Source: Patescibacteria group bacterium UBA3466 | GTDB lineage: Bacteria; Patescibacteriota; Minisyncoccia; Phycocordibacterales; UBA918 | Direction: 5' to 3' | NCBI GenBank assembly: GCA_002378195.1 | Contig: DFRJ01000002.1 | Location: 270,816-327,676, forward strand | Length of the DNA stretch: 56,861 nucleotides | Shown: positions 1 through 56,861 of the stretch, in pieces | Layout of the letters: every line of letters starts with the position of its first letter | How positions within the stretch are numbered: the stretch's first letter is position 1 | The notes under the pieces: model-generated | What the model was told of the DNA's origin: nothing | Database searches by the model: none | Seen by the model: the letters and a program-made list of their open reading frames with translations, nothing else | Made by a program: the position numbers and the translations under genes

Positions 1-780
1 CTTATCCTCTCCATTTACGTTCTCGGATTCTGTTAGAAAACCAGCATAGCCCTTAATAGCTGTAAGAGGTGCTCTAAACTCATGGGTAATCATATTGGAA
101 AACATGTCACGCTGATTGAGTTGTTGCTTAGTTTCTTCGAACTTCTTTGACCAATCAACCTGCTTATTTAGCCAGTATGCCAATGCAATTAAAAACAAAA
201 AGACTACCGTTAAGCCTGTGTACGATTCCATTTGCCTTTGAATCATTACTCTGTCTAGCTGACTAAAATTCTGCTCGGTAAAAATGTAGTATGTCTCAGC
301 CGGAGTCTGAACTTCGGTGGCTGCTTGCCAGATCCTTTGCTTGTCCGCCACAAACTCCGTCCTGAAGAAGTTATTCTGCTGAGTAAAGCCGACTTGAGAT
401 ATTAGCAAAGGAATCTTTTGCTCTTCACCTATCAGGGAGTTATCGGCAGCTGCCTGTACCCTGGAGGATGTGCCGCTAAGGGTGAGTACACGCACCACCT
501 GCAGGTCAGGATTAACAGCCACCAATGAATGAGACATTGCGCTTACCTGCTCGAGCGGAGTTCCTTGCTTAAGTAATTGCGCAAGTACGTCATGGACTGT
601 TGCTAGCCTACGTTCATTTGAAGTTCTGATATTATCCTGTGCGGTGTCAAAAAAGCTTTGTGTAACCAATACAAATACAAGCGGAAGGAGAAAGACCAAA
701 ATCGCAACCAGCAAAAGCTTGTTGTTCATTTTTAATCTTTTGGCACCTGCCTCCAGAATACTAATCAGATTTATTTTCAT
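1..780 (-). CDS. sensor histidine kinase, N-terminal ~260 codons (3' end lies beyond the window start)
   Basis: Not in the supplied track because it is open at the window edge. My minus-strand translation from ATG 778-780 reads MKINLISILEAGAKRLKMNNKLLLVAILVFLLPLVFVLV (TM1) ... GLTVVFLFLIALAYWL (TM2) ... MITHEFRAPLTAIKGYAGFLTE, which is a HisKA H-box. The ATG overlaps the TGA of the upstream ORF (ATGA at 777-780). An alternative ATG lies at 727-729. Confidence 0.8.
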   Translation of the reverse strand, partial: MKINLISILEAGAKRLKMNNKLLLVAILVFLLPLVFVLVTQSFFDTAQDNIRTSNERRLATVHDVLAQLLKQGTPLEQVSAMSHSLVAVNPDLQVVRVLTLSGTSSRVQAAADNSLIGEEQKIPLLISQVGFTQQNNFFRTEFVADKQRIWQAATEVQTPAETYYIFTEQNFSQLDRVMIQRQMESYTGLTVVFLFLIALAYWLNKQVDWSKKFEETKQQLNQRDMFSNMITHEFRAPLTAIKGYAGFLTESENVNGEDK

Positions 781-3344
781 GCACTAGTTTCAATTTGATT
801 ACTTTCTAGTGAAGCTGAACTTGAGCCTTCGGCCAGGTAATCAGAGCTTTTATGTCTCAGACCAACCCCTAGCATTAAAAGGATAATACCGAAGGATATA
901 ACTGAGATGCCTCCCACCATATTTAGAGCATTAATTGGAGACTCAATTTCTTCGTAAACAATTGCTTCGGTTGGTTGGTCTTCTGTGATTGGAGTGAAGG
1001 CTTCTGCGGTCTTAACGAAGCTAAAGGTATCACTTTGGGCAATAATTGATCCGGTGTTATCAGTAACAGCTACATACACATCGTGACTACCGTCTTCGAG
1101 CTCCTTGTCAAAAGTGAATTCAAAGAAGCCGTCTTCATCAGTTTTTACGGTTACCACAGTCGGGGAACTAAATATGTATAGGGTTACAAAGCTGTTAGGC
1201 AATGCTGTTCCTCTAAATGTTGGTCTTAGTTTCGGAATTGAATTGTCTGTATCCTTGGTGGTTACAGTGGACAGTTCTGTCACCTGAAGTACGTCGTCTC
1301 TGACTAAGCCGATGGTATCTTTAGGTGATTCAAACATAATAGAGGCTTCTGGCTTACTGTCATTAGGGTCAAAGCCACGCAGTATTTCGACGTTGTCATT
1401 AAAACCGTCTTGGTCAGAGTCTGCGCTGTGCGGATCAGTTTTGTATAAGTTTATTTCATCGAAATCACTAATGCCGTCCCGATCAGAGTCTTCTGATACA
1501 TTAGTTTCTGATTTCTCCTTTCTCAATGTCTCAAAATCTCGGACTTTCTGTTGCAGTTCTTCAACCCTTGTGTCTAGATCTTGGTTGATTCCATCAATCT
1601 CTGAGAGCAAAGTCGAATCTTTAAGGCTATCATTTAACATTTTCTGCTTGGCAGCACGTAGCTCGGCTTCAGCAAGATTTATAGTGGTTTCGTCGCCGCC
1701 CTGCACTGCCACTCCGTATGCCCTTAAGAGGTTATTGAGCTCTTCTGAATTCTTTTGAATAATTTTTCTGGTTTCAAAAATAGTTGTTGATTCTTTTGGC
1801 AATTCACTCTCGTCTGCAATGGACTTGTCATCAGCCAGAGGATCGGAAAACTCGCGTGGTTCGTATCCGACATTATCAACCAGCTTCTCCTGATCTTCTG
1901 TTTCTTGCTCATCTGTCTCTACCAGCTCTGTAATGCGCTCCTCTTTTTCAATTGAAATAATGATTTGATTTGACTTATACTCGATAGATGAGAGCTTTGA
2001 TCTCGCTTCTACTTCGTATTCTCCTGCCGGTAAGCTGGCCTTGCTGATTGCAAACTGCCATTTAGAGTCTCGTTTATATGCTAGTCCAACAAACTGTTCA
2101 CGTAAACCTGTCAGTGGACGAGCGTATAATTCTAAATACCTAAAATCTCCAGACACATCAACTGGGATGAGTATGGTTTGGTCGTCGGACAACTCGGAAA
2201 CTTTTTTGAGGTTAATACTTATTTCGGAAGATTCTTCAGTGACTGACTCTTTTGTGAGTTCAGGGAGACCGGCTGGTTCCACCGCTTCTTCAACTGACTT
2301 TTCTGCTTCGGTATCACGTGTCTCAGCCACATCTTCTGGGGTTTCGGGATGGTCAACTTCACTATCTACAATATCTTCTTTTTGCGAATCATGGTCAACA
2401 TCTTTTTCATCTGCTTCTATAGAAACTTCTTCATTATGCAAATCTGCATCGGCTTCGATGGTGATATCATGAGTCTCTTCAGTATCCTTCGTCTCTTCGC
2501 TAGTAGTCTGTGTCAGCTTATCTTCGAGTTCACGATGTCCCATGAAAAAGGCTGGAAATAAATCGTAGGATTTAATAATCCCAGCGTTTGTTTCAAGTCT
2601 AACTCGCAGCATATAGCTAGCTGGATCGTAGTTGGTGGGGTCAATATTAATCCGGTACTTGTCAGCTGTTCTATTGTCGACAGCTACCTCAAACATCTCA
2701 TCGGTTCCTAGTTTTTCTAGGAAAGCTTCGGCAAATTCTATCCCGGTTGCATAAAAGTCTACCCGCTCTTTTTCATATAAGTTATCCGGTAGTGATGTTA
2801 GCCACTCAAAAGCAAAGGGTTCTGTCTCGTGCACAAGAGCTTCAGTGATATCGTCTATTTCTTCAACATCATGAAGTTCTTGATGTTGAGTTGTCTCAGT
2901 GGCCATTGTTACAGCAGCTGTATTTTTACCGGCTAGCGATTGACGATCTGTATCCGAAAATACAGACGACGCGGTTATCACTGAACCAACCAGCATAAAG
3001 CAAAACGATGAGATGTAGGCAACCCTTACAACTGACATGTGTACATACTCATCAAGGTCACTCTTAATCTCTTCAACTTTCTCGATAGCTTTTGGGCTGA
3101 CATGTGACGGCAGTCTAACAGAGTGTATTTTTTCGGTCTTTTCGCCGGCCGTTTTTTGTTTTTTGGTAGACGTTGTCTTTGTAGTTTTTTTAGCTGATTT
3201 CTTAGCGGATGCCGAGGACTTTTTCGCTGAATTTGTTGCTGTAGACTTTTTTTTGGGTGCAGTTTTCTTGGCCACAGTCTTTTTTGAAACTGCTTTCTTG
3301 CTTACTGATTTTGGCTTAGTAGTGACTTTTCTCTTTTCTGCCAT
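777..3344 (-). CDS. two-TM membrane protein: Lys-rich histone-H1/AlgP-like N-terminal tail, acidic ectodomain, TSP3-like Ca-binding repeats, Ig-like domain
   Basis: 855-aa ORF. Residues 1-70 are AKK/SKK/TKK repeats. TM1 is VAYISSFCFMLVGSVITASSVF. DSDRDGISDFDE and DSDQDGFNDNVE are D-x-D-x-D-G loops. The beta-rich segment is VTVKTDEDGFFEFTF...VYVAVTDNTG. The C-terminal TM is GGISVISFGIILLMLGVGL. Confidence 0.75.
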   Translation of the reverse strand: MAEKRKVTTKPKSVSKKAVSKKTVAKKTAPKKKSTATNSAKKSSASAKKSAKKTTKTTSTKKQKTAGEKTEKIHSVRLPSHVSPKAIEKVEEIKSDLDEYVHMSVVRVAYISSFCFMLVGSVITASSVFSDTDRQSLAGKNTAAVTMATETTQHQELHDVEEIDDITEALVHETEPFAFEWLTSLPDNLYEKERVDFYATGIEFAEAFLEKLGTDEMFEVAVDNRTADKYRINIDPTNYDPASYMLRVRLETNAGIIKSYDLFPAFFMGHRELEDKLTQTTSEETKDTEETHDITIEADADLHNEEVSIEADEKDVDHDSQKEDIVDSEVDHPETPEDVAETRDTEAEKSVEEAVEPAGLPELTKESVTEESSEISINLKKVSELSDDQTILIPVDVSGDFRYLELYARPLTGLREQFVGLAYKRDSKWQFAISKASLPAGEYEVEARSKLSSIEYKSNQIIISIEKEERITELVETDEQETEDQEKLVDNVGYEPREFSDPLADDKSIADESELPKESTTIFETRKIIQKNSEELNNLLRAYGVAVQGGDETTINLAEAELRAAKQKMLNDSLKDSTLLSEIDGINQDLDTRVEELQQKVRDFETLRKEKSETNVSEDSDRDGISDFDEINLYKTDPHSADSDQDGFNDNVEILRGFDPNDSKPEASIMFESPKDTIGLVRDDVLQVTELSTVTTKDTDNSIPKLRPTFRGTALPNSFVTLYIFSSPTVVTVKTDEDGFFEFTFDKELEDGSHDVYVAVTDNTGSIIAQSDTFSFVKTAEAFTPITEDQPTEAIVYEEIESPINALNMVGGISVISFGIILLMLGVGLRHKSSDYLAEGSSSASLESNQIETSA

Positions 3345-3350
3345 ATGACT

Positions 3351-4160
3351 CTACTTACTTACCAAAGTTTGAATTTTTTCCATTAATTCTGATAAGTCTG
3401 TCATGGCTTTGACAAAGAAATCATTAGCTCCTAATTCCATGGCTCTATTGCGATTCTCTTCGCCATCCTTATTGGAAAATACCACTACTGGCACATCCTT
3501 TAGCTCGTCAATCTGTTTAACTTCTTCCAGGATTTCAAAGCCGCTCTTACCTGGTAGCATCAAATCTAGAATGATGACGTCTGGCTTAAACTGCTGGATA
3601 GCAGGAACGATTTCTCCTGACTCAGTACTAAACTCGTGAGGAAAAGATGATTTTTGTAGACGTATAGACAGCAGGTTTCGAAGCAGAGGGTCATCTTCAA
3701 CTACAAATACTCTCACTTCGGCCGTGCCACTCACCGCTTCACTTTCTGTTATATCAATAGCAATATCGTCTCCGAACACAGAATCTTCACTTAGTACGGC
3801 TTCTATCTTTCTAATAATTGAGTCTGGTTTTTCTTCGGCTGTTACATAATCAGCCGCACCGGCGTCCAGAGTTTCTTCAATCTGCGACACTGAATCATGA
3901 ACTAGGGACAGTACAGGCAAAGTTTTGTTGAGCTCTACAGATTTAGACAGTTCAAGAATTTGATCACAGACACTACCGTCATGAGAGTGATCTAAAATGA
4001 CTAAATCGATGGAATTGGTCTTAAGGTACTCGACATCGAGGTCGTTGCACCCAGCCTCAAACACTTTAAAAGAACGTGACTCTAACTCCTCTTTGAGGGT
4101 CGTAAAAAAACTCTCACCATCGTTCACGAATAGAATGCGCTTGTTTAAAAGTGCTGACAT
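3351..4160 (-). CDS. response regulator with two receiver domains and no output domain (N-terminal receiver degenerate)
   Basis: 269 aa. The second REC is canonical: VVEDD..., phospho-acceptor context VIILDLMLPGKSG, VVVFSN, FFVKA. The first REC keeps DLVILD but has ND in place of the acidic pair and lacks the conserved Lys. Confidence 0.85.
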   Translation of the reverse strand: MSALLNKRILFVNDGESFFTTLKEELESRSFKVFEAGCNDLDVEYLKTNSIDLVILDHSHDGSVCDQILELSKSVELNKTLPVLSLVHDSVSQIEETLDAGAADYVTAEEKPDSIIRKIEAVLSEDSVFGDDIAIDITESEAVSGTAEVRVFVVEDDPLLRNLLSIRLQKSSFPHEFSTESGEIVPAIQQFKPDVIILDLMLPGKSGFEILEEVKQIDELKDVPVVVFSNKDGEENRNRAMELGANDFFVKAMTDLSELMEKIQTLVSK

Positions 4161-4208
4161 TCTTTAATTTTAACACCATTTTAGTACCAGGTAATCACTA
4201 ACTCACAG

Positions 4209-6227
4209 TTATTTTAGTGACTCCAGGTAAGCAATCTCGTCTCGCAGTAAGGCAGCTGTTTCAAAGTCCAAGATGGAGACCGCTTCTTCCATTTGACGTC
4301 TTTTCTCCTTAATTACTTTCTTTGGATTCTTTTTGTAGAGATCAACATCTAGCTTAATCATTTTATCTACAGTTTCTTCATGCTCGGTTCGCATCTGGTC
4401 CGCAATAGATTTAATTTCCTTGCTGATTGTCTGAGGGGAAATGTTATGTTTCTTGTTATAGATCAGCTGCTTCTTTCTCCTGCGGTCAGTCTCTTTGATT
4501 GCGTAATCTAGGGCATCAGTCATTTCATCGGCATAAAGAATCACTCGTCCGTTTACGTTTCTAGCTGCCCGTCCGATGGTTTGGATTAAAGCTGTTTCAC
4601 TGCGTAGGAAGCCAGTTTTATCGGCATCGAGAATGGCCACTAATTCAACTTCGGGCAAATCTAATCCTTCACGCAGCAAGTTTACACCAACCAAACAATC
4701 AAACTTCCCTTTTCTGAAATCAGTGAGAATTTCAATTCGCTCTAGCGTATCGACATCACTATGGATGTATTTAGTCTTTAATTTCTTTTCTTCGAGAAAT
4801 TCTGAAAGATCTTCGGCCATACGTTTGGTAAGCGTGGTCACAAGCACTCTAGCACCGCCTCTAATAACCTTCTCAGCTTCAGCAATAAAGTCTTTAATTT
4901 GACCACCATAATCAGCTTTTTCAACAATAGGTTTGACTGTAATCTCAGGATCAACCAGTCCAGTTGGTCTAATTACCTGCTCGACTGGCTCTAAGCCTTG
5001 CTGCTTGAGTGCCGCTAGTTCGAACTTACCTGGTGTAGCTGTAGTATATATTTGTTGCCCAACCCTTTCCTGAAACTCCTCAAACCGGAGTGGCCTGTTA
5101 TCTACTGCGGACGGCAGTCTGAATCCGTACTCGACCAAATTATCCTTTCTTGACCTATCACCAGCATACATACCGTTCAGTTGCGGTATCGTAACGTGCG
5201 ACTCATCGATGATGGTTAGAAAATCTGGCGTTCCGTCTGCCTTGTGTGGGAAATACGAAAGTAGTGTGTACGGGGCTTCACCTGCTTTTCGTCTATCAAA
5301 GTGACGAGAATAGTTCTCGATACCGTTACAATAACCAACCTCCCTCATCAAAGCCAAATCATTTTGGGTGCGGCGCTTCAGGCGTTCTGCTTCAAGCAAT
5401 TTTCCTTCTTTCTTAAATTTTGCTAACTGCTCTTTCAGCTCCTTTTCAATATCGGTCACTGCTAATTGACGCTCATCCTCCGGTGTCACAAAGTGTTTAG
5501 CGGGAAATAGGTAAAATTCTTCCTCGTCAGCTATTATTTGCCGAGTCACCTCATCGATCTTGGTGATACTACTAATCTTGCCGGCAGCGAAACCTAGTCG
5601 ATAAACGACTCTTTCATTGGTCGGCATGATCTCCACAGTATTACCTACCGCCCTAAAAGTGGCTGGCGTCAGGTCAGCGGTGGTCCTTTCGAATTGCATA
5701 TCTACCAAGGTACGCAGCATGTCAGTTCTATTTGCAGCGTCACCAAGTGCAAAGTGTTTAAGTTTGCTCTTGTACTGCTTGGGTGATCCTAGACCATAAA
5801 TACATGACACTGAGGCTACAATTATCACATCCTCTCTAGTCAGAAGGGCCTGAGTACTGGCATGACGCAACCGATCAATCTCCTCGTTGATCTGAGCCTC
5901 TTTTTCAATATAGGTATCACTCGCTGACATGTAGGCTTCTGGCTGGTAGTAGTCATAGTATGAAACAAAATAATGCACGGCATTATTGGGAAAGAAGTCC
6001 CGATACTCTTGTGCCAGTTGAGCGGCTAGAGTTTTGTTGTGAGCAATCACCAGCGTTGGCTTTTGAATTTGCTGAATGACATTGGCCGCAGTGAAGGTCT
6101 TCCCTGATCCTGTTACACCTAAAAGAGTCTGGGCTCTTTGCCCATCCTTAACCCCGTCTACCAGGGCTTTGATTGCTGCAGGCTGGTCACCAGCCGGTGT
6201 CTTATCGGTGCTGATTTCGAATTTCAT
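4209..6227 (-). CDS. uvrB: excinuclease ABC subunit B
   Basis: 672 aa. It has Walker A GVTGSGKT, IIDESHVTIPQ (DExH box), helicase motif VGVNLLREGLDLPEV..QTIGRAARN, and a C-terminal UVR motif MEEAVSILDFETAALLRDEIAYLE. Confidence 0.97.
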   Translation of the reverse strand: MKFEISTDKTPAGDQPAAIKALVDGVKDGQRAQTLLGVTGSGKTFTAANVIQQIQKPTLVIAHNKTLAAQLAQEYRDFFPNNAVHYFVSYYDYYQPEAYMSASDTYIEKEAQINEEIDRLRHASTQALLTREDVIIVASVSCIYGLGSPKQYKSKLKHFALGDAANRTDMLRTLVDMQFERTTADLTPATFRAVGNTVEIMPTNERVVYRLGFAAGKISSITKIDEVTRQIIADEEEFYLFPAKHFVTPEDERQLAVTDIEKELKEQLAKFKKEGKLLEAERLKRRTQNDLALMREVGYCNGIENYSRHFDRRKAGEAPYTLLSYFPHKADGTPDFLTIIDESHVTIPQLNGMYAGDRSRKDNLVEYGFRLPSAVDNRPLRFEEFQERVGQQIYTTATPGKFELAALKQQGLEPVEQVIRPTGLVDPEITVKPIVEKADYGGQIKDFIAEAEKVIRGGARVLVTTLTKRMAEDLSEFLEEKKLKTKYIHSDVDTLERIEILTDFRKGKFDCLVGVNLLREGLDLPEVELVAILDADKTGFLRSETALIQTIGRAARNVNGRVILYADEMTDALDYAIKETDRRRKKQLIYNKKHNISPQTISKEIKSIADQMRTEHEETVDKMIKLDVDLYKKNPKKVIKEKRRQMEEAVSILDFETAALLRDEIAYLESLK

Positions 6228-6256
6228 GAACGTTTACTATAGCGTGCTAATGGAAT

Positions 6257-6290
6257 AAAAAAAAGCGCCTCAACATTGCATTGAAGCGCC
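6257..6290 (-). terminator. intrinsic terminator after the HD-hydrolase gene
   Basis: Minus strand: GCGCTTCAA-tgcaatg-TTGAGGCGC, a 9-bp stem with one G-U pair, followed by TTTTTTTT. It starts at the TAG stop (6290-6292). Confidence 0.85.
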
Positions 6291-6988
6291 TACTGATTGC
6301 GTGTATCGTGTCCGATCTCACTTACTTCGTTGTTATCTATATGCTCAGACAGTTTTTGCTGTGCAGTCGCGAGCAGTAACTCATCCACCAAAACATTTAC
6401 TCTGACCGCCAGAGGGAACACATGTCTTATGGTTTCAAGAATCTTACGATTCTTCTTTTCCGGACTCCCCCAAAGAGTCAGCATATTATGCAGGCGGTCA
6501 GCTATCTTTAGTATAATCGCTATTTCACCAGCTTCCTTAACCTTATCGAAGGTCAGGAGAGCGTGTATTTCTGATCCTTTCGGATGTCTGTTGGTATAAG
6601 GCGGCTTTGTAACTGCATTAACCAATCTCGCCACAATCTTACCAAAGAGTCGCTTTATTTTTTGTATAGACCATTCATCTGACTTATCCTCGGGAAGGTC
6701 ATGGAAGAATGCTGCTATAACTAGGTGATAATTAGGTTTTACAGCACCTTTATCAAACAGATAAAGCAGGATAGAGACGACTCCCAGAACATGTCGGAAA
6801 TACCTTTCTCCGGAGTCTCTAGTATCGTAACCATGACCATCTGAAGATTCATTGTAGGCCTTCTCCAGCAATGTCATCACTCTCTGATTGTCACCCCAGT
6901 ATTTACTAAGTGAACGCATTACTTCGCGCTTGGTGGTATTTTTGTCTATGTACTCCCAAACAACAAGGAGCATGCTAATGTCAGTCAT
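6290..6988 (-). CDS. stand-alone RelA/SpoT-type HD-domain protein (putative (p)ppGpp hydrolase, small alarmone hydrolase-like)
   Basis: 232 aa. It carries FRHVLGV, AAFFHDLPED (H-D-x-x-E-D) and ILKIADRLHNMLTL, which are signatures of the SpoT/Mesh1 hydrolase (HD_4) fold. No synthetase domain is present. Confidence 0.7.
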   Translation of the reverse strand: MTDISMLLVVWEYIDKNTTKREVMRSLSKYWGDNQRVMTLLEKAYNESSDGHGYDTRDSGERYFRHVLGVVSILLYLFDKGAVKPNYHLVIAAFFHDLPEDKSDEWSIQKIKRLFGKIVARLVNAVTKPPYTNRHPKGSEIHALLTFDKVKEAGEIAIILKIADRLHNMLTLWGSPEKKNRKILETIRHVFPLAVRVNVLVDELLLATAQQKLSEHIDNNEVSEIGHDTRNQ

Positions 6989-6992
6989 CGAG

Positions 6993-6999
6993 CACCTCC
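6993..6999 (-). promoter_or_regulatory. Shine-Dalgarno GGAGGTG, 4 nt upstream of the HD-hydrolase ATG
   Basis: Minus strand reads agcagaGGAGGTGctcgATG. It is one of the few strong SD sequences in the window. Confidence 0.6.
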
Positions 7000-7037
7000 T
7001 CTGCTGTATTGACTACTTTGATTTATACTTTAATAAA

Positions 7038-8237
7038 CTAATTTGTCAAGATACTTTCCCTAAGGACCTTGGTGAAATTTACTATGTAGTAAAGATTGTG
7101 AATTGACGCTAGATGTGGGCCGAGCATCTCACCCGATCGAAACAAATGAGCTAAATAAGCTTTTGTGTAGTTTTGACACACATAGCAGTCGCAGCTTTCG
7201 TCAGGTTTCGAAAAATCTCTTTGATACTTGGAATTCAAAAGGTTAGTACGTTTGTGACCCTCATTGGTGGTTTCGTAGATCGTACCGGTACGCGCAATTC
7301 TGGTTGGTGCCACGCAGTCAAACGTATCACAACCAAGTGCTACCCCCTCAGTAATATCTTCTGGCTCACCGATACCAAGCAGGTGACGGGGCTTATCTTC
7401 AGGTAAGACTTCATTTACCACTCTAAGAGCGTCGCCTAGATCCTCTTTAGAGAATGATCCGCCGATACCAAAGCCATCGAAATCCATGCCGCTTAGGACT
7501 TCAGCGCTTTGCTTACGCAGATCAAGGTGTCGACCACCCTGAACTACGCCATACAGCCCCTGTTTCTTTAGTGCCTCATAGTTTTGCTTATGAGCCAGAA
7601 TGCTTCGCTTGGCCCAGCGGTGAGTACGTTCCATTGCTTCTACCTGATATTCCTTATCGGCGGTCGGACTAGTACACTCATCGAAAGCGATTATAATGTC
7701 AGCACCAATATTGTGTTGAATATCAATAGAACGCTCAGCGGTAAAGCGGTGCATCGAGCCATCAAGATGAGAAGTGAAGGTTACACCCTCCTCATCAATC
7801 ACACAGAGCTTGCCGTGTTCCTCGGCAATCTTTTTTGAGTAAACATTCAAACCAGTCTTCTCATCGTTCTCAGCCACTTCCCCTTTAGCAAATTTGGTAA
7901 CACCCTTACCAAAAGCAGCACCCAAGGAAAAAACCTGAAACCCTCCGCTGTCGGTCATGGTTGGCATATCCCAGTTTGCGAACTTATGCAGACCGCCTGA
8001 TTCTTTCACAATATCATCACCCGGCTGTAAGAAGAGATGATAGGTATTAGCCAGGGCCACTTGATTACCGACATAGTCGCGCATATCTTCAGGCTTCAAA
8101 CTCTTTACTGTTCCTTTGGTACCAACCACCACAAAAGCGGGTGTCTCAATGTCACCATGGGGAGTATGAATGACACCAGCCCGGCCAAGAGTGCCGGGCT
8201 GACGCTTTATTATTTCAAAGGAAATTGGCTTATTCAT
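7038..8237 (-). CDS. tgt: tRNA-guanine transglycosylase (queuine tRNA-ribosyltransferase)
   Basis: 399 aa. Motifs include RAGVIHTPHGDIETPAFVVVGT, LANTYHL, TDSGGFQVFSL and GIGEPED, plus the zinc site CDCYVCQNYTKAYLAHL. Confidence 0.95.
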   Translation of the reverse strand: MNKPISFEIIKRQPGTLGRAGVIHTPHGDIETPAFVVVGTKGTVKSLKPEDMRDYVGNQVALANTYHLFLQPGDDIVKESGGLHKFANWDMPTMTDSGGFQVFSLGAAFGKGVTKFAKGEVAENDEKTGLNVYSKKIAEEHGKLCVIDEEGVTFTSHLDGSMHRFTAERSIDIQHNIGADIIIAFDECTSPTADKEYQVEAMERTHRWAKRSILAHKQNYEALKKQGLYGVVQGGRHLDLRKQSAEVLSGMDFDGFGIGGSFSKEDLGDALRVVNEVLPEDKPRHLLGIGEPEDITEGVALGCDTFDCVAPTRIARTGTIYETTNEGHKRTNLLNSKYQRDFSKPDESCDCYVCQNYTKAYLAHLFRSGEMLGPHLASIHNLYYIVNFTKVLRESILTN

Positions 8238-8281
8238 AGTTAAAGGGCAGATGTTGATCTGGCTACTCCTTTTTTGAACAC

Positions 8282-8827
8282 TTACTTTATATCAATCAAT
8301 TCAATTGAGAACACTAGAGTAGAGTTTGGCGGAATTGGTCCAATCCCATTCTCACCATAAGCCTTTTCAGGTGGCACCACTAGAACACGCCGGCCTCCTA
8401 CCTGCATTCCAACTAAACCTTCTTCCCATCCCTTAATCACCATTCCAGCACCAACTGTAAACTCAAAAGGTACACCACGCTTTCGGGAGCTATCAAACTC
8501 TGTACCGTCCTGAAATGTTCCATCATAGTGAACAGCAACTGTGTCGCCTTCTTTAACTGCTTTACCTGTCCCTACTTTAATATCGTCAATCACCATACGT
8601 TCAAAATTACCCTTATTATTAATTGCCTCTAAGTAAGCTTCGGCTCTAATGTCTTCACCGTTTGTTGCTTCTGTAACAATAGCTACATTAGGCTGGCTGC
8701 CAATGGCTTGTGCAGTACTCACCTCTGTTTGACCAAAGAATGTTGCATGAACTTGCACCAAATAGATAGCGAAAGCCATTATACCGATACTGATTCCTCC
8801 TCCCACTAATTCAAACTTGTTAAACAT
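8282..8827 (-). CDS. membrane-anchored FKBP-type peptidyl-prolyl cis-trans isomerase
   Basis: 181 aa. The N-terminal TM is [16 protein letters not shown]. The FKBP core is [18 protein letters not shown]...[38 protein letters not shown]. Confidence 0.9.
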
Positions 8828-8869
8828 ATTTAGTCTGTGAATAATAGCCTTTTATAATTAAGATGCAAG

Positions 8870-9295
8870 CTACTGTATTTTTGCATAAACTGTCGGATGA
8901 AAAACACCCACCTCATGCAAATACATAACAAACAACATACCGCACACCGCCGCTGTTACTGAAATAACACAGATGGATACCACCTGTGCAGCACTAAATG
9001 ACCGTGAGCGCTTGGCCCTGTTCCGGTGTGGCAGATCATTAATATCTACATTTATACCTAGTAGACTAGATATTTCATCTGGCGCTAGAGGCTGGTCAGT
9101 CCTAAAAACTTTATGTAATCCCTGGACCTTGGTCTCGTGAGTCTCGGTATTCTCACGCAACACCATCAAGGCAGCATCAATTTCATTTTCCTGATAACTA
9201 GCGCTAAGAAGCACTGACCTAATTTGGTCGTCAGGAGAATCAGTCGGCACTCCGTTTACTTTTAAAATAGCTTCTACTTGTTCTTTTCTGATCAT
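8870..9295 (-). CDS. hypothetical tail-anchored membrane protein
   Basis: 141-aa ORF with a C-terminal TM (VVSICVISVTAAVCGMLFVMYL). It shares a 4-nt overlap with the upstream permease gene. I recognised no family. Confidence 0.6.
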   Translation of the reverse strand: MIRKEQVEAILKVNGVPTDSPDDQIRSVLLSASYQENEIDAALMVLRENTETHETKVQGLHKVFRTDQPLAPDEISSLLGINVDINDLPHRNRAKRSRSFSAAQVVSICVISVTAAVCGMLFVMYLHEVGVFHPTVYAKIQ

Positions 9296-10368
9296 GCAAT
9301 TTCAATTTCATCGGCTGAGACAGAATTTTCGTTTACGATGTACTGATTATAAATTTCGAGCAGAACAATAAATAGCGTTACAATAACTGGACCAATCACA
9401 AAGCCTATCGGCCCCATCAAAGCGATGCCGCCCAGTACTGAAATCAGGATAATAAATGGATGCAGGTTATTGCCTCTACTCATTAGATAAGGACCAATGA
9501 AGTTGTCGACCATACCGACAATCAGTACTGCCCAAATTAGCAGGATAAAGCCGCTTACCATTTGCCCTGTAGCGAATAGATAGATAATGGCTGGCACATT
9601 TACAATTGTTGTGCCGACTCCTGGAATCAGCGCCCCGACTGAAGCCACCGAGCCCCACAGTGCAGCTCGATCAATTCCGACTAAGGTAAATCCAAGAGCA
9701 ACCAGTGACCCCTGAATGATGGCCACCAAAACCGTACCGGTAGCCACGGCGCGGACCGCTGTAGCCAGGCGATGCAAAATAATCCGATCCTCGTCGTCAG
9801 GTAAGGGGCTGGCCTTTATGACCAATTGCAGCAACTCCGCCCCGTCCCTAAAGAAGTAGAAAGATCCGATTAATGATATGAAAAAGATAAATATTGTCGA
9901 GACAGTTCCGGCAAAAATAGCCCCGAGATTACCGGTGATCCACTCAGCGCTAGATTTTATCTGCTCAGCTAGATTAAGTTCAAAATTGGGAGCGATTGTC
10001 TGCAGACTTGCCTCAATACCTGCTATTTGTGCCTGAATGGAACCTGTATCAGTGTCCAGATCTTGGTAGAAATTCACAATTTCACCCACCACCAAGGAAG
10101 ACATGAGGACCAGAGGAAGGATGATTACGGTAAGTACCACCAAAGTGGAAACCAGTGCGGCGATTGATTTGTTTTGTTTGGGAACCCTAGCTTTAATCTT
10201 CTCATACAAGGGCTGGCAAATTGTCACGATTATAATAGATAGGGCTAGCGCAGTTAAAAATGGCGCCATGATAAGCCAGACCATGTACCCAGCTAAAATT
10301 AACAAGCCAAAGAAAAATACGTACTCAACAACTCGACTTAATTGCATTACTGATATTATACAGCACAA
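9292..10368 (-). CDS. AI-2E family transporter (PerM/UPF0118-type permease)
   Basis: 358 aa with about 8 hydrophobic helices and the length and layout typical of the family. An alternative start is M8 at 10347. Confidence 0.8.
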   Translation of the reverse strand: MCCIISVMQLSRVVEYVFFFGLLILAGYMVWLIMAPFLTALALSIIIVTICQPLYEKIKARVPKQNKSIAALVSTLVVLTVIILPLVLMSSLVVGEIVNFYQDLDTDTGSIQAQIAGIEASLQTIAPNFELNLAEQIKSSAEWITGNLGAIFAGTVSTIFIFFISLIGSFYFFRDGAELLQLVIKASPLPDDEDRIILHRLATAVRAVATGTVLVAIIQGSLVALGFTLVGIDRAALWGSVASVGALIPGVGTTIVNVPAIIYLFATGQMVSGFILLIWAVLIVGMVDNFIGPYLMSRGNNLHPFIILISVLGGIALMGPIGFVIGPVIVTLFIVLLEIYNQYIVNENSVSADEIEIA

Positions 10369-10398
10369 TCAAACAATCGAGAAAGATAGTCTAATGTC

Positions 10399-10980
10399 CT
10401 ACTTCGAGGACTGGGCTGCCTCAATATTTCTCCTTATTTCATGAACGGATGATGGTCCTCTTTTATGCACCACCAATTTGCCTCGCTCATCGTAGTAAAC
10501 CGTCTCGGGCATATTGAAGCCAGCAATTGAATCAAAGTAGCGATCGTCAGCATCTAATACCAGCTGAATGTCTTCGGATATCTCAAAGGCATCCAAGAAG
10601 CTCTTGGCTGTGCTGCCTGGCTCAGCCCGATTAATGGCTAAGAAAACCACTTCGTCACTGGAGTACTCTTTCGATACATTGTTAAGGAGTGGAAGCTCAA
10701 TAGCTGAGGCTGGGCTCCAGCTAGCCCACGAATTAACAACAATAACTTTGCCAACATAGTCCGACAAACTAACCACGTTGCCATTCAGGTCTGTGTACGG
10801 AGTTTGTCCTGGCGCCACACCAAGAGCCAATTCGGCATCACTGACAGTCACTGAATCTTGATCATTAATCCTAACTTGATATGTAAAGTAGCCAAACAAA
10901 ACAATAATTAAGAGAATTATTGCCAGAGTGATGGCTGTATCGCGCTTAACCAGGTTCATACTTTTATTTAACATCTTCAA
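10399..10980 (-). CDS. TlpA/ResA-like thioredoxin-fold protein, membrane-anchored, lacking both active-site cysteines
   Basis: 193 aa with an N-terminal TM. KVIVVNSWASWSPASAIELP aligns with the canonical FWATWCPPC motif. The C-terminal part (MPETVYYDERGKLVVHKRG) is typical of redoxins. Downstream alternative starts exist at 10974 and 10959. Confidence 0.75.
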   Translation of the reverse strand: MKMLNKSMNLVKRDTAITLAIILLIIVLFGYFTYQVRINDQDSVTVSDAELALGVAPGQTPYTDLNGNVVSLSDYVGKVIVVNSWASWSPASAIELPLLNNVSKEYSSDEVVFLAINRAEPGSTAKSFLDAFEISEDIQLVLDADDRYFDSIAGFNMPETVYYDERGKLVVHKRGPSSVHEIRRNIEAAQSSK

Positions 10981-11419
10981 CTGGTACCTCTACACCATCT
11001 ACTACGGCACGGATCTTATGCACCTGTCTAACTGGTAATCCCACAGTAAAACTTCGGTTTTCAGGTCGATCAATATATGAAGGGTCACAGCTTGGCTGAT
11101 TAATGACAGAAAAACTGAGTACGACATCGATTTCGGGCTCATAATTGATAGCTGGAGTCAGGGTTGATTGCTGGCAATCTGTTAGAGGGCCGATCGTACC
11201 GGTTAGCTTTGTAGTTCTTGTCCCAGACACTTCCACTGCATGCAGCACTACTCCTACAGAGTCTGATTGCTTCCCTTCAGCCTCAGGTTTAGTGCCTGCA
11301 ACCAAAGCTACGTTCTGCGTTGCGTTCATTTCGGATTGTTTAAGGTGAGCATAAACGAACATTCCAAAAATAAGTAGCACAAACAACACGGAGATTAGAA
11401 TGATTGATTTTTTATCCAT
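10964..11419 (-). CDS. hypothetical membrane-anchored protein
   Basis: 151-aa ORF with an N-terminal TM (SIILISVLFVLLIFGMFVYA) and a beta-rich ectodomain containing 2 Cys. Confidence 0.6.
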   Translation of the reverse strand: MDKKSIILISVLFVLLIFGMFVYAHLKQSEMNATQNVALVAGTKPEAEGKQSDSVGVVLHAVEVSGTRTTKLTGTIGPLTDCQQSTLTPAINYEPEIDVVLSFSVINQPSCDPSYIDRPENRSFTVGLPVRQVHKIRAVVDGVEVPVEDVK

Positions 11420-11436
11420 ACATCGATTATACTATT

Positions 11437-13095
11437 CTATTGTACAGCATTTTGTATATCGCGTCCGACGTAAACTGTGATCGGCGCATCGTCCTCATTT
11501 AAGCTATCAAAGGCTGAGGTTAAAGCGCCGAACAGTGTTTGACTCAAAACAGCTGCCTGCTCAGAAAATTCAGTTGAATACACAATCACGGTATTAACCT
11601 CTTGAGCACCCAGATCATTACTTACATCAACGACCTCATAACCCTCTTGTTCAAGGCGCAATCGCACATCCGCTGCTAACCCCGCTACCCCACTTCTATT
11701 AACAATAGATATTTTTGGCAAGGATTCATCTTTCGCAATCGGTAAGCTGGTTCCTTCGCGCAGTTCCTGATATCTCACCTCTTCCGAAGTAATAGTGACA
11801 TCCTCGCTTAGGCCATCAATTGTTACATCATATGGACGACTTGTTTGCGACGCAGATTTGATATATGAAACTACTATCAGGATAAACACCAATATGAGCA
11901 CGAGGACCAGGAAGAAGATACGGTAATTTCTAATAAATCTACCGATGGTTCCGAGCTTGCTAGATATATCAGGTGAGCTTTGCCATTGACCTCGCAAATC
12001 CAGCATATCAGCTTCAATTGGAGCCACGACGGATACTTTTCTTCTGGTCTGTGACGCCGCTGGGGTTGGTGAGCCTGCATCAGCATGCAAACCAGCCATG
12101 GACAGCATTCGTCTAACATACAACCTGATTGCCCAAGAAACTATATACACAAAGATGAACAGACCGATCAGCACACCGAGAATAATCTGCCAAGGAATCA
12201 CCCAAAAATGAACCTCCTGAGCTGCAAATTTGCGCCCGGCTTCACCATAAGCAAGCGTGACTTCAGCCTTATATCGGCCCATGTCACCAAAAGATTGTTC
12301 GCTCTTCCAGGTAAAATTGTATTTTCTAACACTTTCCGGAAGAACATTACCAAATAAGTTGGTTTGGTTAATTGGTATCAATCCCCTTTCTTGACCCCAC
12401 ATATTGGTGATGCGAATTTCACCCTGCGGGATAATATGAACGTTACCAGTATTTTCAAATCTTAATTCGAAGTTGACCTCAGGCTTGTCATGAATCGCAT
12501 TACTAGTTCTAAACGACCTGATGTTTCCTGACTCTTCAATATCACCTGTTACTCGAAGAAACAAAAGTGTGGTAACTATTTGCGAGGTAATCACTTTTGA
12601 ACCCTCTGAACCTTCAGGTGGCTTAGTACCAATCAATACAGCTGCAAAATGGCCTCCCGGAGGCGCATCATCCGGGACAGTAATGGTAAATGGTAATTCT
12701 ATTGTTTGCTCTGCTGGAATAGTTATTTGACCCTCTCTAATATCGACCCACTCAGCCATAGTTTGACCTTTTGTTTCCTCCTCAATGACTGGCACAAACT
12801 TACCTTGGCCTGACTCGCCCTGTGGTGCAAAGTTAACCACGTCTGCAAACACGTTAATGTCGTATGGATTTGGATTAATTACTCTAACAATACTGGTCCA
12901 CTCTTGAGCTGGATAGGCAGACATATCAAATAGTGTCGGAGAAACACTCAAAGACAACCCGCTTTGCGCAAAAACATTACCGAGCGGAGCAAGTAGTAAT
13001 AAGGCCGCAAGTAGTACGCAAATTATTTTATTCTTTAGGTTTAAGGTTGATATCATGGTCTTTCGGTTCAGGGTCGTGATTACCTTCTCTAACAA
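11437..13095 (-). CDS. CscA/DUF916-like two-beta-sandwich surface protein fused, after a TM segment, to a LytR_C-like domain
   Basis: 552 aa with a signal peptide (likely true start M14 at 13056: MISTLNLKNKIICVLLAALLLLAPLGNVFA). AEWVDIREGQITIPAEQTIELPFTITVPDDAPPGGHFAAV and FENTGNVHIIPQGEIRITN...GRYKAEVTLAYG are paralogous to the 341-aa and 317-aa ORFs. There are two TM segments. The C-terminus KISIVNRSGVAGLAADVRLRLEQEGYEVV...VIVY is LytR_C-like. Confidence 0.8.
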   Translation of the reverse strand: MLEKVITTLNRKTMISTLNLKNKIICVLLAALLLLAPLGNVFAQSGLSLSVSPTLFDMSAYPAQEWTSIVRVINPNPYDINVFADVVNFAPQGESGQGKFVPVIEEETKGQTMAEWVDIREGQITIPAEQTIELPFTITVPDDAPPGGHFAAVLIGTKPPEGSEGSKVITSQIVTTLLFLRVTGDIEESGNIRSFRTSNAIHDKPEVNFELRFENTGNVHIIPQGEIRITNMWGQERGLIPINQTNLFGNVLPESVRKYNFTWKSEQSFGDMGRYKAEVTLAYGEAGRKFAAQEVHFWVIPWQIILGVLIGLFIFVYIVSWAIRLYVRRMLSMAGLHADAGSPTPAASQTRRKVSVVAPIEADMLDLRGQWQSSPDISSKLGTIGRFIRNYRIFFLVLVLILVFILIVVSYIKSASQTSRPYDVTIDGLSEDVTITSEEVRYQELREGTSLPIAKDESLPKISIVNRSGVAGLAADVRLRLEQEGYEVVDVSNDLGAQEVNTVIVYSTEFSEQAAVLSQTLFGALTSAFDSLNEDDAPITVYVGRDIQNAVQ

Positions 13096-14053
13096 ACATT
13101 ATAACCTCTTCTCCATGTTCGTCATCTATCACACCGGTTGAGAAGGCTCTTCTAAGAAGTAGAGTAATAACTATAATGGTCACTAGGATGGCTGCAAAAA
13201 CTGCCAGCAGCATATGAATAGGCATGAGGTAGAATGATGCGGAATCGAACAGCGAAGCTGCCTGATTGGTACCGTAGGTTAAGGATATATTCGCCTTGAA
13301 TCTACCCAAATTTTCATCCAGTGGCACTGAGCCTGTAAGAGTTTTCGATTCGCCAGGCTCAATAACGACACCCTCTTCATTAAAGGGAGTCGCATTGATC
13401 TCTACTCCTCGTGAGTCATAGAAGATGATCTCTCCCTGCGGTGCAGATGGGAGCTCTCCTGTATTTTCGATCACCACTTCGATGTCTCGCTTTTCATCGT
13501 TAGTGATAAAACGCTCAATTAAAAAACCGGAGATTTTCATACTGTCAGACCGATTGTCTGCAATAGTAATTTTTAGAATTACACCGTCTGCCTCGCCTTT
13601 CATAGCAGCTGCTTCGGCTAAGGGACGATTGGAAGTTGGTACGAAGCCAACAAATGCGTAGTATTCGCCAGGTTGCGCAAAAGGATTAACTCTTACTGTA
13701 ATTGGAACTTCGACGGATTCGCCCGGGTTTACCTCAATACGTGATCTCTTTACCTCAATCCAACTAGTCACGGTATTAGTGCGATCGGTCATTACCGGTG
13801 AAATGAACTCTTTTATTTCACCCTCCTTATCAATTGATATTTCATTTACCGTGGCGAAGAACCTAAGCTTCGCATGAGGTTCATTGTTGGTTAGTACAGC
13901 CGTTTCTGTATTGATCTGCCGAGCATCTAGAGTCATATCCATCAAGAAAGGCCTGATGGTGTGATCTTGCGCTGCGTAACCATGAGATGCATGCACCAAT
14001 AATAGTGTCATGACTAAGATGAATCTGAGTATTATTTTCACGTCTATAATCAT
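13028..14053 (-). CDS. CscA/DUF916-like two-beta-sandwich surface protein with C-terminal TM anchor
   Basis: 341 aa with a signal peptide. It carries TSWIEVKRSRIEVNPGESVEVPITVRVNPFAQPGEYYAFVGF and IENTGELPSAPQGEIIFYD...GRFKANISLTYG, then the TM LLAVFAAILVTIIVITLLL. Confidence 0.8.
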   Translation of the reverse strand: MIIDVKIILRFILVMTLLLVHASHGYAAQDHTIRPFLMDMTLDARQINTETAVLTNNEPHAKLRFFATVNEISIDKEGEIKEFISPVMTDRTNTVTSWIEVKRSRIEVNPGESVEVPITVRVNPFAQPGEYYAFVGFVPTSNRPLAEAAAMKGEADGVILKITIADNRSDSMKISGFLIERFITNDEKRDIEVVIENTGELPSAPQGEIIFYDSRGVEINATPFNEEGVVIEPGESKTLTGSVPLDENLGRFKANISLTYGTNQAASLFDSASFYLMPIHMLLAVFAAILVTIIVITLLLRRAFSTGVIDDEHGEEVIMFVREGNHDPEPKDHDINLKPKE

Positions 14054-14058
14054 AACAT

Positions 14059-17000
14059 CTAGAATACCGGGACGGCTACATAATTAATGTTGGTTACATA
14101 ATCACCAGCCGGCTGATCTACACCGACTCGCATACGATAAATGATTGTTTCTGTATCGTTGGTAGGCACCGAGCTAAACATGATTTCACTTAATGATGTA
14201 CTGGCGGCAGCATAAGAATCAGTTGGTGAAAAACGACTGGAAGAGTTCTCTAGGGTTGCGTCGGTGGTGTGGTAGCCGAAGCAACTAGTTGTCATAAGTG
14301 GACACCCAGCAATCCAACTGACAGGCGCGGCATTTGTGCCTGAGATTGGATCAATTGTATTGCCGGATGAATCGGTTGGCTGCTGGTCTATATACTTGTA
14401 GACTGAATACCCTTCTGTCGCATTAGTGTTTACATTAATTTCTTGCGCCACTTCAACATCTGTATTAAACGGCAAAGATCCGAAATCAATAGTTGTCGCC
14501 GTTGAGGTAGCGTCAGTTGTTACACCAGCAACTGAAGTCTCTGCATCGACTCCGTTTACGGTAAATACTAACGCCGTACTCTCACCAGCCAAACTTGGAT
14601 CTGACGAGCTGGCTGCGATTACTTCGTCATTAGCCAGATCGTAGAGACGGAAATAATAAACCTGACCAAACTTTCTCGGCACATTTGTATACTGCAAGGT
14701 GAATTCGTATTCTTTATCTTCATTACCCAAATGATCTATGCCAGTGAGATACAAGTCACTCTCTTTATGTGAGCCGCAACCAGCTCCGACTCCTCCCACG
14801 CATGATTCAGAGCCAGCCAGTAACGCCGTGGTGATGGGATCATTATCAGTATCGACACCATCGTAGTAACACCACACTGAATTCGCTAAACAGCTTGATG
14901 TAGAAACCACGTCCTGAACATCTGAAAAATCGGGACTCTCTGCAAATTGGACTTTGAATGAGGCGTCCGTCTGCGGTAGATTCTTAATTTCGTCTAGAGT
15001 TACTCGTAGCTTCACCGCATTACCCTTCTCTACGTTAGTTGGCGCAACCTCAAAACCAGCCAGTGGTGATAAAGGCGTCTCGTTTGTTTCGTCGTCGTAC
15101 CAGCGCCAGCCGTCGACCACTGGTGTATAGCCATCAGTCCTAAGCTCTGGGTAGAAGAAGTAACCTTCAAGCAGGGAGTCGTCAGATCTAATCATCCTAA
15201 AGCAGTAGGTAGTTCTCTGACTGGCTCCATTGTGCTCAATGATCCAGTCGTACTCAATATCTTCACCTTCAAATACTGCAAATTCATTTGTTGCGGCTGG
15301 ACCACTTTCCACATACCTACCAGCTCTGTTAGATACAGATAAGAGCAAATCGCCCCCCGTTGGTGGATTACCCGATAATGAATCGCCATCTGTTACCCCG
15401 GCAGCATTAAATCCTCGCCATATTTCACCGCTAGCTGGCGCGCCAACATCTGACCAAACAGTAACTGCGGTACAGGTTGTAACTAGGGGCGCGTACTGCA
15501 GCTTCACTTCGAGATAGTCAGCTGGCAATGTTGCATTTGACACACGGGCTGACATCCTTAGTCGTACCGTATCTCCATCAATGAGAGGTTCATCAGTCGC
15601 AGTTATTGACGTTAATTCACCAAGATCGACTGCGCCGGCTGGCCAAGGATCGGTTGGGGTCAAAGCATCATTATCAACATAGAATCTGTAATAATTCTGA
15701 CGCACAGCAAGATCAGCAGCTGGCCATTGGACTACTTCTGTTCTGTATATGACAGAATTTCCGGTATCGCTCCGCCACAGTTCATATGATGAGGTTGAGA
15801 CTATTTCAAATCCTGCTAAGACTCTGGGAAATTGATTACCAACGGAATCAAGGGCTGTATTGGCGAATATCGAAGCGTTATCTGTGTCGTTAATTGGAGT
15901 TGCAATTGGAAGCGTAATAGTTAGTGGTTCAGCTCCCCCAGTTGGTGAACTACCATTGCTTCTTTGCACAAACATCTCTCCAGTGCCGGTTTGTAGATTC
16001 TCAATCACCCAAGCAACTGAGGTGTGTGTCACTCCAGTTGTTGTGGCGCTGGAAACTAATTGATATGAAACTGCACCGATGCTAGACAGCCACACCTCAT
16101 GACCGAAGTTCGCCATTGAAATATCTCCATCATAACGTTTCTGAGTATGTAAAAAGGTTCTAGCTAGACTATTAACCGCCGTTATACTTTCGACTTGAGG
16201 AGTACCAACATCTGTATACTCGTGCTCTGATCTCTGCACTCTCCAGTTAAGACCGGTAAACTCGATTACGGCATAACTAACAGAACCGGTATTGGCGCCT
16301 GTTGCTCCGCGTTGGAGGACCGGCTCATCAGTACTAGCTGACCAAGCAGCAGTCGATTGATGAGCGTAACCTTCATTTCTAGTACCACCAGTATGGAGCT
16401 GGCCAGTAATAAACACCGCGACATCTGCATCGTCTGAGATGCCAGCTACGGCTGTTCCGGTTGCTATAGTGTCGGTTGTTCCGTAAGAGACTACTCCTTG
16501 ATCACGCACCACCATTTCATTGTCTCCGCCGACTGGTCCGATATATTCTACGATTTCCCACGAAACAAAAGTGTTGCTGACCGAGTCTGTGTCGCGAGAT
16601 ATTGTAAAGCTAGTTTCAATATTTTCCGGATCTAAAATATAGGCGGCGTAATCATCAGTGTTTTGATTACCAATACTGGCCGCATCACGACCTGAGCCTG
16701 TGTGATGCGAATTTACAATGCGAACGAACGCACTAGTAGAGGCAGAGGGAGCCGTATAGTCTACCCCAGCAGTTAGGGTGAGACCGGTCCCAGACACCAA
16801 ATTTGAGCCGCGCTGCACCCGAAAATCTCTTTTTGCTTCTATTACGACTTCCGCGTATTGCTGATAACTAGGCAATGGACTTCCATTGGCTGTAACCCGG
16901 AAACAATACTCAGATTCATAAGGTGTATCGATAGTTGACTGGATGGAATATTCAAGATCAACATATTGATTCTCCGTTAAAGTGGTTGAGGCGGAGTAAG

Positions 17001-20000
17001 AATCGGTTTCTACGATACCTCCATTAGGAGACAAAAACGAACTATTCTCGTCACTCACTCCTCCATTCGCCACAGCAATATCGGTGGTATCATTTCCATC
17101 AGTTAAATTGCCAGAATTATACATATCCCAATCAATCCCAACGCCAACCTCTGACCAAGTCACTATCGCTGCACAAGTTGACACCTTCTCACCGTATTCC
17201 AAGCCATAACTAGCTTCAGACGAAGATGTAGCTCCTTCATTTGAGAGACCGATCCTGAGTCTAATTGGCGAGCTCACACCATGATCCTCCAACACAGTAT
17301 CCTCTGCCCCACCCGTAGCTGAGCTGGCTAATGTTTCACTTCCGTCATCGTTGCGCCAATGATAATGAGACTGAGTAACTAACGCGCTAGCCAGTGTAGA
17401 AGAACCGGTAATGTCGACGACTGAAGATGGTGAAACCGAACCAGCAGCACTCACCACCACATCATCTGATGCAATAGCGATCGTGACATCAATTGTTTCT
17501 CCGTTTGATCCTGACTCACCAACATCCATAACTACATACGCGCACATGGTAGAGGTGGTACTAATAGACAGCACATCATTAAAGGTAGTTGAACCGTTAG
17601 CAGAACTAAAGGAAGCTGCGGTAGAACCAAACTGTGACTCACCACCACCATACGTCTCACTATTACAGTCGTATGGAGCTGACGTATCCAAATCATAAAA
17701 CAGCCTAATATCTGAGACATCAACTGAGGCGTCAATCGTGCCGGTCTCAGTGATAGTGATTCCAGTAACATTTCTGGTGGAGGCGTTTTCTGTAATGACA
17801 AAGGAGCCGCCGATATAAAAATCATCAGTGGGAATATCAACTGAGCCAGCCTGCGAACCTAGCGACGTAACGGTCACGTCTGCTTCAATAGTAGCCTCTG
17901 GATAGGCTGAGTAGCTAGGAAGTGGGGACCCAGCATCAGACAGTCTGAAACAGTAAGTGTTACCTTCCGTTGCAGTTGTTGAAGCAACAATTGAGTACTC
18001 GACTTCTGTCCAATTCGTAACCCCGAATGTTAAGGACCCGAGGGTGGAATTACTATCACGGAGACCACCATTTGGTGTTAAGAATACTGAATTTTCATTT
18101 GAGACACCACCGACTCCAATCCCAATGTCAGTTGTATCATCTCCATCAGCAAAATTAGCAGTAGCCGACAGGTTCCAATCATCGTCCACTGCCCCGACAT
18201 CGGTCCAGCCGGTTGCAAGCTCACAAGTTGAAGCTTTAAGGGCATACTCGAGCCGCAGCGATGTTGCGAGTGAAGAAGTGGAACCTTCATTAGACACACC
18301 AAATCTTAATCTGGCCGGGATCTCCTGCTGAATCGCTAACAAGGACGTATCTTCGACCCCACCAGTTCTTGAAGTTGCACCCGTTTCATTACCGTCATCA
18401 TTTCTCCAATGAAAATGTGTTTGAGTGAGGTCGGAATTAGCAATAGTGGTTGAACCAGTTAAAGACTGTGTTTCGGCAGGCTCTGCTGTGACTGATCCCG
18501 ATACCAAGATATCGGTAGCAGGATTTGACACTTCAATGTCAATCAAGTCACCATCTGAGGCACTTCCAGACACATCAAACAAAACATACAAGCACATTGC
18601 TTGAGTAGTTGTGATATTTACTGTGTCGCTGAAAGTTGACGTGCCGTCAGCACCAGAAAACCCGTCGGTGTCAGTTGCTCCAAATTGAGATTCTGCACCA
18701 CCAAAGGATTCACTCGCACAATCATATGGACTGGTGGTATCAAGATCGTACAAGATCTTCACATTGGACAGATCGTTCGCCGCATCCACTGTGCCGTTTT
18801 CACTAATTGTAATATTTGTAACATTCCTAGATCCAATATTTTCTTCAATGACAAATTGTCCTCCCACATACACGTCTGTTGTGCTGGCACGAACCTCCAC
18901 AGCCTGTGTACCTGAAGCCGACACGATTGTGGCGGGCGTTACATTGGCTACAGTTTCACCTATCACATCATCCAGATCGGCATCAAACCATGAGGCATAA
19001 ATACGGCGGTCTGACACGTAATTCATTGTGACTCCAAATATGTCACCGGATGAAGAGTTGATAGGTCCTTGTGCAGAGCCCCAAGATGTTGCTGCGGCAG
19101 TACTAGTTGCCCAGTAGACATCGGCAGTGCTTGCCGATCCAATTGTAGACCGGCGAGAATATGCCAGGTAAACAGTGTCAGAATTCTCATCTATTGCTAA
19201 CGATAGTGAGGTCAGGCCGCCGGTGTCATTGGTAACAAAATCAGATAAGTTGGACCACAAACCACTAGAGTATTTGGCGATTCTTATGTCGTGGTCGGCA
19301 GAGCTGTAGTTATTAGCATCAGCAATATAAGCCAGATATACATCCCCAGTTAACGGACTTCTGACTGCCGACATCTGGATATCGTAGGTGGTGTTCTCAA
19401 CTGCATTGGAATCAATCACGGACCACGAGGTATCCCAACTTGCTCCATCCCAAATCTTGGAACGAATGTCGTTTGCGGAGATATCTTTATTGATCAGCAT
19501 AATTTCTCCACTATCTAACGGCAGCAGAATTGTATTATCTTCATCCGCGTCCATGAATGTACCATCGCCGACTTCGGACCACGAACCAGATAAATTACAT
19601 GACGCAGAACACGAGACCACGAATCTATCAGCATTATCAGATACAGATATGAAAAGGTCCCCATCAGTACTTTTGGTTAATGAATGATTGGCAGTAGCAG
19701 CACTAATCGACATAGATCCCTGTGACAGCACGGCACTGACTGGTGATGAACCTAGAAGCAAAGTATCACTCGTCGTGTCTAATCTGTTGTACCAAATATC
19801 ATCATTCCCACTATCTAAGGTTGATATATGAATATAGTCACCTGTATCTCCAGGCGTCCATCTATCGTACCAGACATGCACGGCCTCGCAGTCTGTTTGA
19901 CCATCAACTAGCACTTCAGTGCCCCAACTAGCTCCACCGTCTGTGGTTTTACTATATACACACGTTCCGTTAGTACCAGTGCCTCCGGATCCATTTCTGT

Positions 20001-20238
20001 AGAATCGATAGCCAGTCTGATCATCTACAAACACTGTATTGGACTGAGCAATCGTGTGCGAAGGACTAACCGGGCTAGCCGAGCTATCGATAGTCACCGC
20101 GACGGCTTCTGATTCTGGAAACAAAGGAAACTTAAGTAGTGTGTCAAAGTCAGCAAAGATAAAGGTGGCAATAATCAACACTGCAGCAGCAATTCGCATA
20201 CGCAAAAACACACTCTTTTTGTGCCACAAAAAAATCAT
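14059..20238 (-). CDS. 2,059-aa surface protein: Asp-box (BNR) propeller-like N-domain, 2 x module A, 4 x WRNDDG...YCFR modules, WxL-like C-terminal domain ending AVPVF
   Basis: Uninterrupted 6.2-kb ORF with an N-terminal hydrophobic anchor (alternative start M14 at 20199). The Asp-box TTDGGASW lies at 19924-19947. Internal repeats are listed separately. Confidence 0.9.
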   Translation of the reverse strand: MIFLWHKKSVFLRMRIAAAVLIIATFIFADFDTLLKFPLFPESEAVAVTIDSSASPVSPSHTIAQSNTVFVDDQTGYRFYRNGSGGTGTNGTCVYSKTTDGGASWGTEVLVDGQTDCEAVHVWYDRWTPGDTGDYIHISTLDSGNDDIWYNRLDTTSDTLLLGSSPVSAVLSQGSMSISAATANHSLTKSTDGDLFISVSDNADRFVVSCSASCNLSGSWSEVGDGTFMDADEDNTILLPLDSGEIMLINKDISANDIRSKIWDGASWDTSWSVIDSNAVENTTYDIQMSAVRSPLTGDVYLAYIADANNYSSADHDIRIAKYSSGLWSNLSDFVTNDTGGLTSLSLAIDENSDTVYLAYSRRSTIGSASTADVYWATSTAAATSWGSAQGPINSSSGDIFGVTMNYVSDRRIYASWFDADLDDVIGETVANVTPATIVSASGTQAVEVRASTTDVYVGGQFVIEENIGSRNVTNITISENGTVDAANDLSNVKILYDLDTTSPYDCASESFGGAESQFGATDTDGFSGADGTSTFSDTVNITTTQAMCLYVLFDVSGSASDGDLIDIEVSNPATDILVSGSVTAEPAETQSLTGSTTIANSDLTQTHFHWRNDDGNETGATSRTGGVEDTSLLAIQQEIPARLRFGVSNEGSTSSLATSLRLEYALKASTCELATGWTDVGAVDDDWNLSATANFADGDDTTDIGIGVGGVSNENSVFLTPNGGLRDSNSTLGSLTFGVTNWTEVEYSIVASTTATEGNTYCFRLSDAGSPLPSYSAYPEATIEADVTVTSLGSQAGSVDIPTDDFYIGGSFVITENASTRNVTGITITETGTIDASVDVSDIRLFYDLDTSAPYDCNSETYGGGESQFGSTAASFSSANGSTTFNDVLSISTTSTMCAYVVMDVGESGSNGETIDVTIAIASDDVVVSAAGSVSPSSVVDITGSSTLASALVTQSHYHWRNDDGSETLASSATGGAEDTVLEDHGVSSPIRLRIGLSNEGATSSSEASYGLEYGEKVSTCAAIVTWSEVGVGIDWDMYNSGNLTDGNDTTDIAVANGGVSDENSSFLSPNGGIVETDSYSASTTLTENQYVDLEYSIQSTIDTPYESEYCFRVTANGSPLPSYQQYAEVVIEAKRDFRVQRGSNLVSGTGLTLTAGVDYTAPSASTSAFVRIVNSHHTGSGRDAASIGNQNTDDYAAYILDPENIETSFTISRDTDSVSNTFVSWEIVEYIGPVGGDNEMVVRDQGVVSYGTTDTIATGTAVAGISDDADVAVFITGQLHTGGTRNEGYAHQSTAAWSASTDEPVLQRGATGANTGSVSYAVIEFTGLNWRVQRSEHEYTDVGTPQVESITAVNSLARTFLHTQKRYDGDISMANFGHEVWLSSIGAVSYQLVSSATTTGVTHTSVAWVIENLQTGTGEMFVQRSNGSSPTGGAEPLTITLPIATPINDTDNASIFANTALDSVGNQFPRVLAGFEIVSTSSYELWRSDTGNSVIYRTEVVQWPAADLAVRQNYYRFYVDNDALTPTDPWPAGAVDLGELTSITATDEPLIDGDTVRLRMSARVSNATLPADYLEVKLQYAPLVTTCTAVTVWSDVGAPASGEIWRGFNAAGVTDGDSLSGNPPTGGDLLLSVSNRAGRYVESGPAATNEFAVFEGEDIEYDWIIEHNGASQRTTYCFRMIRSDDSLLEGYFFYPELRTDGYTPVVDGWRWYDDETNETPLSPLAGFEVAPTNVEKGNAVKLRVTLDEIKNLPQTDASFKVQFAESPDFSDVQDVVSTSSCLANSVWCYYDGVDTDNDPITTALLAGSESCVGGVGAGCGSHKESDLYLTGIDHLGNEDKEYEFTLQYTNVPRKFGQVYYFRLYDLANDEVIAASSSDPSLAGESTALVFTVNGVDAETSVAGVTTDATSTATTIDFGSLPFNTDVEVAQEINVNTNATEGYSVYKYIDQQPTDSSGNTIDPISGTNAAPVSWIAGCPLMTTSCFGYHTTDATLENSSSRFSPTDSYAAASTSLSEIMFSSVPTNDTETIIYRMRVGVDQPAGDYVTNINYVAVPVF
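14062..14590 (-). other. shared C-terminal domain, type 1 (WxL-like), copy in the 2,059-aa protein
   Basis: LVFTVNGV...TIDFGSLPF...INVNTNATEGYSVYKY...GDYVTNINYVAVPVF-COOH. It is collinear with the tail of the 389-aa protein (FTFTVSGV...EINFGELTD...VETNAQNGFVVTVTA...DDYTATLTYVATPVF-COOH). Confidence 0.6.
14640..15115 (-). repeat. WRNDDG...YCFR-type module, copy 4 of the 2,059-aa protein (divergent)
   Basis: WRWYDDETNETP...AVKLRVTL...FKVQFAES...YYFRLYD. Confidence 0.55.
15140..15695 (-). repeat. WRNDDG...YCFR-type module, copy 3
   Basis: YYRFYVDNDALTP...TVRLRMSARVSN...KLQYAPLVTTCTAVTVWSDVG...IEYDWII...TYCFRMIRSD...YFFYPELRT. Confidence 0.6.
16845..17375 (-). repeat. WRNDDG...YCFR-type module, copy 2
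   Basis: HYHWRNDDGSET...IRLRIGLSNEGATSS...GLEYGEKVSTCAAIVTWSEVG...LEYSIQ...EYCFRVTANGSPLPSYQQYAEVVI. Confidence 0.7.
17380..17880 (-). repeat. module A, copy 2 (~165 aa)
   Basis: FYIGGSFVITENASTRNVTGITITETGTIDASVDVSDIRLFYDLDTSAPYDCNSETYGGGESQFG...TMCAYVVMDV parallels copy 1. Confidence 0.7.
17885..18425 (-). repeat. WRNDDG...YCFR-type module, copy 1
   Basis: HFHWRNDDGNETG...ARLRFGVSNEGSTSS...RLEYALKASTCELATGWTDVG...VEYSIV...TYCFRLSDAGSPLPSYSAYPEATI. Confidence 0.7.
18430..18940 (-). repeat. module A, copy 1 (~165 aa)
   Basis: VYVGGQFVIEENIGSRNVTNITISENGTVDAANDLSNVKILYDLDTTSPYDCASESFGGAESQFG...AMCLYVLFDV. Confidence 0.7.
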
Positions 20239-20345
20239 AACTTGTAACTCTATTCTACTCTAACAACCACCAAAAACAGACCGTTTAGGAGTGGAAAATA
20301 TCCTTTATTTTAAATTGTATATGTATATAAGACACAAGTCTCTCA

Positions 20346-22250
20346 TCATTCAACCGAGTCTTCTACATCTTCTGCTTCGGAAGACGTGGCTGTTTCTGTC
20401 GGGGTAAGTACTAAGTCAAAGTCAGTCAACTCAAAGACTTCTTCGGTTGTGGTTGGAGTTGAGTCAATTTCCTCAACTGCAGCTTCTGAAAAATCATCTG
20501 AAGTTGTAGCAAATTCAGTTACTGGCGACAGACTTAAATCTAATGTGTCGTCTGACTCAACACTTGTGGTTGAAGTAGCAGCTGTACTTGAGCCTGTTGC
20601 GTCAGAAGGATTGGAAGAACCGAGTTCATCAAACTCTTTCTCGTCTTTCTGCGATGATTTATTTTGTATTAAAGCCCTGGTTTCACCGGTTGAGTCGGTG
20701 TTTGGCAACTCTACTGGATCATCTGTCGGTTTAGCAGCGATTGGTTGAGACAGCCCGGTATCTGGGTCGAAACCTTGAGTAATAATGTCACCGTTATCAA
20801 ATTTAGTATCATAAACTAGGACAAAGCGCGGATTGGCAATAACACCACCTTCATAACCGCTAATGCTAAGCGTCTCACCGCTTTCAATTGAGTACACTTT
20901 GGCTTCCTGTTCTTCACTACCTAATACACTCCAAAGGACGTAACCATCATCAATGGTCGGAGCGACATCTTGTGAAATATTATCTGTGAGCTGATCAGTG
21001 TACTTACCATCAAAATACATAATCTCCCAGTCGTTACCGTCCCAGGCTTGCCATACGATACCCACTTCAGAGACCTTTGGCTCCATGTTATTAGTTCTAG
21101 AAAAAGTTAACTGCTTTTCTTCTTCCTCTTCAATATCATAGAGGATAATTTGGAATCTCCCGTCAATCTGACGCTGCCAAACTACTTGCAATGTCTCCGC
21201 ATCATAATGGGGTGACGTGTCATCATGAATATTGTCTGTAAGCTGTCTAATCTCACCATCTGAAGTGCGCAGGAAAATTTCCATATTACCCGACACACCT
21301 AGCTCTGAATATACAATGGCATTAACATCAACTGGTGACTGGGCGTCCAGGCTACAGTGGAACGTGCCGTCACCGATTGCCACACATGCCTTCTTATTGA
21401 ACTGATAATAATTTGCATCAGAAACCAGACTCTCTACTTCAATGACATTTTCGGACACTTCCTCAGATGTGGTTGCAGAAGTGGTGGCCAGATCAGTCTC
21501 TAACACCTCTTCTGTTGTGGTACTGGTTTCGTCATCATTGTCCTCTGCTGAGGTGCTCTCACCATCTGTTTCGGCTTCTGTTTCAATATCATCTTCATCG
21601 GAATCACCACCAGAGCCGCCGGTGGTCGATCCTTCATCATTATCATCACTATTACTATCTTCACTTGTACCGGTAGACTGCTCTGAAGAAGTGGCTGATG
21701 AGGTAGATACTCCGGTATCAACAATCTGTTCATCAGTTGAGGTTGCACTAGTTTCATCTTCAACCACATCCTCTTCCTCACTATCATCTACCACACCCTC
21801 AGTAGATGAAGCTTGGCCATCATTCTCCTGATCATCATCACTTGGCAGTTCTGGATCTTCTGATTCAGACTCGCTCTCATCCTCTTCCGTTACGACCTCG
21901 TCTGACCCGTCTGACTCTTCTTCACTAACATTATCAGATTCGACATCACCCTCTACAGGATCATCTTCCACATCTATATCTTCAACAGTACCAACACCTT
22001 CGTCTTCAGACTCGTCGGTGGCTTCGTGTTCCTTCACATCATCTGCCACCACATCGTCTCCAGCTTCTTCGTCTTTAATTATCAAATCCTCAATCGGTTC
22101 ACTAGCAAAAGCCTGGTGTACAGGCTGCACCATGAAAGAAGCAAACAAGAAGCAAACAAGAAGCACGCTAAAAGTACTGTTGAAGACAACATTGTAAATA
22201 AACGCGGCTTGCCGCTTATGATTAAAATTTTGAATTGGTTTATATAGCAT
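20346..22250 (-). CDS. membrane-anchored protein with ~230-aa D/E/S/T low-complexity region and PD40/TolB-like beta-propeller repeats
   Basis: 634 aa with an N-terminal anchor (FSVLLVCFLFASFMV). An acidic tract spans roughly aa 60-290. Repeats of the form ..EI(F/Y)...G...QLTDN..D..P.....VVWQ occur at least 4 times. The tail is acidic and S/T-rich. Confidence 0.75.
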   Translation of the reverse strand: MLYKPIQNFNHKRQAAFIYNVVFNSTFSVLLVCFLFASFMVQPVHQAFASEPIEDLIIKDEEAGDDVVADDVKEHEATDESEDEGVGTVEDIDVEDDPVEGDVESDNVSEEESDGSDEVVTEEDESESESEDPELPSDDDQENDGQASSTEGVVDDSEEEDVVEDETSATSTDEQIVDTGVSTSSATSSEQSTGTSEDSNSDDNDEGSTTGGSGGDSDEDDIETEAETDGESTSAEDNDDETSTTTEEVLETDLATTSATTSEEVSENVIEVESLVSDANYYQFNKKACVAIGDGTFHCSLDAQSPVDVNAIVYSELGVSGNMEIFLRTSDGEIRQLTDNIHDDTSPHYDAETLQVVWQRQIDGRFQIILYDIEEEEEKQLTFSRTNNMEPKVSEVGIVWQAWDGNDWEIMYFDGKYTDQLTDNISQDVAPTIDDGYVLWSVLGSEEQEAKVYSIESGETLSISGYEGGVIANPRFVLVYDTKFDNGDIITQGFDPDTGLSQPIAAKPTDDPVELPNTDSTGETRALIQNKSSQKDEKEFDELGSSNPSDATGSSTAATSTTSVESDDTLDLSLSPVTEFATTSDDFSEAAVEEIDSTPTTTEEVFELTDFDLVLTPTETATSSEAEDVEDSVE

Positions 22251-22295
22251 TATCGAATGCTAGCAGGAAGGCATAGCACCTCCCTTAATTATAAT

Positions 22296-22320
22296 AATAC
22301 CAACCTTTTAGGTTGGTATT
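22296..22320 (-). terminator. perfect 10-bp hairpin downstream of the 247-aa gene (terminator-like, weak U-tract)
   Basis: Minus strand: AATACCAACC-taaaa-GGTTGGTATT followed by ATTATAATT. It lies 26 nt after the stop at 22346. Confidence 0.5.
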
Positions 22321-22345
22321 ACAGGCTTTTCAACAGAAAATCTAT

Positions 22346-23089
22346 CTAAAAAAAGTAATTAGCCAGGATAATTGAGAAATCCCTGAAGCTCATGCGCCCA
22401 TCACCGTTAAAATCGTATAGAATGTCCTTATTACGCCAGGCGCCCATGAATGCACTTATATCCTTCAAGGATACCTTACCGTCACCATCAAGATCAGTTA
22501 CCAAGTTCACCTCGGCTATCACGCCAATACTGTCCGGGCTGGTATTCTCGTCATAAACATAAAGGCTAACAGACGAATCGGTAGCTTCTGCTACCGCCAC
22601 TTGCGTGCCCTCACCATCACCTGCCAGCAAAACAACATCAGTGGCCGAGAAGACTTCTTGACCGGTTTTCTTAGCAGTAAGGTTGATCGTAGCAATGAGA
22701 TGCTCGCTCAAAAAGCCCCGTCGGTAAGTGCCTCCCCTCAAAATCACTTTGCCTGATTCTATAATAGGCTCTTGCGCCCATATAGTAAGAACTGACTGAC
22801 CTCTGTCTACACCGTCAACAGTAAAAGCTGACTCATCAAACTGAAGAGTGATGTCGACAGCATTAACTGGCACATGTGCATGGGCATATACATCGACTGA
22901 AAATTGTTTGCCTGCTTCAATTACGGTCTCAGAAGTCTCAAGCCTAACAAAAGAGACTTCAGTGGTGGTAATAACTGACGCCCCCAAAAGAGCTACGAAA
23001 GAAGCAATAGCGGGAAACATGTAACGCACAGTTCCTCTCCTTGATCTTTTGATGCTTAGAGATTTTATAAACTGTGAAATATACTTCAT
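22346..23089 (-). CDS. cohesin-like plus dockerin adaptor protein
   Basis: 247 aa with an N-terminal anchor. The cohesin-like core FSVDVYAHAHVPVNAVDITLQFDESAFTV...LTIWAQEP... is paralogous to the 583-aa and 363-aa ORFs. The C-terminus has two Ca-loop/helix repeats, DLDGDGKVSLKDISAFMGAW and DFNGDGRMSFRDFSIILANY. Confidence 0.8.
   Translation of the reverse strand: MKYISQFIKSLSIKRSRRGTVRYMFPAIASFVALLGASVITTTEVSFVRLETSETVIEAGKQFSVDVYAHAHVPVNAVDITLQFDESAFTVDGVDRGQSVLTIWAQEPIIESGKVILRGGTYRRGFLSEHLIATINLTAKKTGQEVFSATDVVLLAGDGEGTQVAVAEATDSSVSLYVYDENTSPDSIGVIAEVNLVTDLDGDGKVSLKDISAFMGAWRNKDILYDFNGDGRMSFRDFSIILANYFF
22349..22500 (-). other. dockerin-like module (two EF-hand-like D-x-[DN]-x-[DN]-G-x(5)-D repeats)
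   Basis: DLDGDGKVSLKD and DFNGDGRMSFRD, each followed by an amphipathic helix. Confidence 0.7.
22564..22957 (-). other. cohesin-like module (247-aa protein)
   Basis: It shares the pattern ...F.V.V......VNA.D..I.F......V......S....W...P......I.F.GG...G with modules at 25040-25442 and 26218-26563. Confidence 0.6.
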
Positions 23090-23093
23090 GGTT

Positions 23094-23780
23094 TTATGAA
23101 GACGTTAGTCTGGCCCTGATGTCAGAAGCTTGAATATTACCAACCAGCATACTCTCCTTCACCTGACTGACCTCCTGCAAAATAGTAACAATTTCTTCCG
23201 AATCCGAAGCTTTACCTTCAAGCAATCTATCAATAATGTCCTCTTGTAGGTCTACCAATGTAGAAAAATGTTCTGCTTGAGTTTTCTCGGCTGCTAAAAG
23301 AGCAGTCCAATCAGAAAGCGCATACTGACCGGTATTACTTTCGCCTGTCATTTCGCTCAGCAAACCGACATAGACTTCGTAGAGCGCTAATTCTCGATCA
23401 AAAACATAAATACTTAATGACCTTTGATCAGCGAAGTAACTACCGCAGCCAATAAAGAGCGTATCTAGTTCCAGCAATTCTTCCCTGCTTAAATTATCGT
23501 CAAGCGAGTCTAACAATCCTTCAAACCGATTCCTGTTAGTGACGGAACAATCTTTCACGATGTCGGACACCTCATCTATCGGAGTATTGCGAGAAATTGA
23601 ATTAGCGATACTAAGTAAAAGTTCTGACTGATCATCAGTCCGGTCAGACATTTGCTGAACCATCTCCTCATGCTTGCCATCAGTTTGGTGGTTTGCAGAA
23701 AAATATACCCCAGTCAACGCAACCACAATCAGCAATACAACCTTGCAACTAAATACTGAATTCCTCTTTGATTTATCCAT
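23094..23780 (-). CDS. hypothetical membrane-anchored, helical protein
   Basis: 228-aa ORF with an N-terminal TM (VVLLIVVALTGVYF). Gaps to the flanking genes are 3-4 nt. I recognised no family. Confidence 0.65.
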   Translation of the reverse strand: MDKSKRNSVFSCKVVLLIVVALTGVYFSANHQTDGKHEEMVQQMSDRTDDQSELLLSIANSISRNTPIDEVSDIVKDCSVTNRNRFEGLLDSLDDNLSREELLELDTLFIGCGSYFADQRSLSIYVFDRELALYEVYVGLLSEMTGESNTGQYALSDWTALLAAEKTQAEHFSTLVDLQEDIIDRLLEGKASDSEEIVTILQEVSQVKESMLVGNIQASDIRARLTSS

Positions 23781-23783
23781 ATC

Positions 23784-25535
23784 TTAATTATTATTCTTTC
23801 GTGATAACTCTGTAATGTCGGTGATCTCTTTCTCTACTTTCTTTTGTGAGGACTGTAGTGCCTTATCCAAGACCTCAACCATTTCAGATTCTGCCTTGGT
23901 AAGCTTCTTAGTCTTCCTTGATGCCTGCATAGCAGACTCTTGGTCACGCAAGGTGGTCTGCAGGTCTGCAAATTCACGTCGCAAAATTTCCATAGCTTCT
24001 GTTGACTCAACTCGCACCCGCTTCCTAAACTTTCTTGAATACAAAACGAGGTACCAAAAGGCAATTATGGCAACTCCGAGCAAAACAATCAGTGGGATAA
24101 TTACTGAAAGAATGCTCACAATGAATGACCCGATTCTAATAAAGCCAGTTTCTTGAACAGCAATTCTAGCAATATCTGACATCTCACTCTGAGCCCCATT
24201 TTGATCTGTGGCAATTGCGTATATTTCATAAACTCCGTTAACAAACGTCCCTTCTGGAATAAAGACAAATTGCCCATTCTGATCACTGTTTACAGTGTAT
24301 GTAGTCGCCTCAGATCCCAACCTGGTCAAGGTGATCTCAACTGCTGAGTTTGGTTTTGTATTACCCTTAATTACCGGGATAACTTGCGGATTAATTTCGG
24401 TAGGAACATCGGTGAAAACTGGTTTATCAAAGGATACGACGGTAAAGGTGTATGTACCCACGATACTGTTACCAGCCTGGTCAAATGCTTCTATGATGAC
24501 GCTCTTAAAACCAGGTTCCAATCCCTCAATCACTACCGTACTTGAACCAGTTTCGTCAATGTACTCAAACGGATCCTGTCCATCGATGACCACCTTGTAA
24601 CGATTTACATCAGTAGTTTCATCCTCTGTAACAACCCTCAGCACCTGTGTCGGGTTGGAAAGATCTGCGTTCTCATCGTGCGAGATGTGAATGCTAGTAG
24701 GAGCTTTTGTGTCTACCCTGAGTGGATAATGATTGACTCTGCCCCAGCCTTCAGCATTACGGAACTGTAGATGTAAATAGGTAATACCATCTTCCAAGTC
24801 AGATAAGGTGATTTCAGATATTGGCGTATCGTAGACCTTGGTAGGAACTGATGTTGGATTATCGTTCAGGAGAGTTCTTACACTTGTCACGTCTGGCGGT
24901 AAGCTCCATGACAACACGGCCTCAGTTTTATTACTCCACTCATCTATCGGGTGAGTATCAGACTTAATGATTGGTCGACTAGGAGTGTTTGCAGCTGCAA
25001 TGTACTCGATCACTTCCGGTTCTGGTGCCACGGCTGTTGCTTGAATAGTATAATTTGCACTATTCATTGAAGTCAGAATATTTGTACCTCTACCATCATT
25101 AGCCAGAACGGATCCGGTCTGAAAACTCACTCTTGAAGACCCTGAACCCTTAGTTCTAAAGGTAACTGTCATGATGCGTCCAGCTGATCCGGTATAACCT
25201 GACGGTAGTCCTCCACTAAAATTTATCGTTCCGGCTGAATTCGAAAAAGTTGGTTCAGCCACCCAAAGGTTGAAGATTGATCCAGATCGATTAACCGACA
25301 CTACTGATAATTCATTAGGATTAAATGAAATGACCCCATCTGCGGCGTTGACTGGCTGCCCTCCAGTATTTACATTCACACTAACTGTAAAAGTGGTATT
25401 CGAAGTATAGACACCTGTACTAGGTGATATCGACAATGAAGCAGCTTGCGCGTAGGTTACACATAAAAACCATAAACCTAGCAAAGCACCTACCTTAGTG
25501 ACAAATTTAAATGAGGATAAAGCTTGATTAAACAT
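23784..25535 (-). CDS. membrane-anchored cohesin-like scaffold protein with Ig/FN3-like domains and a cytoplasmic coiled-coil tail
   Basis: 583 aa. The signal peptide ends ...TYAQA. The cohesin-like core is ASLSISPSTGVYTSNTTFTVSVNVNTGGQPVNAADGVISFNPNELSVVSV..SIFNLWVAEPTF..GTINFSGGLPSGYTG. Several beta-sandwich domains follow, then the TM IVSILSVIIPLIVLLGVAIIAFWYLVL and a charged helical tail. Confidence 0.8.
   Translation of the reverse strand: MFNQALSSFKFVTKVGALLGLWFLCVTYAQAASLSISPSTGVYTSNTTFTVSVNVNTGGQPVNAADGVISFNPNELSVVSVNRSGSIFNLWVAEPTFSNSAGTINFSGGLPSGYTGSAGRIMTVTFRTKGSGSSRVSFQTGSVLANDGRGTNILTSMNSANYTIQATAVAPEPEVIEYIAAANTPSRPIIKSDTHPIDEWSNKTEAVLSWSLPPDVTSVRTLLNDNPTSVPTKVYDTPISEITLSDLEDGITYLHLQFRNAEGWGRVNHYPLRVDTKAPTSIHISHDENADLSNPTQVLRVVTEDETTDVNRYKVVIDGQDPFEYIDETGSSTVVIEGLEPGFKSVIIEAFDQAGNSIVGTYTFTVVSFDKPVFTDVPTEINPQVIPVIKGNTKPNSAVEITLTRLGSEATTYTVNSDQNGQFVFIPEGTFVNGVYEIYAIATDQNGAQSEMSDIARIAVQETGFIRIGSFIVSILSVIIPLIVLLGVAIIAFWYLVLYSRKFRKRVRVESTEAMEILRREFADLQTTLRDQESAMQASRKTKKLTKAESEMVEVLDKALQSSQKKVEKEITDITELSRKNNN
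25040..25442 (-). other. cohesin-like module (583-aa protein)
   Basis: See the CDS evidence above. Assignment is by motif recall only. Confidence 0.6.
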
Positions 25536-25546
25536 AATAATTAAAA

Positions 25547-26638
25547 CTATTCGTCCAACTCCTCGTCAGGAGCAATTTCTTTAGCCTGACTCTCAAATTC
25601 TTCATCATGATATTCGTCTACATTTGTCACCGCTTCTTGTCGACGCTTTCTTATATACATCACAATACCCACCAAAACCGAGACAGCGACCAATGCTGTG
25701 AATACAATCAACATTAAATTAATCAGCTGCGAGTTAGACATTGAGCGTAGTGAATCGTCAGGCACGATTGTCGCAACGTACTCATTGCCAGCCTTATCAA
25801 GCGCACGAACTCTAATAATACTATTTAGGCTTTGGTCTTCTAGCACATATGGACTCACAGCATCAACCCAAGGAGCATCTGCTCTTCCCCACTCAAATGA
25901 GGCAAATTGAGTATTCGGTTCTTCCATTACCTGGTAGCGGTCAATCCCAGTTTGCTTATCTACGGTATTGAAGACTATGTAGTATCGGTCAGTAAACTTT
26001 AGACCGCTACCTTTCTCAAGAATAATACTAAATTCTTCTGGTGGAATATCGTCAGCGTCAATCTCATCCTGCCAGTCATTTGCAATGTTAGGACTTACTT
26101 CATCGATCAGATTAATGCTTGCGGGAAGTAATCTAAGGCCAGCCTTTGTACCTCTACCATCATTCAAATAAGCAACGCTATCTTCAGTAAACTCGATAGT
26201 TGCCTCATTACTGTCATTAGTTCGCCCGATCACAAATCCTGGTGATCGAAACACAAGTTCAGCCAGCACATTGGTTAGACGAGGGTCACCAGCAACTCTT
26301 CCGCAGTATCCATTTGGTATACCGCCAGCAAACGTAATTGTTCTATTTTCCTTGTTGATTACTGGTCTTTCCACCCAAATACTAAAAATGGAACCGCCGA
26401 TAGAGACGTCAACCGGATCAATATTGTCTGGATACGATATCACTGTATCAACTGCGTTGACGCACTCCCCAGTCTCCTCGTCTACATCCAGGCGCACGGA
26501 CAGGGTCACGGCATCGCCGCGATACAGATTGCTAAAGGGCGGGTCAATATAAAGAGAGGCCGCTTGAGATAAATGCGGCAACAATAGGCCCACTAAAACC
26601 ATAAATAGAAAAACTCTCCCTTTTAACATAAGTTCCAT
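25547..26638 (-). CDS. membrane-anchored cohesin-like protein
   Basis: 363 aa with a signal peptide. The cohesin-like core is ASLYIDPPFSNLYRGDAVTLSVRLDVDEETGECVNAVDTVISYPDNIDPVDV..SIFSIWVERPVI..RTITFAGGIPNGYCG. An Ig-like domain follows, then the TM LMLIVFTALVAVSVLVGIVMYI and an acidic tail. Confidence 0.8.
   Translation of the reverse strand: MELMLKGRVFLFMVLVGLLLPHLSQAASLYIDPPFSNLYRGDAVTLSVRLDVDEETGECVNAVDTVISYPDNIDPVDVSIGGSIFSIWVERPVINKENRTITFAGGIPNGYCGRVAGDPRLTNVLAELVFRSPGFVIGRTNDSNEATIEFTEDSVAYLNDGRGTKAGLRLLPASINLIDEVSPNIANDWQDEIDADDIPPEEFSIILEKGSGLKFTDRYYIVFNTVDKQTGIDRYQVMEEPNTQFASFEWGRADAPWVDAVSPYVLEDQSLNSIIRVRALDKAGNEYVATIVPDDSLRSMSNSQLINLMLIVFTALVAVSVLVGIVMYIRKRRQEAVTNVDEYHDEEFESQAKEIAPDEELDE
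26218..26563 (-). other. cohesin-like module (363-aa protein)
   Basis: See the CDS evidence above. Confidence 0.6.
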
Positions 26639-26647
26639 TGTGTAGTT

Positions 26648-26656
26648 ATTATAGCA
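26648..26656 (-). promoter_or_regulatory. extended -10 element TGCTATAAT, 9 nt upstream of the 363-aa ATG
   Basis: Minus strand reads ggttgTTGCTATAATaactacacaATG. It lies downstream of the terminator at 26730-26766. It implies a very short or absent leader, or use of M4 at 26629. Confidence 0.4.
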
Positions 26657-26729
26657 ACAACCAATTCCTATTATTATCTCCTGTACACATAGTTAATGTT
26701 TGAATGTATGTTGTGGAATGTACAGATAC

Positions 26730-26766
26730 AAAAAACCCCTCTCGTGGTGGGAGATAGGGTTTTTTG
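26730..26766 (-). terminator. intrinsic terminator after the 389-aa gene
   Basis: Minus strand: AAAAAACCCTATCTCCCaccacGAGAGGGGTTTTTTG, an interrupted GC-rich stem followed by T6. It lies about 35 nt after the stop at 26799. Confidence 0.75.
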
Positions 26767-26798
26767 TCTTTTAACTCCAAGCTTAGAGCCAATATTCG

Positions 26799-27968
26799 TT
26801 AGAACACTGGTGTTGCTACATATGTCAGCGTAGCGGTGTAGTCATCAGCAGCTTCTTGCAAGGCACTAATTTCTACCTTGTAACCAACACGGGTTGTACC
26901 CTCACCGGTTACAGTGCCGTCAGTAGGACCGTTATGACGGAATACTTCTACAGGTGTAGTTGAAGCAGACACAAATCTATCTCCAGCACCTCCTGCATCA
27001 AATGGGTCAGTTAAACCTGAACCAAGCGTTGGATCATCTGAGGTAAGACCCCAGTGTCCGTAGGTATCGTCATCTCCTAATGAAGGACTCGGCGCTTCCC
27101 AAGCTACAGCTGTAGTATCGAAGTTACCATTTCGGAAACCGTCGATATCAGCTCCACTTGTAGAAACCAGTTGACTATCTGCTGTAACTGTTACCACAAA
27201 ACCATTTTGCGCGTTGGTTTCAACTTGCAGGTCTTGTGCAGTAGTACTAGCGTTTCCATCTGTTAGTTCACCGAAGTTGATCTCAGTAGCTGACGTTGAA
27301 CCATCTGTAATGTCCGCAACGTTTACAGTTTGTCCGCCTGCAACACCAGATACCGTAAAGGTAAATCGAGTATCAACAGAAGCGGTCACCTGTACGTTAG
27401 GAACGATGGCAACTCTAGTTTCGCCAGTGTCTGACGAACCAGCAGTTACAGGAATTTCGTATGAACCAGCAACTGGGTTAGTAATCTGAGCATCCGCATC
27501 TCCAGTGTCACCACCAAATGTTGCGTTTGTACCGATCAGAATGGTAGTAGTACCATTTACTGGAATTGAAGCTCCGTCACCAGAACAAAATGTAATGGTT
27601 AGAACTCCAGATGTTGATGAGGCACTAACCTCGTCAACTCCAGAACAGTCGGCAGCTACAGTAAGATTACTAGAATCATCAAGTACATCGATATCAGTTT
27701 CATCTACTGAACCAAAAACGAAAGGACCATCAGAGAAATCAATTGTAATTGTTTCACCGTTTGCAACTCCTGAAGGTGTTACAAAAGTAATTTCGTGGTT
27801 CGAAGCCACGCTAGGTGCAGAATCTGATAAGGTGTCACTTAATGTGAGGACATTTGCAGCTTCTACGAATTGTAGAGACGGAAGTCCGATTGACCAAAAA
27901 AGAATGGTCATGGTTACCGTCGCTGCGATAGCTTGGAGTATCGAGAACGAATTTGACGTTCTGTGCAT
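26799..27968 (-). CDS. 389-aa secreted protein with WxL-like C-terminal domain ending ATPVF; monocistronic, candidate abundant surface subunit
   Basis: The signal peptide ends ...SLQFVEA/ANV. The protein is T/S/G/D-rich and beta-type, contains HWGL, and ends DDYTATLTYVATPVF. It has its own promoter-like motif and leader upstream, and terminators on both sides. Confidence 0.85.
   Translation of the reverse strand: MHRTSNSFSILQAIAATVTMTILFWSIGLPSLQFVEAANVLTLSDTLSDSAPSVASNHEITFVTPSGVANGETITIDFSDGPFVFGSVDETDIDVLDDSSNLTVAADCSGVDEVSASSTSGVLTITFCSGDGASIPVNGTTTILIGTNATFGGDTGDADAQITNPVAGSYEIPVTAGSSDTGETRVAIVPNVQVTASVDTRFTFTVSGVAGGQTVNVADITDGSTSATEINFGELTDGNASTTAQDLQVETNAQNGFVVTVTADSQLVSTSGADIDGFRNGNFDTTAVAWEAPSPSLGDDDTYGHWGLTSDDPTLGSGLTDPFDAGGAGDRFVSASTTPVEVFRHNGPTDGTVTGEGTTRVGYKVEISALQEAADDYTATLTYVATPVF
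26802..27400 (-). other. shared C-terminal domain, type 1 (WxL-like), copy in the 389-aa protein
   Basis: It is collinear with 14062-14590. The features ...NFGEL..., ...NAQNGF.V.V.A... and Y-x-A-x-L-T-Y-V-A-x-P resemble the WxL-domain layout (FG motif, GW/GF strand, terminal Y...L.W.L..P). Confidence 0.5.
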
Positions 27969-28167
27969 ACTCTACGTTGTTTAGTTAAACCTACAGCCTA
28001 TAGTCCAAAATATGGCTATAAATAAGACTAGCTTATACCATGGTGCGGTCTCCACTCCGCTCCACAAAAGGCACTGCGGGTATACCTACAAAGTAACACT
28101 CGGCTGAAGTGCTCACGCAAAAAGCGTGCAGTAATTCTAATTGATTACCTCCTCTACAGGTACATTC

Positions 28168-28212
28168 ATATTGTACGATGTCCATCAAACTCATTTGTAC
28201 AGTTATGCACAA
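28168..28212 (-). promoter_or_regulatory. bipartite promoter-like motif TTGTGCATAACT-N24-GTACAATAT upstream of the 389-aa gene
   Basis: TTGTGCATAACT is at 28201-28212 and GTACAATAT (contains TACAAT) at 28168-28176, both read on the minus strand. The same two blocks recur at 32397-32440 with N23 spacing. Confidence 0.55.
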
Positions 28213-28218
28213 ATTTAT

Positions 28219-28247
28219 GCAAAAATCGTGGCCTGTGCCACGATTTA
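28219..28247 (-). terminator. intrinsic terminator after the 367-aa gene
   Basis: Minus strand: TAAATCGTGGC-acag-GCCACGATTTTTGC. The stem begins within the TAA stop (28245-28247) and is followed by a T-run. Confidence 0.8.
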
Positions 28248-29348
28248 CCCTGTCCAATTGAATAGTAAGATTGAAAAGTCTTCCAGTCCGACGTTTCCAT
28301 TTTGATTAATGTCAGCTGGTGGATCAGAATCACCTCCTGTGGTTTGCCACCAGAAAATCAGAATCGAGAAGTCAATCAAGTTAATAAATCCGTCTCGGTT
28401 GAGGTCCGTCGGCAAGGTGGCCTGGCCGTCAACCCCCACAAACAATTGCAATGAGGTACTGAAACTACTTTCAGTTGTTAATGGTGGATTTCCCACGATG
28501 GAGCGCGCTCTGATGATGTGATCAGAGATGGATAGTCTAGAGGTGTCAAAATCAATACTCCAGTCCCCATCGGCATTGGAGTTTGTACTCTCTACTATCT
28601 GACTTTCATTAAAGTGTATTTCTACTTCGGATTCAGGCACACTTTGTCCGGAGATAGTCACAATATCTCCCGGGTCCACATTCTGATTTGGCACTGAAAT
28701 GGTAGGTGGTATCACAACGCCATTTAGATTGGTTATGGCTCCCTGAGTAACATCAAACGTGTTATTAAGAGTAATTGAGCGTACACCTGAGGAGTCGGTG
28801 GTCCAGATTCCCAAGGTAGCAGTTCCTGGCGTAGCGTCTGCCGCAAATTCAAAATCACCATTTCCGTCAGAACGAACTGAACCGACGCTTTCAGTATCTA
28901 TTAAAAAGTTGATTGTCCGAGACGGATAGCCTTTTCCGATGATGTTAACTATAGTGTCTCCCAGCTCGTCATCCTGGCCCCCTCCACCACCTGAACCACC
29001 TCCAGAGGTACCTCCACCTCCAGATCCCGCTGGTTCAATTTTACAAATTGAAGAACAAAAGTCTCCGTCATCATTATTTCCGTCGTCACATTCTTCGTCA
29101 TAAATTGTCTGCAGAATACCGTCACCGCAGTAAGGTCCGAAGTTACACGACGGGGTACACTGTCGGCCGGCAATGGTCTGGCTATATACCCCCGTCTCAC
29201 CAGGTACGTCACAGTCCTCACCGCCATCAACAATAGCATTACCACAAATACTGATAGTCAGAGTGGTAGTAGCAGTACTAAACTGCGCTCCAGCAACAGC
29301 TGGAGTACAAACTAGCAGCATTAATGTCCATAGTAGTAATGATCTCAT
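28245..29348 (-). CDS. secreted Cys-rich-repeat protein with Gly linker, two Ig-like domains and C-terminal dockerin
   Basis: 367 aa with a signal peptide. CGNAIVDGGEDCDVPGE...CTPSC and CGDGILQTIYDEECDDGNNDDGDFCSSIC resemble the Myxococcus-type cysteine-rich repeat. The linker is GSGGGGTSGGGSGGGGG. The C-terminus carries DLNRDGFINLIDFSILIFWW and DINQNGNVGLEDFSILLFNW. Confidence 0.8.
   Translation of the reverse strand: MRSLLLWTLMLLVCTPAVAGAQFSTATTTLTISICGNAIVDGGEDCDVPGETGVYSQTIAGRQCTPSCNFGPYCGDGILQTIYDEECDDGNNDDGDFCSSICKIEPAGSGGGGTSGGGSGGGGGQDDELGDTIVNIIGKGYPSRTINFLIDTESVGSVRSDGNGDFEFAADATPGTATLGIWTTDSSGVRSITLNNTFDVTQGAITNLNGVVIPPTISVPNQNVDPGDIVTISGQSVPESEVEIHFNESQIVESTNSNADGDWSIDFDTSRLSISDHIIRARSIVGNPPLTTESSFSTSLQLFVGVDGQATLPTDLNRDGFINLIDFSILIFWWQTTGGDSDPPADINQNGNVGLEDFSILLFNWTG
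28248..28412 (-). other. dockerin-like module (367-aa protein)
   Basis: DLNRDGFINLID and DINQNGNVGLED Ca-binding loops, each followed by an FSIL helix. Confidence 0.7.
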
Positions 29349-29349
29349 A

Positions 29350-30303
29350 CTAACTTCGGCGTCGTCTAGCGGTAGATCGACGACTCTTGAAGAGATAGAG
29401 AACCGAAATAATTACAGCGAAGATTGGCAGTAAGACTGAAATCTTATGCGGCGCAGACAGACCTGTAAAGCCAAAGCCAGCTGCTTGTAAAGTTCCTTCC
29501 TCTAGGATGTTTATACTAAGATCACCCTCTTGCTTGATCTCGTCATCATTGTAAATAACGTACCTAGCTATGTAAGTACCAGCTGGAAGTCTAGTCGGTA
29601 TCTCTGCTGTCACGGACTCCGTAGCGTAAGGCTCGATCTTTGGTATCTTTCCAATGTTCTTTGTCTCTTCAAGCATCACTCGACCAGTTCGATCGAAAAT
29701 TCTAAATTCTACTTTTGATGGTGAGATGTCTACGTTACCAGTGTTCTCGAGTAGCATCTCAAAATTGATTTTTCCTGGGAAGAACAACCAGGCTTTTTTT
29801 GTTCCCTCGTTCAAATCACCGGCTGAAACCTTACGAACTCTAAAATCTTTAATCTCTTTATCTATCACAAGGAGATCAATGTCGACTCGAGCGCCAAGAG
29901 AAATGCTTACCGCGCCGGATGTTACCTGACCATCATCTGGGACCATTCTGATTCTAATTGCTCCTGTGTATTCCTTAAAGTCTGCGTCGCCTGGCACCAC
30001 CACCCGCACAGTCATTGGCACTTTTTGGGTACCTTGCGGCATTCTAATATCATCACCCTCTACTATCTCAATCCACTCTTCTATTTCCGGTGCATCAATT
30101 GATATCTGAGCCTTTTGCGAAGTACTGGTGTCCCCTCGCACGAGCAAGATCTGTTGTTCATAGGTAGAGTTTCTTGTCAGACTGGTGTTTCTCACGTAAG
30201 GCGGAGTAATCCCAAAACCAGCTTCAACCACCTCAAAACCGACGTTAAATAACAACACCGGTATCATAGAAAAAACCAAAAACTTTCGTAGAAACGCCTT
30301 CAT
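29350..30303 (-). CDS. CscA/DUF916-like two-beta-sandwich surface protein with C-terminal TM anchor and Arg-rich tail
   Basis: 317 aa with a signal peptide. It carries EEWIEIVEGDDIRMPQGTQKVPMTVRVVVPGDADFKEYTGAIRIRM and LENTGNVDISPSKVEFRIFD...LPAGTYIARYVIY, then the TM ISVLLPIFAVIISVLYLF and KSRRSTARRRRS. There is a 1-nt gap to the 367-aa gene. Confidence 0.8.
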   Translation of the reverse strand: MKAFLRKFLVFSMIPVLLFNVGFEVVEAGFGITPPYVRNTSLTRNSTYEQQILLVRGDTSTSQKAQISIDAPEIEEWIEIVEGDDIRMPQGTQKVPMTVRVVVPGDADFKEYTGAIRIRMVPDDGQVTSGAVSISLGARVDIDLLVIDKEIKDFRVRKVSAGDLNEGTKKAWLFFPGKINFEMLLENTGNVDISPSKVEFRIFDRTGRVMLEETKNIGKIPKIEPYATESVTAEIPTRLPAGTYIARYVIYNDDEIKQEGDLSINILEEGTLQAAGFGFTGLSAPHKISVLLPIFAVIISVLYLFKSRRSTARRRRS

Positions 30304-30335
30304 GTACAGTTTTATTATTATCTGAAAATTCTAAC

Positions 30336-30379
30336 CAAAAAGCAACAGCCACTGTTGTATAACAGTGGCTGTTTTTTGC
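30336..30379 (-). terminator. intrinsic terminator after the 674-aa gene
   Basis: A perfect 13-bp stem, AACAGCCACTGTT-atac-AACAGTGGCTGTT, followed on the minus strand by GCTTTTTGG. An A-run on the other side gives it a bidirectional shape. Confidence 0.9.
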
Positions 30380-30398
30380 TTATTATGTGGTCTAATTT

Positions 30399-32360
30399 TT
30401 ACCACTCAAGTGGGTCATTTGATACAGCATCGAACGCGTTTAGTCCAGTGTAGCTACCTGCAAGGGTAATGCTGGCTGGCACTGCAATTCCCCAGTAGGT
30501 CACATCTGAAGTGTAGGCTGAAGAACTTGTTGATGTAGTCTCTCCAATATTTGATTCAAGCTCTGCTCCAGGCGTACTAGACGAGAGGTCTGTTCCTGCT
30601 CCATATGAGAATGCAATAGTTGAGTACTCTTGTTCAAAGGCTGGAATGGTTGACGTAGCAGATACCGGACACTCATTTCCGACTGCGAAGGTTCCACACA
30701 TTGATTCTCCAGATATTTCTTGGTCAATACTCGTATTTCCGACATTGGTAGTTGTAGAGTAGGCGTTAACGGCTCCAGTATTTTGACCTGGCTCTGTATC
30801 AGCGTACTGAATGTTGCTTTGCACTATATCTAAGGCGTTCAAACTTTCAACGTCCACAAACTGACTGGTAGTGGCCATGGTGCCACTGGCAGTATCGTCA
30901 TCTAGTCCGAATATACCCACGCTCCAGTGATCGTCTTCGTAAGCTGTAGGCTTAAATCCTGGAGTGGTAGGATCTGCTACGAACCACAACGGGAAGGTAC
31001 AGGTGTAGTCAATGTCTGTCGCAGAAGCATCGTCTGGACAGCTTGATGTCACAGTACATGACAAGTCCCAGGTTGACGTTGCTACTCCAGTAGTTACACC
31101 AGTTCCACCTCTTCCTGGGTAGCAGACATTTGGGTCATAGTTAGCATCGGTGAGGCAGGTAGAGGTTGCTCGCAGATCAGCTCTAAAGACAGAGACCCCG
31201 TAGCCAACTATCTCAGTAGACGATCCAGCAGAGGCTGCTGTTCGACAACTGTTGTTGTCCCGCAAGGTGAAGTCTAAGGTGAATCCGGTTGTCTCCCCAG
31301 CTGGAACAGAAATTGTCATATCAGCTCCACCGTTTAGGTCAATACTTCCCGGAGCAATGAATGGCGCTACGTTGTTGATGATGTAATCAGACTGCAATCC
31401 ATTTCCTAAAGCTTCATGGCCGTGTTCATCGATAATGTAACCATAGGCTGGGTAGTCATCGTCCATAAGTACTGCTGGTAGTGCGAAGGTACTGGTAGCA
31501 TTGTCTTCAACTGAACTGGTAGTAGAAGCAATTTCCTCAGTACCACAGGTATTTGTGGTTGTGTTGTATGAGACGTTATCTTCACAGATAATCAATGTGA
31601 TAGTGTCCTGTCCACCAACAGAGTCAGGGTCTGATGAAGTTGAGGTCCAAGTTACAGTTCCACCAGGATCAACTCCTGCAAGCTGAGCGTCATTCAGCAG
31701 ATTTGGACTGAAGACTGGCCGGTTATTAATGTGGAAGGGTGAAGAGGTGGTTCCAGTGGGAGTTGAGGTTGGTCCTTGTACGGAAATATTATTACAACGC
31801 GGGTTCACAGCGTCATCGTCACAAACCCAAGCGTACCACTCAGAGATTTCCAAGAACTGACCAGTTCCCCACTCTTCTGTAGTGGTAGATACTGTCGCAA
31901 GACTTCCACTTGGTGTGGCCGCAGACACACCCCATTGGATAGCTGTACCTCCTTCAGATGGTACGTTGCATCTTGGTTCACCAACTCCAGTACCATTTCC
32001 TACATCGTCCCAGTCAGGTGTTGGCGAAGCATTGTCGCTGCAGATCAGCAAGAAGTATGGCGCATTGTTACTGTCGCTTCCTAGCGCACTCCACTGAATA
32101 ACATCTCCGGAGTTGGTTGGAGATGAAGTGGCAGAGGCTACGACCTCATATGCATTCCAGTCGAATTGTGGAGGGGTGTTCAATACTGTCAGCGTTGTAG
32201 TAGCGCTTAGGTTTTGCGCAGAAACACGGTTCAGCTCTTGAGCTCCAAAGTCATAGACGAAGGTGACGATGAAAACTAGAAATCCAGTCAGCGCAGTTAG
32301 CACCGTGATTTTACCGGCGGTGCGAACGTAGTTAGGAAAATCTTCTTTGTTGTACGACAT
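30399..32360 (-). CDS. surface protein with N-terminal anchor and shared Cys-containing C-terminal domain (type 2, YWGI-x-VP motif)
   Basis: The track ORF starts at a TTG (32423). I prefer ATG 32360 (MSYNKEDFPNYVRTAGKITVLTALTGFLVFIV...) because the promoter-like GTACAATAT block (32397-32405) lies inside the TTG extension. The C-terminal ~320 aa are collinear with the giant ORF tail. Confidence 0.8.
   Translation of the reverse strand: MSYNKEDFPNYVRTAGKITVLTALTGFLVFIVTFVYDFGAQELNRVSAQNLSATTTLTVLNTPPQFDWNAYEVVASATSSPTNSGDVIQWSALGSDSNNAPYFLLICSDNASPTPDWDDVGNGTGVGEPRCNVPSEGGTAIQWGVSAATPSGSLATVSTTTEEWGTGQFLEISEWYAWVCDDDAVNPRCNNISVQGPTSTPTGTTSSPFHINNRPVFSPNLLNDAQLAGVDPGGTVTWTSTSSDPDSVGGQDTITLIICEDNVSYNTTTNTCGTEEIASTTSSVEDNATSTFALPAVLMDDDYPAYGYIIDEHGHEALGNGLQSDYIINNVAPFIAPGSIDLNGGADMTISVPAGETTGFTLDFTLRDNNSCRTAASAGSSTEIVGYGVSVFRADLRATSTCLTDANYDPNVCYPGRGGTGVTTGVATSTWDLSCTVTSSCPDDASATDIDYTCTFPLWFVADPTTPGFKPTAYEDDHWSVGIFGLDDDTASGTMATTSQFVDVESLNALDIVQSNIQYADTEPGQNTGAVNAYSTTTNVGNTSIDQEISGESMCGTFAVGNECPVSATSTIPAFEQEYSTIAFSYGAGTDLSSSTPGAELESNIGETTSTSSSAYTSDVTYWGIAVPASITLAGSYTGLNAFDAVSNDPLEW
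30402..31378 (-). other. shared C-terminal domain, type 2, copy in the 674-aa protein
   Basis: SLNALDIVQSNIQYADTEPGQNTGA...NVGNTSIDQEISGESM...VTYWGIAVPASI matches the giant tail LRALNVQNAIGYGTVDVNQNTGA...NYGNESIDVEISGTDM...QIYWGIEVPFGT. The upstream Cys-rich parts also align. Confidence 0.65.
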
Positions 32361-32396
32361 ACTAAATAATAAAATAAATAATAAATAACTTTTCTT

Positions 32397-32440
32397 ATAT
32401 TGTACTGGTTTTAAAGTTGACAAGTGCTAGTTATGCACAA
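32397..32440 (-). promoter_or_regulatory. bipartite promoter-like motif TTGTGCATAACT-N23-GTACAATAT upstream of the 674-aa gene
   Basis: TTGTGCATAACT is at 32429-32440 and GTACAATAT at 32397-32405 on the minus strand. This is about 37 nt upstream of ATG 32360 and immediately downstream of the permease stop (32469). Confidence 0.55.
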
Positions 32441-32468
32441 CTTGTTTGTAAGCCTGTGGATAACCTGT

Positions 32469-33683
32469 TTATTCGTAGCGGATAGCGTCCAGTGGGTTTA
32501 AGGTGGACGCTCGTCTAGCTGGAAAAATACCAGTCAAATACCCTACACAGGCCGAGAAAATAGCAATAAAAGCCAAGAAATCGAGTGGGAAAGAAAATAG
32601 TCGGACGGCCTGTCCACCAAACTGACCTGCCACAATGTTGAGGAAAATATTGACCGTTACGCCGAGCGTCACACCCATCAGTATTCCGCTCAGCCCGCCC
32701 AAGAAACCCACCACCACCGATTCTGACACGAAGAGATACTTTACATCATTTGGGCTAGCTCCAATTGTGCGCATAATTCCGATCTCTTTGGTTCGCTCCA
32801 AAAGTGTCACCGTCATAGTATTAAACATTCCAATCGCTGACACCACCAAGGCAATACCACCAAAAGTCGCTAACACCGCCTGAATTCCTTGGAAGATTTG
32901 TGACGCTTGCTCCACTGTCTTTGACAGTGCTGTTACTCGATAACCTTCTTCTATTAACTCAGCCTCTACTAAGGGCAAGTTCTCGTTGGTGTCTACGCGC
33001 ACTTGGATTCGTTCGTATTCTTCAATACCAACGTAGTTTCTTAGCTCTGGAAGCATCATCAAAGCATTAAGCACCCCCTCCTCAGCCGTAATACCGCGCA
33101 CTGTGTATTCCTTATCAATCACGATCTCGTTGACGTCGTCTGTCCCGTCATCTGCTGGTACAAGCAGTCTGAGAGACACCTTTTCGCCAATAAAACCATC
33201 AATCTCCTCATCCTCTACTCCGAACAGCTTCAGTGTGGCCGGTGAAATCATGATGCTATTGGCGTCGCCGGCATCTTCGTCGGTAAATACGTCACCCGCT
33301 GTAGCCGTAATACCAGCATAGCGCAGATAGGGCGGCTCAACTCCTTGCACAAACACATTACCGGTAAGACCCTTGTAAGTTACCAAGGCTGGAAAACGAG
33401 CTAACGGTGCGGCATCCAGCACGGCTTCGTTCTGCTCAAATTGAGTGACTGTTTCGGGAGTTAATCGTAGTCCTTGTGCTCCAGTCGAAGACACGCCGAG
33501 AGACAAAAGACTCTCACCAAACACGATCTGCTCCAAAATAATCTGCTGCAGACCAAAACCAAGCCCTACCAACACCACCACAGCACCAGTACCCACTCCC
33601 ATACCAAGAATAGTCAACCAAGTACGCATTGGGTTGGTCTTGAACATTCGGGTGGATAATTGGGCTAAGTCTTGAATTCTCAT
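32469..33683 (-). CDS. MacB/FtsX-type ABC transporter permease (4 TM, large extracytoplasmic domain)
   Basis: 404 aa. TM1 is TWLTILGMGVGTGAVVVLVGLGFG, followed by an extracytoplasmic domain of about 220 aa. The FtsX core is LATFGGIALVVSAIGMFNTMTVTLLERTKEIGIMRTIGASPNDVKYLF plus 2 further TM segments. Confidence 0.9.
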   Translation of the reverse strand: MRIQDLAQLSTRMFKTNPMRTWLTILGMGVGTGAVVVLVGLGFGLQQIILEQIVFGESLLSLGVSSTGAQGLRLTPETVTQFEQNEAVLDAAPLARFPALVTYKGLTGNVFVQGVEPPYLRYAGITATAGDVFTDEDAGDANSIMISPATLKLFGVEDEEIDGFIGEKVSLRLLVPADDGTDDVNEIVIDKEYTVRGITAEEGVLNALMMLPELRNYVGIEEYERIQVRVDTNENLPLVEAELIEEGYRVTALSKTVEQASQIFQGIQAVLATFGGIALVVSAIGMFNTMTVTLLERTKEIGIMRTIGASPNDVKYLFVSESVVVGFLGGLSGILMGVTLGVTVNIFLNIVAGQFGGQAVRLFSFPLDFLAFIAIFSACVGYLTGIFPARRASTLNPLDAIRYE

Positions 33684-33685
33684 AA

Positions 33686-35008
33686 CTAACTCTTATAACT
33701 TACATCAACTCCTTGAGCGATCACCTTTTCAAAATATCTGGTCAGATCGTCTGCTTCTTTTTCACTGAGGGCCAAACCGCCAGACCTAATACCCTTCATC
33801 AATCGCTCATTCATCTCTTCATCCCCTGTTACTCCTGTCACTCGATCGGCTATAAGTTCGGTCATATTTTCGTTCTGCTCTTTAGAGAGTTTGATACGAT
33901 AGACCTGCAACAAGTGTTCTTTTAAGCGTTCTGCCAGCTTGTGTTGACTAAAGAAAATACCGCTATTGTCTTTTCGGGCACGGTACCGACGAATATCATC
34001 AGCATTCTTGATCATTTTCTCCGACACACTAGCTATTCTTCTAGCTTCCTTTTCTGGAATTTCCACCCCTCCTCTTTCGTAGGATAGTACCAAAGCCTTA
34101 ATAAAAGCTTTTCGATCCACCTTCCCTTGTATGAATAATGACGTGGCCTTTTCTAGTCGAATTAGTTGATCAAAAGTATAATCTTGCGTTAGATAATTAA
34201 CCAAACTCTTTACCCGCAGGGTCTCAATTGAATCATACGGGAATAAACGAGCTAATTGTTCCAACTCAGTTACAATCGTCTCCCCTTCTTTTACTGGCTT
34301 AATCTGCTTACGTTGTGGATTTACAACCTCACGCACAATCAATCCATCCTTTAGGTAATATACTCGGTGGGCATAACTTAGGTGAGCCGCGTTGTGTGAC
34401 ACCATAATAATCGTCCGTCGGTCGAAGGTGTTGATCTCGTCAATCTTATCCATCACTTGCTGGGTCGATACTGAGTCTAGGTTACCGGTTGGCTCATCAG
34501 CCAGCAGAATCTTTGGGTCATTGACCATCGAGCGTGATACTGATACACGCTGCTGCTGCCCTCCTGAGAGCATCGCTGGAATCTTGTGTGACACATGCCC
34601 CACCCCAAAGCGATCAAGCAATGATTGGGCTCGACGATTTCTGGTTGCCTTATCGCGATCACAGAAAATCATCGGCAGTGCAACGTTATCCAGCACCGAA
34701 AGAGACATGATCAGATTGAACTGTTGGAAGATAATACCCATGACATGCCGTTGAAAGTAGACACGCTCGGCTGGTGGGTACGAGTAAACATCATCTCCCT
34801 TTACCAACAAAGTACCCTCTCCTGGTGGCAAAGAGCCTTGAATGGCATACATTAAGGTTGATTTACCACACCCAGACGGACCAAAAAGAATAATATACTC
34901 ACCTTCAAAGATGTCGGTATTCACGCCAGAGAGCGCTTTAAATTCGTTAGATTTACCTTGGTTATAGATAATAGATAAATCCCGACACACAATGAGTGGT
35001 TTTGCCAT
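33686..35008 (-). CDS. ABC transporter ATP-binding protein (MacB/LolD-like) with ~210-aa C-terminal helical extension
   Basis: 440 aa. It has Walker [10 protein letters not shown], signature [14 protein letters not shown], Walker [13 protein letters not shown] and H-loop MVSHN. Residues ~226-440 are charged and helical with no family I recognise. There is a 2-nt gap to the permease gene. Confidence 0.9.
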
Positions 35009-35057
35009 ACCGTTATTATCGCATTATGATTGTCTGTTTTTTGTAATCATCCACAGA

Positions 35058-36635
35058 CTAGGCGCCAATATTTTTAACCCAACCAAAGGTGCTTTCAAAG
35101 TTTTCAATAATCAAGTCAATGATGTTCTTTTCTTGAATCGGTGTAAACAGTACAAAGTTATCTGACTGTATTTGGTTGCCCGCCTCATCGGTACAGGTCA
35201 AATAAAACTGGTACACAGTAGCGGGCGCAAAGTCGACCACTACTTCAACATGTTTGTTGATGTATTCGACCTGCTCTTTTTCAATAGTGAATGGATCAGT
35301 ACCGCCGGCTACACCTTCCTGGTATGTCATCTGACAAAATGCGGCTTCATCGGTATCCCACTCAATAATAGTCTGAATTCTGGATTCGCTGCCTGGGAAT
35401 AAGGTAGATTCGTTGGTTACGTTAGTAATTATCGGCGGAGCAATATCTCGTACCGTAATGAACTGAATAGGCTGACTCCTGACTCGGTCGCCACCTGAGT
35501 TTTCCGCTGTTACAAAGGCTACATAACGGGTTCCTAGGGTAAGATCGGCCAAGCGCATTTGGTGAGTAGTAGCCAAGGTTGGGCGACCCACTGAGTTTTG
35601 TGCTCCAGTTGTTTGGTCTTGATACTCGACCAAAGCCTTAGCTGGAATATTGGTGTCCCATGCCAGCGTAGCAGCGTTTTCTTCCACCTTCACAACTCGC
35701 AAGTTTCTAATCTGAGGTGCAGTAGCCTTGGTGGTAAAGGTAAAGTTTCTACTTTCTCCAGTAATACCAAAGGTGTCTGTCGAAAGAACCTTAAAACTAT
35801 ACTCCGTAAAGGCATTAAGTCCGATTAGCTGGATTTCGTGTTCGGTAACATTTCCGTTAGTCGATTGTTGCGAAAATTCATAATTTAAACCGTCGAATTG
35901 ACTAGTTGGTGAGAACAACACTTCAGAAGACGCTTCACGGTCTGTTGTCCAGCGTATGATCGCAGTATTAGTTTCTGGTATCACAGTCGGCGGCCCAACG
36001 ATAGTTAGATCCTCTGTAATCCCCTCAATCGCCTTAACTGTTTCATTCACAATTTCCTTCAAGGTCTCAGGGTTATTTATCTGATTAATTTGCTCAATAA
36101 TCCGCAATGTGGCCTCGGAATCAACGGTGAACTGGTCAGTGGTTATTTGTGACTCTGGATCAGGGTTTGACCCATCACCAGCTCCGGCTCCATCTGAAGA
36201 TGTTTGCGCTTGTCCGTCGCCAGTACCAAGTCCGTCGCCTTGCTGGGCTGAACCAGTGGTCTGCACCCGATAGTCGGCCGAGATGCCCTGGTTGCCATTT
36301 TCATCGGCTGACACAACCCTAAAATAGTACACCCTACCCGGCTCTAAATCTTCCAGTGTAATAGAGTGACTAGTTCTTTCAGCTACCGGGATACGCACAA
36401 TACCGTAATCTGGTTGCAAACCGTAGTTGATTAGTGAGTCCGCGTCTTCGTCTGTGGTCCAAGTAACCGTCACACTACTGTCTGTCACTTCTGAAATAGA
36501 TACGTTAGAAATCTCGGGCGCTTCCTGATCCTCCGCTGTCACATAAAAAGGCGAAGCACTCAGCAACACTACCAAAAAACCTGAAAGGATCTTCCCTAAT
36601 CTCATCAACCTAATCTTATCATGCAGTTGCATCAT
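35058..36635 (-). CDS. secreted protein with four FN3-like domains
   Basis: 525 aa with a signal peptide. PEISNVSISEVTDSSVTVTWTTDEDADSLINYG...YYFRVVSADENGN is followed by three further W(T/D)T-type FN3 repeats. It starts 20 nt after the giant ORF stop. Confidence 0.85.
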   Translation of the reverse strand: MMQLHDKIRLMRLGKILSGFLVVLLSASPFYVTAEDQEAPEISNVSISEVTDSSVTVTWTTDEDADSLINYGLQPDYGIVRIPVAERTSHSITLEDLEPGRVYYFRVVSADENGNQGISADYRVQTTGSAQQGDGLGTGDGQAQTSSDGAGAGDGSNPDPESQITTDQFTVDSEATLRIIEQINQINNPETLKEIVNETVKAIEGITEDLTIVGPPTVIPETNTAIIRWTTDREASSEVLFSPTSQFDGLNYEFSQQSTNGNVTEHEIQLIGLNAFTEYSFKVLSTDTFGITGESRNFTFTTKATAPQIRNLRVVKVEENAATLAWDTNIPAKALVEYQDQTTGAQNSVGRPTLATTHQMRLADLTLGTRYVAFVTAENSGGDRVRSQPIQFITVRDIAPPIITNVTNESTLFPGSESRIQTIIEWDTDEAAFCQMTYQEGVAGGTDPFTIEKEQVEYINKHVEVVVDFAPATVYQFYLTCTDEAGNQIQSDNFVLFTPIQEKNIIDLIIENFESTFGWVKNIGA

Positions 36636-36655
36636 ACTAATTCAATTCTATACAG

Positions 36656-39600
36656 CTAATCATCCGAGATTGCTGTAAAGCTATTTACTCCGCTGTGCGG
36701 GTTACTGGCGGTACCAAACGGCACTTCAATTCCCCAATAAATCTGATCGGTCACCAGTGGTGAACTTACGGTTGGCTTATTCAGGTCAACCTCTACATCC
36801 GTACCAATCAAGGTCAGCGCTGAACAGGTAGTACAAACAGCGTAATCAAAGGTTGAGGTGGCGAAGATTTGCTGTGAAGCCGGAATAACAGAAGCGGCAC
36901 CGTCGGTCATGTCTGTTCCGGAGATTTCTACATCGATTGACTCGTTACCGTAGTTTTCTAGTAATGTTTGCGGATTGGTAGCACCAGTGTTTTGATTAAC
37001 ATCAACGGTACCGTAACCAATGGCGTTTTGGACATTCAAGGCACGAAGCGTTAGCAATTCTTGACCAACGGTACTCTCAGCATCAGTACCACCAGACAAG
37101 TCTTCCACTTCCATAAAGGCAAACCATTCTTCACCACCATCGTCATCTGTCGGATCAGCATGGAATTGGAAGTCAGCAGAACACTGTAGGGTACATGAAG
37201 TTGAGCCACAGTTTGTCAAACTACAAGCAGTACCAGTTGCTACATAACAATTGTTGTCGTCTGGAGTACATAGTGCTCCAGCTGAAGTAGTGTAGAAAGT
37301 GGTGGTGGCGTTTCCGATATCAGCCACACCATTAAAGTCAGTCACTGTTGTTGAAGCGATGACAGTTGTAGTTGCTCCAGGCACCAGCGTAATATCTAAG
37401 CCATCGTTTAGAGTCGGAGTATCGAGCACAGGATCAAAGGCTAGAGTTAGTTCAGGCAGTAGCGCGTATGAGTCTAACTCATCTCCACCGTCGGTCACAC
37501 GGAAACAGTATGCATCATTTACCGCGTTAACAGTTAGATTGATGGCGTACTCTAGTTCTGTGTACTGATTTTGTTCAACATCAAGGTTGCCAGTTTGGTT
37601 GCTGGTATTTGCGACCACCTCACCCGCTACAAATTGTCCAGCATCAGTTACCAGATGATCGGTAGTTGGATCACCGTCGGTAGTACTAGCTGAAGTTGTC
37701 ATACAGAGCGCCGATGAACCACAAGAAGCTGCAACTGGTACCTGCACAAACGAACCACCTGACACGGCTTCGCAACTAGGCGCTGTTAGCTTTGGTGCGA
37801 ACTCTAATCGGAAGTTCTGATTTTCAATATCTAAGCCAGTATTCTCAATACCAACTCGCAATCGTGCCGTTTCGCCAAAGTTAAAGCCGCCGGTTGCCGT
37901 GTCTTGCTCCGCCGCCCATGAAGCTCCGCCGTCTACTTGTTCGGCACCGAAGTATGTAGTCGGCTTGCTGTCAGTTCTAGGCCATGACACATAACTATCC
38001 CAACCACCGTTTTGGAACCAGAATGTAAAGCCGATTCCTCCAGAAGTATAAGTGGTGTCATTTGCGGTGGTTGTGGCCTGTAGAGACCCGGTGCTATCAA
38101 ACACTGACACATCTATATCACCCGAGGTTTGCCAATCGACCTCAACTTCGTACCAACCAGTACTCAAGGTAATGTCTGCAGTGGCTAGCTGAGTACCAGT
38201 AGTATCGACATTCTCAACATCTTCAACAATCGCCACCCGATCTCTTAGTGGTGACAAACAAACTGCATAGTTGTCGTTGTATGTCACACCAGCTGGTGGA
38301 TTTGGACCAGTATTTTGTACACCAAACATGGTACAAACCTCATCTCCAGAACCGGCACCCATGTCGACATACTGCATGAAACGGATTATTTCACCTTGCG
38401 CTACTGTAGTATCGAAACGTGCAATACCGTCAGTTGCTTTAGCACTTTCATTACCGGCAGCATCCAAACCATAACCGCCGCCAAAGGCATAGGTGCCGGC
38501 TGTATTAAACAAACCAGTGTCGCCTTCATACTCAGTGATATTGTTGTCTTCAAAATCTTCAGACATATTGAATACATCGCTAGGATCGCCAATATCTGAC
38601 GCCGAGGTGTTGTCGTAATACATATACAGCTCAGTCACTGCGTCTGCGGCCAAGGTTGGCACCTTCACCCACACCGTGGCATCATTACCGGTAGTAAATC
38701 TCTCAATCCAGTATGAAATGGTAGTGGTCCCACTACTGTCAGTGAAACGCAGATCATCAAAGTCAGTCTGCATATCAGCGTCATAATCCACCTCCAACTT
38801 AACAGCCACATCGTTGTAGGTTGACGCATCAACATTAATCACTCTAACTCGTTTACGAGCACCCCAATCAGTGTCGTACCAAGTTAGTGGTGCAGCCCCT
38901 TCCCCTCCATCATCGTTTCGCCAGCGGTAGTTGGTTTGTTCAGTCAGAAGACATGCACTGTCATCCCAACGAACAGAACTACAGTCATCGGTGCCGTCAA
39001 CATCAAATGCTTCACCCCACAGATCACCGATCGCTCCAGTAAAGCTCCAACTGTTGGTTGTGGTGGCATTTAGAGAAACGTTTACTCCACCACTGAATCC
39101 GCCAGCATCGAATCTCGTATCATTGATTACAAACGAAGCATTTGCGTTGATGGTTGTGTCGGTCAGAGTAATGGCGATCGAATTATCTTGAGCCAACTCG
39201 AAGTCACCGTTATCCAGAGAAGTCACATCAATGTTGCCAGTCATTTGCAGTCCGTCAGTATCGAGGTTTCTGAATGAATAGTTGTCAGCATTAATAGTTC
39301 CGCTGGTAGCAAGGAAACTGTAACGACCAGACCCTTGATTAGTCACGGTTGTAGTTCCGTTGGTTGCTCCGATCATATTTAGCACACCGCCATCTACTGA
39401 CACAATTGAACTACTGGCAATGGCCACATTTACATCTCGCGGAGAACCAAGAGCAGTTCCGTCAAAGTCTGTTGCACGGCTCCAATACTCAGTGGTAGTA
39501 GCAATGTGGTAGTCACCAAAGATGTACAGATCGCCATCCACTCCACCATGATCTTGTGAGTAGAATGACGAGGTAATTGGCACCACCGTACTAGTCGCAC

Positions 39601-42600
39601 TAGTGTTCCAAGCACTAATGTCTGAATTGTCACCCAAGGTCAGAATGTTGTAACGCTCGTCTGGAGTGGTCTTAAGATTAATCTCGTACTCATTCGCACC
39701 GTCAAGTACTACGTTTGATCCTTGCCATTCGGTATTAGCTCCATTGAAAGTATTTATGAAAGCTCCCCCAACATACAGGACAGTACCACTACTCATAGTA
39801 AACGAATTACCGGTACTCAAGGTAAAGTTGCTGGTAGTTGTGGCGTCACCCAGGATAGTCCAGCCACCGCCAGCGCCAGCAATCTGTACGCTATAGAAAT
39901 CATTGTTACCTGGGTCAATAAACTCACCAGTATCATCAGAGTTGAACAGTACGGTTCCAGAATTATTCACAAAAGTTCCAGCCGTAGCGTCAAACGAACC
40001 ACCAATAGACAAAGTTCCTGTACCAACCGTCAGTGTTCCTGACTCAACAAACAAGTCACCCAACAGTGCCGCGGAAGCATCAGTTAAAGTATAATCTCCC
40101 GCCCCAGCTTGAATACGGAGGCCGTAGAGATCGCTACCATTTAAGGTAATTGTGTTACCACCACCACTGCCGGAGACAATAATGTCACCACCGGCTTGAG
40201 TCACAGTATCGTTCACAATAAAGTCTTCGCCAATAGCAAAATCTCCAGACGGTAGAGTGACTGTACCAGTCGCCACAATAAATGAATCTGTTGCAGTGGC
40301 ATTCACATCATTGAATGTCCATGAACCACTGTCTATAAACTCGACTCGGTGCGCGTCTGACCCACCAAACTCAACTGTGTTGCCGCCAGCAGTTGAACTA
40401 AAGATCAGGGCACCAGTATTAGCATCGAAGGTTCCGCCAGTATTATCAAATGAGCCACCGACGGTAGTAGTTGCTGACAGTGTAACGCCACCGCTAGTAA
40501 TAGCGAAGTCATTACCGATTGTTGAAACGACATCCGACATTGTCCAATCACCGGCGCCGTTAAATGTCACGTCGTAGAATCCGCCTTCGTTTGTATCCAC
40601 GGTCCTGCCCGCAACAGCCGAAGTAAAGATGAATTCTGAATCGCCTGAAGTGAACACTGCGTCAGTACCCGAGATTAGACTACCGCCAACCGTGTGAACC
40701 TCTCCTGCGTTGCCAGTGAAAATCGCATCATCTCGTAGTTCTAAGGTACCGTCGTAAGCAGAACCACCGCCACCGCCAGGTACGGTAATATTACCGTTTG
40801 GTTCAAATTCTTTAGTATCCCAGACAATCAGCTTGGTATCAGACGGCAGTACCAGCGTGTCTGTAGCGCCTACTTCGACATCAAACAAGACATCAGCATC
40901 ATCGTCGCTATCCCAAGTACCCATATCCGCGATTGTCATTGGCGCACCACTTTCATGCTTAACAATTACACGGTTTTCGTACAGATCAAATCCAGAAATT
41001 GAAGAAATTGGATCTTGTGTAACTGTGACAGCTTTTTCTGGTTCGTTGTCGATGTAGACAGTTAACGTATTACCAAGACCATAGCTAATACCAGTAAATT
41101 GGTAGAAGCCAGTTCCTCCACCAAGACCGTCACCATTACAGGTAGTGGTAGCAAAAGTAGAACCGTTGATACTCAAGAAAACATTACCGGTTGTACTATC
41201 ACAAGCTGCTGAAGTAGAAATTCCTTCATCACTATATACATTTCCGGAGATATTAATGATAGCAGCCGAATCTTGCCAGGTCAGGTAACCAGGATCTCCA
41301 CCCGGATCTACGTCTTTCGCTTCGCCGTCGAGGTTACCAAACACATTCACAAATCGCCAAGCGCTAGCGCTGGTACCGGTAGCAGTAACGTTAAAGGCAT
41401 TGATTGCCGTAGTGGTGGCAAAGCGCATGAAGTTATACTCTTGCGCTGGATTTACATCAATTACTGTCCCCCCGACAGTCATGGCTGAACCACCTGCAAT
41501 CGCTACCTCAAAGTCACCATTTGATAAGTCATTAACTGTCGGTTCGCCACTTAGGATCAGACCTTCAATCGTCGTATCTCGTATTTCATAACGACCCATA
41601 TCCAGATCGGTATCGCCACTGATTTCGAGACTGTAAGTACCGCCGCCATTCACACCAATTGTAGTAGTTGCGGAAGATGAACCAATCACACTCAAACTTC
41701 CTCCTAAGTACCGTACTGAACCTCCGGTCTCGACCAAAACATTTGCCACTCTTGGTACACCCAATGCAGTACCGTCAAAATCTTCTTCATAACTCCAGTG
41801 ATCGTCGTATGAATCACTCACTAGATCACCGAAGATATACAGATCACCCTCTACTCCCGAATGATTCATTGAGTACAAAGAACTGTTTCCGTTTGTAGTC
41901 ACTGAGGTTGAAGTTGAATTCCAGACCCGTGGATGCGTGCCGTCGGCTGTGACAATATTGTTGTAAGTATCACTAACTGACTTACCGTTTATATTAAAGG
42001 CGGTGCCGCTAAACAGACTCAAGGTGGTGCCAGTCCAATCAGTGTCAACATCATCTTCTGTATTGGAGAAGGTGCCACCAACGGCCAAAGTCAAGCCAGG
42101 GTCAAGAACAAATGAACCGGTATTAATAACCATGTTGGCTGTCGCAGTAGCGTTTTCTGTGAAATTGTAATCAGCTGCCCCAAGAACATCTAGCGTAGCA
42201 AAAGATGAGCTACCAGCAGCAATAGTTAGGCTGCCAGCAGCTGCTGACAATTCAACTGTTCCACCATTGGCATTGAAGTTTCCATCATTATCCCAATTAC
42301 CATTAGCAGTGAATGTCTGAATGTCACTAGCATCAACGGTACCAAACCCTCCGATGTAAACATCCCCATTTACACCCACCACCGGATCGTTTGAGTTCAC
42401 GTCCAGCGTTGAAGTACCAATTGCACCGACAATCAAGTCATTCAGTACCTGTAAGCCAGTCACGGGCGCTGTAGCCGCTACGTCGCCACCTCCATCAGTA
42501 TCGATTACTAGATTGTAGTACGGCGTCTGTGTCACATTTGGAGTAGCTCCACTGTAACGCACAGTACTGGTACCCTCTACAAAAGTTCCACTCTCTGCAA

Positions 42601-45600
42601 AGACAGCTCCATTACCCTGCAGATCCCAGACAGAGCCATATGCGTCCAGGAAGTGCGCGGTTGAAATAGTCAGTACATTTCTGATGGTAGTAGTGCCGTT
42701 GGTAGCCGGCACAGTGATACCAGCCACCCCGCCGCTACCAAGTGTCAGGTTGTTAAATGTCCAGTCTTGATTACCGCCAAAGGTATTTGATTCATTGATG
42801 GTTACTGTTCCACCGGTCATATCTACTAGTCCGTCGCCAGTTAGCGATCCGGCTTGAACAGTAATATCAGATATACCTGACACAGTGCCGGTTGATACCA
42901 AGATATCCGTCTGAGACACTATCGGAGTTTGTACCGCCCAATCTCCACCTACTCCGGTGAACTCAAGATCGTAGAAAGTAATGGTAGAGCTGCCAGCGGC
43001 GCCTATCTGCTGCGCTGTATTAGTGGCTGTGAACTCCACGGTACTTGAGGCGCCAGCAAACACTCCGCCGCTCTCTACATACATTGAACCGCCAACAGTC
43101 AGATCAACGGTCGTAGTGGCAGTAAAGGTGGCATCAGAACCAATAGTCATTGAGCCGTCAGCTAGATCGTTACCGCCACCAAGCATGGTAACTTCCCCAT
43201 TTGGCGCAAATTCCATATCATTCCAAACATACAAACCTGAACCGGCCAGCACATCTAAAGTGTCTGGTGATGAGGAAGTAGAGACAGTAAAGCGCAGATC
43301 TGTATCGTCACTACTGTCGAAGGTAATGTCAGCGATTGAAAGCGGGGTTGAATCCTCGTGCCGCACAATCACGCGGTTTCTATAAAGATCCATATCTGTC
43401 AGCTCAGTCGCCACTGAAATCGGTGTTGGCCGTAGTGCAAACTGAATAGTATGCACTTCTTGAGTACCAACTGCGCTCAAATCTGCATCTCCACTCGCAC
43501 CAGCAGTTGCTAATACTTGAGTTGAAACGTTTAATGATCGACCGTTCTGCGATCCGCCCCATAAATCTTCTACTAATGTCACCCAAGGACTAGCTGGTGT
43601 ATCTACCGCAGTATCAGCCACTACATACCAAGCAGCAAACACTCGTGCGTTATCGGTCTCGGTTGTAATACTTGAAGCCGTTGCGTCTGGATTAGCATTG
43701 AAGAGTTTGGTCCAACTAACCGGACTAACGTCCATAACATTAGAGGTATCAACATTAGAGTATGAGCCGATCCAGTATGAATATTGCTCTGTACCAGACG
43801 TATCGTCATTGGTAAATGAATAACTAGCCGGCTCACTAGCAGCGTCGGTAATAATCTTGTACCACACGCCACTATACATGTCGTTTTGTGTAGCATTACC
43901 AATCTCCGCCACCAAGTTCCAGCCGGCCGGAGCAGTAATAGTTGGTTCGTCCTCGCGTCCAATTACAGCGATCATCACATCACCATCTTGAGTCGCTGGA
44001 GCTGTTACTGAGATACTACCAAGAGCCACTACATCACCGGCCCCTGACGCATCGCCGGTGAGAGTTATGTCATTAAATTGCTGCACTTCAGAAGCACCAA
44101 TTGGTGTTTGAGTAACAGCTGAAGCAAAAGCGGTGCCGCTAGCAGTTGCCGCCACTGCCGGATTCAATGCGAAGGTTCCTACATGAGGATCTCGACCACC
44201 AGCCACGTCTGTCATTTCAACCGTATCAGTTGTGGTGGCAGTAGCAAATTTCTTTGAAATAACTGTGAAGCTGTTATTGTCAGCAGTCACTGACTCGCGG
44301 AATCGATAATCCCAATCGGTGGTATCAGGCGTAGTCACTGCCGCATCATTATCGACGTACCACGCTGACAGCACGTAAGTTCCTGGCACGGTTGTGGTTA
44401 CCGGTGTAGTACTTGGTGTTGTGTCGTCGACCAACTGAGTCCAACCGTTTGAAACATCAATTGGAGTAGTCGTATCAACATTTACAAATGAACCGATCCA
44501 ATAGTGATAATGCTCCCCTCCATCAGCCGAAGTAAACGAGTAGGAAGTTGGTTCCGTAGCAGCGTCAGGTACTACTCGGTACCAGATTCCAGTAAATAGA
44601 TCATCATCCGCTGCCACCCCAAGAGTACTGATAGCAGTCCAGCCAGCTGGCGGACTGACGGCTGGATCATCGTCCTTGGCCACCATTGCAATCAAGACGC
44701 TGTCATCAATCACACTAGGTCGAGTGACAGAGAAAGGAGAACCAACACCACTACCAGTAGCTTCGTCCATAAGTTCTACCTGCACTGTTCCATCGGTCGC
44801 CTCAGAATTTAGATAGGTTACGATCTTTGGATCACCGGTGTAATTTACCCCCGATACTGTATATGAACCATCCAGCGGATTACACGGCGCTGTAAAGGTG
44901 CCGGACCCCACCACCTGGACGGTCACATTCTGCGTGACTCCGTTACAAATTGGTGCCGTTTCAGGAGTAACCCCGTCATCAGCGTAGACCACACCAGAAA
45001 TACTAATGGCGTAGTTACTGTCATCCCACTGAATCGCACCTGGGTCACCGTCGTCGTTGTCGTACGATTCACCGTACCGATCGCCGCCACCGCCGGTAAA
45101 GAGCCAGAAACCGTTAGGTGTACCGCTAGCTGTAACGTTGAATTGATCACCAGCGATGCTATTGAAATAGAAGTCGCTGTAGTTACCTGATGGCTGCACC
45201 TCAACTGTACTCTTATCAACGGTCATAGCTGAAGTGCCGCTAGCGATATCAAATGATCCGTCACTGAATGTTCCAACCGTGACACCGTTCAAAAGTTCAA
45301 AACCATTTACCCCAGTACCAGTCACATCAAAGTATTGGGCGGACAGATTTGAACTGCTGGCAATCAATTGATAAGTACCTGCCGTCAGAACATCTACGGT
45401 TGTCGAAGCGCTGCTATCACCAAAGATCTCAAAGTCGGTTTCGATTGTCACTACCGAGCCACTAGCAATTCTCACATCAACCTGTCGCGGGCTTCCAGAA
45501 ATATCGGTGCCATCAAAGTCAGTATTGTAACTCCAGTACTCCGCATTATTACTTTGAGTGTAGTTTCCGAAGATTCTCAACTCTCCGTTGGTTAGCCCGT

Positions 45601-48600
45601 AATCAGGCATGTAAATAGAAGAACTATCAGAAATAGTTGAACTACTGATGGTGGAGTTCCAAATCACAATATTAGTACTGCTAGACACCTCAACCACAGC
45701 ATAATCGTCACCTGAATCTAGTCGACCTGTCACGACATAATCACCACCAGACAGCACCAAAGTACTATCTGTCCAAGTAGTAGACGATGAAGCGAAAGAG
45801 TTATTGAAGATTCCTTCAACGGTCATAGTCGTGTTTGGTGACTGTAAGTAGTCGGCTCCAGTGATGAGCGAGAGATTATTGTTTACAGTGTTGGTCGCAA
45901 CAATCCAACCACCACCCACACCATTAAATGACAAATTCCAGAAAGCACCGTCACCGAAGGCCACAGTTTCACCAAGATCGTTACTATCGAAGGTGGTGGT
46001 TGCATTGTTTGGATCATAGGTACCACCAATATTGAGAGCTGAACCACCAATTGTAAAGTTGGTAGTTGGAGCCACTAGTTGAGAACCATTAATGGTTACG
46101 TTACCGTCTACATCAGTAGTAGCCTCATTGAGAGTAAATACCGGCGCCACATCCTCAAGCGCTTCATCGGTGACACTGTAGAAACTAGCCGGATCATCAA
46201 GAGTAGCAAATTCAGCCGCTATCCAAGCATCAGATCGCGTAGTGCTAGAGAATCTCACTTCATCTACAAAACCATCAAGCGCTTCTCCAATACCAGTGGA
46301 GCTATCAACAGCTCCATCTTGCTCAGCACCAAATATTAGACCGTCGGCGTTAATAGTCAGCGTTGCTCCAACAACATTAGTATCGGTGTAGACCTCAGCC
46401 CCGTTGTAGAAGTACCCAGCAAAGTCACTGGCGGAGTCGTCTGAATAAGTGTAGACAAACTGCCTCCAAACACCATCACCGATATCGGCAATCGCCACTT
46501 GTCCCCCCTGGTTAGACGAACCATTACTATATGTTTCCATTAATGTGCTGTTTTCCAGACGAACAATCAGTTCGTTTTCACCACCATAGCCACTCACAAA
46601 AGTAGGATCATTCCCGCCACCAGATGAGGTTTGGTACCAAGTAGAAATAGTCCACTCAGCTCGGTTGTCGATTAAACCAATCGGCAGATTAAGGTGGTCG
46701 AAGGTATCAGTACCGTTTACGTGATTAGCTTGGTCAAATTCCACACCACCTCCGATCAGACCAGTCGTACCGGTAGCATTAGTATCGTCTTCGGCATCAT
46801 TGGCATTACTGGTACTGTCCTTGTACTCAGCGACATTATCTCGACCAGACTGACCCTCATCCTCGAAGTGATAGACGGCCAAATAATCATTAGTCCAAAC
46901 ATTTTGCGCTCCAAAAGCAGTCGTAGACGCCACAGCGTCAGCGGCTGGATTATCGTAATAAAGATAGAAAGTAGAAGTGGATACATTAGATAATGAATTG
47001 GCTCGGAAATATAGTTCACCGGTCTCCCCTACAGTATCAATTGATACCAACTCTACCGGCACTTCTGTCTGCCCATCAGACTGAGTTACCCTGATATCGA
47101 CTCCACTCACATCAACATCCGACCAAAACGTTGCTCCAAGCGTAGATAGGTCGACATAAACTGGGAAAGCGCTAAGACTTTCGGTAATTGACTCAGGTGA
47201 AATCTCAATCACACTTCGCTTGCCCCAACTTAAGTCGTACCAATTAAATCCAACGACACCATTACCGAATATTACGTCGTTGAAGGACGACCCGCCGGCT
47301 GTCACATTTTCAGACGAAGGACTGGTGAACTTAACAGTTCCACCATTAGCATCAAAGGCACCGCCTGGTGTTTGCATACTGCCGCCGATTGCAAATACCC
47401 CACTTGGCAGCACCACATCACCATCATTAAAGACGACATCGTTGGTAGCTGTGGCGTTAGCATCATCGAAGATAATCGTACCCGAACCATCGAATGTCAC
47501 GTCATAGAAGGAATTAAAGAACTCAGTACCGTTTAGTGTAATGGTGGCAGTACCGCCTGTAGTAAATTCAACTTCGGCATTATTGTGTTGGAAGAAGCCG
47601 TTATTAGTGAAATCGCCCCCCACTGTCATCACTCCAGTCGGCAATGAAACTGTACCGGTCGCAATAGTAAAGTCACCATTCAAGGTCACTGATGGTTCGG
47701 TAAAGGCTGGTGTAGTAGTGGCGTCATCAAAAGTCAGATTATTAAAGGCGGAACCTCCAGAGGTAATATTGTGCGTCGCTTCATCAATCACCACTGGTGG
47801 CTGGTACGCCTCCACGCTTGAAGTTGAGAAGAAGATGTCAGGATTGCTTTGGTTATTCTCCTCTGTCGCCACCCAATCGGCATCGCGATTAGTTTTTGAG
47901 AAACGCAGTTCATCAATCTGACCGCTGAAGCTTCCGCCAGTTCCGGTTCTACCAATCTGGAGTCCGTTGGCGTTAGTGTTGGATGGATCAACCACAGTTT
48001 GTGACTGCGTCTCACGCAGGATACCGTCGTGATATACCAAGTTCGATTCTGCAGTTGATGTTACACCGATGGTTGTAAAGTGTGTGTAGTTAAGAGTGTC
48101 TCGTGGCAAGAAAGTATAAGTAGTTCCAGTCGTGTTTCCAAATACATACTGTCCGCGGTTGGTACCGCTGTCCCACGGCTCGAAGTAAAGCTGATCGGGC
48201 TGTGCGCCAGTACCAAACTGCCAGATCGCTTCATTGACTGCTGCTCCCAACAAATACCAACCAGACGTCTTCAAAGGATCGCCTGCCTCCCAAGTAAATG
48301 AACTATCACGCAACAGACCGGCCGACACACTCATATCTATCGCCAGACCCATCTGTCCAGTCGTGGTAGCTAGCCCGGCTCCTTCTACCAACAGGTCATT
48401 ACCGTTCCCAGACGCGTCACTAATTGTGTTCGACACTGAGGTTGGATCATCTTCAAAGTGGTATACGGCCTCAAAATCATTCCAAACTGTGTTTCTACCA
48501 TATGGATCATCTACTGCATAAGCGGTAGCAGTAGCGTTATTGTAGTAAATATAGAAAGTGGTTGAAGCTGTACCACTAATACTATTAGCCAAGAAATGCA

Positions 48601-51600
48601 ACTCACCAGTTTCGTTAGACGCATCGAACGAAACTAATTCGTAGGCCAGCTCTGTTTGACCGTCATCTTCAGTAATCCTGATATCGCCACCGTCACTCTT
48701 AACATCAGTCCAGAATTCTGAACCCAACATTGACAAATCAACATACAACGGTAAATCAGACACATCGGCTGGCACTTCATCCTCGTCTACCACCAAAGCG
48801 ATTCTGTCCTGGAAGCCAATATCAGAGTACCAGTCACTCGAACCTGGAGTAATCGGTGGGTACGTTCGATCGTCAGCCACGATTTCAACCGTACCAGTCT
48901 CAGCATTAAAGGTTCCGTTGTTGGTAAAATCACCGGCCACAAAGATAGTGCCAGAGCCTCCCGCCAGTGTGTCGTTTAGGCCAATAATGACATCGTACGC
49001 CGACACATCACCTGACACGGTGACAAATGCATTAGCACCATCAATCAACACATTACCGATATTTTGAGTTACTGGATTGTTATCAGTCCAAGTAAGGCCA
49101 GAACCGCCATCAAATGTAGTGGTTCCCGTACCGCTCCAGAAACCGCCCGATCCGTTGGTGAGACTACCAGCTAGATTAATATCAAAAGTTGATCGATCTA
49201 GAGTTCCGCTTGCCACAGTCAAGTCCCCCGATAGATCAAGATCAGTCGCGATGGTAAAGGTAGCCAGTCCAGCTCCTGAACCAAAGGAAAGGTTATGGAA
49301 ATCTAACGGACTTTCAAGGCTAGTAATAGTTTCCGCTCCGGAGGTGGCAGTCAGATTGATGGTTGAAATATCAGTAGACGATGTTGCATTATTTTCCCAA
49401 GAACCAGAAACGTTAAATACGTTGGCATCAAGCTCTATGATTCCGTCGTTAATGAAGTCATGAGTATCTATGGTTGCGACTGTCGAAGTTGACGGTAGAT
49501 AAATTTGGTTAGCTCCAACATAAAGATTAGCGTACGGACAGGTACCAACTCCACAGACTGTCAAATTGTTTGACACATCGACCTCAAAGAAGACATCCTC
49601 ATCACCAAGCGCTGTACTGTCATTTAACGCCAAGAGCGCATTGGTGGTAGTGCCGATCTCATCAGCGGCAATAGTGAGGTGTTGTTCGTACAAAGTCACA
49701 CCTGTGATGTCTCCCAAACCATCGTAAACAAATGAAGTAACCGCTTCGTCTTCTTCAAGAGCACCGTCTACCCATACTGTCACCACATCACCTTCAAAGG
49801 CGGTCACATTTGTGAGTGTCCACGTGCCAGCAGACACTGAAGCGCTGCCTACCACTGGACTACCGTTTACAGCCGCTCGAATAGTTCCCGCTCCCACATT
49901 GGTAATGCGGTCATACTCTTGCAAGGTACCGGACATGTTCACACCCTCACTCCACTCCAGCTGCCAGTCATCAAGAGTCGGACAATCAGCCCCGGAACAA
50001 TTGAGAGTAGCGAACGCCCTTATTTGCGGATAAAGATTGATATCAACATTTGTCAGATCTATTGGACTTGTACTGGTACCAGAGCTATTACCTGGAATCT
50101 GCCCGTCGGGAATAAGGGCGTAAACACCTTCACTTACCAGGTGCTCCATTTGGATCAAAACTTCACTCGCACCAGGTTCAGTAGCTGACCATGAGAAATT
50201 ATCAAACTTTGGTCCAGCGCCATCACTAAAGATGATGTCCTCACCCGCAATAGTACCAGCCAGACTACCGGTATCGGCTCGGACAATATTTCCAGCACTA
50301 TCTTCAAAGGCTGCGAACGACACAATGTTATCAATGTGACCGTCAGCAGTAGATCCTTGCTCGGAAATACTTACTGTCAAAGTAGTATTATTTTGTGTAC
50401 TACCAGTATCTTTTTGAGCAAAACCACCCTGCGCACCATCATCACCGTTGTTATGAATAACAGTTACTCCAGGAGTTGAACTAAAACCAGAAATGCTAAA
50501 TGAGTTTCCGGCTGCGCCACCTGTTACCACATCCGGTGAATTATTAAATTCAATATTAACTCCGGCGTTGGTACCTGTAGTGGTTGCCATCATCAGCCAG
50601 TCAATGTCCTCACCGCCAGTGTGCGTACTGGCTGAATGACGGCTTTCTGCCAGAGCTAGTCCGATTTGTGACACAGTAACCTCGTCAGCGTAGCCCCCGC
50701 CATCAATATGAGAGCCAATCCAATTTGAATCATTATTAGAAGAAATGGTAGCCAAAGCAGCTGGAGCAGAGTCAAATGCTGGGGAAATGGTCACGAGTTG
50801 AGAGACTCCGTTGGCATAACTTTCAACCTGCTTGGCAGTCACACCCTCTTCAGTACCAGCCACAATCCTAAAGCCGGACCCGCCGTTATCAACCTGCCAG
50901 TCTCCAGCCTCCATGACAATGTAGTCAACATCAGTACTACCAGTAAATGAATCAGTATAATCATCAACTTTAATCTCAAACGACTCAGTTGTCTTGTTGC
51001 GTACTCGAGCAGTTCGTCCATTATTAGTACCATTGAAATTAAACTCAGGCGAAGCTACCACCACCATATCAACATAGGCATTGGTGGTACTTACCGTAGT
51101 CCAATCATTATCAGTCAAAGCCACTGTTCCATATTCACCAATCACATTGGTTGTCTCCACCGAACCGGTGGTTGAAGCGATGGCTCCTGTTAATTCACCT
51201 TGCTGGAATTGTTCTCGAGTGGTCTGGAACCAAGTAGACAAAGTGGTACCGCTATTAATCGTGAACGAATCTGGATCCGACCACGGAGACCAAGAGTTTC
51301 CACCTTGTGGATCACGCGCTCTCGAACGCCACCAGTAGGTATTTCCATCTACAAACGGGGCACCGCCTGGTGTGGTGAAAGTGATTGTGTCACCTGAATT
51401 ATAAGGCGAACTGTCGCCACCATCAGCAATATTGGAGAATTGAGCACTGGTACTAGAGTTGTAGGTGGTAGAGCCACTGCTAAATAGAATGTCGGTACTA
51501 AATGATACCTCGTACTCAAGATCGTCACCCTGAGGATCCGTCGATACAAAGTCAAACACCGGTAATGTATCAGCCGTCTTTTGGTTATCAAACAAATCAC

Positions 51601-54600
51601 CTTGAACTGGCGTCTCTACTCGAAGACCCCAACGTACAGTCCATTCTTGCAATGACACTGTGGTACCTGACAAATTAGCCACTAACCTGATTTCGTTATA
51701 AGTGTCTGTATCTAGATCTAGGAGGTTAATCGGAGCTGTGGTGGTACCGATATCATTACCTGGAATCAAAGAGTTAGGCACTAGAGTCCATGAACCATTA
51801 TCGTTATATTGAACCTGAATCAAATTTGTGCCGGAAGTCTCCGTATCGGTCCAATCCACTTCACCCCACGCATTACCGACTGTCGCGTCATCAAAATCAA
51901 TCGCGGTTCCAATAATAGTCGCCGGTGAGCTAGACAGCGAAGCTGATCCAGACGGAGACGTGGTCGAAACATTAGTCAGCTCATTGGTATTAAACTGATC
52001 GCTGGTTGTTTGATACCACTCAGAAACAGTGATAACAGTGTCGGTAGTGAAGCTAGTCGGTACAGACCAGTCACTAGAAGTCGCCGAACCATCAGGGTCA
52101 CTCGCCCGCACCCTAAACCAGTAAGTGGTAGTTGGACTTAGAGCAACATTTGCGTTGTAACGTATCCGCTGCCCAGACGTAAACGGTGATTTATCTGACG
52201 GTACATCAAGGTTTTCAAAACGTACAAAGTTATCGTCAGAGTTTTCATCAATATCCACTGATCCAAAGTTGATATCGGTATCCACTTGTACCTGATAGTG
52301 AATATCATCGCCCGCAATGTCGGTAGCTGAAAATTCCAGAACCGGAGTCAAAACAGTAGTCTTTTCATTATCGAAGAAAAGCAGGTTGTCTGGAGTATTT
52401 GGTGGCCCAACCGTCTCAAGCTCTGGGTATAGAGTGTAGCTATTTAGAGCAGCTCCCTCAGCTCTTGCCATTCGGAAACAGTAGTTAGTATTAATATCTA
52501 CATTAGTTGCTTCTAGCACCCAGTCATATTCAATAACTTCTCCCGGCGGCACTTCTGCTGGCAGGAAGTCAGAGAAATTACGCTCCTCATAAGTACCAAA
52601 AATAGTGGAAGAAGCCAAGGTGGTACTGGATAAAGTTGTTCCATCCGGCACTAAAGCGTTGTTATATCCGGAGAAAGCGGCAGTGGTACTTCCCTGCTCA
52701 CCAATATCAAACCAGCTAGTCGCCAGACTACACTGCGAACTGGCCGCCGTTGCGTACTGCAACTTAAAGGCTGTTGAATTCTCTGTTCCAGTCGCGTTAC
52801 TGCCTTGCAAATTCAGCCTTAGCCGCAGGATATCGCCGTCTTCAACTGCTCCAGCCCCAGTAATAGCATCACCTTCGGCCACGGTCTCTGCTCCACCAAG
52901 CGGCCAACTGCTGGTTGGGGTTGTTTGATTAGCGTTTTCATACCAAGCAAATGATAGCTGGTCGTACTCAGCATCATTGGCCAATTCTTGAGGCAAGAAC
53001 AACAGATCAGATGTAAATATCTGGCTAAACTTTCGTGCCTGCACCGGACCAACTACGTTCTTCTCATCCTCACCGCCAGCCACTTCAGTATCTTCATAAA
53101 TCAGGAAGAACGGCACGTCGTTAGTGGCGATGACAGTATGTTCGCCACTATAGAAGGTGCCTTGGTTGGTACCAGTATTACTATCACCAATTCGTAAAGT
53201 TCCTGGATCAGTCGCTGTTGGGGTACAGGTACCAGAATCAATTTCTGTGCCAGTACTATCTACCAGAGAGATATTCACTGAACCGAAGCGCGGTGAACAG
53301 GCCACGGCAATAAACTGACTGTCGTTGGTTAATGCATACTGGGTACTAAACTCCATCTCCGGCCAGAACACGATACTTTCGTTACCGTCAGAGTCGGCCT
53401 GCTGGATAGCGGTCATATACTCCGTCTGTCCTGTCAAACGAACGCTGTCACCAGTAAACTGTGTACCAGCTGAACAGTTTGTACCACCTTGGTATTCACC
53501 TTGCAGAATACCAGTTTCGGAACCACTACCTCCACCGGAACAGAATACTGACGGATCCGGATTGTCTGCCAATGCCGTCATGTAATAGTTGTTTGAATCG
53601 AATCCGAACAAATCACGTGTAGTTGGCGGATAAGCTACCAGACCGTCTTGAGCTGTACCACCAGAACCACGATGCATGATCAGAACCGGACTAGTTGCCT
53701 CGAAGATAGCCGCGTCCGTACCTGCTGGACTACCAGCGTTTACTGTTGCAGTTGTACCCGTTGCGATATTGACCGTCTCACGCAAGGTGGTTCGCTCATA
53801 TGTCATCAAGGTCGTACTCGCGAATGGCGCATGCACGTAATATTGCTCAGTTCCTCGGTTGGTTGGAATAGCGTGAGTAGTAGTAGCAAAACTAATCGGA
53901 ACAATAGTGTCGCTACCATCAGTTGATGAGTTGTTAGTCACAGTACCAGAAATTGGCCCCAAAATACTGATGACTGACTCGCCATCAAAGGTACTAAAGG
54001 TCGTACGTTCACCAGCATTAAGCGGCACAGCTGCACCGCCGTCTATAGCCACTTCGTTATTATCTATCAAACTAACAATAGACACCTGATTGGCACCGCT
54101 GTCATCAACCACATAGAAAATGTCAGTCGAGGTACTATATGAGAAAGTAGCCAACTCATCACTAGCAGAAGAAGCTCCAGAATTGCCATAGTACAACCAA
54201 ATAATAGTATCTTCCCCAGCCGCCAACTCTTCTACCTGCACCCATATGTCTGCTTCTTCAGCTGTATCGTCAAAGTGCTGCACCCAGAAATCTAGTTCAA
54301 CAAATTCTGTAACCTGTAGCGTTTCCGCAGAAGATGTAGACATGAATGAATTTGGATCCACCAGGTTAGCGCCTTCGACTCGTGCCCAGGCTTCAGTTCG
54401 TGTAGTACTAGCAATACGGATTTCATCCAACAAACCGATAAATTCATTGGTGGCTTGGAAGTTACCAATCGCGGTTTGCTCTTGACCAATCACTAGACCG
54501 TTCACATCGATATCTAACGCATCGATCGCTTGAGTATCTGGGTTTTCAGTATCTGGAATACCATTTAGATAAAAATCAAATTCGTCAGTTGCGTCTTCAC

Positions 54601-56861
54601 CGACAGTCATGAAGTAGTCCCACTCGTCGTCACCCCAGGATTGCCCATCGTCTAGTGCAGTACTTTCTGTTCCCACACTATGCACCCAGAAGAATTCGTC
54701 GGCCCCTGAACCATCAAACTCAAGTTGTAACCTAAACTCGTCATCTTCAACTGCATTAGCACCACTCAAGATAGTACGTTCGTCTGTCGCTGACACGACT
54801 GGCACCTTATAGAAACCAGACACAGTTACATCCTGCACTCCATCGAGCACTTGGTATGGCAGGTTTACGTAGTCTGACGAAGAATCACCCAGTTCAAGAC
54901 CGCCTCCAATTCGTCCAACATTATCATTGGATGAAGTTTCATCGTCCGCATGGTACTGATTTACAGTCGAATCCTTGTATAGTTCGGCGTTACCGGTACC
55001 TGAAGCGTCTTCCTCAAAGTGGTAAACAGCTTGGAATCCATTAGTCCAAACATTCTCTGAGCCAAAAGTATCTGCTCGATCGTAAGCCAAAGCATCTTGA
55101 TTCTCAAAGTAAACGTAGAAATCGTTCGAGCCAGAATCAGTAAGATCAGCTCTGAAGTACAACTCCCCTGTTTCAGATCCTGTATCTATACCGACTAGTT
55201 CAATCGGTAACTCAGTGACACCGTCACCACTAGTAACGCGGATATCCCGTCCGTCGCTCGCTACTCTAGTGAAGAATTCAGACCCAAGCATCGACAGATC
55301 TAGATAAACCGGATAATCAGTAAGTGAATCTGGAATATTTTCGGCCGGTATCGTCACTCGCTGTCGCCCTTCCCAGCTCGTACTGTACCAGCTTAGTGAA
55401 GTAGCATTGTTTGGAGTTTGACTTTGGCGCGCTACATAGAACTGCTCTGGGTTGCCCAAGTTAATAGATTCAGCTCGTGTCCAAGCTGGTACTCTATCGA
55501 CAGTTGCAATACGCAAAGCATCCACGAAACCTTGCCAGTTTCCACCACCACCATCACGACCCATCTGGAATCCACCGGAAGTATTTGAAGGATTATTGAT
55601 TGTTTGCACTTCTTCATCTACTAAGAATCCGTCTTCGTAGACATAGTTATTGTCTCCTGCAGTTGTTGTACCGATAGTGGCAAAACCATGCCAGACAGTT
55701 GGGTCTAAATAAGTTCGATTGAGCCAAGTCGCAGTCGGACCAAAGTAGAATCGACCGTTAGTAGCGCTGTACCACGGCTCATAACGAATAATCTCAGGAC
55801 TAGCGCCAGTACCCCACTGATACAAAGCTTCGCCATTGAGCACGCTCATGAAATACGAACCTGTAATGTTCAGTGGTGACCCCGGAGAGAAATCCCACGT
55901 CGAACTCGCCAGCCAACCAGCTCCGGCCGTGAAGTCGATCGCTGTACCAAGCTGACCAGAAGTAGTAGCCAAGGCAACTGAGTTAACCGTCAGATCCTGA
56001 CCGTTTCCAGTTTCGTCAGTAATGGTATTACCGATTGTTGTTGGATCATCAGTAAAGTGGTAAACCGCATCATAGCTTGCCCACACGGCTTCAGAACCTA
56101 GCGGGTCAGTACTGGCGAGTAGAGATAGAGATGTGTCGCCATAATACACATAGAAAGTATTAGCAGCGTTGGCAGCTACCACCGGCGCTAAGAAGTGCAG
56201 CTCGCCGGTTTCAGCTGCTGTGTCGATCTCCGCTAAATCAAACGGAATAAAAGTACCATCACTTGTTGTTACTCGAATATCAGAACCATCACTCTGTACC
56301 TCCGTCCAGAATCCGCTATCAAAACTATCCAAAGCAACCGAGACTGGGAAATCAGTCAGATCAGCATCGACGGTCAGAGCTGGTATTTCAACTGGGACTC
56401 TACCGGTGAAGTCAAAATCGAGCCAGTTATTGATGGCAGTATCGGCATCACTGAAGTTACCAGCCATTTCTTGAATGAATCTAATATCAGAACCATCGCT
56501 ATTAACATTGGTCCAGAAGTCAGTCAAAGAACTATCTAGTTCGAAGAAAATCTGATACTCGGTTAAATCCGCGCCAGTGTTATTTGGCACACTAATTGGC
56601 ATACGGTAAGTCCACTCAGAAGTCCAGAATGGGTCAAGCAGACCATATTCACTTCCACCAATTGCTTCGATCCAGTACTCTCCACTTGAGAAAGCAGGGA
56701 AAGATATATCCATCTTGAAGTACAAGGTTTCGCCTGGTCTGATCAATTGGCCAGAAGGGGTATGGGCTCGCACCTCAAAATTATCGGGAACTTCCTTCTT
56801 GTCTGGGCCAAATCCGACAAACTCAGCCACCCTCTGGAAGATTCCAGGCTGAGGCAGGCTA
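36656..56861 (-). CDS. giant surface protein, more than 6,724 aa, 5' end probably outside the window
   Basis: Uninterrupted reading frame from the TAG at 36656-36658 to the window edge. The track start at 56830 is a GTG. The 10 in-frame codons upstream (SLPQPGIFQR) contain no stop, and there is no signal peptide at the called start. Contents are five DUF2341-LamG cassettes, FN3-like units, long beta-helix-like G/T/S/N repeats, three super-repeats, WRNDDG/YCFR modules and the type-2 C-terminal domain. Confidence 0.92.
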   Translation of the reverse strand, partial: SLPQPGIFQRVAEFVGFGPDKKEVPDNFEVRAHTPSGQLIRPGETLYFKMDISFPAFSSGEYWIEAIGGSEYGLLDPFWTSEWTYRMPISVPNNTGADLTEYQIFFELDSSLTDFWTNVNSDGSDIRFIQEMAGNFSDADTAINNWLDFDFTGRVPVEIPALTVDADLTDFPVSVALDSFDSGFWTEVQSDGSDIRVTTSDGTFIPFDLAEIDTAAETGELHFLAPVVAANAANTFYVYYGDTSLSLLASTDPLGSEAVWASYDAVYHFTDDPTTIGNTITDETGNGQDLTVNSVALATTSGQLGTAIDFTAGAGWLASSTWDFSPGSPLNITGSYFMSVLNGEALYQWGTGASPEIIRYEPWYSATNGRFYFGPTATWLNRTYLDPTVWHGFATIGTTTAGDNNYVYEDGFLVDEEVQTINNPSNTSGGFQMGRDGGGGNWQGFVDALRIATVDRVPAWTRAESINLGNPEQFYVARQSQTPNNATSLSWYSTSWEGRQRVTIPAENIPDSLTDYPVYLDLSMLGSEFFTRVASDGRDIRVTSGDGVTELPIELVGIDTGSETGELYFRADLTDSGSNDFYVYFENQDALAYDRADTFGSENVWTNGFQAVYHFEEDASGTGNAELYKDSTVNQYHADDETSSNDNVGRIGGGLELGDSSSDYVNLPYQVLDGVQDVTVSGFYKVPVVSATDERTILSGANAVEDDEFRLQLEFDGSGADEFFWVHSVGTESTALDDGQSWGDDEWDYFMTVGEDATDEFDFYLNGIPDTENPDTQAIDALDIDVNGLVIGQEQTAIGNFQATNEFIGLLDEIRIASTTRTEAWARVEGANLVDPNSFMSTSSAETLQVTEFVELDFWVQHFDDTAEEADIWVQVEELAAGEDTIIWLYYGNSGASSASDELATFSYSTSTDIFYVVDDSGANQVSIVSLIDNNEVAIDGGAAVPLNAGERTTFSTFDGESVISILGPISGTVTNNSSTDGSDTIVPISFATTTHAIPTNRGTEQYYVHAPFASTTLMTYERTTLRETVNIATGTTATVNAGSPAGTDAAIFEATSPVLIMHRGSGGTAQDGLVAYPPTTRDLFGFDSNNYYMTALADNPDPSVFCSGGGSGSETGILQGEYQGGTNCSAGTQFTGDSVRLTGQTEYMTAIQQADSDGNESIVFWPEMEFSTQYALTNDSQFIAVACSPRFGSVNISLVDSTGTEIDSGTCTPTATDPGTLRIGDSNTGTNQGTFYSGEHTVIATNDVPFFLIYEDTEVAGGEDEKNVVGPVQARKFSQIFTSDLLFLPQELANDAEYDQLSFAWYENANQTTPTSSWPLGGAETVAEGDAITGAGAVEDGDILRLRLNLQGSNATGTENSTAFKLQYATAASSQCSLATSWFDIGEQGSTTAAFSGYNNALVPDGTTLSSTTLASSTIFGTYEERNFSDFLPAEVPPGEVIEYDWVLEATNVDINTNYCFRMARAEGAALNSYTLYPELETVGPPNTPDNLLFFDNEKTTVLTPVLEFSATDIAGDDIHYQVQVDTDINFGSVDIDENSDDNFVRFENLDVPSDKSPFTSGQRIRYNANVALSPTTTYWFRVRASDPDGSATSSDWSVPTSFTTDTVITVSEWYQTTSDQFNTNELTNVSTTSPSGSASLSSSPATIIGTAIDFDDATVGNAWGEVDWTDTETSGTNLIQVQYNDNGSWTLVPNSLIPGNDIGTTTAPINLLDLDTDTYNEIRLVANLSGTTVSLQEWTVRWGLRVETPVQGDLFDNQKTADTLPVFDFVSTDPQGDDLEYEVSFSTDILFSSGSTTYNSSTSAQFSNIADGGDSSPYNSGDTITFTTPGGAPFVDGNTYWWRSRARDPQGGNSWSPWSDPDSFTINSGTTLSTWFQTTREQFQQGELTGAIASTTGSVETTNVIGEYGTVALTDNDWTTVSTTNAYVDMVVVASPEFNFNGTNNGRTARVRNKTTESFEIKVDDYTDSFTGSTDVDYIVMEAGDWQVDNGGSGFRIVAGTEEGVTAKQVESYANGVSQLVTISPAFDSAPAALATISSNNDSNWIGSHIDGGGYADEVTVSQIGLALAESRHSASTHTGGEDIDWLMMATTTGTNAGVNIEFNNSPDVVTGGAAGNSFSISGFSSTPGVTVIHNNGDDGAQGGFAQKDTGSTQNNTTLTVSISEQGSTADGHIDNIVSFAAFEDSAGNIVRADTGSLAGTIAGEDIIFSDGAGPKFDNFSWSATEPGASEVLIQMEHLVSEGVYALIPDGQIPGNSSGTSTSPIDLTNVDINLYPQIRAFATLNCSGADCPTLDDWQLEWSEGVNMSGTLQEYDRITNVGAGTIRAAVNGSPVVGSASVSAGTWTLTNVTAFEGDVVTVWVDGALEEDEAVTSFVYDGLGDITGVTLYEQHLTIAADEIGTTTNALLALNDSTALGDEDVFFEVDVSNNLTVCGVGTCPYANLYVGANQIYLPSTSTVATIDTHDFINDGIIELDANVFNVSGSWENNATSSTDISTINLTATSGAETITSLESPLDFHNLSFGSGAGLATFTIATDLDLSGDLTVASGTLDRSTFDINLAGSLTNGSGGFWSGTGTTTFDGGSGLTWTDNNPVTQNIGNVLIDGANAFVTVSGDVSAYDVIIGLNDTLAGGSGTIFVAGDFTNNGTFNAETGTVEIVADDRTYPPITPGSSDWYSDIGFQDRIALVVDEDEVPADVSDLPLYVDLSMLGSEFWTDVKSDGGDIRITEDDGQTELAYELVSFDASNETGELHFLANSISGTASTTFYIYYNNATATAYAVDDPYGRNTVWNDFEAVYHFEDDPTSVSNTISDASGNGNDLLVEGAGLATTTGQMGLAIDMSVSAGLLRDSSFTWEAGDPLKTSGWYLLGAAVNEAIWQFGTGAQPDQLYFEPWDSGTNRGQYVFGNTTGTTYTFLPRDTLNYTHFTTIGVTSTAESNLVYHDGILRETQSQTVVDPSNTNANGLQIGRTGTGGSFSGQIDELRFSKTNRDADWVATEENNQSNPDIFFSTSSVEAYQPPVVIDEATHNITSGGSAFNNLTFDDATTTPAFTEPSVTLNGDFTIATGTVSLPTGVMTVGGDFTNNGFFQHNNAEVEFTTGGTATITLNGTEFFNSFYDVTFDGSGTIIFDDANATATNDVVFNDGDVVLPSGVFAIGGSMQTPGGAFDANGGTVKFTSPSSENVTAGGSSFNDVIFGNGVVGFNWYDLSWGKRSVIEISPESITESLSAFPVYVDLSTLGATFWSDVDVSGVDIRVTQSDGQTEVPVELVSIDTVGETGELYFRANSLSNVSTSTFYLYYDNPAADAVASTTAFGAQNVWTNDYLAVYHFEDEGQSGRDNVAEYKDSTSNANDAEDDTNATGTTGLIGGGVEFDQANHVNGTDTFDHLNLPIGLIDNRAEWTISTWYQTSSGGGNDPTFVSGYGGENELIVRLENSTLMETYSNGSSNQGGQVAIADIGDGVWRQFVYTYSDDSASDFAGYFYNGAEVYTDTNVVGATLTINADGLIFGAEQDGAVDSSTGIGEALDGFVDEVRFSSTTRSDAWIAAEFATLDDPASFYSVTDEALEDVAPVFTLNEATTDVDGNVTINGSQLVAPTTNFTIGGSALNIGGTYDPNNATTTFDSNDLGETVAFGDGAFWNLSFNGVGGGWIVATNTVNNNLSLITGADYLQSPNTTMTVEGIFNNSFASSSTTWTDSTLVLSGGDYVVTGRLDSGDDYAVVEVSSSTNIVIWNSTISSSTISDSSSIYMPDYGLTNGELRIFGNYTQSNNAEYWSYNTDFDGTDISGSPRQVDVRIASGSVVTIETDFEIFGDSSASTTVDVLTAGTYQLIASSSNLSAQYFDVTGTGVNGFELLNGVTVGTFSDGSFDIASGTSAMTVDKSTVEVQPSGNYSDFYFNSIAGDQFNVTASGTPNGFWLFTGGGGDRYGESYDNDDGDPGAIQWDDSNYAISISGVVYADDGVTPETAPICNGVTQNVTVQVVGSGTFTAPCNPLDGSYTVSGVNYTGDPKIVTYLNSEATDGTVQVELMDEATGSGVGSPFSVTRPSVIDDSVLIAMVAKDDDPAVSPPAGWTAISTLGVAADDDLFTGIWYRVVPDAATEPTSYSFTSADGGEHYHYWIGSFVNVDTTTPIDVSNGWTQLVDDTTPSTTPVTTTVPGTYVLSAWYVDNDAAVTTPDTTDWDYRFRESVTADNNSFTVISKKFATATTTDTVEMTDVAGGRDPHVGTFALNPAVAATASGTAFASAVTQTPIGASEVQQFNDITLTGDASGAGDVVALGSISVTAPATQDGDVMIAVIGREDEPTITAPAGWNLVAEIGNATQNDMYSGVWYKIITDAASEPASYSFTNDDTSGTEQYSYWIGSYSNVDTSNVMDVSPVSWTKLFNANPDATASSITTETDNARVFAAWYVVADTAVDTPASPWVTLVEDLWGGSQNGRSLNVSTQVLATAGASGDADLSAVGTQEVHTIQFALRPTPISVATELTDMDLYRNRVIVRHEDSTPLSIADITFDSSDDTDLRFTVSTSSSPDTLDVLAGSGLYVWNDMEFAPNGEVTMLGGGNDLADGSMTIGSDATFTATTTVDLTVGGSMYVESGGVFAGASSTVEFTATNTAQQIGAAGSSTITFYDLEFTGVGGDWAVQTPIVSQTDILVSTGTVSGISDITVQAGSLTGDGLVDMTGGTVTINESNTFGGNQDWTFNNLTLGSGGVAGITVPATNGTTTIRNVLTISTAHFLDAYGSVWDLQGNGAVFAESGTFVEGTSTVRYSGATPNVTQTPYYNLVIDTDGGGDVAATAPVTGLQVLNDLIVGAIGTSTLDVNSNDPVVGVNGDVYIGGFGTVDASDIQTFTANGNWDNDGNFNANGGTVELSAAAGSLTIAAGSSSFATLDVLGAADYNFTENATATANMVINTGSFVLDPGLTLAVGGTFSNTEDDVDTDWTGTTLSLFSGTAFNINGKSVSDTYNNIVTADGTHPRVWNSTSTSVTTNGNSSLYSMNHSGVEGDLYIFGDLVSDSYDDHWSYEEDFDGTALGVPRVANVLVETGGSVRYLGGSLSVIGSSSATTTIGVNGGGTYSLEISGDTDLDMGRYEIRDTTIEGLILSGEPTVNDLSNGDFEVAIAGGSAMTVGGTVIDVNPAQEYNFMRFATTTAINAFNVTATGTSASAWRFVNVFGNLDGEAKDVDPGGDPGYLTWQDSAAIINISGNVYSDEGISTSAACDSTTGNVFLSINGSTFATTTCNGDGLGGGTGFYQFTGISYGLGNTLTVYIDNEPEKAVTVTQDPISSISGFDLYENRVIVKHESGAPMTIADMGTWDSDDDADVLFDVEVGATDTLVLPSDTKLIVWDTKEFEPNGNITVPGGGGGSAYDGTLELRDDAIFTGNAGEVHTVGGSLISGTDAVFTSGDSEFIFTSAVAGRTVDTNEGGFYDVTFNGAGDWTMSDVVSTIGNDFAITSGGVTLSATTTVGGSFDNTGGTFDANTGALIFSSTAGGNTVEFGGSDAHRVEFIDSGSWTFNDVNATATDSFIVATGTVTLPSGDFAIGEDFIVNDTVTQAGGDIIVSGSGGGNTITLNGSDLYGLRIQAGAGDYTLTDASAALLGDLFVESGTLTVGTGTLSIGGSFDATAGTFVNNSGTVLFNSDDTGEFIDPGNNDFYSVQIAGAGGGWTILGDATTTSNFTLSTGNSFTMSSGTVLYVGGAFINTFNGANTEWQGSNVVLDGANEYEINLKTTPDERYNILTLGDNSDISAWNTSATSTVVPITSSFYSQDHGGVDGDLYIFGDYHIATTTEYWSRATDFDGTALGSPRDVNVAIASSSIVSVDGGVLNMIGATNGTTTVTNQGSGRYSFLATSGTINADNYSFRNLDTDGLQMTGNIDVTSLDNGDFELAQDNSIAITLTDTTINANASFVINDTRFDAGGFSGGVNVSLNATTTNSWSFTGAIGDLWGEAFDVDGTDDCSSVRWDDSACLLTEQTNYRWRNDDGGEGAAPLTWYDTDWGARKRVRVINVDASTYNDVAVKLEVDYDADMQTDFDDLRFTDSSGTTTISYWIERFTTGNDATVWVKVPTLAADAVTELYMYYDNTSASDIGDPSDVFNMSEDFEDNNITEYEGDTGLFNTAGTYAFGGGYGLDAAGNESAKATDGIARFDTTVAQGEIIRFMQYVDMGAGSGDEVCTMFGVQNTGPNPPAGVTYNDNYAVCLSPLRDRVAIVEDVENVDTTGTQLATADITLSTGWYEVEVDWQTSGDIDVSVFDSTGSLQATTTANDTTYTSGGIGFTFWFQNGGWDSYVSWPRTDSKPTTYFGAEQVDGGASWAAEQDTATGGFNFGETARLRVGIENTGLDIENQNFRLEFAPKLTAPSCEAVSGGSFVQVPVAASCGSSALCMTTSASTTDGDPTTDHLVTDAGQFVAGEVVANTSNQTGNLDVEQNQYTELEYAINLTVNAVNDAYCFRVTDGGDELDSYALLPELTLAFDPVLDTPTLNDGLDITLVPGATTTVIASTTVTDFNGVADIGNATTTFYTTSAGALCTPDDNNCYVATGTACSLTNCGSTSCTLQCSADFQFHADPTDDDGGEEWFAFMEVEDLSGGTDAESTVGQELLTLRALNVQNAIGYGTVDVNQNTGATNPQTLLENYGNESIDVEISGTDMTDGAASVIPASQQIFATSTFDYAVCTTCSALTLIGTDVEVDLNKPTVSSPLVTDQIYWGIEVPFGTASNPHSGVNSFTAISDD
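36659..37436 (-). other. shared C-terminal domain, type 2, copy in the giant ORF
   Basis: See 30402-31378. The protein ends ...QIYWGIEVPFGTASNPHSGVNSFTAISDD. Confidence 0.65.
37440..37930 (-). repeat. WRNDDG...YCFR-type module (giant ORF, C-proximal body)
   Basis: ETARLRVGIENTG...FRLEFAPKLTAPSCEAV...ELEYAINL...AYCFRVTDGGDELDSYALLPELTL. The matching N-terminal strand NYRWRNDDGGEG lies about 320 aa upstream (near 38,920), on the other side of cassette 5. Confidence 0.6.
37935..38884 (-). repeat. DUF2341-LamG-like cassette 5
   Basis: WYDTDWGARKRVRVINVD...FDDLRFTDSSGTTTISYWIERF...ATVWVKVPTLAADAVTELYMYYDN, followed by a jelly-roll-like segment. Confidence 0.6.
38950..39745 (-). repeat. super-repeat R3 (~255 aa)
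   Basis: TEWQGSNVVLDG...YSQDHGGVDGDLYIFGDYHIATTTEYWSRATDFDGTALGSPRDVNVAI...LDNGDFELA...VRWDDS. Confidence 0.75.
41250..42055 (-). repeat. super-repeat R2 (~255 aa)
   Basis: TDWTGTTLSLFSG...YSMNHSGVEGDLYIFGDLVSDSYDDHWSYEEDFDGTALGVPRVANVLV...LSNGDFEVA...LTWQDS. Confidence 0.75.
43440..44708 (-). repeat. tandem pair of ~200-aa PAGW modules
   Basis: DDSVLIAMVAKDDDPAVSPPAGWTAIS...FTGIWYRVVPDAATEPTSYSFTS...HYWIGSFVNVDTTTPIDV parallels QDGDVMIAVIGREDEPTITAPAGWNLVA...YSGVWYKIITDAASEPASYSFTN...YSYWIGSYSNVDTSNVMDV. Confidence 0.7.
45010..45790 (-). repeat. super-repeat R1 (~255 aa)
   Basis: TTWTDSTLVLSGG...YMPDYGLTNGELRIFGNYTQSNNAEYWSYNTDFDGTDISGSPRQVDVRI...FSDGSFDIA...IQWDDS. The W-to-W span is 745 nt, against 759 nt in R2 and R3. 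Confidence 0.75.
46165..47245 (-). repeat. DUF2341-LamG-like cassette 4
   Basis: WYDLSWGKRSVIEISPESITESLSAFPVYVDLSTLGATFWSDVDVSGVDIRVTQSDGQTEVPVELVSID...TFYLYYDN...AVYHFED...VDEVRFSSTTRSDAWI. Confidence 0.65.
47825..48836 (-). repeat. DUF2341-LamG-like cassette 3
   Basis: DRIALVVDEDEVPADVSDLPLYVDLSMLGSEFWTDVKSDGGDIRITEDDGQTELAYELVSFD...TFYIYYNN...AVYHFEDDP...IDELRFSKTNRDADWV. Confidence 0.65.
52412..52955 (-). repeat. WRNDDG...YCFR-type module (giant ORF, N-proximal)
   Basis: FAWYENANQTTP...ILRLRLNLQGSN...FKLQYATAASSQCSLATSWFDIG...IEYDWVLE...NYCFRMARAEGAALNSYTLYPELET. Confidence 0.65.
54341..55376 (-). repeat. DUF2341-LamG-like cassette 2
   Basis: WEGRQRVTIPAENIPDSLTDYPVYLDLSMLGSEFFTRVASDGRDIRVTSGDGVTELPIELVGID...DFYVYFEN...AVYHFEED...LDEIRIASTTRTEAWA. 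Confidence 0.65.
55435..56614 (-). repeat. DUF2341-LamG-like cassette 1 (with duplicated DUF2341 head)
   Basis: WTYRMPISVPNNTGADLTEYQIFFEL...GSDIRFIQ, then GRVPVEIPALTVDADLTDFPVSVALDSFDSGFWTEVQSDGSDIRVTTSDGTFIPFDLAEID...TFYVYYGD...AVYHFTDDP...VDALRIATVDRVPAWT. Confidence 0.65.

Follow-up and report, generated by a model that had tools for sequence, protein, structure and literature searches.

A co-conserved gene island of a Paceibacteria-type bacterium encodes homologues of WxL-interacting proteins beside putative, remotely Pam-like pilins

The 56,861-nucleotide stretch analysed here (the window), from the ultra-small genome of Patescibacteria group bacterium UBA3466, carries, from position 11437 to its right edge, 16 long open reading frames (ORFs) that all lie on the minus strand, Table 1. 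We consider it somewhat more probable than otherwise that this island, which belongs to a Paceibacteria-type CPR bacterium, is a conserved locus for the cell surface, made up of two sets of client proteins with their WxL-interacting proteins (WxLIPs) and a cohesin-dockerin anchoring set. With the same slight preference we read its products as a chaperone-assisted fibre of the Pam/WxL class that carries a giant adhesin at its tip and is anchored through cohesin and dockerin, accompanied by a second adhesin module that would be co-transcribed with an ABC transporter. The data establish homologies, domain architecture, topology and co-conservation, whereas polymerisation, the order of the subunits, the pairing of clients with WxLIPs and of cohesins with dockerins, and the role of the ABC transporter are proposals. 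The island offers a concrete parts list, namely a candidate fibre subunit, helpers, a tip adhesin, membrane anchors and an ABC-linked giant adhesin, for bacteria whose mechanism of attachment to hosts or particles is, to our knowledge, essentially unknown; in groundwater, and in other habitats too, Paceibacteria (Parcubacteria) belong to the most abundant of the bacteria that are still uncultured. It also links two literatures that do not cite each other, that on the CPR Pam pilus of 2026 and that on the WxL and WxLIP proteins of lactic acid bacteria and enterococci.

Composition of the island

By hydropathy, an N-terminal signal or anchor is present in 13 of the 16 ORFs. Three remain: the cytoplasmic ABC ATPase (440 aa), which is the sole island product neither exported nor membrane-bound, the polytopic 404-aa permease, and the giant ORF, which runs past the edge of the window before its N-terminus is reached. 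A preliminary description of this DNA had counted at least 17 exported proteins on one strand and had given every ORF a signal peptide or a transmembrane (TM) anchor; the single strand stands, the count falls to 16 ORFs with the ATPase cytoplasmic, and the statement on signals and anchors holds except for that ATPase, with the N-terminus of the giant beyond the window. None of the ORFs had been thought to look like a metabolic enzyme, and indeed no island ORF matched a metabolic enzyme family in Pfam or NCBIfam. The window holds no tRNA or Rfam match.

Two parallel sets can be distinguished, each with a small and a very large protein that have a C-terminal domain in common, together with membrane-anchored two-Ig proteins. 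In set 1, the 389-aa and 2,059-aa proteins go with the 341-aa and 552-aa proteins; in set 2, the 674-aa protein and the giant go with the 317-aa protein. The sets are connected by WRNDDG and YCFR modules, which by BLASTP occur in the giant as well as in the 2,059-aa protein, as first noticed in the preliminary description. Overall, that description is partly confirmed, and all of its shared-domain claims hold by BLASTP or hhalign; the BLASTP E-values given below refer to a database of 19 proteins and are far beyond chance.

Other kinds of locus were weighed and rejected. What speaks against a sortase-type pilus is the lack of an LPXTG motif and of a sortase match among the island ORFs (Pfam, NCBIfam), against a Type IV pilus the lack of a prepilin-like N-terminus and of a pilus-assembly ATPase match among them, and against a mobile element or phage origin the housekeeping genes that flank the island (uvrB, tgt and an FKBP-type isomerase gene) and its even composition.

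Table 1 Features of the island, in order of position in the window
Feature	Position	Strand	Parts	Basis
552-aa WxLIP-type protein	11437..13095 (likely start ATG 13056)	-	Second TM helix, extracellular LytR_C	Pfam, profile match, TM scan
341-aa WxLIP-type protein, putative chaperone or anchor	13028..14053	-	Membrane-anchored, two Ig domains	BLASTP, hhalign, TM scan
2,059-aa putative tip adhesin	14059..20238	-	Signal peptide; three WRNDDG/YCFR modules; C-terminal Pam-like pilin domain 14062-14577, end VPVF-COOH	NCBIfam NF058581, BLASTP to 389-aa protein
634-aa exported protein	20346..22250	-	Long acidic low-complexity regions flanking TolB-like beta-propeller segment	Weak NCBIfam TolB and beta-propeller repeat matches
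247-aa putative adaptor	22346..23089	-	Cohesin 22574-22927, dockerin 22367-22498	Pfam, just below cut-off
228-aa protein	23094..23780	-	N-terminal TM helix, no family match	Pfam, NCBIfam, TM scan
583-aa protein	23784..25535	-	Signal peptide, cohesin-like domain, Big_13 Ig domain, TM 475-493	Pfam, BLASTP to 363/247-aa proteins, TM scan
363-aa protein	25547..26638	-	Signal peptide, cohesin-like domain, second domain, C-terminal TM	BLASTP to 583-aa protein (E 8e-18), TM scan
Terminator-like hairpin after pilin gene	26729..26767	-	Hairpin + U6	RNAfold
389-aa putative major fibre subunit, Pam-like pilin	26799..27968	-	Signal peptide; N-terminal beta-sandwich 27384-27857; conserved linker and C-terminal domain 26802-27383, end TPVF-COOH	AF2 model, NCBIfam NF058581 match, homologues, alignments
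Terminator-like hairpin after 367-aa gene	28219..28246	-	AUCGUGGC-acag-GCCACGAU + UUUUU	RNAfold
367-aa secreted protein	28245..29348	-	DUF4215 Cys-rich repeat, Gly-rich linker, Ig-like domain, C-terminal dockerin 28266-28409	Pfam
317-aa WxLIP-type protein	29350..30303	-	Signal peptide, two Ig-like domains, C-terminal TM	BLASTP, hhalign, synteny, TM scan
Terminator-like hairpin after 674-aa gene	30334..30372	-	Hairpin + U-run	RNAfold (-29 kcal/mol for 90-nt segment)
"674-aa" protein	30399..32423 (likely start M22 at 32360, 653 aa)	-	N-terminal TM anchor, at least 3 beta-sandwich domains with 14 Cys, conserved tail 30402-31148	Homologue lengths 615-650 aa, AF2 model
404-aa MacB/FtsX-type permease	32469..33683	-	Four TM helices, extracytoplasmic core domain	Pfam, TM scan
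440-aa ABC ATPase, MacB/LolD/FtsE type	33686..35008	-		Pfam ABC_tran 110.6 bits; NCBIfam LolD/FtsE/MacB-like
525-aa secreted protein	35058..36635	-	Several FN3 domains	Pfam fn3 and Pur_ac_phosph_N
Giant surface protein, at least 6,724 aa	36656..56861 (N-terminus beyond window edge)	-	DUF2341 x5, Laminin_G_3 x2, Ig-like domain, WRNDDG/YCFR modules	ORF list, Pfam
Cys-containing C-terminal tail of giant	36659..37405	-	YWGIEVP ... G.N.FTA	BLASTP E 7e-13, alignment

Gene order in relatives and transcription units

Synteny and co-conservation in related genomes, which the preliminary description had named as a check, came out in favour of the island: an identical order of genes recurs in 9 loci from genomes and 39 from metagenomes (about 48), the latter retrieved with 674-type tails as the only query. 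Collinearity, including the MacB-type ABC pair, holds where orthologues are 33-59 % identical, and the block giant-FN3-ABC-MacB-674-317-dockerin-cohesin persists at that level. Distant genomes keep the order tip-WxLIP-WxLIP-pilin-WxLIP-dockerin protein-cohesin protein, and their dockerin protein carries a pilin-NTD-like domain. These gene orders support the view that the island genes form one co-conserved unit.

According to RNAfold of the intergenic regions, which detects bulged hairpins that a simple promoter/terminator scan had missed, terminator-like hairpins divide the island into about six predicted transcription units. The hairpin and U6 run after the pilin gene, taken with the 276-nt gap upstream of it, suggest a monocistronic pilin unit. 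Since, in addition, three divergent loci keep the giant-ABC-674-317-dockerin-cohesin block without a pilin gene inside, the two sets may build separate structures, and the earlier notion that everything builds one structure is not supported.

A putative fibre subunit and its C-terminal domain

The 389-aa and 2,059-aa proteins had been described as ending in the same domain of about 190 aa with identical PVF-COOH termini. This is what we find: residues 200-389 of the former align with residues 1888-2059 of the latter (BLASTP, E 6e-11), and PVF-COOH terminates both. The domain resembles, remotely, the domain with which the pilins of the CPR Pam pilus end. The corresponding NCBIfam model, NF058581 (Pam pilus pilin C), matches the C-terminus of the 2,059-aa protein with 26.8 bits (E 4.4e-6, model positions 3-148 of 148) and the 389-aa protein with 18.8 bits (E 1.3e-3), both far below the curated cut-off of 55 bits and thus indicating remote, sub-threshold homology only. 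The same model matches 13 of 23 relatives (best E 2.4e-8), and the PamT model gives a weak match in one relative (E 9.5e-4).

The AF2 model of the 389-aa protein shows the Pam-type pilin plan of a signal peptide, an N-terminal beta-sandwich, a strand as linker and an Ig-like domain at the C-terminal end. The sandwich spans residues 41-188 (pLDDT about 88) and the C-terminal beta domain, of moderate confidence, residues 226-389; between them lies a conserved linker, residues 196-225, that the model leaves unplaced and that includes the alignment-invariant F204 and G208. When compared by Foldseek with the PDB, which was without PamA/PamB coordinates, the model returned generic Ig-like folds only (FnBPA, BslA, cohesin), and PDB sequence searches with the 389-aa protein, the 341-aa protein, the pilin-family profile and the tail profile gave nothing relevant.

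We propose that Sec would export the 389-aa protein, that the membrane-anchored two-Ig proteins of 341 and 552 aa would hold its C-terminal domain, and that it would then polymerise by strand complementation in a Pam-like manner, with the invariant linker DTxFTFTVxG, unplaced in the monomer model, as the likely donated strand. Because it has the same C-terminal domain, the 2,059-aa protein would become part of this fibre too, the distal tip being the simplest place for it, with about 1,900 aa of adhesin modules before that domain. It also keeps a linker-like strand, so a placement at the tip only is not certain.

The 389-aa gene bears the signature of an abundant subunit, as it lies between two hairpin and U-run terminators and has more than 1,770 homologues, the best of which are 60-79 % identical. 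High conservation and flanking terminators would be expected of any abundant structural protein, and one could thus imagine an S-layer or sheath subunit, with the other genes encoding independent envelope proteins or adhesins grouped by regulation or ancestry; the several predicted transcription units would agree with this, as would the BslA match, BslA being a surface-layer-forming Ig-like protein. We nevertheless regard this as very improbable, since hundreds of large proteins that are otherwise unrelated terminate in this C-terminal domain, which fits a fibre or attachment module better, since WxLIP genes directly flank the pilin gene in distant genomes, and since the gene order is kept down to 33-59 % identity. 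Among 629 cluster representatives that have the domain, with lengths of 250-5,226 aa, it invariably forms the very C-terminus of the protein, and in this respect it behaves as an attachment module.

The Pam pilus itself is a CPR system of Candidatus Mycosynbacter amalyticus, described in a 2026 preprint (Troman et al., bioRxiv 10.64898/2026.03.03.709456; NCBIfam NF058581 and NF058579), in which PamA and PamB have an NTD-linker-CTD plan and polymerise by strand complementation. Set beside PamA and PamB through the NCBIfam model and the published description, the island, likewise from CPR, resembles the Pam system in its Sec-exported pilin with N-terminal beta-sandwich, conserved linker and C-terminal Ig-like domain, in the topology of its putative helpers (the 317-, 341- and 552-aa proteins, to compare with PamC and PamD), two-Ig proteins that have a signal peptide and are anchored in the membrane by a C-terminal TM helix, in the absence of an usher or trans-envelope machine, in a pilin C-domain common to several proteins, and in the size of its 389-aa pilin, which is near that of PamB (38.7 kDa). 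It differs in that the similarity is remote (19-27 bits against a cut-off of 55) and in its lineage, Paceibacteria, whereas Pam prevalence is highest in Saccharimonadia and Microgenomatia, with Paceibacteria unmentioned (bioRxiv 10.64898/2026.03.03.709456). Furthermore, the tip candidate is the 2,059-aa adhesin, whereas the Pam tip is the single-domain PamT; the RbmA-like, TM-anchored PamR was not found in the island, which has cohesin-TM and dockerin proteins in its place; and the island further includes an ABC pair of the MacB type, a giant adhesin and a second family of tails, with no ATP-synthase genes in view. The NCBIfam models of PamR and PamT had no match in the window, and those of the Pam chaperone, PamR and PamE none among the island proteins; the cohesin-TM proteins and the 2,059-aa adhesin may occupy the roles of PamR and PamT. 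As the Pam system has been published, the core of the island is not undescribed, and the statement that this combination had not been described as a system is, for that core, overtaken by the preprint. WxL, ABC, cohesin and Paceibacteria have no mention in the preprint (bioRxiv 10.64898/2026.03.03.709456), and in a search of the literature we came across no CPR surface locus for which cohesin-dockerin, ABC or WxL components are described; the conserved extra parts of the island appear to be absent from both the Pam and the WxL descriptions.

The proposed mechanism is the same as that of chaperone-usher pili (Pap/Fim), in which a two-Ig chaperone caps an incomplete Ig fold that the strand of a neighbour completes; these pili also have a pilin domain at the C-terminal end of the adhesin and a conserved extreme C-terminus of the subunits (PVF-COOH in the island). 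The island differs from them in having no outer membrane or usher, membrane-anchored helpers and a two-domain pilin, and no sequence kinship was detected.

WxLIP-type proteins and the relation to WxL clusters

The 317-, 341- and 552-aa proteins, whose genes flank those of the pilin and the tip, are homologues of Firmicutes WxL-interacting proteins. They are paralogues of one another, as their earlier description as three two-beta-sandwich, TM-anchored proteins had it (BLASTP E 2e-17 for 341 and 552 aa, 1.5e-6 for 317 and 552 aa), and all have a signal peptide and a C-terminal TM helix. The Pfam family WxLIP_PGBD matches 13 of 25 relatives of these proteins and the 552-aa protein itself at E 2e-4 (21.7 bits, against a gathering score of 27.3), which also has a LytR_C match of 43.7 bits. 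A PDB profile search with the family found EfmWxLIP1 at E 2e-7. By hhalign, the 341/552 family aligns with seven Firmicutes WxLIPs at 98.4 % (E 5.7e-15) over 231 columns across both domains, and the 317 family at 90 % (E 1.6e-6). The label of CscA-like anchors is thereby well founded. NCBIfam models related to the Pam chaperone did not match any of the three.

The companion label, a WxL-like tail for the PVF domain, found no such support. The WxL domain PF13731 has no match at E up to 5 in 23 members of the PVF-tail family, and hhalign of the PVF domain against WxL reaches 3.7 % for an alignment of 23 sequences and 4.6 % for one of 133, despite a greedy alignment in which pilin CTD and WxL are collinear over 158 columns (FG, GY.V/GW.L, Y..I.YI/Y.tTitW.L).

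A WxL/Csc cluster is defined by at least one WxLIP (DUF916-DUF3324-TM) and at least two WxL-domain (PF13731) proteins within four genes of the WxLIP, and AF2 has been used to predict that a WxLIP strand inserts into the client domain (Siezen 2006, PMC1534035; Hassan et al. 2023, PMC10599100). The island resembles the clusters of Lactobacillales and Listeria in its WxLIP homologues, and in combining, twice over, one WxLIP with a small and a large protein that have a C-terminal domain in common. It differs in that its client domains are not recognisable as WxL, so that the two WxL proteins of the definition are missing, in the lack of an LPXTG CscD-type protein, in being from CPR and not Firmicutes, and in the extra cohesin-dockerin and ABC components. 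One could therefore ask whether the island encodes a non-filament wall complex of the WxL/Csc type, in which C-terminal domains bind the wall non-covalently and WxLIP-type proteins hold the clients at the membrane; the 389-aa protein would then be an abundant small client, the 2,059-aa and giant proteins large adhesin-presenting clients, and there would be no polymer. The strong WxLIP homology, the fit of the small client, large client and WxLIP rule to the published definition, and the 158 collinear columns all point this way, as does LytR_C in the 552-aa protein, from whose usual family context an association with the wall may be read. On balance, we find this explanation improbable, given the PF13731 and hhalign results, the Pam pilin domain as the only significant, albeit sub-threshold, family match of the client domain, and the two-domain pilin plan that the model of the 389-aa protein suggests, with its unplaced conserved linker.

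Returning to the fibre, clear WxLIP homologues here adjoin clients whose sole significant match is the Pam pilin domain (sub-threshold). It is tempting to speculate, as a doubtful but consequential idea, that CPR Pam pili and Firmicutes WxL/Csc clusters branched from a single, ancient system of monoderms, in which membrane-anchored two-Ig proteins of the WxLIP type would cap and hand over strand-deficient C-terminal domains; WxL clusters would then assemble fibres and not simply bind the wall. Paceibacteria would have elaborated it into a single machine, in which a mechanotransducing ABC transporter of the MacB type and a chain of cohesins and dockerins would deploy an adhesin of ~7,500 aa with the pilus and anchor both. 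If the link between Pam and WxL were true, the view of WxL virulence and colonisation clusters would change, and donor-strand-type assembly would extend across monoderm bacteria.

The second set and its MacB-type ABC pair

Set 2 has a different tail. Residues 475-670 of the 674-aa protein align with residues 6550-6724 of the giant (BLASTP, E 7e-13) and YWGI-x-VP occurs in both, in line with the Cys-containing tail that had been reported for them. This tail has no Pfam or PDB match, and no known family was found to resemble it; hhalign against WxL gives 0.1-0.2 %, and kinship to the pilin C-domain or WxL is rejected for now (hhalign at most 1 %, nothing in Pfam). Foldseek of the 674-aa AF2 model against the PDB returned generic tandem Ig arrays only (mastigoneme, complement MG domains, integrin legs). 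The giant ORF has no in-frame stop upstream within the window, and its relatives extend 740-900 residues further at the N-terminal side, where they have a signal or anchor. A 317-type gene always directly follows the 674-type gene. We suggest that the giant, whose full length would be about 7,500 aa, and the 674-aa protein with its membrane anchor, given their common tail and their own WxLIP paralogue (317 aa) next to them, would be co-transcribed with the secreted FN3 protein and the MacB/FtsX-type ABC transporter.

The ATPase and permease genes are adjacent, 2 nt apart. The permease matches MacB_PCD (65.9 bits) and FtsX (58.2 bits) above the Pfam cut-offs, as the ATPase does ABC_tran; the pair thus has the FtsX permease with MacB periplasmic core and the cognate ATPase that define a MacB/FtsX type VII ABC system. 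It resembles this type in the separate ATPase and the four-TM permease, and differs from it in having no MacA or TolC partner and in an unexplained C-terminal extension of about 200 aa on the ATPase, for which there is no family match. Members of the type VII ABC family (MacB/LolCDE/FtsEX) are known to act on extracytoplasmic substrates by mechanotransmission. In the island, the transporter may work mechanically on one exported partner, by membrane extraction or conformational change.

The pair is the most conserved of the block, with a median identity in relatives of 83-85 % (83-84 % for the ATPase) against 46-67 % for its neighbours, and in distant genomes no such pair was found at up to 10 kb from the pilin. 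Both observations would suit an unrelated, FtsEX- or LolCDE-like housekeeping transporter that lies in the island by chance and has no role in surface assembly. We think this unlikely, though worth keeping in mind: the pair sits between the FN3 and 674-type genes in 37 of the 37 metagenome loci that cover it, even at ATPase identities of 36-48 %, and RNAfold of the intergenic regions shows no terminator-like hairpin separating it from the giant, FN3 or 674 genes. The position originally given for it, between the giant/FN3 genes and the 674-aa gene, is hence kept in relatives. The C-terminal TFGWVKNIG peptide of the 525-aa FN3 protein is also kept, even in loci that are 37-39 % identical.

Cohesin and dockerin modules and remaining proteins

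The 363-, 583- and 247-aa proteins have a cohesin-like N-terminal domain in common, and the 247- and 367-aa proteins a dockerin-like tail (BLASTP), which agrees with the three cohesin-like and two dockerin-like modules first proposed. Dockerin_1 scores 24.8 bits in the 367-aa protein, above the cut-off of 22.9, and 17.9 bits, below it, in the 247-aa protein, where Cohesin reaches 23.9 bits against 24.1. Among relatives, Dockerin_1 matches 17 of 35 members (best E 2.8e-9) and Cohesin 13 of 35 (best E 2.5e-8), and both modules are thus supported at the family level by Pfam. The dockerin-tailed 367- and 247-aa proteins, together with the cohesin-bearing membrane proteins of 363 and 583 aa, would tether the assemblies to the cell. 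As in a cellulosome, Cohesin and Dockerin_1 are distributed over a putative anchor (cohesin and TM), adaptor (cohesin and dockerin) and cargo (dockerin); the island differs in the absence of carbohydrate-active enzymes and in Pfam scores that, for the proteins of the window, are near or below the gathering thresholds.

A 583-aa-type gene is kept beside the pilin genes in distant relatives, and the charged tail after the TM helix of the 583-aa protein is probably cytoplasmic. The neighbouring 228-aa gene is syntenic in relatives, though its products are only 24-43 % identical.

Layout and shared parts of the island

The window derives from a Paceibacteria/Parcubacteria-type Patescibacteria (CPR) genome, and its base composition is even along its length; no RNA genes were found in it. 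The left 11 kb encode housekeeping proteins (UvrB, tRNA-guanine transglycosylase, FKBP isomerase, AI-2E transporter and redoxin), and the best named relatives of the island proteins belong to MAGs labelled Candidatus Nomurabacteria, Kaiserbacteria, Pacebacteria and Parcubacteria. The island itself holds 16 long ORFs, every one of them encoded on the minus strand, slightly fewer than the at least 17 exported proteins of the preliminary description, whose observations from sequence otherwise stood. By hydropathy, just three of these ORFs show no N-terminal signal or anchor: the ABC ATPase, a cytoplasmic protein, the permease, which is polytopic, and the giant ORF, which is truncated. The scan also places a TM helix at the C-terminus of the 317-, 341-, 363- and 583-aa proteins, and two TM helices behind the signal peptide of the 552-aa protein. 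Since the window ends before any upstream in-frame stop of the giant ORF, and its relatives have an extra 740-900 N-terminal residues with a signal or anchor, the full giant should reach ~7,500 aa. Pfam searches of the island ORFs found MacB_PCD+FtsX and ABC_tran, in line with the proposed MacB/FtsX-type ABC pair, as well as FN3, Dockerin_1, a borderline Cohesin, and DUF2341 and Laminin_G_3 in the giant.

All-against-all BLASTP supported each of the shared parts claimed in the preliminary description. The C-termini of the 389-aa and 2,059-aa proteins, which both end in PVF, are homologous (E 6e-11), as are the Cys-containing C-termini of the 674-aa protein and the giant (E 7e-13), and WRNDDG/YCFR repeat modules connect the 2,059-aa protein to the giant (E down to 5e-26). 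The 552-aa protein is a paralogue of both the 341-aa (E 2e-17) and the 317-aa protein (E 1.5e-6), and the 363-, 583- and 247-aa proteins have N-terminal domains in common, while the 247- and 367-aa proteins share C-terminal tails.

Positions of features in the window and in related loci (L numbers)
Feature	Sequence	Position	Detail
855-aa envelope protein	window	777-3344	Lys-rich N-terminus, Big_13 Ig-like domain, C-terminal TM helix
193-aa and 151-aa proteins	window	10399-11419	directly outside the island
Island	window	11437 to right edge	minus strand
Overlap of 552-aa ORF (from TTG 13095) and 341-aa gene	window	13028-13095	68 nt
Pilin-like 389-aa protein	window	26799-27968
Pilin-like signal-peptide region	window	27857-27968	residues 1-38
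ABC ATPase C-terminal extension	window	33686-34290	residues ~240-440
FN3 protein	window	35058-36635	525 aa
FN3 C-terminal peptide	window	~35061-35100	TFGWV[KN]NIG[AK]-COOH
FN3 proteins with this peptide	L093; L096	4332-5861; 4762-6189
Dockerin-tailed proteins	L015; L018; L022	12387-13232; 7637-8911; 12748-14781	distant Paceibacteria
FN3, pilin and 583-like genes	L016 (JAWKSP010000002.1)	1332-2818, 10001-11147, 12490-14141	each apparently in two pieces

Conserved gene order and predicted transcription units

A genome scan with the pilin returned 26 loci, nine of which have the exact order giant-FN3-ABC-MacB-674-317-367-389-363-583-228-247-634-2059. More distant genomes (pilin 40-46 % identical) have a compact form, in the order tip-like, 341-like, 552-like, pilin, 552-like, dockerin protein, cohesin/TM protein and giant-N-terminus-like gene. 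A metagenome scan with the 674-type tail gave 68 loci, and every one of the 39 that span at least 9 kb is collinear with the window, so that the gene set is indeed syntenic in relatives. Because three divergent metagenome loci (L093, L094 and L096) retain giant-FN3-ABC-MacB-674-317-367-363-583 at identities of 36-48 % for the ATPase, 53-59 % for the permease and ~33-36 % for the 674-type protein, the ABC pair has a stable link to the giant/674/317/dockerin/cohesin block. In these three the 363-like gene comes after the 367-like gene with no pilin gene in between (in L096 the gap is 9 nt), which suggests that the pilin gene is a separate cassette within this clade.

Several MAGs among L005, L006, L010-L014, L022 and L026 are labelled "uncultured Candidatus Saccharibacteria", labels that are probably unreliable; the loci of L005, L006 and L012 are collinear with Nomurabacteria MAGs and have ABC genes 83-86 % identical to those of the window. 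The apparently split genes of the L016 MAG could reflect frameshifts, decay or assembly errors.

RNAfold places a hairpin and then a U-run 3' of the 674-aa, 367-aa, pilin and 247-aa genes. The remaining junctions measure 1-49 nt, except that 107 nt separate the 634-aa gene from the 2,059-aa gene, a stretch in which RNAfold found no strong hairpin. This predicts the units giant-FN3-ABC-MacB-674, 317-367, 389, 363-583-228-247, 634 and 2059-341-552. A monocistronic pilin gene between terminators fits a very abundant subunit, and Pam pilins are the 2nd and 9th most abundant proteins in M. amalyticus (bioRxiv 10.64898/2026.03.03.709456).

The pilin-like subunit and its C-terminal domain

Among described systems, the Pam pilus of CPR bacteria and the WxL/Csc clusters of Firmicutes come closest to the locus. 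In a 2026 preprint, cryo-EM of filaments of Candidatus Mycosynbacter amalyticus led to the pilins PamA and PamB; its other components are the PapD-like chaperones PamC/PamD, held in the membrane and carrying a TM helix at the C-terminus, PamT at the tip and PamR as anchor, and the donated linker is among its most conserved parts (bioRxiv 10.64898/2026.03.03.709456). The NCBIfam model NF058581 (CPR_Pam_pilin_C), which originates from this preprint, matches the C-terminal 146 residues of the 2,059-aa protein, our tip candidate (model 3-148/148, E 4.4e-6, 26.8 bits), and the 389-aa protein (E 1.3e-3), both scoring under the curated cut-off of 55 bits. It also matches 13 of 23 family members from other genomes (best E 2.4e-8), and one of the 23 matches the PamT model. 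Judged by these profiles, the PVF-ended domain is remotely related to the pilin domain of Pam.

In its AF2 model the 389-aa protein follows the plan of the Pam pilins, with a confident sandwich (residues 41-188), a segment unplaced in the monomer (196-225, pLDDT ~33) and a beta domain (226-389). The segment includes F204 and G208, invariant in 23 pilin-like and tip-like sequences, and a modelled segment that is both unplaced and conserved is what one expects of a donated strand. A Foldseek search of this model against the PDB, a set in which Pam coordinates are absent, gave generic Ig-like matches only; Pam membership of the 389-aa protein is thus proposed on remote sequence similarity and predicted architecture.

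When the C-terminal 200 residues of the 2,059-aa protein served as query in a full HMMER scan, 629 cluster representatives matched at E up to 1e-3. They are proteins of ~250 to 5,226 aa that always have the C-domain at the extreme C-terminus; small and large proteins have the end motif [AIV][TVI]P[VTI]F-COOH in common. Going by this distribution, the domain behaves as an attachment module. The pilin-like signal-peptide region is unusually conserved as well, and hints at a specific processing or targeting step, since W25, G28, A37 and A38 are invariant in 35 sequences.

WxLIP homologues and their putative clients

A WxL cluster is defined by one WxLIP together with a small and a large protein that have a C-terminal WxL domain in common, and in a published AF2 prediction a WxLIP hairpin is inserted into the WxL domain (PMC1534035; PMC10599100). 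In the family of the 317-, 341- and 552-aa proteins, Pfam WxLIP_PGBD (DUF916) matches 13 of 25 members (best E 3.2e-8), and the family profile finds the EfmWxLIP1 structures 9i25 and 9i1y in the PDB (E 2e-7). Against 7 WxLIP sequences, collected with 11 WxL sequences from annotated plasmids of Enterococcus, Lactococcus, Lactiplantibacillus and Levilactobacillus, hhalign gave a probability of 98.4 % for the 341/552 family (E 5.7e-15, 231 columns, both Ig-like domains) and 90 % for the 317 family. On this profile evidence the three proteins are WxLIP homologues, which agrees with the WxLIP (CscA)-like membrane anchors suggested earlier.

The WxL-like logic of a WxLIP with a small and a large client occurs twice in the island, with the 389- and 2,059-aa proteins beside 341 and 552, and the 674-aa protein and the giant beside 317. 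The idea that the PVF tail is itself a WxL domain was not borne out: PF13731 (WxL) has no match in the pilin-type client domains at E up to 5, and hhalign against WxL gave 3.7-4.6 %, so that these are not recognisable WxL domains. A greedy hhalign of the client C-domain is collinear with WxL at the FG motif, at GW.L and at the terminal Y..TitW.L, which is no more than suggestive. The Pam preprint makes no mention of WxL, DUF916, ABC transporters, cohesin or Paceibacteria (bioRxiv 10.64898/2026.03.03.709456).

The second tail, of the 674-aa protein and the giant, is ~250 aa long; nothing in Pfam or the PDB matched it, and no relation with either the pilin domain or WxL could be detected. The 674-aa protein probably begins at M22, since its homologues have 615-650 aa. 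Its AF2 model, for which Foldseek returned tandem-Ig arrays only, has a TM helix at the N-terminus and three or more beta-sandwich domains; the last ~130 residues, within the tail, are strongly conserved, yet have pLDDT 30-45.

The ABC pair, the FN3 protein and the cohesin-dockerin set

The MacB relatives LolCDE and FtsEX act by mechanotransmission. The ATPase is extended at its C-terminus by ~200 aa that match no family and, as read from the sequence, look rich in charged residues and are probably helical; the extension is kept in the divergent loci, whose 443-448-aa ATPases align over residues 1-434. The FN3 protein has an almost invariant C-terminus, kept in loci where the whole protein is merely 37-39 % identical, which may be a docking peptide.

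Among 35 relatives of the 247-, 363-, 583- and 367-aa proteins, Pfam finds Dockerin_1 in 17 (best E 2.8e-9) and Cohesin in 13 (best E 2.5e-8), which supports, at the level of the family, the cohesin-like and dockerin-like modules of the preliminary description. Their predicted layout is that of classical cohesin-dockerin scaffolds, with the 363- and 583-aa proteins as anchors (cohesin and TM helix), the 247-aa protein as adaptor (cohesin and dockerin) and the 367-aa protein as cargo (dockerin). In distant Paceibacteria the N-terminus of the dockerin-tailed protein resembles the pilin N-terminal domain (389-aa residues 35-197); the 367-aa counterpart in the window has a DUF4215 Cys-rich repeat in its place. 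It is mainly because of this domain in the distant loci that we propose the set as fibre anchor.

Proposed assembly and relation to known systems

The earlier interpretation of the island, as one multi-protein surface assembly, is partly supported. Considering its observed homologies, architectures, topologies and co-conservation, we favour, if only slightly, a composite Pam/WxL-class explanation. The 389-aa protein would be exported by Sec, and membrane-anchored WxLIP-type proteins would cap its strand-deficient C-domain until polymerisation swaps the cap for the linker of the next subunit. Its identical C-domain could let the 2,059-aa adhesin enter this fibre too, where the simplest place for it is that of the first, distal subunit, and the fibre base would be tethered to the membrane proteins of 363 and 583 aa by dockerin-cohesin pairing. 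A second pair of clients, served by the 317-aa WxLIP, would consist of the giant adhesin and the 674-aa protein. On this giant/674/317 module the MacB-type transporter may do extracytoplasmic work, either by pulling a client with an N-terminal anchor out of the membrane or by driving a partner, for instance the FN3 protein.

Since the client domains differ from Pam in scoring under the NF058581 cut-off, and from WxL in having no PF13731 match, whereas the WxLIP proteins and the architecture are present, we file the locus as neither a member of the Pam or WxL family nor categorically new. A Paceibacteria lineage of a Pam/WxL-class system, the twofold client/WxLIP logic with a novel tail and, in such a locus, a conserved MacB-type ABC pair and a cohesin-dockerin set appear undescribed. 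The island locus indicates that Pam-type and WxL-type systems may be related, a link for which evidence likewise appears undescribed.

Minor observations

For the 552-aa protein, a start at ATG 13056 (M14) is more plausible than TTG 13095, from which the ORF overlaps the 341-aa gene. The genes next to the island encode a 193-aa membrane-anchored Redoxin/AhpC-TSA thiol-disulfide oxidoreductase and a 151-aa small TM protein, which could serve the Cys-rich exported proteins (14 Cys in the 674-aa protein, 30 in the giant, 20 in the 2,059-aa and 9 in the 367-aa protein). An 855-aa envelope protein is encoded further left, with housekeeping genes between its gene and the island.

Follow-up and report, generated by a model that had tools for sequence, protein, structure and literature searches.

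What are cohesin and dockerin modules for in a member of the Patescibacteria? The cohesin-dockerin pair is the textbook connector of cellulosomes, but to our knowledge few of its cargoes have been identified in organisms that do not degrade cellulose. The question is raised by a stretch of 56,861 nucleotides from Patescibacteria group bacterium UBA3466 (hereafter the window), which is part of a surface-structure island of an ultra-small, marine, Kaiserbacteria/Nomurabacteria-like bacterium of the Patescibacteria (CPR). An initial annotation of this DNA had proposed a small hierarchical scaffold on the membrane, without carbohydrate-active enzymes and built of two anchors, one adaptor and one Cys-rich cargo. 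All of the ORFs it named were present as described, all on the minus strand (Table 1).

Table 1. Features of the island, with positions in nucleotides of the window
Feature	Position	Strand	Description
552-aa and 341-aa chaperone-like paralogues	11437-14053	-	weak WxLIP_PGBD match; used in chaperone HMM
2059-aa giant adhesin, candidate pilus tip subunit	14059-20238	-	C-terminal domain of Pam-pilin type in the last 146 aa
247-aa protein	22346-23089	-	basic n-region and hydrophobic segment (residues 24-42), cohesin, linker, dockerin
247-aa dockerin (residues 197-247)	22349-22501	-	
247-aa cohesin (residues 46-179)	22553-22954	-	Pfam Cohesin 26.1 bits as isolated module
228-aa protein	23094-23780	-	N-terminal TM helix and helical domain
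583-aa long anchor	23784-25535	-	signal peptide, cohesin, Ig-like, TM helix, tail
583-aa TM helix (residues 462-501)	24033-24152	-	
583-aa cohesin	25041-25442	-	Pfam Cohesin 31.9 bits as isolated module
363-aa short anchor	25547-26638	-	signal peptide, divergent cohesin-like module, one beta domain, TM helix, acidic tail
363-aa TM helix (residues 301-331)	25646-25738	-	
363-aa cohesin-like module	26105-26560	-	homology to 583-aa module
389-aa pilin-like protein	26799-27968	-	N-terminal domain, linker strand, C-terminal domain ending PVF
367-aa dockerin protein	28245-29348	-	signal peptide, strand, Cys-rich head, Gly linker, Ig-Ig, dockerin
367-aa dockerin	28248-28433	-	Dockerin_1 24.8 bits
367-aa Ig-Ig	28434-28964	-	
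367-aa Cys-rich DUF4215 head	29034-29246	-	DUF4215 38.1 bits
367-aa N-terminal strand TTLTISI	29247-29285	-	
317-aa PamC/D-like membrane-tethered chaperone candidate	29350-30303	-	two beta domains and C-terminal TM helix

Cohesins, dockerins and the proteins that carry them

The modules of the 583-, 363- and 247-aa proteins are paralogous, as had been claimed (BLASTP of 583 vs 363: E=3e-19, 36% identity over 162 aa; 583 vs 247: E=2e-9; 363 vs 247: E=5e-5). Together with that of a 512-aa protein, they make up the four cohesin-like modules of the whole 0.9-Mb genome, all located in this island and each the only cohesin of its protein. When searched as isolated modules against Pfam Cohesin (PF00963, gathering threshold 24.1 bits), those of the 583-, 512- and 247-aa proteins scored 31.9, 29.2 and 26.1 bits, all above the threshold; the respective six-frame scores were 31.1, 28.4 and 24.5 bits. 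In full-length hmmscan, the 247-aa cohesin reached 23.9 bits and the 583-aa cohesin was missed, being recovered only as an isolated module. Among the listed orthologues of the 583-aa protein, 68 of 120 carried PF00963. The 363-aa module, on the other hand, stayed below the threshold and had no match to Pfam Cohesin even at E<=1 as an isolated module, and just 2 of 16 members of its family matched PF00963. We assign it to the cohesins because of its homology to the 583-aa module; its 178.5 bits on module profile A1 come from a profile that includes its own sequence.

In searches of the PDB, the top matches of the module profile were exclusively cohesins; the single 247-aa sequence retrieved EF-hand proteins only, so the cohesin match needed profiles. 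The AlphaFold2 model of the 247-aa protein contained a beta-sandwich with pLDDT 71-91, for which the best Foldseek match was 2vo8 (E=2e-9, TM 0.84). Almost all of the top 50 PDB matches were cohesins (3ul4, 4dh2 and 2bm3 among them), the closest being cohesins crystallised together with their dockerins. For the 247-aa protein, the module as modelled thus fits a nine-stranded beta-sandwich superposable on solved cohesins.

Three dockerins were counted in the genome, again all in this island. The search for further dockerin ORFs added one to the two already recognized, namely in a 654-aa protein outside the window, which is the best-scoring dockerin of the genome (32.9 bits on Dockerin_1, PF00404, cut-off 22.9 bits). 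The 367-aa dockerin also exceeded the cut-off (24.8 bits in hmmscan, 27.4 bits in six frames). The 247-aa dockerin scored 17.9 bits in hmmscan, 21.2 in six frames and 24.6 with neighbouring pieces, and EF-hand models scored similarly. All three contain D-x-[DN]-x-[DN]-G-x5-D twice, in tandem Ca-binding loops of 12 residues, with both Ca-loop/helix repeats canonical. The two helices of the 247-aa dockerin were modelled at pLDDT 82-88, and the dockerin profile matched the dockerin 2y3n_B over its full length (E=2.8e-7). In both the 367-aa and the 247-aa families, the dockerin is the most conserved region. The profile searches therefore confirmed the earlier module assignments for the 583- and 247-aa cohesins and the 367-aa dockerin, left the 363-aa module without a Pfam match and put the 247-aa dockerin at 17.9-24.6 bits with canonical repeats.

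As for the carriers, the 583- and 363-aa proteins both begin with a signal peptide and have a TM helix towards the C-terminus, followed by a tail that is basic next to the membrane, in agreement with their proposed membrane anchoring. The longer one has about three Ig-like domains (Big_13) and a charged, helical cytoplasmic tail of ~80 aa. The 247-aa protein, with a cohesin and a dockerin, indeed has the architecture of an adaptor. It has 721 homologues, the 120 listed being about 224-261 aa long and 58-71% identical; its N-terminus is of intermediate conservation and may either be cleaved off as a signal peptide or stay in place as an anchor. In the 367-aa protein, Cys-rich repeats (DUF4215/TIGR02232, 38-40 bits, above cut-off) accompany Ig-like domains. 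Its Ig-Ig core was modelled at pLDDT 83-97, the dockerin and the Cys-rich head with low confidence; the head is strongly conserved (column entropy 0.64). Outside its dockerin, the protein has orthologues among the dockerin proteins of other lineages (E=1e-15 to 1e-62), so that the supposed cargo, rightly described as a Cys-rich-repeat/Ig protein, is no arbitrary passenger but a member of a dedicated Ig-Ig-dockerin family. The plan of this family is signal peptide, N-terminal strand, optional head, Ig-Ig and dockerin, and its minimal members lack the head, having only strand, linker, Ig-Ig and dockerin. The set is larger than first proposed: the anchors number at least three, and beside one adaptor there are two proteins that end in a dockerin.

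The 512- and 654-aa proteins are encoded 2.4-6.5 kb past the high end of the window, where an Hsp20 gene breaks up this second set; the likeness of the 654-aa protein to the pilin is confined to the signal peptide and some 45 residues of the mature protein. Between the 583- and 247-aa genes, with gaps of 3-4 nt on either side, lies the gene of the 228-aa protein, which found no family match in profile searches; CP060229.1 encodes a protein of equal length at the corresponding place.

A conserved place in a probable Pam-type pilus operon

Across Patescibacteria, the cohesin and dockerin genes recur as one segment of a pilus operon of Pam type, predicted to work by donor-strand exchange, a setting at variance with the scaffold as a free-standing display. 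The first description of the Pam pilus, from Candidatus Mycosynbacter amalyticus, dates from 2026 (Troman et al. 2026, bioRxiv 10.64898/2026.03.03.709456; PMC13278184); its tether, PamR, is a prediction, and cohesin and dockerin have 0 occurrences in that paper. As a rule, the genes run from a giant tip adhesin through one or more Pam-type pilins, a PamC/D-like chaperone and an Ig-Ig-dockerin protein to one to three cohesin-TM proteins, and the part from the pilin onwards was found in at least nine distant lineages. The Ig-Ig-dockerin family always has the chaperone gene to one side and the cohesin genes to the other. In the window, the 317-aa chaperone gene ends 1 nt from the start of the 367-aa gene, and a pilin gene stands between the dockerin gene and the cohesin genes. 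Type-like Pam operons encode a signal+Ig+TM protein in this slot instead, and of the genomes with bona fide Pam pilins only 8 of 26 have a cohesin-like module. The adaptor architecture is not confined to the window either: in two distant genomes (L015 and L018), a giant dockerin protein, a cohesin+dockerin protein and a cohesin-TM protein follow one another in this order.

The C-terminal domain is common to the 389- and 2059-aa proteins. With the model NF058581 (CPR_Pam_pilin_C, curated cut-off 55 bits), this genome's pilin candidates remained below the cut-off, i.e. 26.8 bits (33.7 in six frames; model positions 3-148 of 148) for the 2059-aa, 18.8 for the 389-aa and 15.9 for the 380-aa protein. 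In the syntenic operons of three other genomes, G043, G175 and G211 (the last with the same order), 63-84 bits were obtained, the above-cut-off pilins being adjacent there. An HMM of the C-terminal domains of the 389-, 380- and 2059-aa proteins retrieved pilin-like genes that occupy the corresponding place in the operons of other lineages, and an HMM of the chaperone candidates (317, 341, 359 and 552 aa) matched chaperones of type-like Pam operons (E=3e-23 to 2e-44). Judged by these matches, the operon encodes predicted two-domain chaperones of PamC/D type with a C-terminal TM helix, and the 389-aa protein is the probable major pilin.

The linkage extends over the phylum. Among 301 Patescibacteria genomes, 51 contained both modules, 31 a cohesin only, 53 a dockerin only and 166 neither (odds ratio 5.2, p=2e-9, statistics not corrected for phylogeny). 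In 27 of the 51 genomes with both, far more than expected by chance, a cohesin module is preceded on its own strand by a dockerin that ends 96-555 nt before it.

Promoter and terminator scans did not give counts clearly higher than those of shuffled sequences (31 vs 23.8±4.9 and 12 vs 8.6±2.7, respectively), and no terminator was found flanking the 389-aa gene. The sole standout of the scan was a 13-bp hairpin at 30344-30373. In metatranscriptome contigs, the 389-aa pilin gene was the only one covered within 13 kb.

A proposed fibre terminator or an independent scaffold

In Pam pilins, the linker between the N- and C-terminal domains (NTD and CTD) is the donated strand (PMC13278184). In the 389-aa protein the linker strand is VQVTASVDT (residues 192-200), the top match of the strand-motif PSSM. 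The PSSM of the N-terminal strands of dockerin proteins peaked exactly at the NTD-CTD linker in five pilins (three with p<0.005), and the reciprocal PSSM, made from pilin linkers, peaked at the mature N-terminus of four dockerin proteins. The dockerin proteins of relatives without a head hence repeat, in their mature N-terminal strand, the linker strand that the pilin donates, which points to a donor-only pilus terminator that would plug into membrane cohesins. With the pilin-linker PSSM, the motif was not detected in the 367-aa protein of the window or in the 654-aa protein; the N-terminal strand of the 367-aa and other Cys-rich-headed forms keeps only the alternation of hydrophobic residues.

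Cohesin and dockerin would most likely act as plug and socket fastening either the pilus base or an Ig-stalked surface protein to the membrane. That the island encodes a distant Pam-type, usher-less donor-strand-exchange pilus, with a built-in cohesin-dockerin set anchoring the fibre base, we consider an evenly balanced proposition. The pilus parts would be the giant adhesins with a pilin C-terminal domain, the 389- and 380-aa pilins and the membrane-tethered PamC/D-like chaperones. Cohesin modules would sit at the tips of Ig stalks, with a single TM helix fixing each stalk in the cytoplasmic membrane (short 363-aa, long 583-aa and, outside the window, 512-aa anchors). The secreted 367- and 654-aa proteins, in which an Ig-Ig spacer precedes the terminal Ca-binding dockerin, would plug non-covalently into these cohesins. 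Being the proximal, donor-only subunit, the dockerin protein would fill the acceptor groove of the last pilin with its N-terminal beta-strand and terminate the fibre, after which the dockerin would fix the fibre base to the membrane, so that two pieces together would correspond to the predicted tether PamR. The 247-aa protein might add an extra tier or a second specificity. From the observed module identities, topology, operon context, phylum-wide linkage and strand-motif identity in relatives, we infer cohesin-dockerin binding, partner specificity and strand donation.

The same genes could also constitute an autonomous hierarchical display scaffold, in which the anchors and the 247-aa adaptor present the 367-aa protein as an adhesin or ligand on the surface. 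Such a system would share location and regulation with the pilus but have no mechanical link to it. Such a scaffold would accord with the conserved cohesin+dockerin adaptor and the gene order repeated in L015 and L018, with the lack of a pilin-linker match in the 367-aa N-terminal strand and with a Cys-rich head whose conservation fits a functional ligand-binding part; moreover, dockerins do carry enzymes in other CPR genomes. We nevertheless regard it as unlikely. The dockerin gene keeps its place between chaperone and cohesin genes in the nine or more lineages mentioned, and the minimal family members carry the pilin donor strand and no head, so the head cannot be the conserved function.

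It is still less probable that the two folds do not bind each other at all, the dockerin-like part being a structural Ca-binding EF-hand pair and the sandwich binding a host surface, glycan or cell wall. Near-threshold scores, the EF-hand matches of the 247-aa dockerin, the 363-aa module without a Pfam match, the 31 genomes with the cohesin-like module but no Pfam dockerin and the 53 with a dockerin but no such module would be compatible with this, but it would leave unexplained why dockerins lie directly upstream of cohesin genes in 27 genomes, why both dockerin proteins are most conserved in the dockerin itself and why the best structural matches are cohesins crystallised with dockerins. An enzyme display resembling a cellulosome or amylosome comes to mind because cohesin-dockerin pairs are best known from cellulosomes, and dockerin-bearing S8 peptidase, GH5/apiosidase-like, beta-helix and CBM proteins do occur in other CPR genomes. 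For the present island we consider it highly improbable: none of the three dockerins in this genome is on an enzyme, in keeping with the initial annotation, and a cellulosome-like system is ruled out for this genome by the whole-genome dockerin count together with the single cohesin per protein.

The fibre terminator may, tentatively, be extended to a large part of the Patescibacteria, where cohesin-dockerin would be the joint fastening a giant-adhesin-tipped Pam-type pilus to the cytoplasmic membrane: a terminator would cap the fibre base and plug into TM-anchored sockets of differing stalk length. This lineage would have elaborated the joint with the 247-aa adaptor, a Cys-rich head on the terminator and the second paralogous set (654/512 aa), allowing tiered or alternative attachment. 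CPR pili and giant adhesins are thought to mediate episymbiotic attachment to hosts. The literature searched contained no account of cohesin-dockerin in CPR, nor of any link to pili. The context described here gives the pair a specific, testable job, that is, holding pili or Ig-stalked surface proteins in CPR cells without outer membrane, usher or sortase. If true, a split, non-covalent tether would change the Pam model for many lineages, and since the modules are small, soluble and Ca-dependent, it is directly testable with recombinant proteins.

Comparison with known systems

With the Pam pilus, the island shares a giant/tip subunit with a pilin C-terminal domain, two-domain pilins, PamC/D-like chaperones, the absence of an usher and a slot after the chaperone that would encode membrane attachment. 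In type-like operons, however, this slot holds one ~320-aa signal+Ig+TM protein, called PamR by position and architecture only, whereas here it encodes a secreted Ig-Ig-dockerin protein and separate cohesin-TM proteins; the pilin C-terminal domains of this genome also differ in falling under the curated cut-off. Homology between PamR and 363-like anchors was considered and rejected, as PamR-position proteins showed none to the 363 family (hhalign probability 0.2%). The Ig-Ig core matched PamR-position proteins at 25 bits and 54% probability, a generic likeness given the 23.5 bits of a control Ig domain, and RbmA (4kkq), the protein that the PamR tether is said to resemble, came up only at rank 18 in Foldseek.

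As would be the case here, cellulosome scaffoldins receive a dockerin-bearing protein on a surface-anchored cohesin, and a cohesin+dockerin protein can link tiers; presumably, the fitting counterparts are the anchoring scaffoldins OlpA, OlpC and SdbA of Clostridium thermocellum and the adaptor scaffoldins ScaB of Acetivibrio cellulolyticus and ScaA of Ruminococcus flavefaciens. The duplicated Ca-binding dockerin is common to both, and its near-identical helices suggest a dual binding mode. In contrast to these scaffoldins, the anchors here have a single TM helix and a cytoplasmic tail instead of SLH domains or a sortase signal, one cohesin each, no enzymes or CBMs, and a pilus-operon setting. 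The best structural and sequence matches came from the GH84/GH33 toxin complexes of Clostridium perfringens (2jh2, 2vo8, 2ozn) and from Archaeoglobus fulgidus (2xdh), where the module pair likewise serves other ends than the breakdown of plant cell walls; the partners joined there are soluble enzymes, or the role is not known, whereas the pair described here is membrane-anchored and linked to pilus genes. Finally, the terminator and anchor of the Pap chaperone-usher pilus, PapH, remains in the usher. The proposed donor-only last subunit would similarly end polymerisation and hold the fibre at the cell, but the two are not homologous, and the putative terminator described here would do so through a dockerin fitting a cohesin socket.

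Cohesin-like and dockerin modules of the island

The identity of the modules and the membrane topology of the anchors are established. As the initial annotation had stated, the three N-terminal modules in the window are paralogous (583-aa vs 363-aa protein, E=3e-19; 583 vs 247, E=2e-9; 363 vs 247, E=5e-5), and the 583-aa and 363-aa proteins each carry a C-terminal TM helix followed by a tail. The juxtamembrane tail is basic in both, and each protein has a signal peptide. When the modules were scanned in isolation, Pfam Cohesin (PF00963, gathering threshold 24.1 bits) recognised those of the 583-aa (31.9 bits) and 247-aa (26.1 bits) proteins, but gave no match to that of the 363-aa protein; in the 363-like family, drawn from across the phylum, the model was reached by two of 16 members. 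The 363 module was therefore classed as a divergent cohesin-like module on the strength of its similarity by descent to the 583 module. Against PDB, the top matches of the module profile were all cohesins (NagJ cohesin 2jh2, E=0.018, followed by scaffoldin cohesins). An AlphaFold2 model of the 247-aa protein (65 sequences) contained a beta-sandwich (residues 46-179, pLDDT 71-91) and two C-terminal helices (pLDDT 82-88). Cohesins made up nearly all of its top 50 Foldseek matches, the best being 2vo8 (E=2e-9, TM 0.84 on target), NagJ, CaCohA2 and 2xdh of A. fulgidus, a non-cellulosomal cohesin.

As for the dockerins, the 367-aa protein exceeded the Pfam threshold of 22.9 bits (24.8 bits), but the 247-aa protein was borderline, its score varying between 17.9 and 24.6 bits from one search to another. 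Canonical Ca loops were present in both copies in every dockerin of the set, and the dockerin profile matched the PDB dockerin 2y3n_B over its full length (E=2.8e-7). The dockerin was also the most conserved region of both the 367 and the 247 families, as would be expected of a constrained, here putative, binding interface.

Genome-wide, only three dockerin and three cohesin matches were obtained with Pfam. In total, the cohesin-like modules number four and the dockerins three; no enzyme carries any of them, in agreement with the non-enzymatic cargo proposed earlier. The modules described at the outset were all present, but the set proved larger: the matches outside the window sit directly upstream of the giant gene, in locus L001, which adds a dockerin and a cohesin protein (Table), and a single island holds all the modules. 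Over its final 240 aa, the 654-aa protein shares 42% identity with the 367-aa protein (E=2e-51); its signal peptide and about 45 mature residues are similar to the 389-aa protein (E=3e-8).

Table. Genes of the island in the window and in locus L001 (G000:C2:326000-342000) of the same genome
Product	Coordinates	Strand	Order	Features
317-aa protein	window 29350-30303	-	first in transcription order	
367-aa protein	window 28245-29348	-	second in transcription order	
389-aa protein	window 26799-27968	-	third in transcription order	
363-aa protein	window 25547-26638	-	fourth in transcription order	
583-aa protein	window 23784-25535	-	fifth in transcription order	
228-aa protein	window 23094-23780	-	sixth in transcription order	
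247-aa protein	window 22346-23089	-	last in transcription order	
380-aa protein			L001 gene 1	paralogue of 389-aa protein
359-aa protein	L001 8626-9705		L001 gene 2	chaperone-like
135-aa protein			L001 gene 3	
654-aa protein			L001 gene 4	dockerin, 32.9 bits
Hsp20/alpha-crystallin	L001 5683-6165 (G000:C2:331682-332164)		L001 gene 5	between 654-aa and 512-aa genes
512-aa protein			L001 gene 6	cohesin, 29.2 bits; TM helix; charged helical tail

Membership of the genes in an operon is established. The 317-aa and 367-aa genes are separated by 1 nt and the 363-583-228-247 series by gaps of 3-11 nt; wider gaps of 276 and 160 nt flank the 389-aa gene. A simple scan of 20-33 kb detected no terminators on either side of the latter. 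The sole strong terminator-like site in that scan was a hairpin between the 674-aa and 317-aa genes (window 30344-30373), whose 13-bp stem is perfect and which has T-runs on both strands. A MacB/FtsX-type ABC pair (ABC_tran; MacB_PCD+FtsX; window 32469-35008) adjoins the operon, and its position is kept in the complete Ca. Nomurabacteria genome CP060229.1, where the gene order of the window is identical. The genome around the window amounts to 902,885 bp and is 99% complete; close homologues are labelled Candidatus Kaiserbacteria, Nomurabacteria or Parcubacteria by NCBI, and the window sequence occurs in marine and biofilm metagenomes. In the X12 marine metatranscriptome, four contigs, 100% identical, lay inside the pilin-like 389-aa gene (window 26857-27928). 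No other contigs matched anywhere in 13 kb of the island and, although contig data cannot prove the other genes silent, their confinement to this gene is consistent with a major pilin.

Linkage to Pam-type pilus genes

The recently described Pam pili of CPR bacteria are assembled by donor-strand exchange, in which a pilin inserts the strand linking its N- and C-terminal domains (NTD and CTD) into the open C-terminal domain of an adjacent pilin; PamC and PamD are membrane-tethered chaperones, and the RbmA-like PamR, which carries an additional strand at its N-terminus and a TM helix at its C-terminus, is the predicted fibre terminator and tether (PMC13278184). Cohesins and dockerins are not mentioned in that paper (PMC13278184). 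An NCBIfam model exists for the pilin C-terminal domain (NF058581, cut-off 55 bits). The C-terminal 146 aa of the 2059-aa protein matched it end to end with 26.8 bits, below the cut-off, and the 389-aa and 380-aa proteins matched it weakly. With pilin scores under the cut-off, the system of this genome does not count as a certified Pam system. A third domain of this type (27.2 bits) was observed outside the window, about 160 kb from the island (G000:C2:108004-108447, +), at the end of a 2406-aa frame which may encode another giant tip adhesin.

A chaperone HMM built from the 317-aa, 341-aa, 359-aa and 552-aa proteins matched the chaperones of type-like operons of Saccharimonadia (E=3e-23 to 2e-44). 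WxLIP_PGBD (PF06030), the domain of WxL-interacting proteins from the Csc/WxL clusters of Firmicutes, weakly matched two of these PamC/D-like chaperone candidates, the 552-aa (window 11437-13095; E=2e-4) and 359-aa (2e-3) proteins; no such match was found for the 317-aa protein. This hints that the pilus and Csc/WxL surface systems are distantly related. The type-like operons contained pilins of 140-186 bits, flanked by ATP synthase genes as described (PMC13278184), and no cohesin or dockerin. Their chaperone is followed by one protein of about 320 aa, in which Ig-like domains lie between a signal peptide and a C-terminal TM helix. Its position and architecture are those given for PamR (PMC13278184), and on these grounds we infer it to be PamR. 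Direct homology comparison led us to reject the cohesin anchors as PamR homologues.

Across the phylum, linkage of the cohesin and dockerin modules is established. An exhaustive profile search found the cohesin-like module in 9,812 cluster representatives (E<=1e-3), and 113 of the best 150 carried a TM helix in their C-terminal half. Among 301 evenly drawn Patescibacteria genomes, 82 contained the module, 104 a Pfam dockerin and 51 both (odds ratio 5.2; Fisher p=2e-9, a value that ignores phylogeny). In 27 of these 51, a dockerin ended 96-555 nt upstream of the cohesin module on the same strand; the gene preceding the cohesin gene thus terminates in a dockerin. Among 26 loci compared, a recurrent order was observed in at least nine distant lineages (L007, L008, L010, L012, L016, L019, L020, L026 and L029): giant protein or pilin ending in a Pam-type domain, chaperone-like protein, dockerin-ended protein, and a cohesin-TM pair of about 300 aa and then about 500-690 aa. 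Pilins above the NCBI cut-off directly adjoin in G043 (84 and 82 bits), G175 (69 and 63 bits) and G211 (72, 67 and 72 bits), the last having the same order as the window's genome.

Many representatives of 600-900 aa (P0002-P0013; locus L004, 5053-7679) possess two cohesin-like modules and a mid-protein TM helix, resembling joined 363-like and 583-like genes, and several loci show the two genes overlapping by some tens of bases. Such cases could stem from genuine gene fusion, from translational coupling or from gene calls that were merged. In some other Patescibacteria genomes, dockerin proteins form tandem arrays and number from 8 to over 20 (L030, G132:C27:3500-18000; L031, G170:C3:499000-518000; L032, G166:C4:19000-38500). 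They include subtilase S8, GH5/apiosidase-like, beta-helix, CBM_4_9 and PA14 proteins, together with a scaffoldin of canonical Coh+Doc type whose cohesin scores 69 bits; cohesin-dockerin enzyme display therefore also exists within the phylum.

Dockerin proteins and a putative donor strand

The initial annotation regarded the 367-aa protein as Cys-rich cargo. It is indeed a Cys-rich/Ig protein and not an enzyme, but rather than cargo it is a dedicated operon component from an Ig-Ig family at a fixed slot. With the dockerin removed, proteins at this slot matched one another (E=1e-15 to 1e-83) over an Ig-Ig module of about 180 aa immediately ahead of the dockerin, and the match between the 367-aa protein and its G267 counterpart (E=2e-62) included the Cys-rich head. 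In its AF2 model, the Ig-Ig core (pLDDT 83-97) was similar to the Ig repeats that adhesins carry in tandem, and showed a weak likeness to RbmA; the head and dockerin were of low confidence. Compared with the PamR-position proteins, the Ig-Ig core scored 25 bits (54% probability), and a control Ig domain 23.5 bits. Minimal members (264-309 aa) are headless: their signal peptide is followed by a short beta-strand in which hydrophobic residues alternate, a linker rich in Pro and Gly, Ig-Ig and the dockerin.

In five major pilins of different lineages, including the 389-aa protein (VQVTASVDT), the best match of a PSSM built solely from N-terminal strands of dockerin proteins fell on the NTD-CTD linker (positions 184-193); against shuffles, p<0.005 was reached in three of the five (VTVTATVDP, VNVTATVDP, VTISATVSQ). 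Reciprocally, a PSSM built solely from pilin linkers matched best the mature N-terminus of dockerin proteins (p<=0.005 in L007, L008 and L019; p=0.075 in L020), with low controls. It detected neither the 367-aa protein and other Cys-rich-headed forms, which display the alternating pattern only (TTLTISI immediately ahead of CGN), nor the 654-aa protein. At the sequence level, identity of the strand motif is established for the relatives. From this, it can be inferred that the dockerin protein of these relatives carries a copy of the pilin-donated strand but has no acceptor domain, and so resembles a donor-only terminator.

Proposed tethering and comparison with known systems

According to our model, the dockerin protein would end the pilus through strand donation and tether it, with the dockerins of the 367-aa and 654-aa proteins inserting into the membrane cohesins of the 363-aa, 583-aa and 512-aa proteins. 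The 247-aa Coh+Doc protein would contribute an extra tier. No other cohesin or dockerin of the set diverges as far as its own (cohesin, 27% identity to that of the 583-aa protein; dockerin, 36-38% identity to the others and K/R at loop position 11 vs I/E/T), which fits a separate predicted specificity. The adaptor role first suggested for this protein gained support from distant genomes (L015, L018), where the order giant-Doc, Coh+Doc, Coh-TM recurs.

Cohesin-dockerin pairs outside cellulosomes are well established, and JGI annotation already tags some of these proteins 'Cohesin domain', so the presence of the modules alone is not new. In a search over 8.4 million papers and preprints, we found no description of cohesin-dockerin in CPR or of its link with a pilus. 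To this picture the window's lineage contributes a set present in duplicate, a conserved family of Coh+Doc adaptors, a Cys-rich-headed dockerin protein and evidence of pilin expression. A cellulosome was ruled out, and it is by the absence of enzymes that the island system differs from one.

Follow-up and report, generated by a model that had tools for sequence, protein, structure and literature searches.

A giant DUF2341- and LamG-bearing protein, probably an exported adhesion fibre, in a marine patescibacterial genome

Patescibacteria account for much of bacterial diversity, and their presumed way of life is attachment to other microbes. Proteins of more than 4,000 aa containing DUF2341 and/or FhaB have already been noted in this phylum and a role in adhesion or host interaction was proposed for them (PMC11809585). 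Other described giants are the nanohaloarchaeal DPANN "SPEARE" proteins, e.g., SVXNc_0300 with 9,409 aa, from a system where LamG proteins are implicated in host attachment (PMC10266531), and the RTX giant adhesins (LapA, SiiE, MpIBP), which are megadalton acidic beta-sandwich fibres with lectin modules (PMC4083281, PMC8092209), near-identical tandem repeats, a C-terminal signal and an exporter formed by an HlyB-type ABC protein, MFP and TolC.

The locus described here is contained in a window of 56,861 nucleotides, this being the whole stretch of DNA analysed. The giant protein encoded there is 7,532 aa long, of which 6,734 aa fall inside the window; it exceeds 4,000 aa and carries DUF2341, as do the proteins of PMC11809585.

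Reading frame, full length and host

The giant frame runs on the minus strand from 56860 to a TAG stop, over 6,734 sense codons:

36656..56860, minus strand: giant ORF, C-terminal 6,734 codons plus stop at 36656-36658 (open frame; longer contig; orthologues)

This agrees with the stop-free frame of more than 20.2 kb claimed in the first-pass annotation, where its strand was left unstated. A plus-strand reading was ruled out, with 205-472 stops per plus frame across the stretch, and the other two minus frames are not open, presenting stops at codon 0 and codon 38. Given the 3-7% stop density of the other frames, the chance of an open run of this length is by arithmetic below 1e-80. The ORF listing gives 36656..56830 (minus strand, 6,724 aa, GTG start), and the ten sense codons above the GTG read SLPQPGIFQR, as previously reported. 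The composition described at that time, rich in T, S, G and D and poor in K and R, was also recovered: T 12.4%, G 10.6%, S 9.3%, D 9.1%, K 0.6% and R 2.1%, K+R being 2.7% of the 6,734-aa window part. The pI of this part is 4.05, its 30 cysteines occur mostly as closely spaced pairs and the last residues of the protein are ...NSFTAISDD.

The complete gene was identified in Logan contig SRR7617327_15244 (91,589 bp), 100% identical to the window over 21,578 nt, on which a full-length product of 7,532 aa (~0.8 MDa) was called. Since this identical copy encodes 7,532 aa, ~798 N-terminal residues lie beyond the window end, confirming the earlier expectation of a true N-terminus outside the window and a protein longer than 6,724 aa. 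Three other assemblies contain identical or near-identical DNA, with no disagreement in the parts they share with the window; 9,980 nt of the gene are present in one of them, and only the Logan contig extends over a sizeable part of the giant gene.

Two collinear orthologues with 54-55% identity were identified: L004, 55% identical over 3,375 aa, and P0050, a complete protein of 7,440 aa, 54% identical along its whole length. Conservation is fairly even from end to end (46-65% identity per 300-codon block), and the C-terminus is kept, with P0045, P0047, P0048, P0049 and P0050 all aligning to within 1-2 residues of the protein's end. With a dN of 0.39 and a saturated dS over 3,318 codons, these long or full-length collinear orthologues are under purifying selection.

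A chimeric repeat assembly, or a decaying pseudogene open by chance, is next to inconceivable. Such an origin could be suspected from MAG GCA_041389005.1, where the orthologous region is split into ~20 overlapping same-strand ORFs, and from the low coverage of one assembly (3.5x according to the contig name). However, the internal protein repeats are diverged (25-45% identity by self-BLAST), the giant gene contains no internal DNA repeats longer than 61 nt or above 72% identity, and an open run of 6,734 codons is impossible by chance; moreover, both orthologues point to purifying selection. Because long DNA repeats are absent, the three assembly sources are concordant over the window overlap and the orthologues are collinear, the gene is not an assembly artefact, and the pseudogene or chimera that had been contemplated at first was not found in the window genome. 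As far as sequence can tell, the gene is intact and of the expressed type.

The host is a marine patescibacterial (CPR, Paceibacterota-like) bacterium. Its UvrB is nearest to Patescibacteria MAGs (63-74% identity; other phyla at most 57%) and the homologue P0042 is named Candidatus Paceibacterota, the assignment resting on these UvrB matches and this name. In a genome as small as is expected for the group, the giant gene would take up a considerable fraction.

Domain architecture and repeated modules

Pfam families cover ~15% of the protein and comprise five DUF2341, three or four LamG/ConA-like and several Ig/FN3-like domains; most Pfam tiles were empty, leaving ~85% of the protein with no family match. 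No match was obtained in the NCBIfam scan of the giant protein, in the PDB sequence search of both halves (E <= 1) or in the PHROGs scan of five protein regions and an orthologue N-terminus. The domains, from the N-terminal side of the window part, are:

aa ~84-127, minus strand: partial DUF2341 paralogue (self-BLAST)
56111..56290, minus strand: DUF2341 copy, aa 191-250 (PF10102, 26.4 bits; cut-off 23.4)
55421..56023, minus strand: LamG-like region, aa ~280-480 (45% identity to aa 2701-2986, which has a Laminin_G_3 match)
55091..55348, minus strand: DUF2341-like copy, aa ~505-590 (self-BLAST paralogy)
54389..54886, minus strand: LamG/ConA-like domain, aa 659-824 (best Laminin_G_3 stretch; weak Pentaxin match over the same residues)
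54140..54298, minus strand: DUF2341 copy, aa 855-907 (PF10102, 51.1 bits)
51188..52297, minus strand: two FN3/Ig-like domains, aa ~1489-1629 and 1750-1891 (Ig_Rha78A_N, 44 bits, two stretches)
48446..48694, minus strand: DUF2341 copy, aa 2723-2805 (PF10102, 34.7 bits)
47867..48202, minus strand: LamG domain, aa 2887-2998 (PF13385, 32.1 bits)
47243..47776, minus strand: beta-solenoid-like repeats, aa 3029-3206 (self-BLAST offset of 75 aa; wrapped sequence)
46859..47104, minus strand: DUF2341 copy, aa 3253-3334 (PF10102, 25.7 bits)
46217..46705, minus strand: LamG domain, aa 3386-3548 (PF13385, 44.7 bits)
38537..38764, minus strand: DUF2341 copy, aa 6033-6108 (PF10102, 69.4 bits)
36659..37930, minus strand: C-terminal region, Ig-like domain at aa 6311-6471 followed by a Cys-rich tail at aa 6472-6734 (self-BLAST; cysteine positions)

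For DUF2341 (PF10102) the whole-protein scores were 121.3 and 83.8 bits against a gathering score of 23.4, which each of the five single copies also surpassed. Laminin_G_3 (PF13385) reached 52.7 bits against a gathering score of 27.6 and was identified three times above the cut-off, the fourth LamG copy (aa ~280-480) being assigned by 45% paralogy only. The LamG/ConA-like domains announced by the first-pass annotation are hence present; they are not the "heads" it had pictured, being located within the chain, each behind a DUF2341. The DUF2341-like copy at aa ~505-590 had no Pfam match in its own tile and is 43-46% identical to aa 145-278 and 2669-2811 (self-BLAST, E 1e-27 to 1e-35). Between the two FN3/Ig-like domains lies a domain of ~105 aa that recurs at aa 2195-2303, self-BLAST identities for this region being 41% and 35%. 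The C-terminal Ig-like domain is a paralogue of aa 1322-1481, and the C-terminus presents no similarity to the ~190-aa C-terminal domain that the 389-aa and 2,059-aa neighbours share.

The motif GG.F.N.G.F, earlier taken as typical of the repeats, occurs literally once, at aa 3081, and is part of a genuine ~25-aa repeat. These repeats come in threes of ~75 aa, at aa 3029-3206 and 5385-5720. Three further modules are repeated along the chain:

44801..46183, minus strand: module A copy 1, aa 3560-4020, all-beta, ~400-460 aa (AlphaFold; no Pfam match)
43427..44779, minus strand: module B, two copies, aa 4028-4234 and 4265-4478 (43% identity between copies)
42929..43423, minus strand: module C copy 1, aa 4480-4644 (39% identity between copies; model pLDDT 60-80)
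41042..42316, minus strand: module A copy 2, aa 4849-5273 (31-38% identity to copy 1, self-BLAST)
40535-41011, minus strand: module C copy 2, aa 5284-5442 (self-BLAST)
38945..40093, minus strand: module A copy 3, aa 5590-5972 (self-BLAST, 31-39%; preceded by the ~75-aa solenoid-like repeats of aa 5385-5720)

The AlphaFold model of aa 3560-4020 is all-beta with short periodic strands and a pLDDT mostly of 80-95. Its top Foldseek matches in the PDB are all right-handed beta-helices, with E >= 0.02, probability <= 0.25 and TM <= 0.2, and three matches in BFVD reached E <= 1e-3 with very low TM. The beta-helix initially envisaged is partly supported: it fits the confident all-beta model, but the beta-helix matches are not significant against the PDB. 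Periodic short strands were also predicted for module C. Two predictions were discarded, the part of the first model that covers module B (pLDDT ~30) and the model of aa 855-1900 (five-sequence alignment, mean pLDDT 41.7).

Module B appears to be a ~200-aa domain of an undescribed family. In the library, 384 representatives match it at E <= 1e-3, a large number being stand-alone proteins of ~230 aa; it has no Pfam or PDB match, its profile reaching only chance level against the PDB (titin, E 0.06). The module is present in P0050 and missing from the fragment P0040, and some of its relatives match phrog_3329 and phrog_13624.

The best fold matches of module A include phage tailspike depolymerases, PL6 lyases and pectate-lyase-like phage proteins, and phrog_13624, matched by some stand-alone relatives of module B, is labelled "hydrolase". 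Giant genes of predatory bacteria have also been linked to cell-wall degradation (bioRxiv 10.1101/2023.11.21.568195). These elements would fit a surface protein that degrades polysaccharide or attacks walls, its solenoid modules being catalytic and its LamG domains acting as carbohydrate-binding modules to breach the host capsule or wall. However, the fold matches are weak at the PDB values given above, the same list contains the non-enzymatic beta-helix adhesins Ag43, tapirin and Awp3b, no glycoside hydrolase, lyase or peptidase family appeared at any threshold in Pfam or NCBIfam, and no catalytic motif was identified. Such an enzymatic function is distinctly improbable.

Export, gene neighbourhood and proposed role

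The N-termini of the orthologues, MIRNNAKRTRKYVVYALLAALILGGAFSSYA and KKFGTVITTFVLLLAVLLPYVHAQ, each contain one Sec-type hydrophobic segment, and from them a signal segment would be expected in the window protein as well. In P0050 this segment is followed by a low-complexity stretch of ~300 aa rich in T, S, A, D and E. The 6,734 aa of the window part contain no membrane or hydrophobic segment and no [LI]P.[TSA][GNA] motif, which speaks against LPXTG anchoring. The extracellular character suggested by the first reading is in agreement with this lack of hydrophobic segments, the pI of 4.05, the paired cysteines and the signal-type segment of both orthologues, and export of the giant protein is supported by the same evidence. 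No Pfam family of a TPS domain or beta-barrel translocator was identified in the window protein or in the 800 N-terminal residues of the orthologue; the host group is reported as monoderm (PMC12102498).

DUF2341 has been reported in pilus-associated adhesins and archaeal T4P loci (PMC4858521), and T4P are reported as widespread and as mediators of Saccharibacteria episymbiosis (PMC12206443). A tip or anchor adhesin associated with a type IV pilus, similar to PilY1 or MshQ, is nevertheless highly improbable: a shared G-F/T-x-x-E prepilin motif is absent from the orthologue N-termini (by eye), and genes for pilins, PilB/C/T or prepilin peptidase were found neither within 36.6 kb downstream nor, in L004 and L085, within 10 kb upstream.

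The gene order dockerin, HSP20, cohesin, giant gene, FN3 protein and MacB-type ABC transporter is shared by three or four genomes, with cohesin and dockerin genes adjoining the giant gene in three of them. The downstream genes in the window are:

35058..36635, minus strand: secreted 525-aa FN3/Pur_ac_phosph_N-like protein (Pfam; same place in L085, L086, L087)
33686-35008, minus strand: MacB-type ABC ATPase (Pfam; same order in L085, L086)
32469-33683, minus strand: MacB_PCD/FtsX permease (Pfam; same order in L085, L086)
28245..32423, minus strand: genes for surface proteins of 674, 317 and 367 aa (same order in L085, L086)

The FN3 gene begins 20 nt past the stop of the giant gene, and no terminator-like site was found on the minus strand at this junction. 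The 317-aa protein has a signal peptide and a C-terminal anchor and is 68% identical to its L085 counterpart, whereas the 367-aa protein is a DUF4215/Big_6/dockerin protein. Downstream of the giant gene, ~17 genes in a row code for acidic proteins that are secreted or anchored. Rfam and tRNA scans of the window returned nothing.

This neighbourhood bears on a further possibility, a structural envelope or coat protein (S-layer-like or matrix) held in a cohesin-dockerin network, giving the cell surface shape or protection, and having no specific ligand. The cohesin/dockerin neighbours of three genomes, the long series of acidic surface proteins, the collinear architecture and the even block-wise conservation are in its favour; an even 54-55% is more what one would expect of a structural protein than of a host-recognition factor that evolves fast. 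However, no SLH or S-layer domain and no cohesin or dockerin module, as in a scaffoldin, was found by Pfam within the giant protein, LamG together with DUF2341 is typical of binding proteins, and a single chain of 0.8 MDa would be unusual as a lattice subunit. A coat function is rather unlikely.

The best reading of the giant protein is an N-terminally exported adhesion fibre, in which we have somewhat better than even confidence, the adhesive function being suggested by the domains present and by the way the group lives. Export would take place by the Sec pathway through one N-terminal signal or anchor segment, as seen in both orthologues, and the ~300-aa low-complexity stretch of P0050 could be a flexible link through the cell envelope. 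The remaining ~7,000 acidic, beta-rich residues would be arranged as a long chain of units that fold independently: DUF2341-LamG pairs, Ig/FN3-like domains, the three solenoid-like modules of ~400 aa and other diverged repeats. The ConA/LamG domains, and possibly the solenoid modules, may grip glycans or glycoproteins of other cells or of particles, thereby tethering the ultrasmall cell to its host. Judging from synteny, the cohesin/dockerin proteins, the FN3 protein and the MacB-type ABC transporter probably build or service the same structure.

It is quite unlikely that the giant protein is the core of a conserved, dedicated attachment apparatus, Sec-exported, decorated or tethered by cohesin-dockerin pairs whose genes flank it on either side, and serviced by the MacB-type mechanotransmission ABC transporter and the FN3 protein. 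If so, it would represent a cellulosome-like, non-cellulolytic surface assembly for episymbiosis in marine Paceibacterota, and module B would represent a novel domain, for binding or hydrolysis, common with phage proteins.

Comparison with known systems

The gene is a concrete candidate for an attachment structure because it is intact, collinear across genomes ~45% apart in protein and located in a kept cluster of surface genes. Modules A, B and C are well-delimited, unannotated beta-rich units for structural work.

The best structural neighbours of module A are Ag43, tapirin and the HK620, P22 and Sf6 tailspikes, with which it shares ~25-aa repeats and short strands. In contrast to these beta-helix adhesins and tailspikes, the matches are sub-significant, there is no sequence-family match and no autotransporter barrel is present.

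The RTX giant adhesins are similar in being megadalton acidic beta-sandwich fibres with lectin modules and in having an ABC transporter gene close by. The giant protein differs from them in its diverged repeats, its N-terminal signal (from the orthologues) and a transporter of the MacB/FtsX type (ABC_tran plus MacB_PCD/FtsX, with no MFP gene), and neither HemolysinCabind nor any other RTX family was identified in the Pfam scans.

The SPEARE proteins share with it an ultrasmall episymbiont as bearer, an N-terminal Sec signal, an acidic ectodomain (pI ~4.0-4.1) and Ig-like or beta-rich domains; LamG, implicated in host attachment in that system, is found here too. They belong to another domain of life, have no detectable sequence relationship and terminate in a membrane segment followed by a VirB4/TraG-like ATPase, neither of which was found in the 6,734 aa.

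The closest counterparts are the proteins of the Patescibacterium danicum study (PMC11809585), alike in phylum, size class, DUF2341, mostly unannotated sequence and proposed role. No concept is changed by the present protein, since giant DUF2341-bearing proteins had already been reported in the phylum. Differently from those proteins, no FhaB-type or haemagglutinin domain was detected in it by Pfam, and whereas no full-length homologues were found for them, the giant protein has collinear orthologues at 54-55% identity and a kept neighbourhood.

The giant open frame and its orthologues

The giant gene is an intact, conserved and very large gene from a patescibacterium. The open frame claimed by the first-pass annotation is real and lies on the minus strand, where the frame opening at base 56860 has 6,734 codons before its stop, a TAG at 36656-36658. 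The ORF listing places it at 36656..56830 (minus strand, 6,724 aa, GTG start), and the ten codons before this GTG encode SLPQPGIFQR, as previously read. Over 36656-56861 the three plus-strand frames contain 205-472 stops, and the remaining two minus frames meet a stop immediately or after 38 codons. Because the stop density elsewhere is 3-7%, an open run of this length cannot be due to chance (<1e-80 by our own arithmetic).

The FN3 gene directly downstream (35058..36635, minus strand) was traced in three public assemblies: Logan contig SRR7617327 (91,589 bp; 100% identity to the window over 21.6 kb), JGI 3300020433 (100% over 9.3 kb) and ENA ERZ840367 (99.98% over 8.2 kb). The giant gene is called on the Logan contig as a 7,532-aa product, so about 798 N-terminal residues lie beyond the window edge, where the N-terminus had been suspected to be. 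Collapse, expansion or chimerism of repeats, raised earlier as a possible artefact, is no concern, since no DNA repeat inside the ORF exceeds 61 nt or 72% identity and the internal protein repeats found by self-comparison have diverged to 25-45% identity; a single trivial tandem repeat (21 nt) was identified.

A collinear orthologue is encoded in L004, a 288-kb JGI contig, with 55% identity over 3,375 aa and 66 gap positions. Across 3,318 aligned codons dN is 0.39 and dS is saturated, which indicates purifying selection on the frame. The database protein P0050 (7,440 aa), recovered with aa 4020-4500 as query against 1.84 billion representatives, aligns end to end with the window protein at 54% identity. 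The alignments of P0045, P0047, P0048, P0049 and P0050 end no more than 1-2 residues short of the C-terminus, so the stop position is conserved. That the ORF is an artefact or a pseudogene is scarcely credible.

Some homologues are incomplete. In L087 (GCA_041389005.1, JAWKSR010000001.1, positions 1-22000), a Paceibacterota MAG, the orthologous region, which extends to the FN3 gene, falls apart into some 20 ORFs of 46-1,224 aa that overlap one another on the same strand; either the copy is decaying or the assembly contains indel errors. In L086 (GCA_964462155.1) the orthologous gene is interrupted by a 100-N scaffold gap at 3331-3430; its open frame spans 2,647 codons (bases 196-8139) and presumably extends off the contig, P0045 (1,567 aa) being only the post-gap part. 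P0043 (RKZ93988.1; 1,431 aa), a partial homologue of modules A and C (recurrent units described below), is labelled Gammaproteobacteria by NCBI and is likely a mis-binned patescibacterial fragment, as its contig measures only 4.3 kb.

Composition, modules and predicted structure

The product is soluble, very acidic and beta-rich, with pI 4.05, 2.7% K+R and 13.8% D+E; residue frequencies (T 12.4, G 10.6, S 9.3, D 9.1, K 0.6 and R 2.1%) agree with the earlier description. Within the 6,734 aa no 19-residue segment reaching a hydropathy of 1.6 and no LPXTG-like motif were found. That the protein is a structural coat protein is rather unlikely. The 30 cysteines mostly form close pairs (e.g. 2288/2293, 2436/2441, 3972/3993, 5220/5241, 5960/5970), which fits putative disulphides of an exported protein. 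Both orthologues with an available N-terminus present one hydrophobic segment behind a basic stretch, MIRNNAKRTRKYVVYALLAALILGGAFSSYA-NL in P0050 and KNKKFGTVITTFVLLLAVLLPYVHA-QL in L004, and from these we infer the same N-terminus for the window protein. The segment is followed in P0050 by a T/S/A/D/E-rich low-complexity stretch of about 300 aa, and the P0050 gene starts 115 nt past the preceding gene, behind a Shine-Dalgarno-like AGGTGAGG.

Domains and repeated units of the giant protein (minus strand; window ORF numbering, residue i beginning at base 56860-3(i-1))
aa 191-250, 855-907, 2723-2805, 3253-3334, 6033-6108: DUF2341, five copies (Pfam)
aa 659-824, 2887-2998, 3386-3548: Laminin_G_3, three copies (Pfam)
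around aa 1522-1606, 1750-1891: Ig_Rha78A_N-type Ig/FN3, two copies (Pfam)
aa ~84-127, ~505-590: DUF2341-like paralogous copies (self-comparison)
aa ~280-480: LamG-like paralogous copy (self-comparison)
aa 3560-4020, 4849-5273, 5590-5972: module A (~400-460 aa), three copies
aa 4028-4234, 4265-4478: module B (~200 aa), two copies
aa 4480-4644, 5284-5442: module C (~160 aa), two copies
aa 1322-1481, 6311-6471: Ig-like domain, two copies
aa 1640-1744, 2195-2303: ~105-aa domain, two copies
aa 3029-3206, 5385-5720: ~25-aa rungs in ~75-aa units (self-comparison and sequence display)

By these Pfam and self-comparison positions, the recurrent unit is a DUF2341 domain followed by a LamG/ConA-like domain, present four times; further DUF2341 copies have no Pfam-recognised LamG domain behind them. 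About 85% of the chain has no match in Pfam, NCBIfam, PHROG or PDB sequences, yet this part is clearly modular. The motif GG.F.N.G.F, given earlier as an example of degenerate ~20-25-aa units, does belong to the ~25-aa rungs but matches literally only once, at aa 3081.

Module B (43427-44779, minus strand; aa 4028-4478) belongs to an undescribed domain family of about 200 aa with 384 representatives at E <= 1e-3 and the conserved motifs PAGW, EPASYTF and GVD.TTP.D. Many relatives are stand-alone proteins of about 230 aa that start MAI... and lack a signal peptide and a Pfam match. Among 20 members, six matched phrog_3329 and five phrog_13624 ('hydrolase'). The module B pair is present in P0050 and absent from the homologous fragment P0040.

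An AlphaFold model of aa 3560-4660 (alignment of 14 sequences) gave pLDDT mostly of 80-95 for module A, built entirely of short, regularly spaced beta strands, 60-80 for module C and about 30 for module B. The model of aa 855-1900 (mean pLDDT 41.7) was too poor for use, and confident coverage amounts to only about 7% of the chain. Foldseek retrieved no PDB match to the module A region at E <= 1e-3. The best ones (E 0.02-1, probability <= 0.25, TM <= 0.2) were all right-handed beta-helices: HK620/Sf6/P22 tailspikes, antigen 43, tapirin, PL6 lyases and Awp3b. Among viral predicted structures three matches passed 1e-3 with TM of about 0.1, the named one being a chlorovirus glycoprotein-repeat protein, and pectate-lyase-like phage proteins gave weaker E-values. 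With fold matches this weak, a solenoid fold for module A is plausible and not established. That the protein is a surface depolymerase or lytic protein is unlikely.

Gene neighbourhood and host

The giant gene stops 20 nt before the start of the gene for a secreted 525-aa FN3/Pur_ac_phosph_N-like protein, and no terminator-like site was found on the minus strand at this junction. Beyond it lie the two genes of a MacB-type ABC transporter, one for the ATPase and one for the MacB_PCD/FtsX permease. They are followed by genes for a 674-aa protein, a 317-aa protein with signal and anchor, a DUF4215/Big_6/dockerin protein, more secreted proteins, a cohesin protein, a 2,059-aa protein lacking a Pfam match and, last, a WxLIP_PGBD/LytR_C protein. 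This run comprises about 17 consecutive genes, and nearly all of their products have an acidic pI and carry a signal or anchor at the N-terminus. In L085, a complete orthologous locus, the order is dockerin protein, HSP20, cohesin protein, giant, FN3, ABC ATPase, MacB/FtsX, 631 aa and 316 aa; the upstream genes of L004 and the downstream genes of L086 match it, and the 317-aa protein shares 68% identity with its L085 counterpart. With these matching gene orders, the giant gene sits in a conserved cluster of surface-protein genes, kept across genomes whose giant proteins are 45% different.

Three patescibacterial genomes have genes for cohesin- and dockerin-domain proteins on the flanks of the giant gene:
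window 22346-23089 and 28245-29348 (-): cohesin/dockerin genes
L004 3506-5410 and 6198-7745: cohesin/dockerin genes
L085 5930-7798 and 8353-9885: cohesin/dockerin genes
window 11437-13095 and L004 1937-3031: nearby protein with weak WxLIP_PGBD (peptidoglycan-binding) match

This flanking arrangement, with the WxLIP_PGBD protein nearby, suggests that this ultrasmall, non-cellulolytic bacterium has a cohesin-dockerin assembly on its surface. The 2,059-aa protein (14059-20238, minus strand), the second very large gene product, has an N-terminal anchor and shares with a 389-aa secreted protein (26799-27968, minus strand) a C-terminal domain of about 190 aa (32% identity, E 8e-10) that ends ...Y(V/T)A(V/T)PVF. 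This domain has no Pfam match and resembles a WxL-type wall-association domain by position and pattern. Between the cohesin and giant genes of L085 (9920-9965) lies a perfect 10-bp inverted repeat, GTATACCGCG ... CGCGGTATAC, some 40 nt ahead of the Shine-Dalgarno-like AGGTGAGG; the repeat may form a terminator or a hairpin with a regulatory role.

The window contains the bacterial housekeeping genes UvrB, Tgt, FKBP isomerase and redoxin. All its ORFs use the standard code on the minus strand (26/26 plausible genes in 1-56861), and the GC skew is negative throughout. The best UvrB matches are Patescibacteria/CPR MAGs (74, 67, 66, 66, 65... %), with other phyla at <=57%. The homologue MEZ4200046.1 is annotated Candidatus Paceibacterota, and another close one is labelled TARA_072_MES_0.22-3, a name that indicates marine mesopelagic water and the small size fraction. 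As Rfam and tRNA scans found no rRNA or tRNA gene in the window, placement below phylum level is tentative. At the far end, positions 1-776 hold many minus-strand stops, no ORF >=100 aa and no Rfam or tRNA match. They are followed by an 855-aa protein (777-3344, minus strand) whose N-terminus is rich in lysine and which also has a Big_13 Ig-like domain and two hydrophobic segments, and by a 269-aa protein (3351-4160, minus strand) whose only Pfam match is a receiver domain over two stretches, no output domain being detected by Pfam.

Proposed role and known systems

The giant protein contains several ConA/LamG-type and DUF2341 domains, and its orthologues have a Sec-type N-terminal segment. 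The reading we favour, with some confidence, is that it would be exported, kept attached by its own N-terminus or through partner proteins, and form a long fibre whose lectin-like modules may bind the surface of another cell. This adhesion-type reading matches earlier proposals on three sets of proteins: the large DUF2341/FhaB proteins of Patescibacteria (PMC11809585), DPANN episymbiont surface proteins that are giant or rich in LamG domains (PMC10266531), and DUF2341 proteins belonging to pilus systems (PMC4858521); a pilus-associated adhesin proper is very unlikely.

The collinear full-length orthologues, the conserved neighbourhood with cohesin/dockerin, FN3 and MacB genes, and modules A-C appear to be undescribed in the literature searched. 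Unlike T1SS RTX adhesins, the giant protein lacks RTX repeats, its predicted signal is N-terminal and the ABC transporter is MacB-type, not HlyB-type. It differs from LPXTG proteins in lacking that motif, from FhaB/autotransporter adhesins in lacking a TPS domain or beta-barrel, from SPEARE proteins in lacking a membrane segment or ATPase, and from scaffoldins in containing no cohesin or dockerin. By its domains it is a DUF2341/LamG protein, and its size places it among the patescibacterial proteins >4,000 aa, a class reported before.
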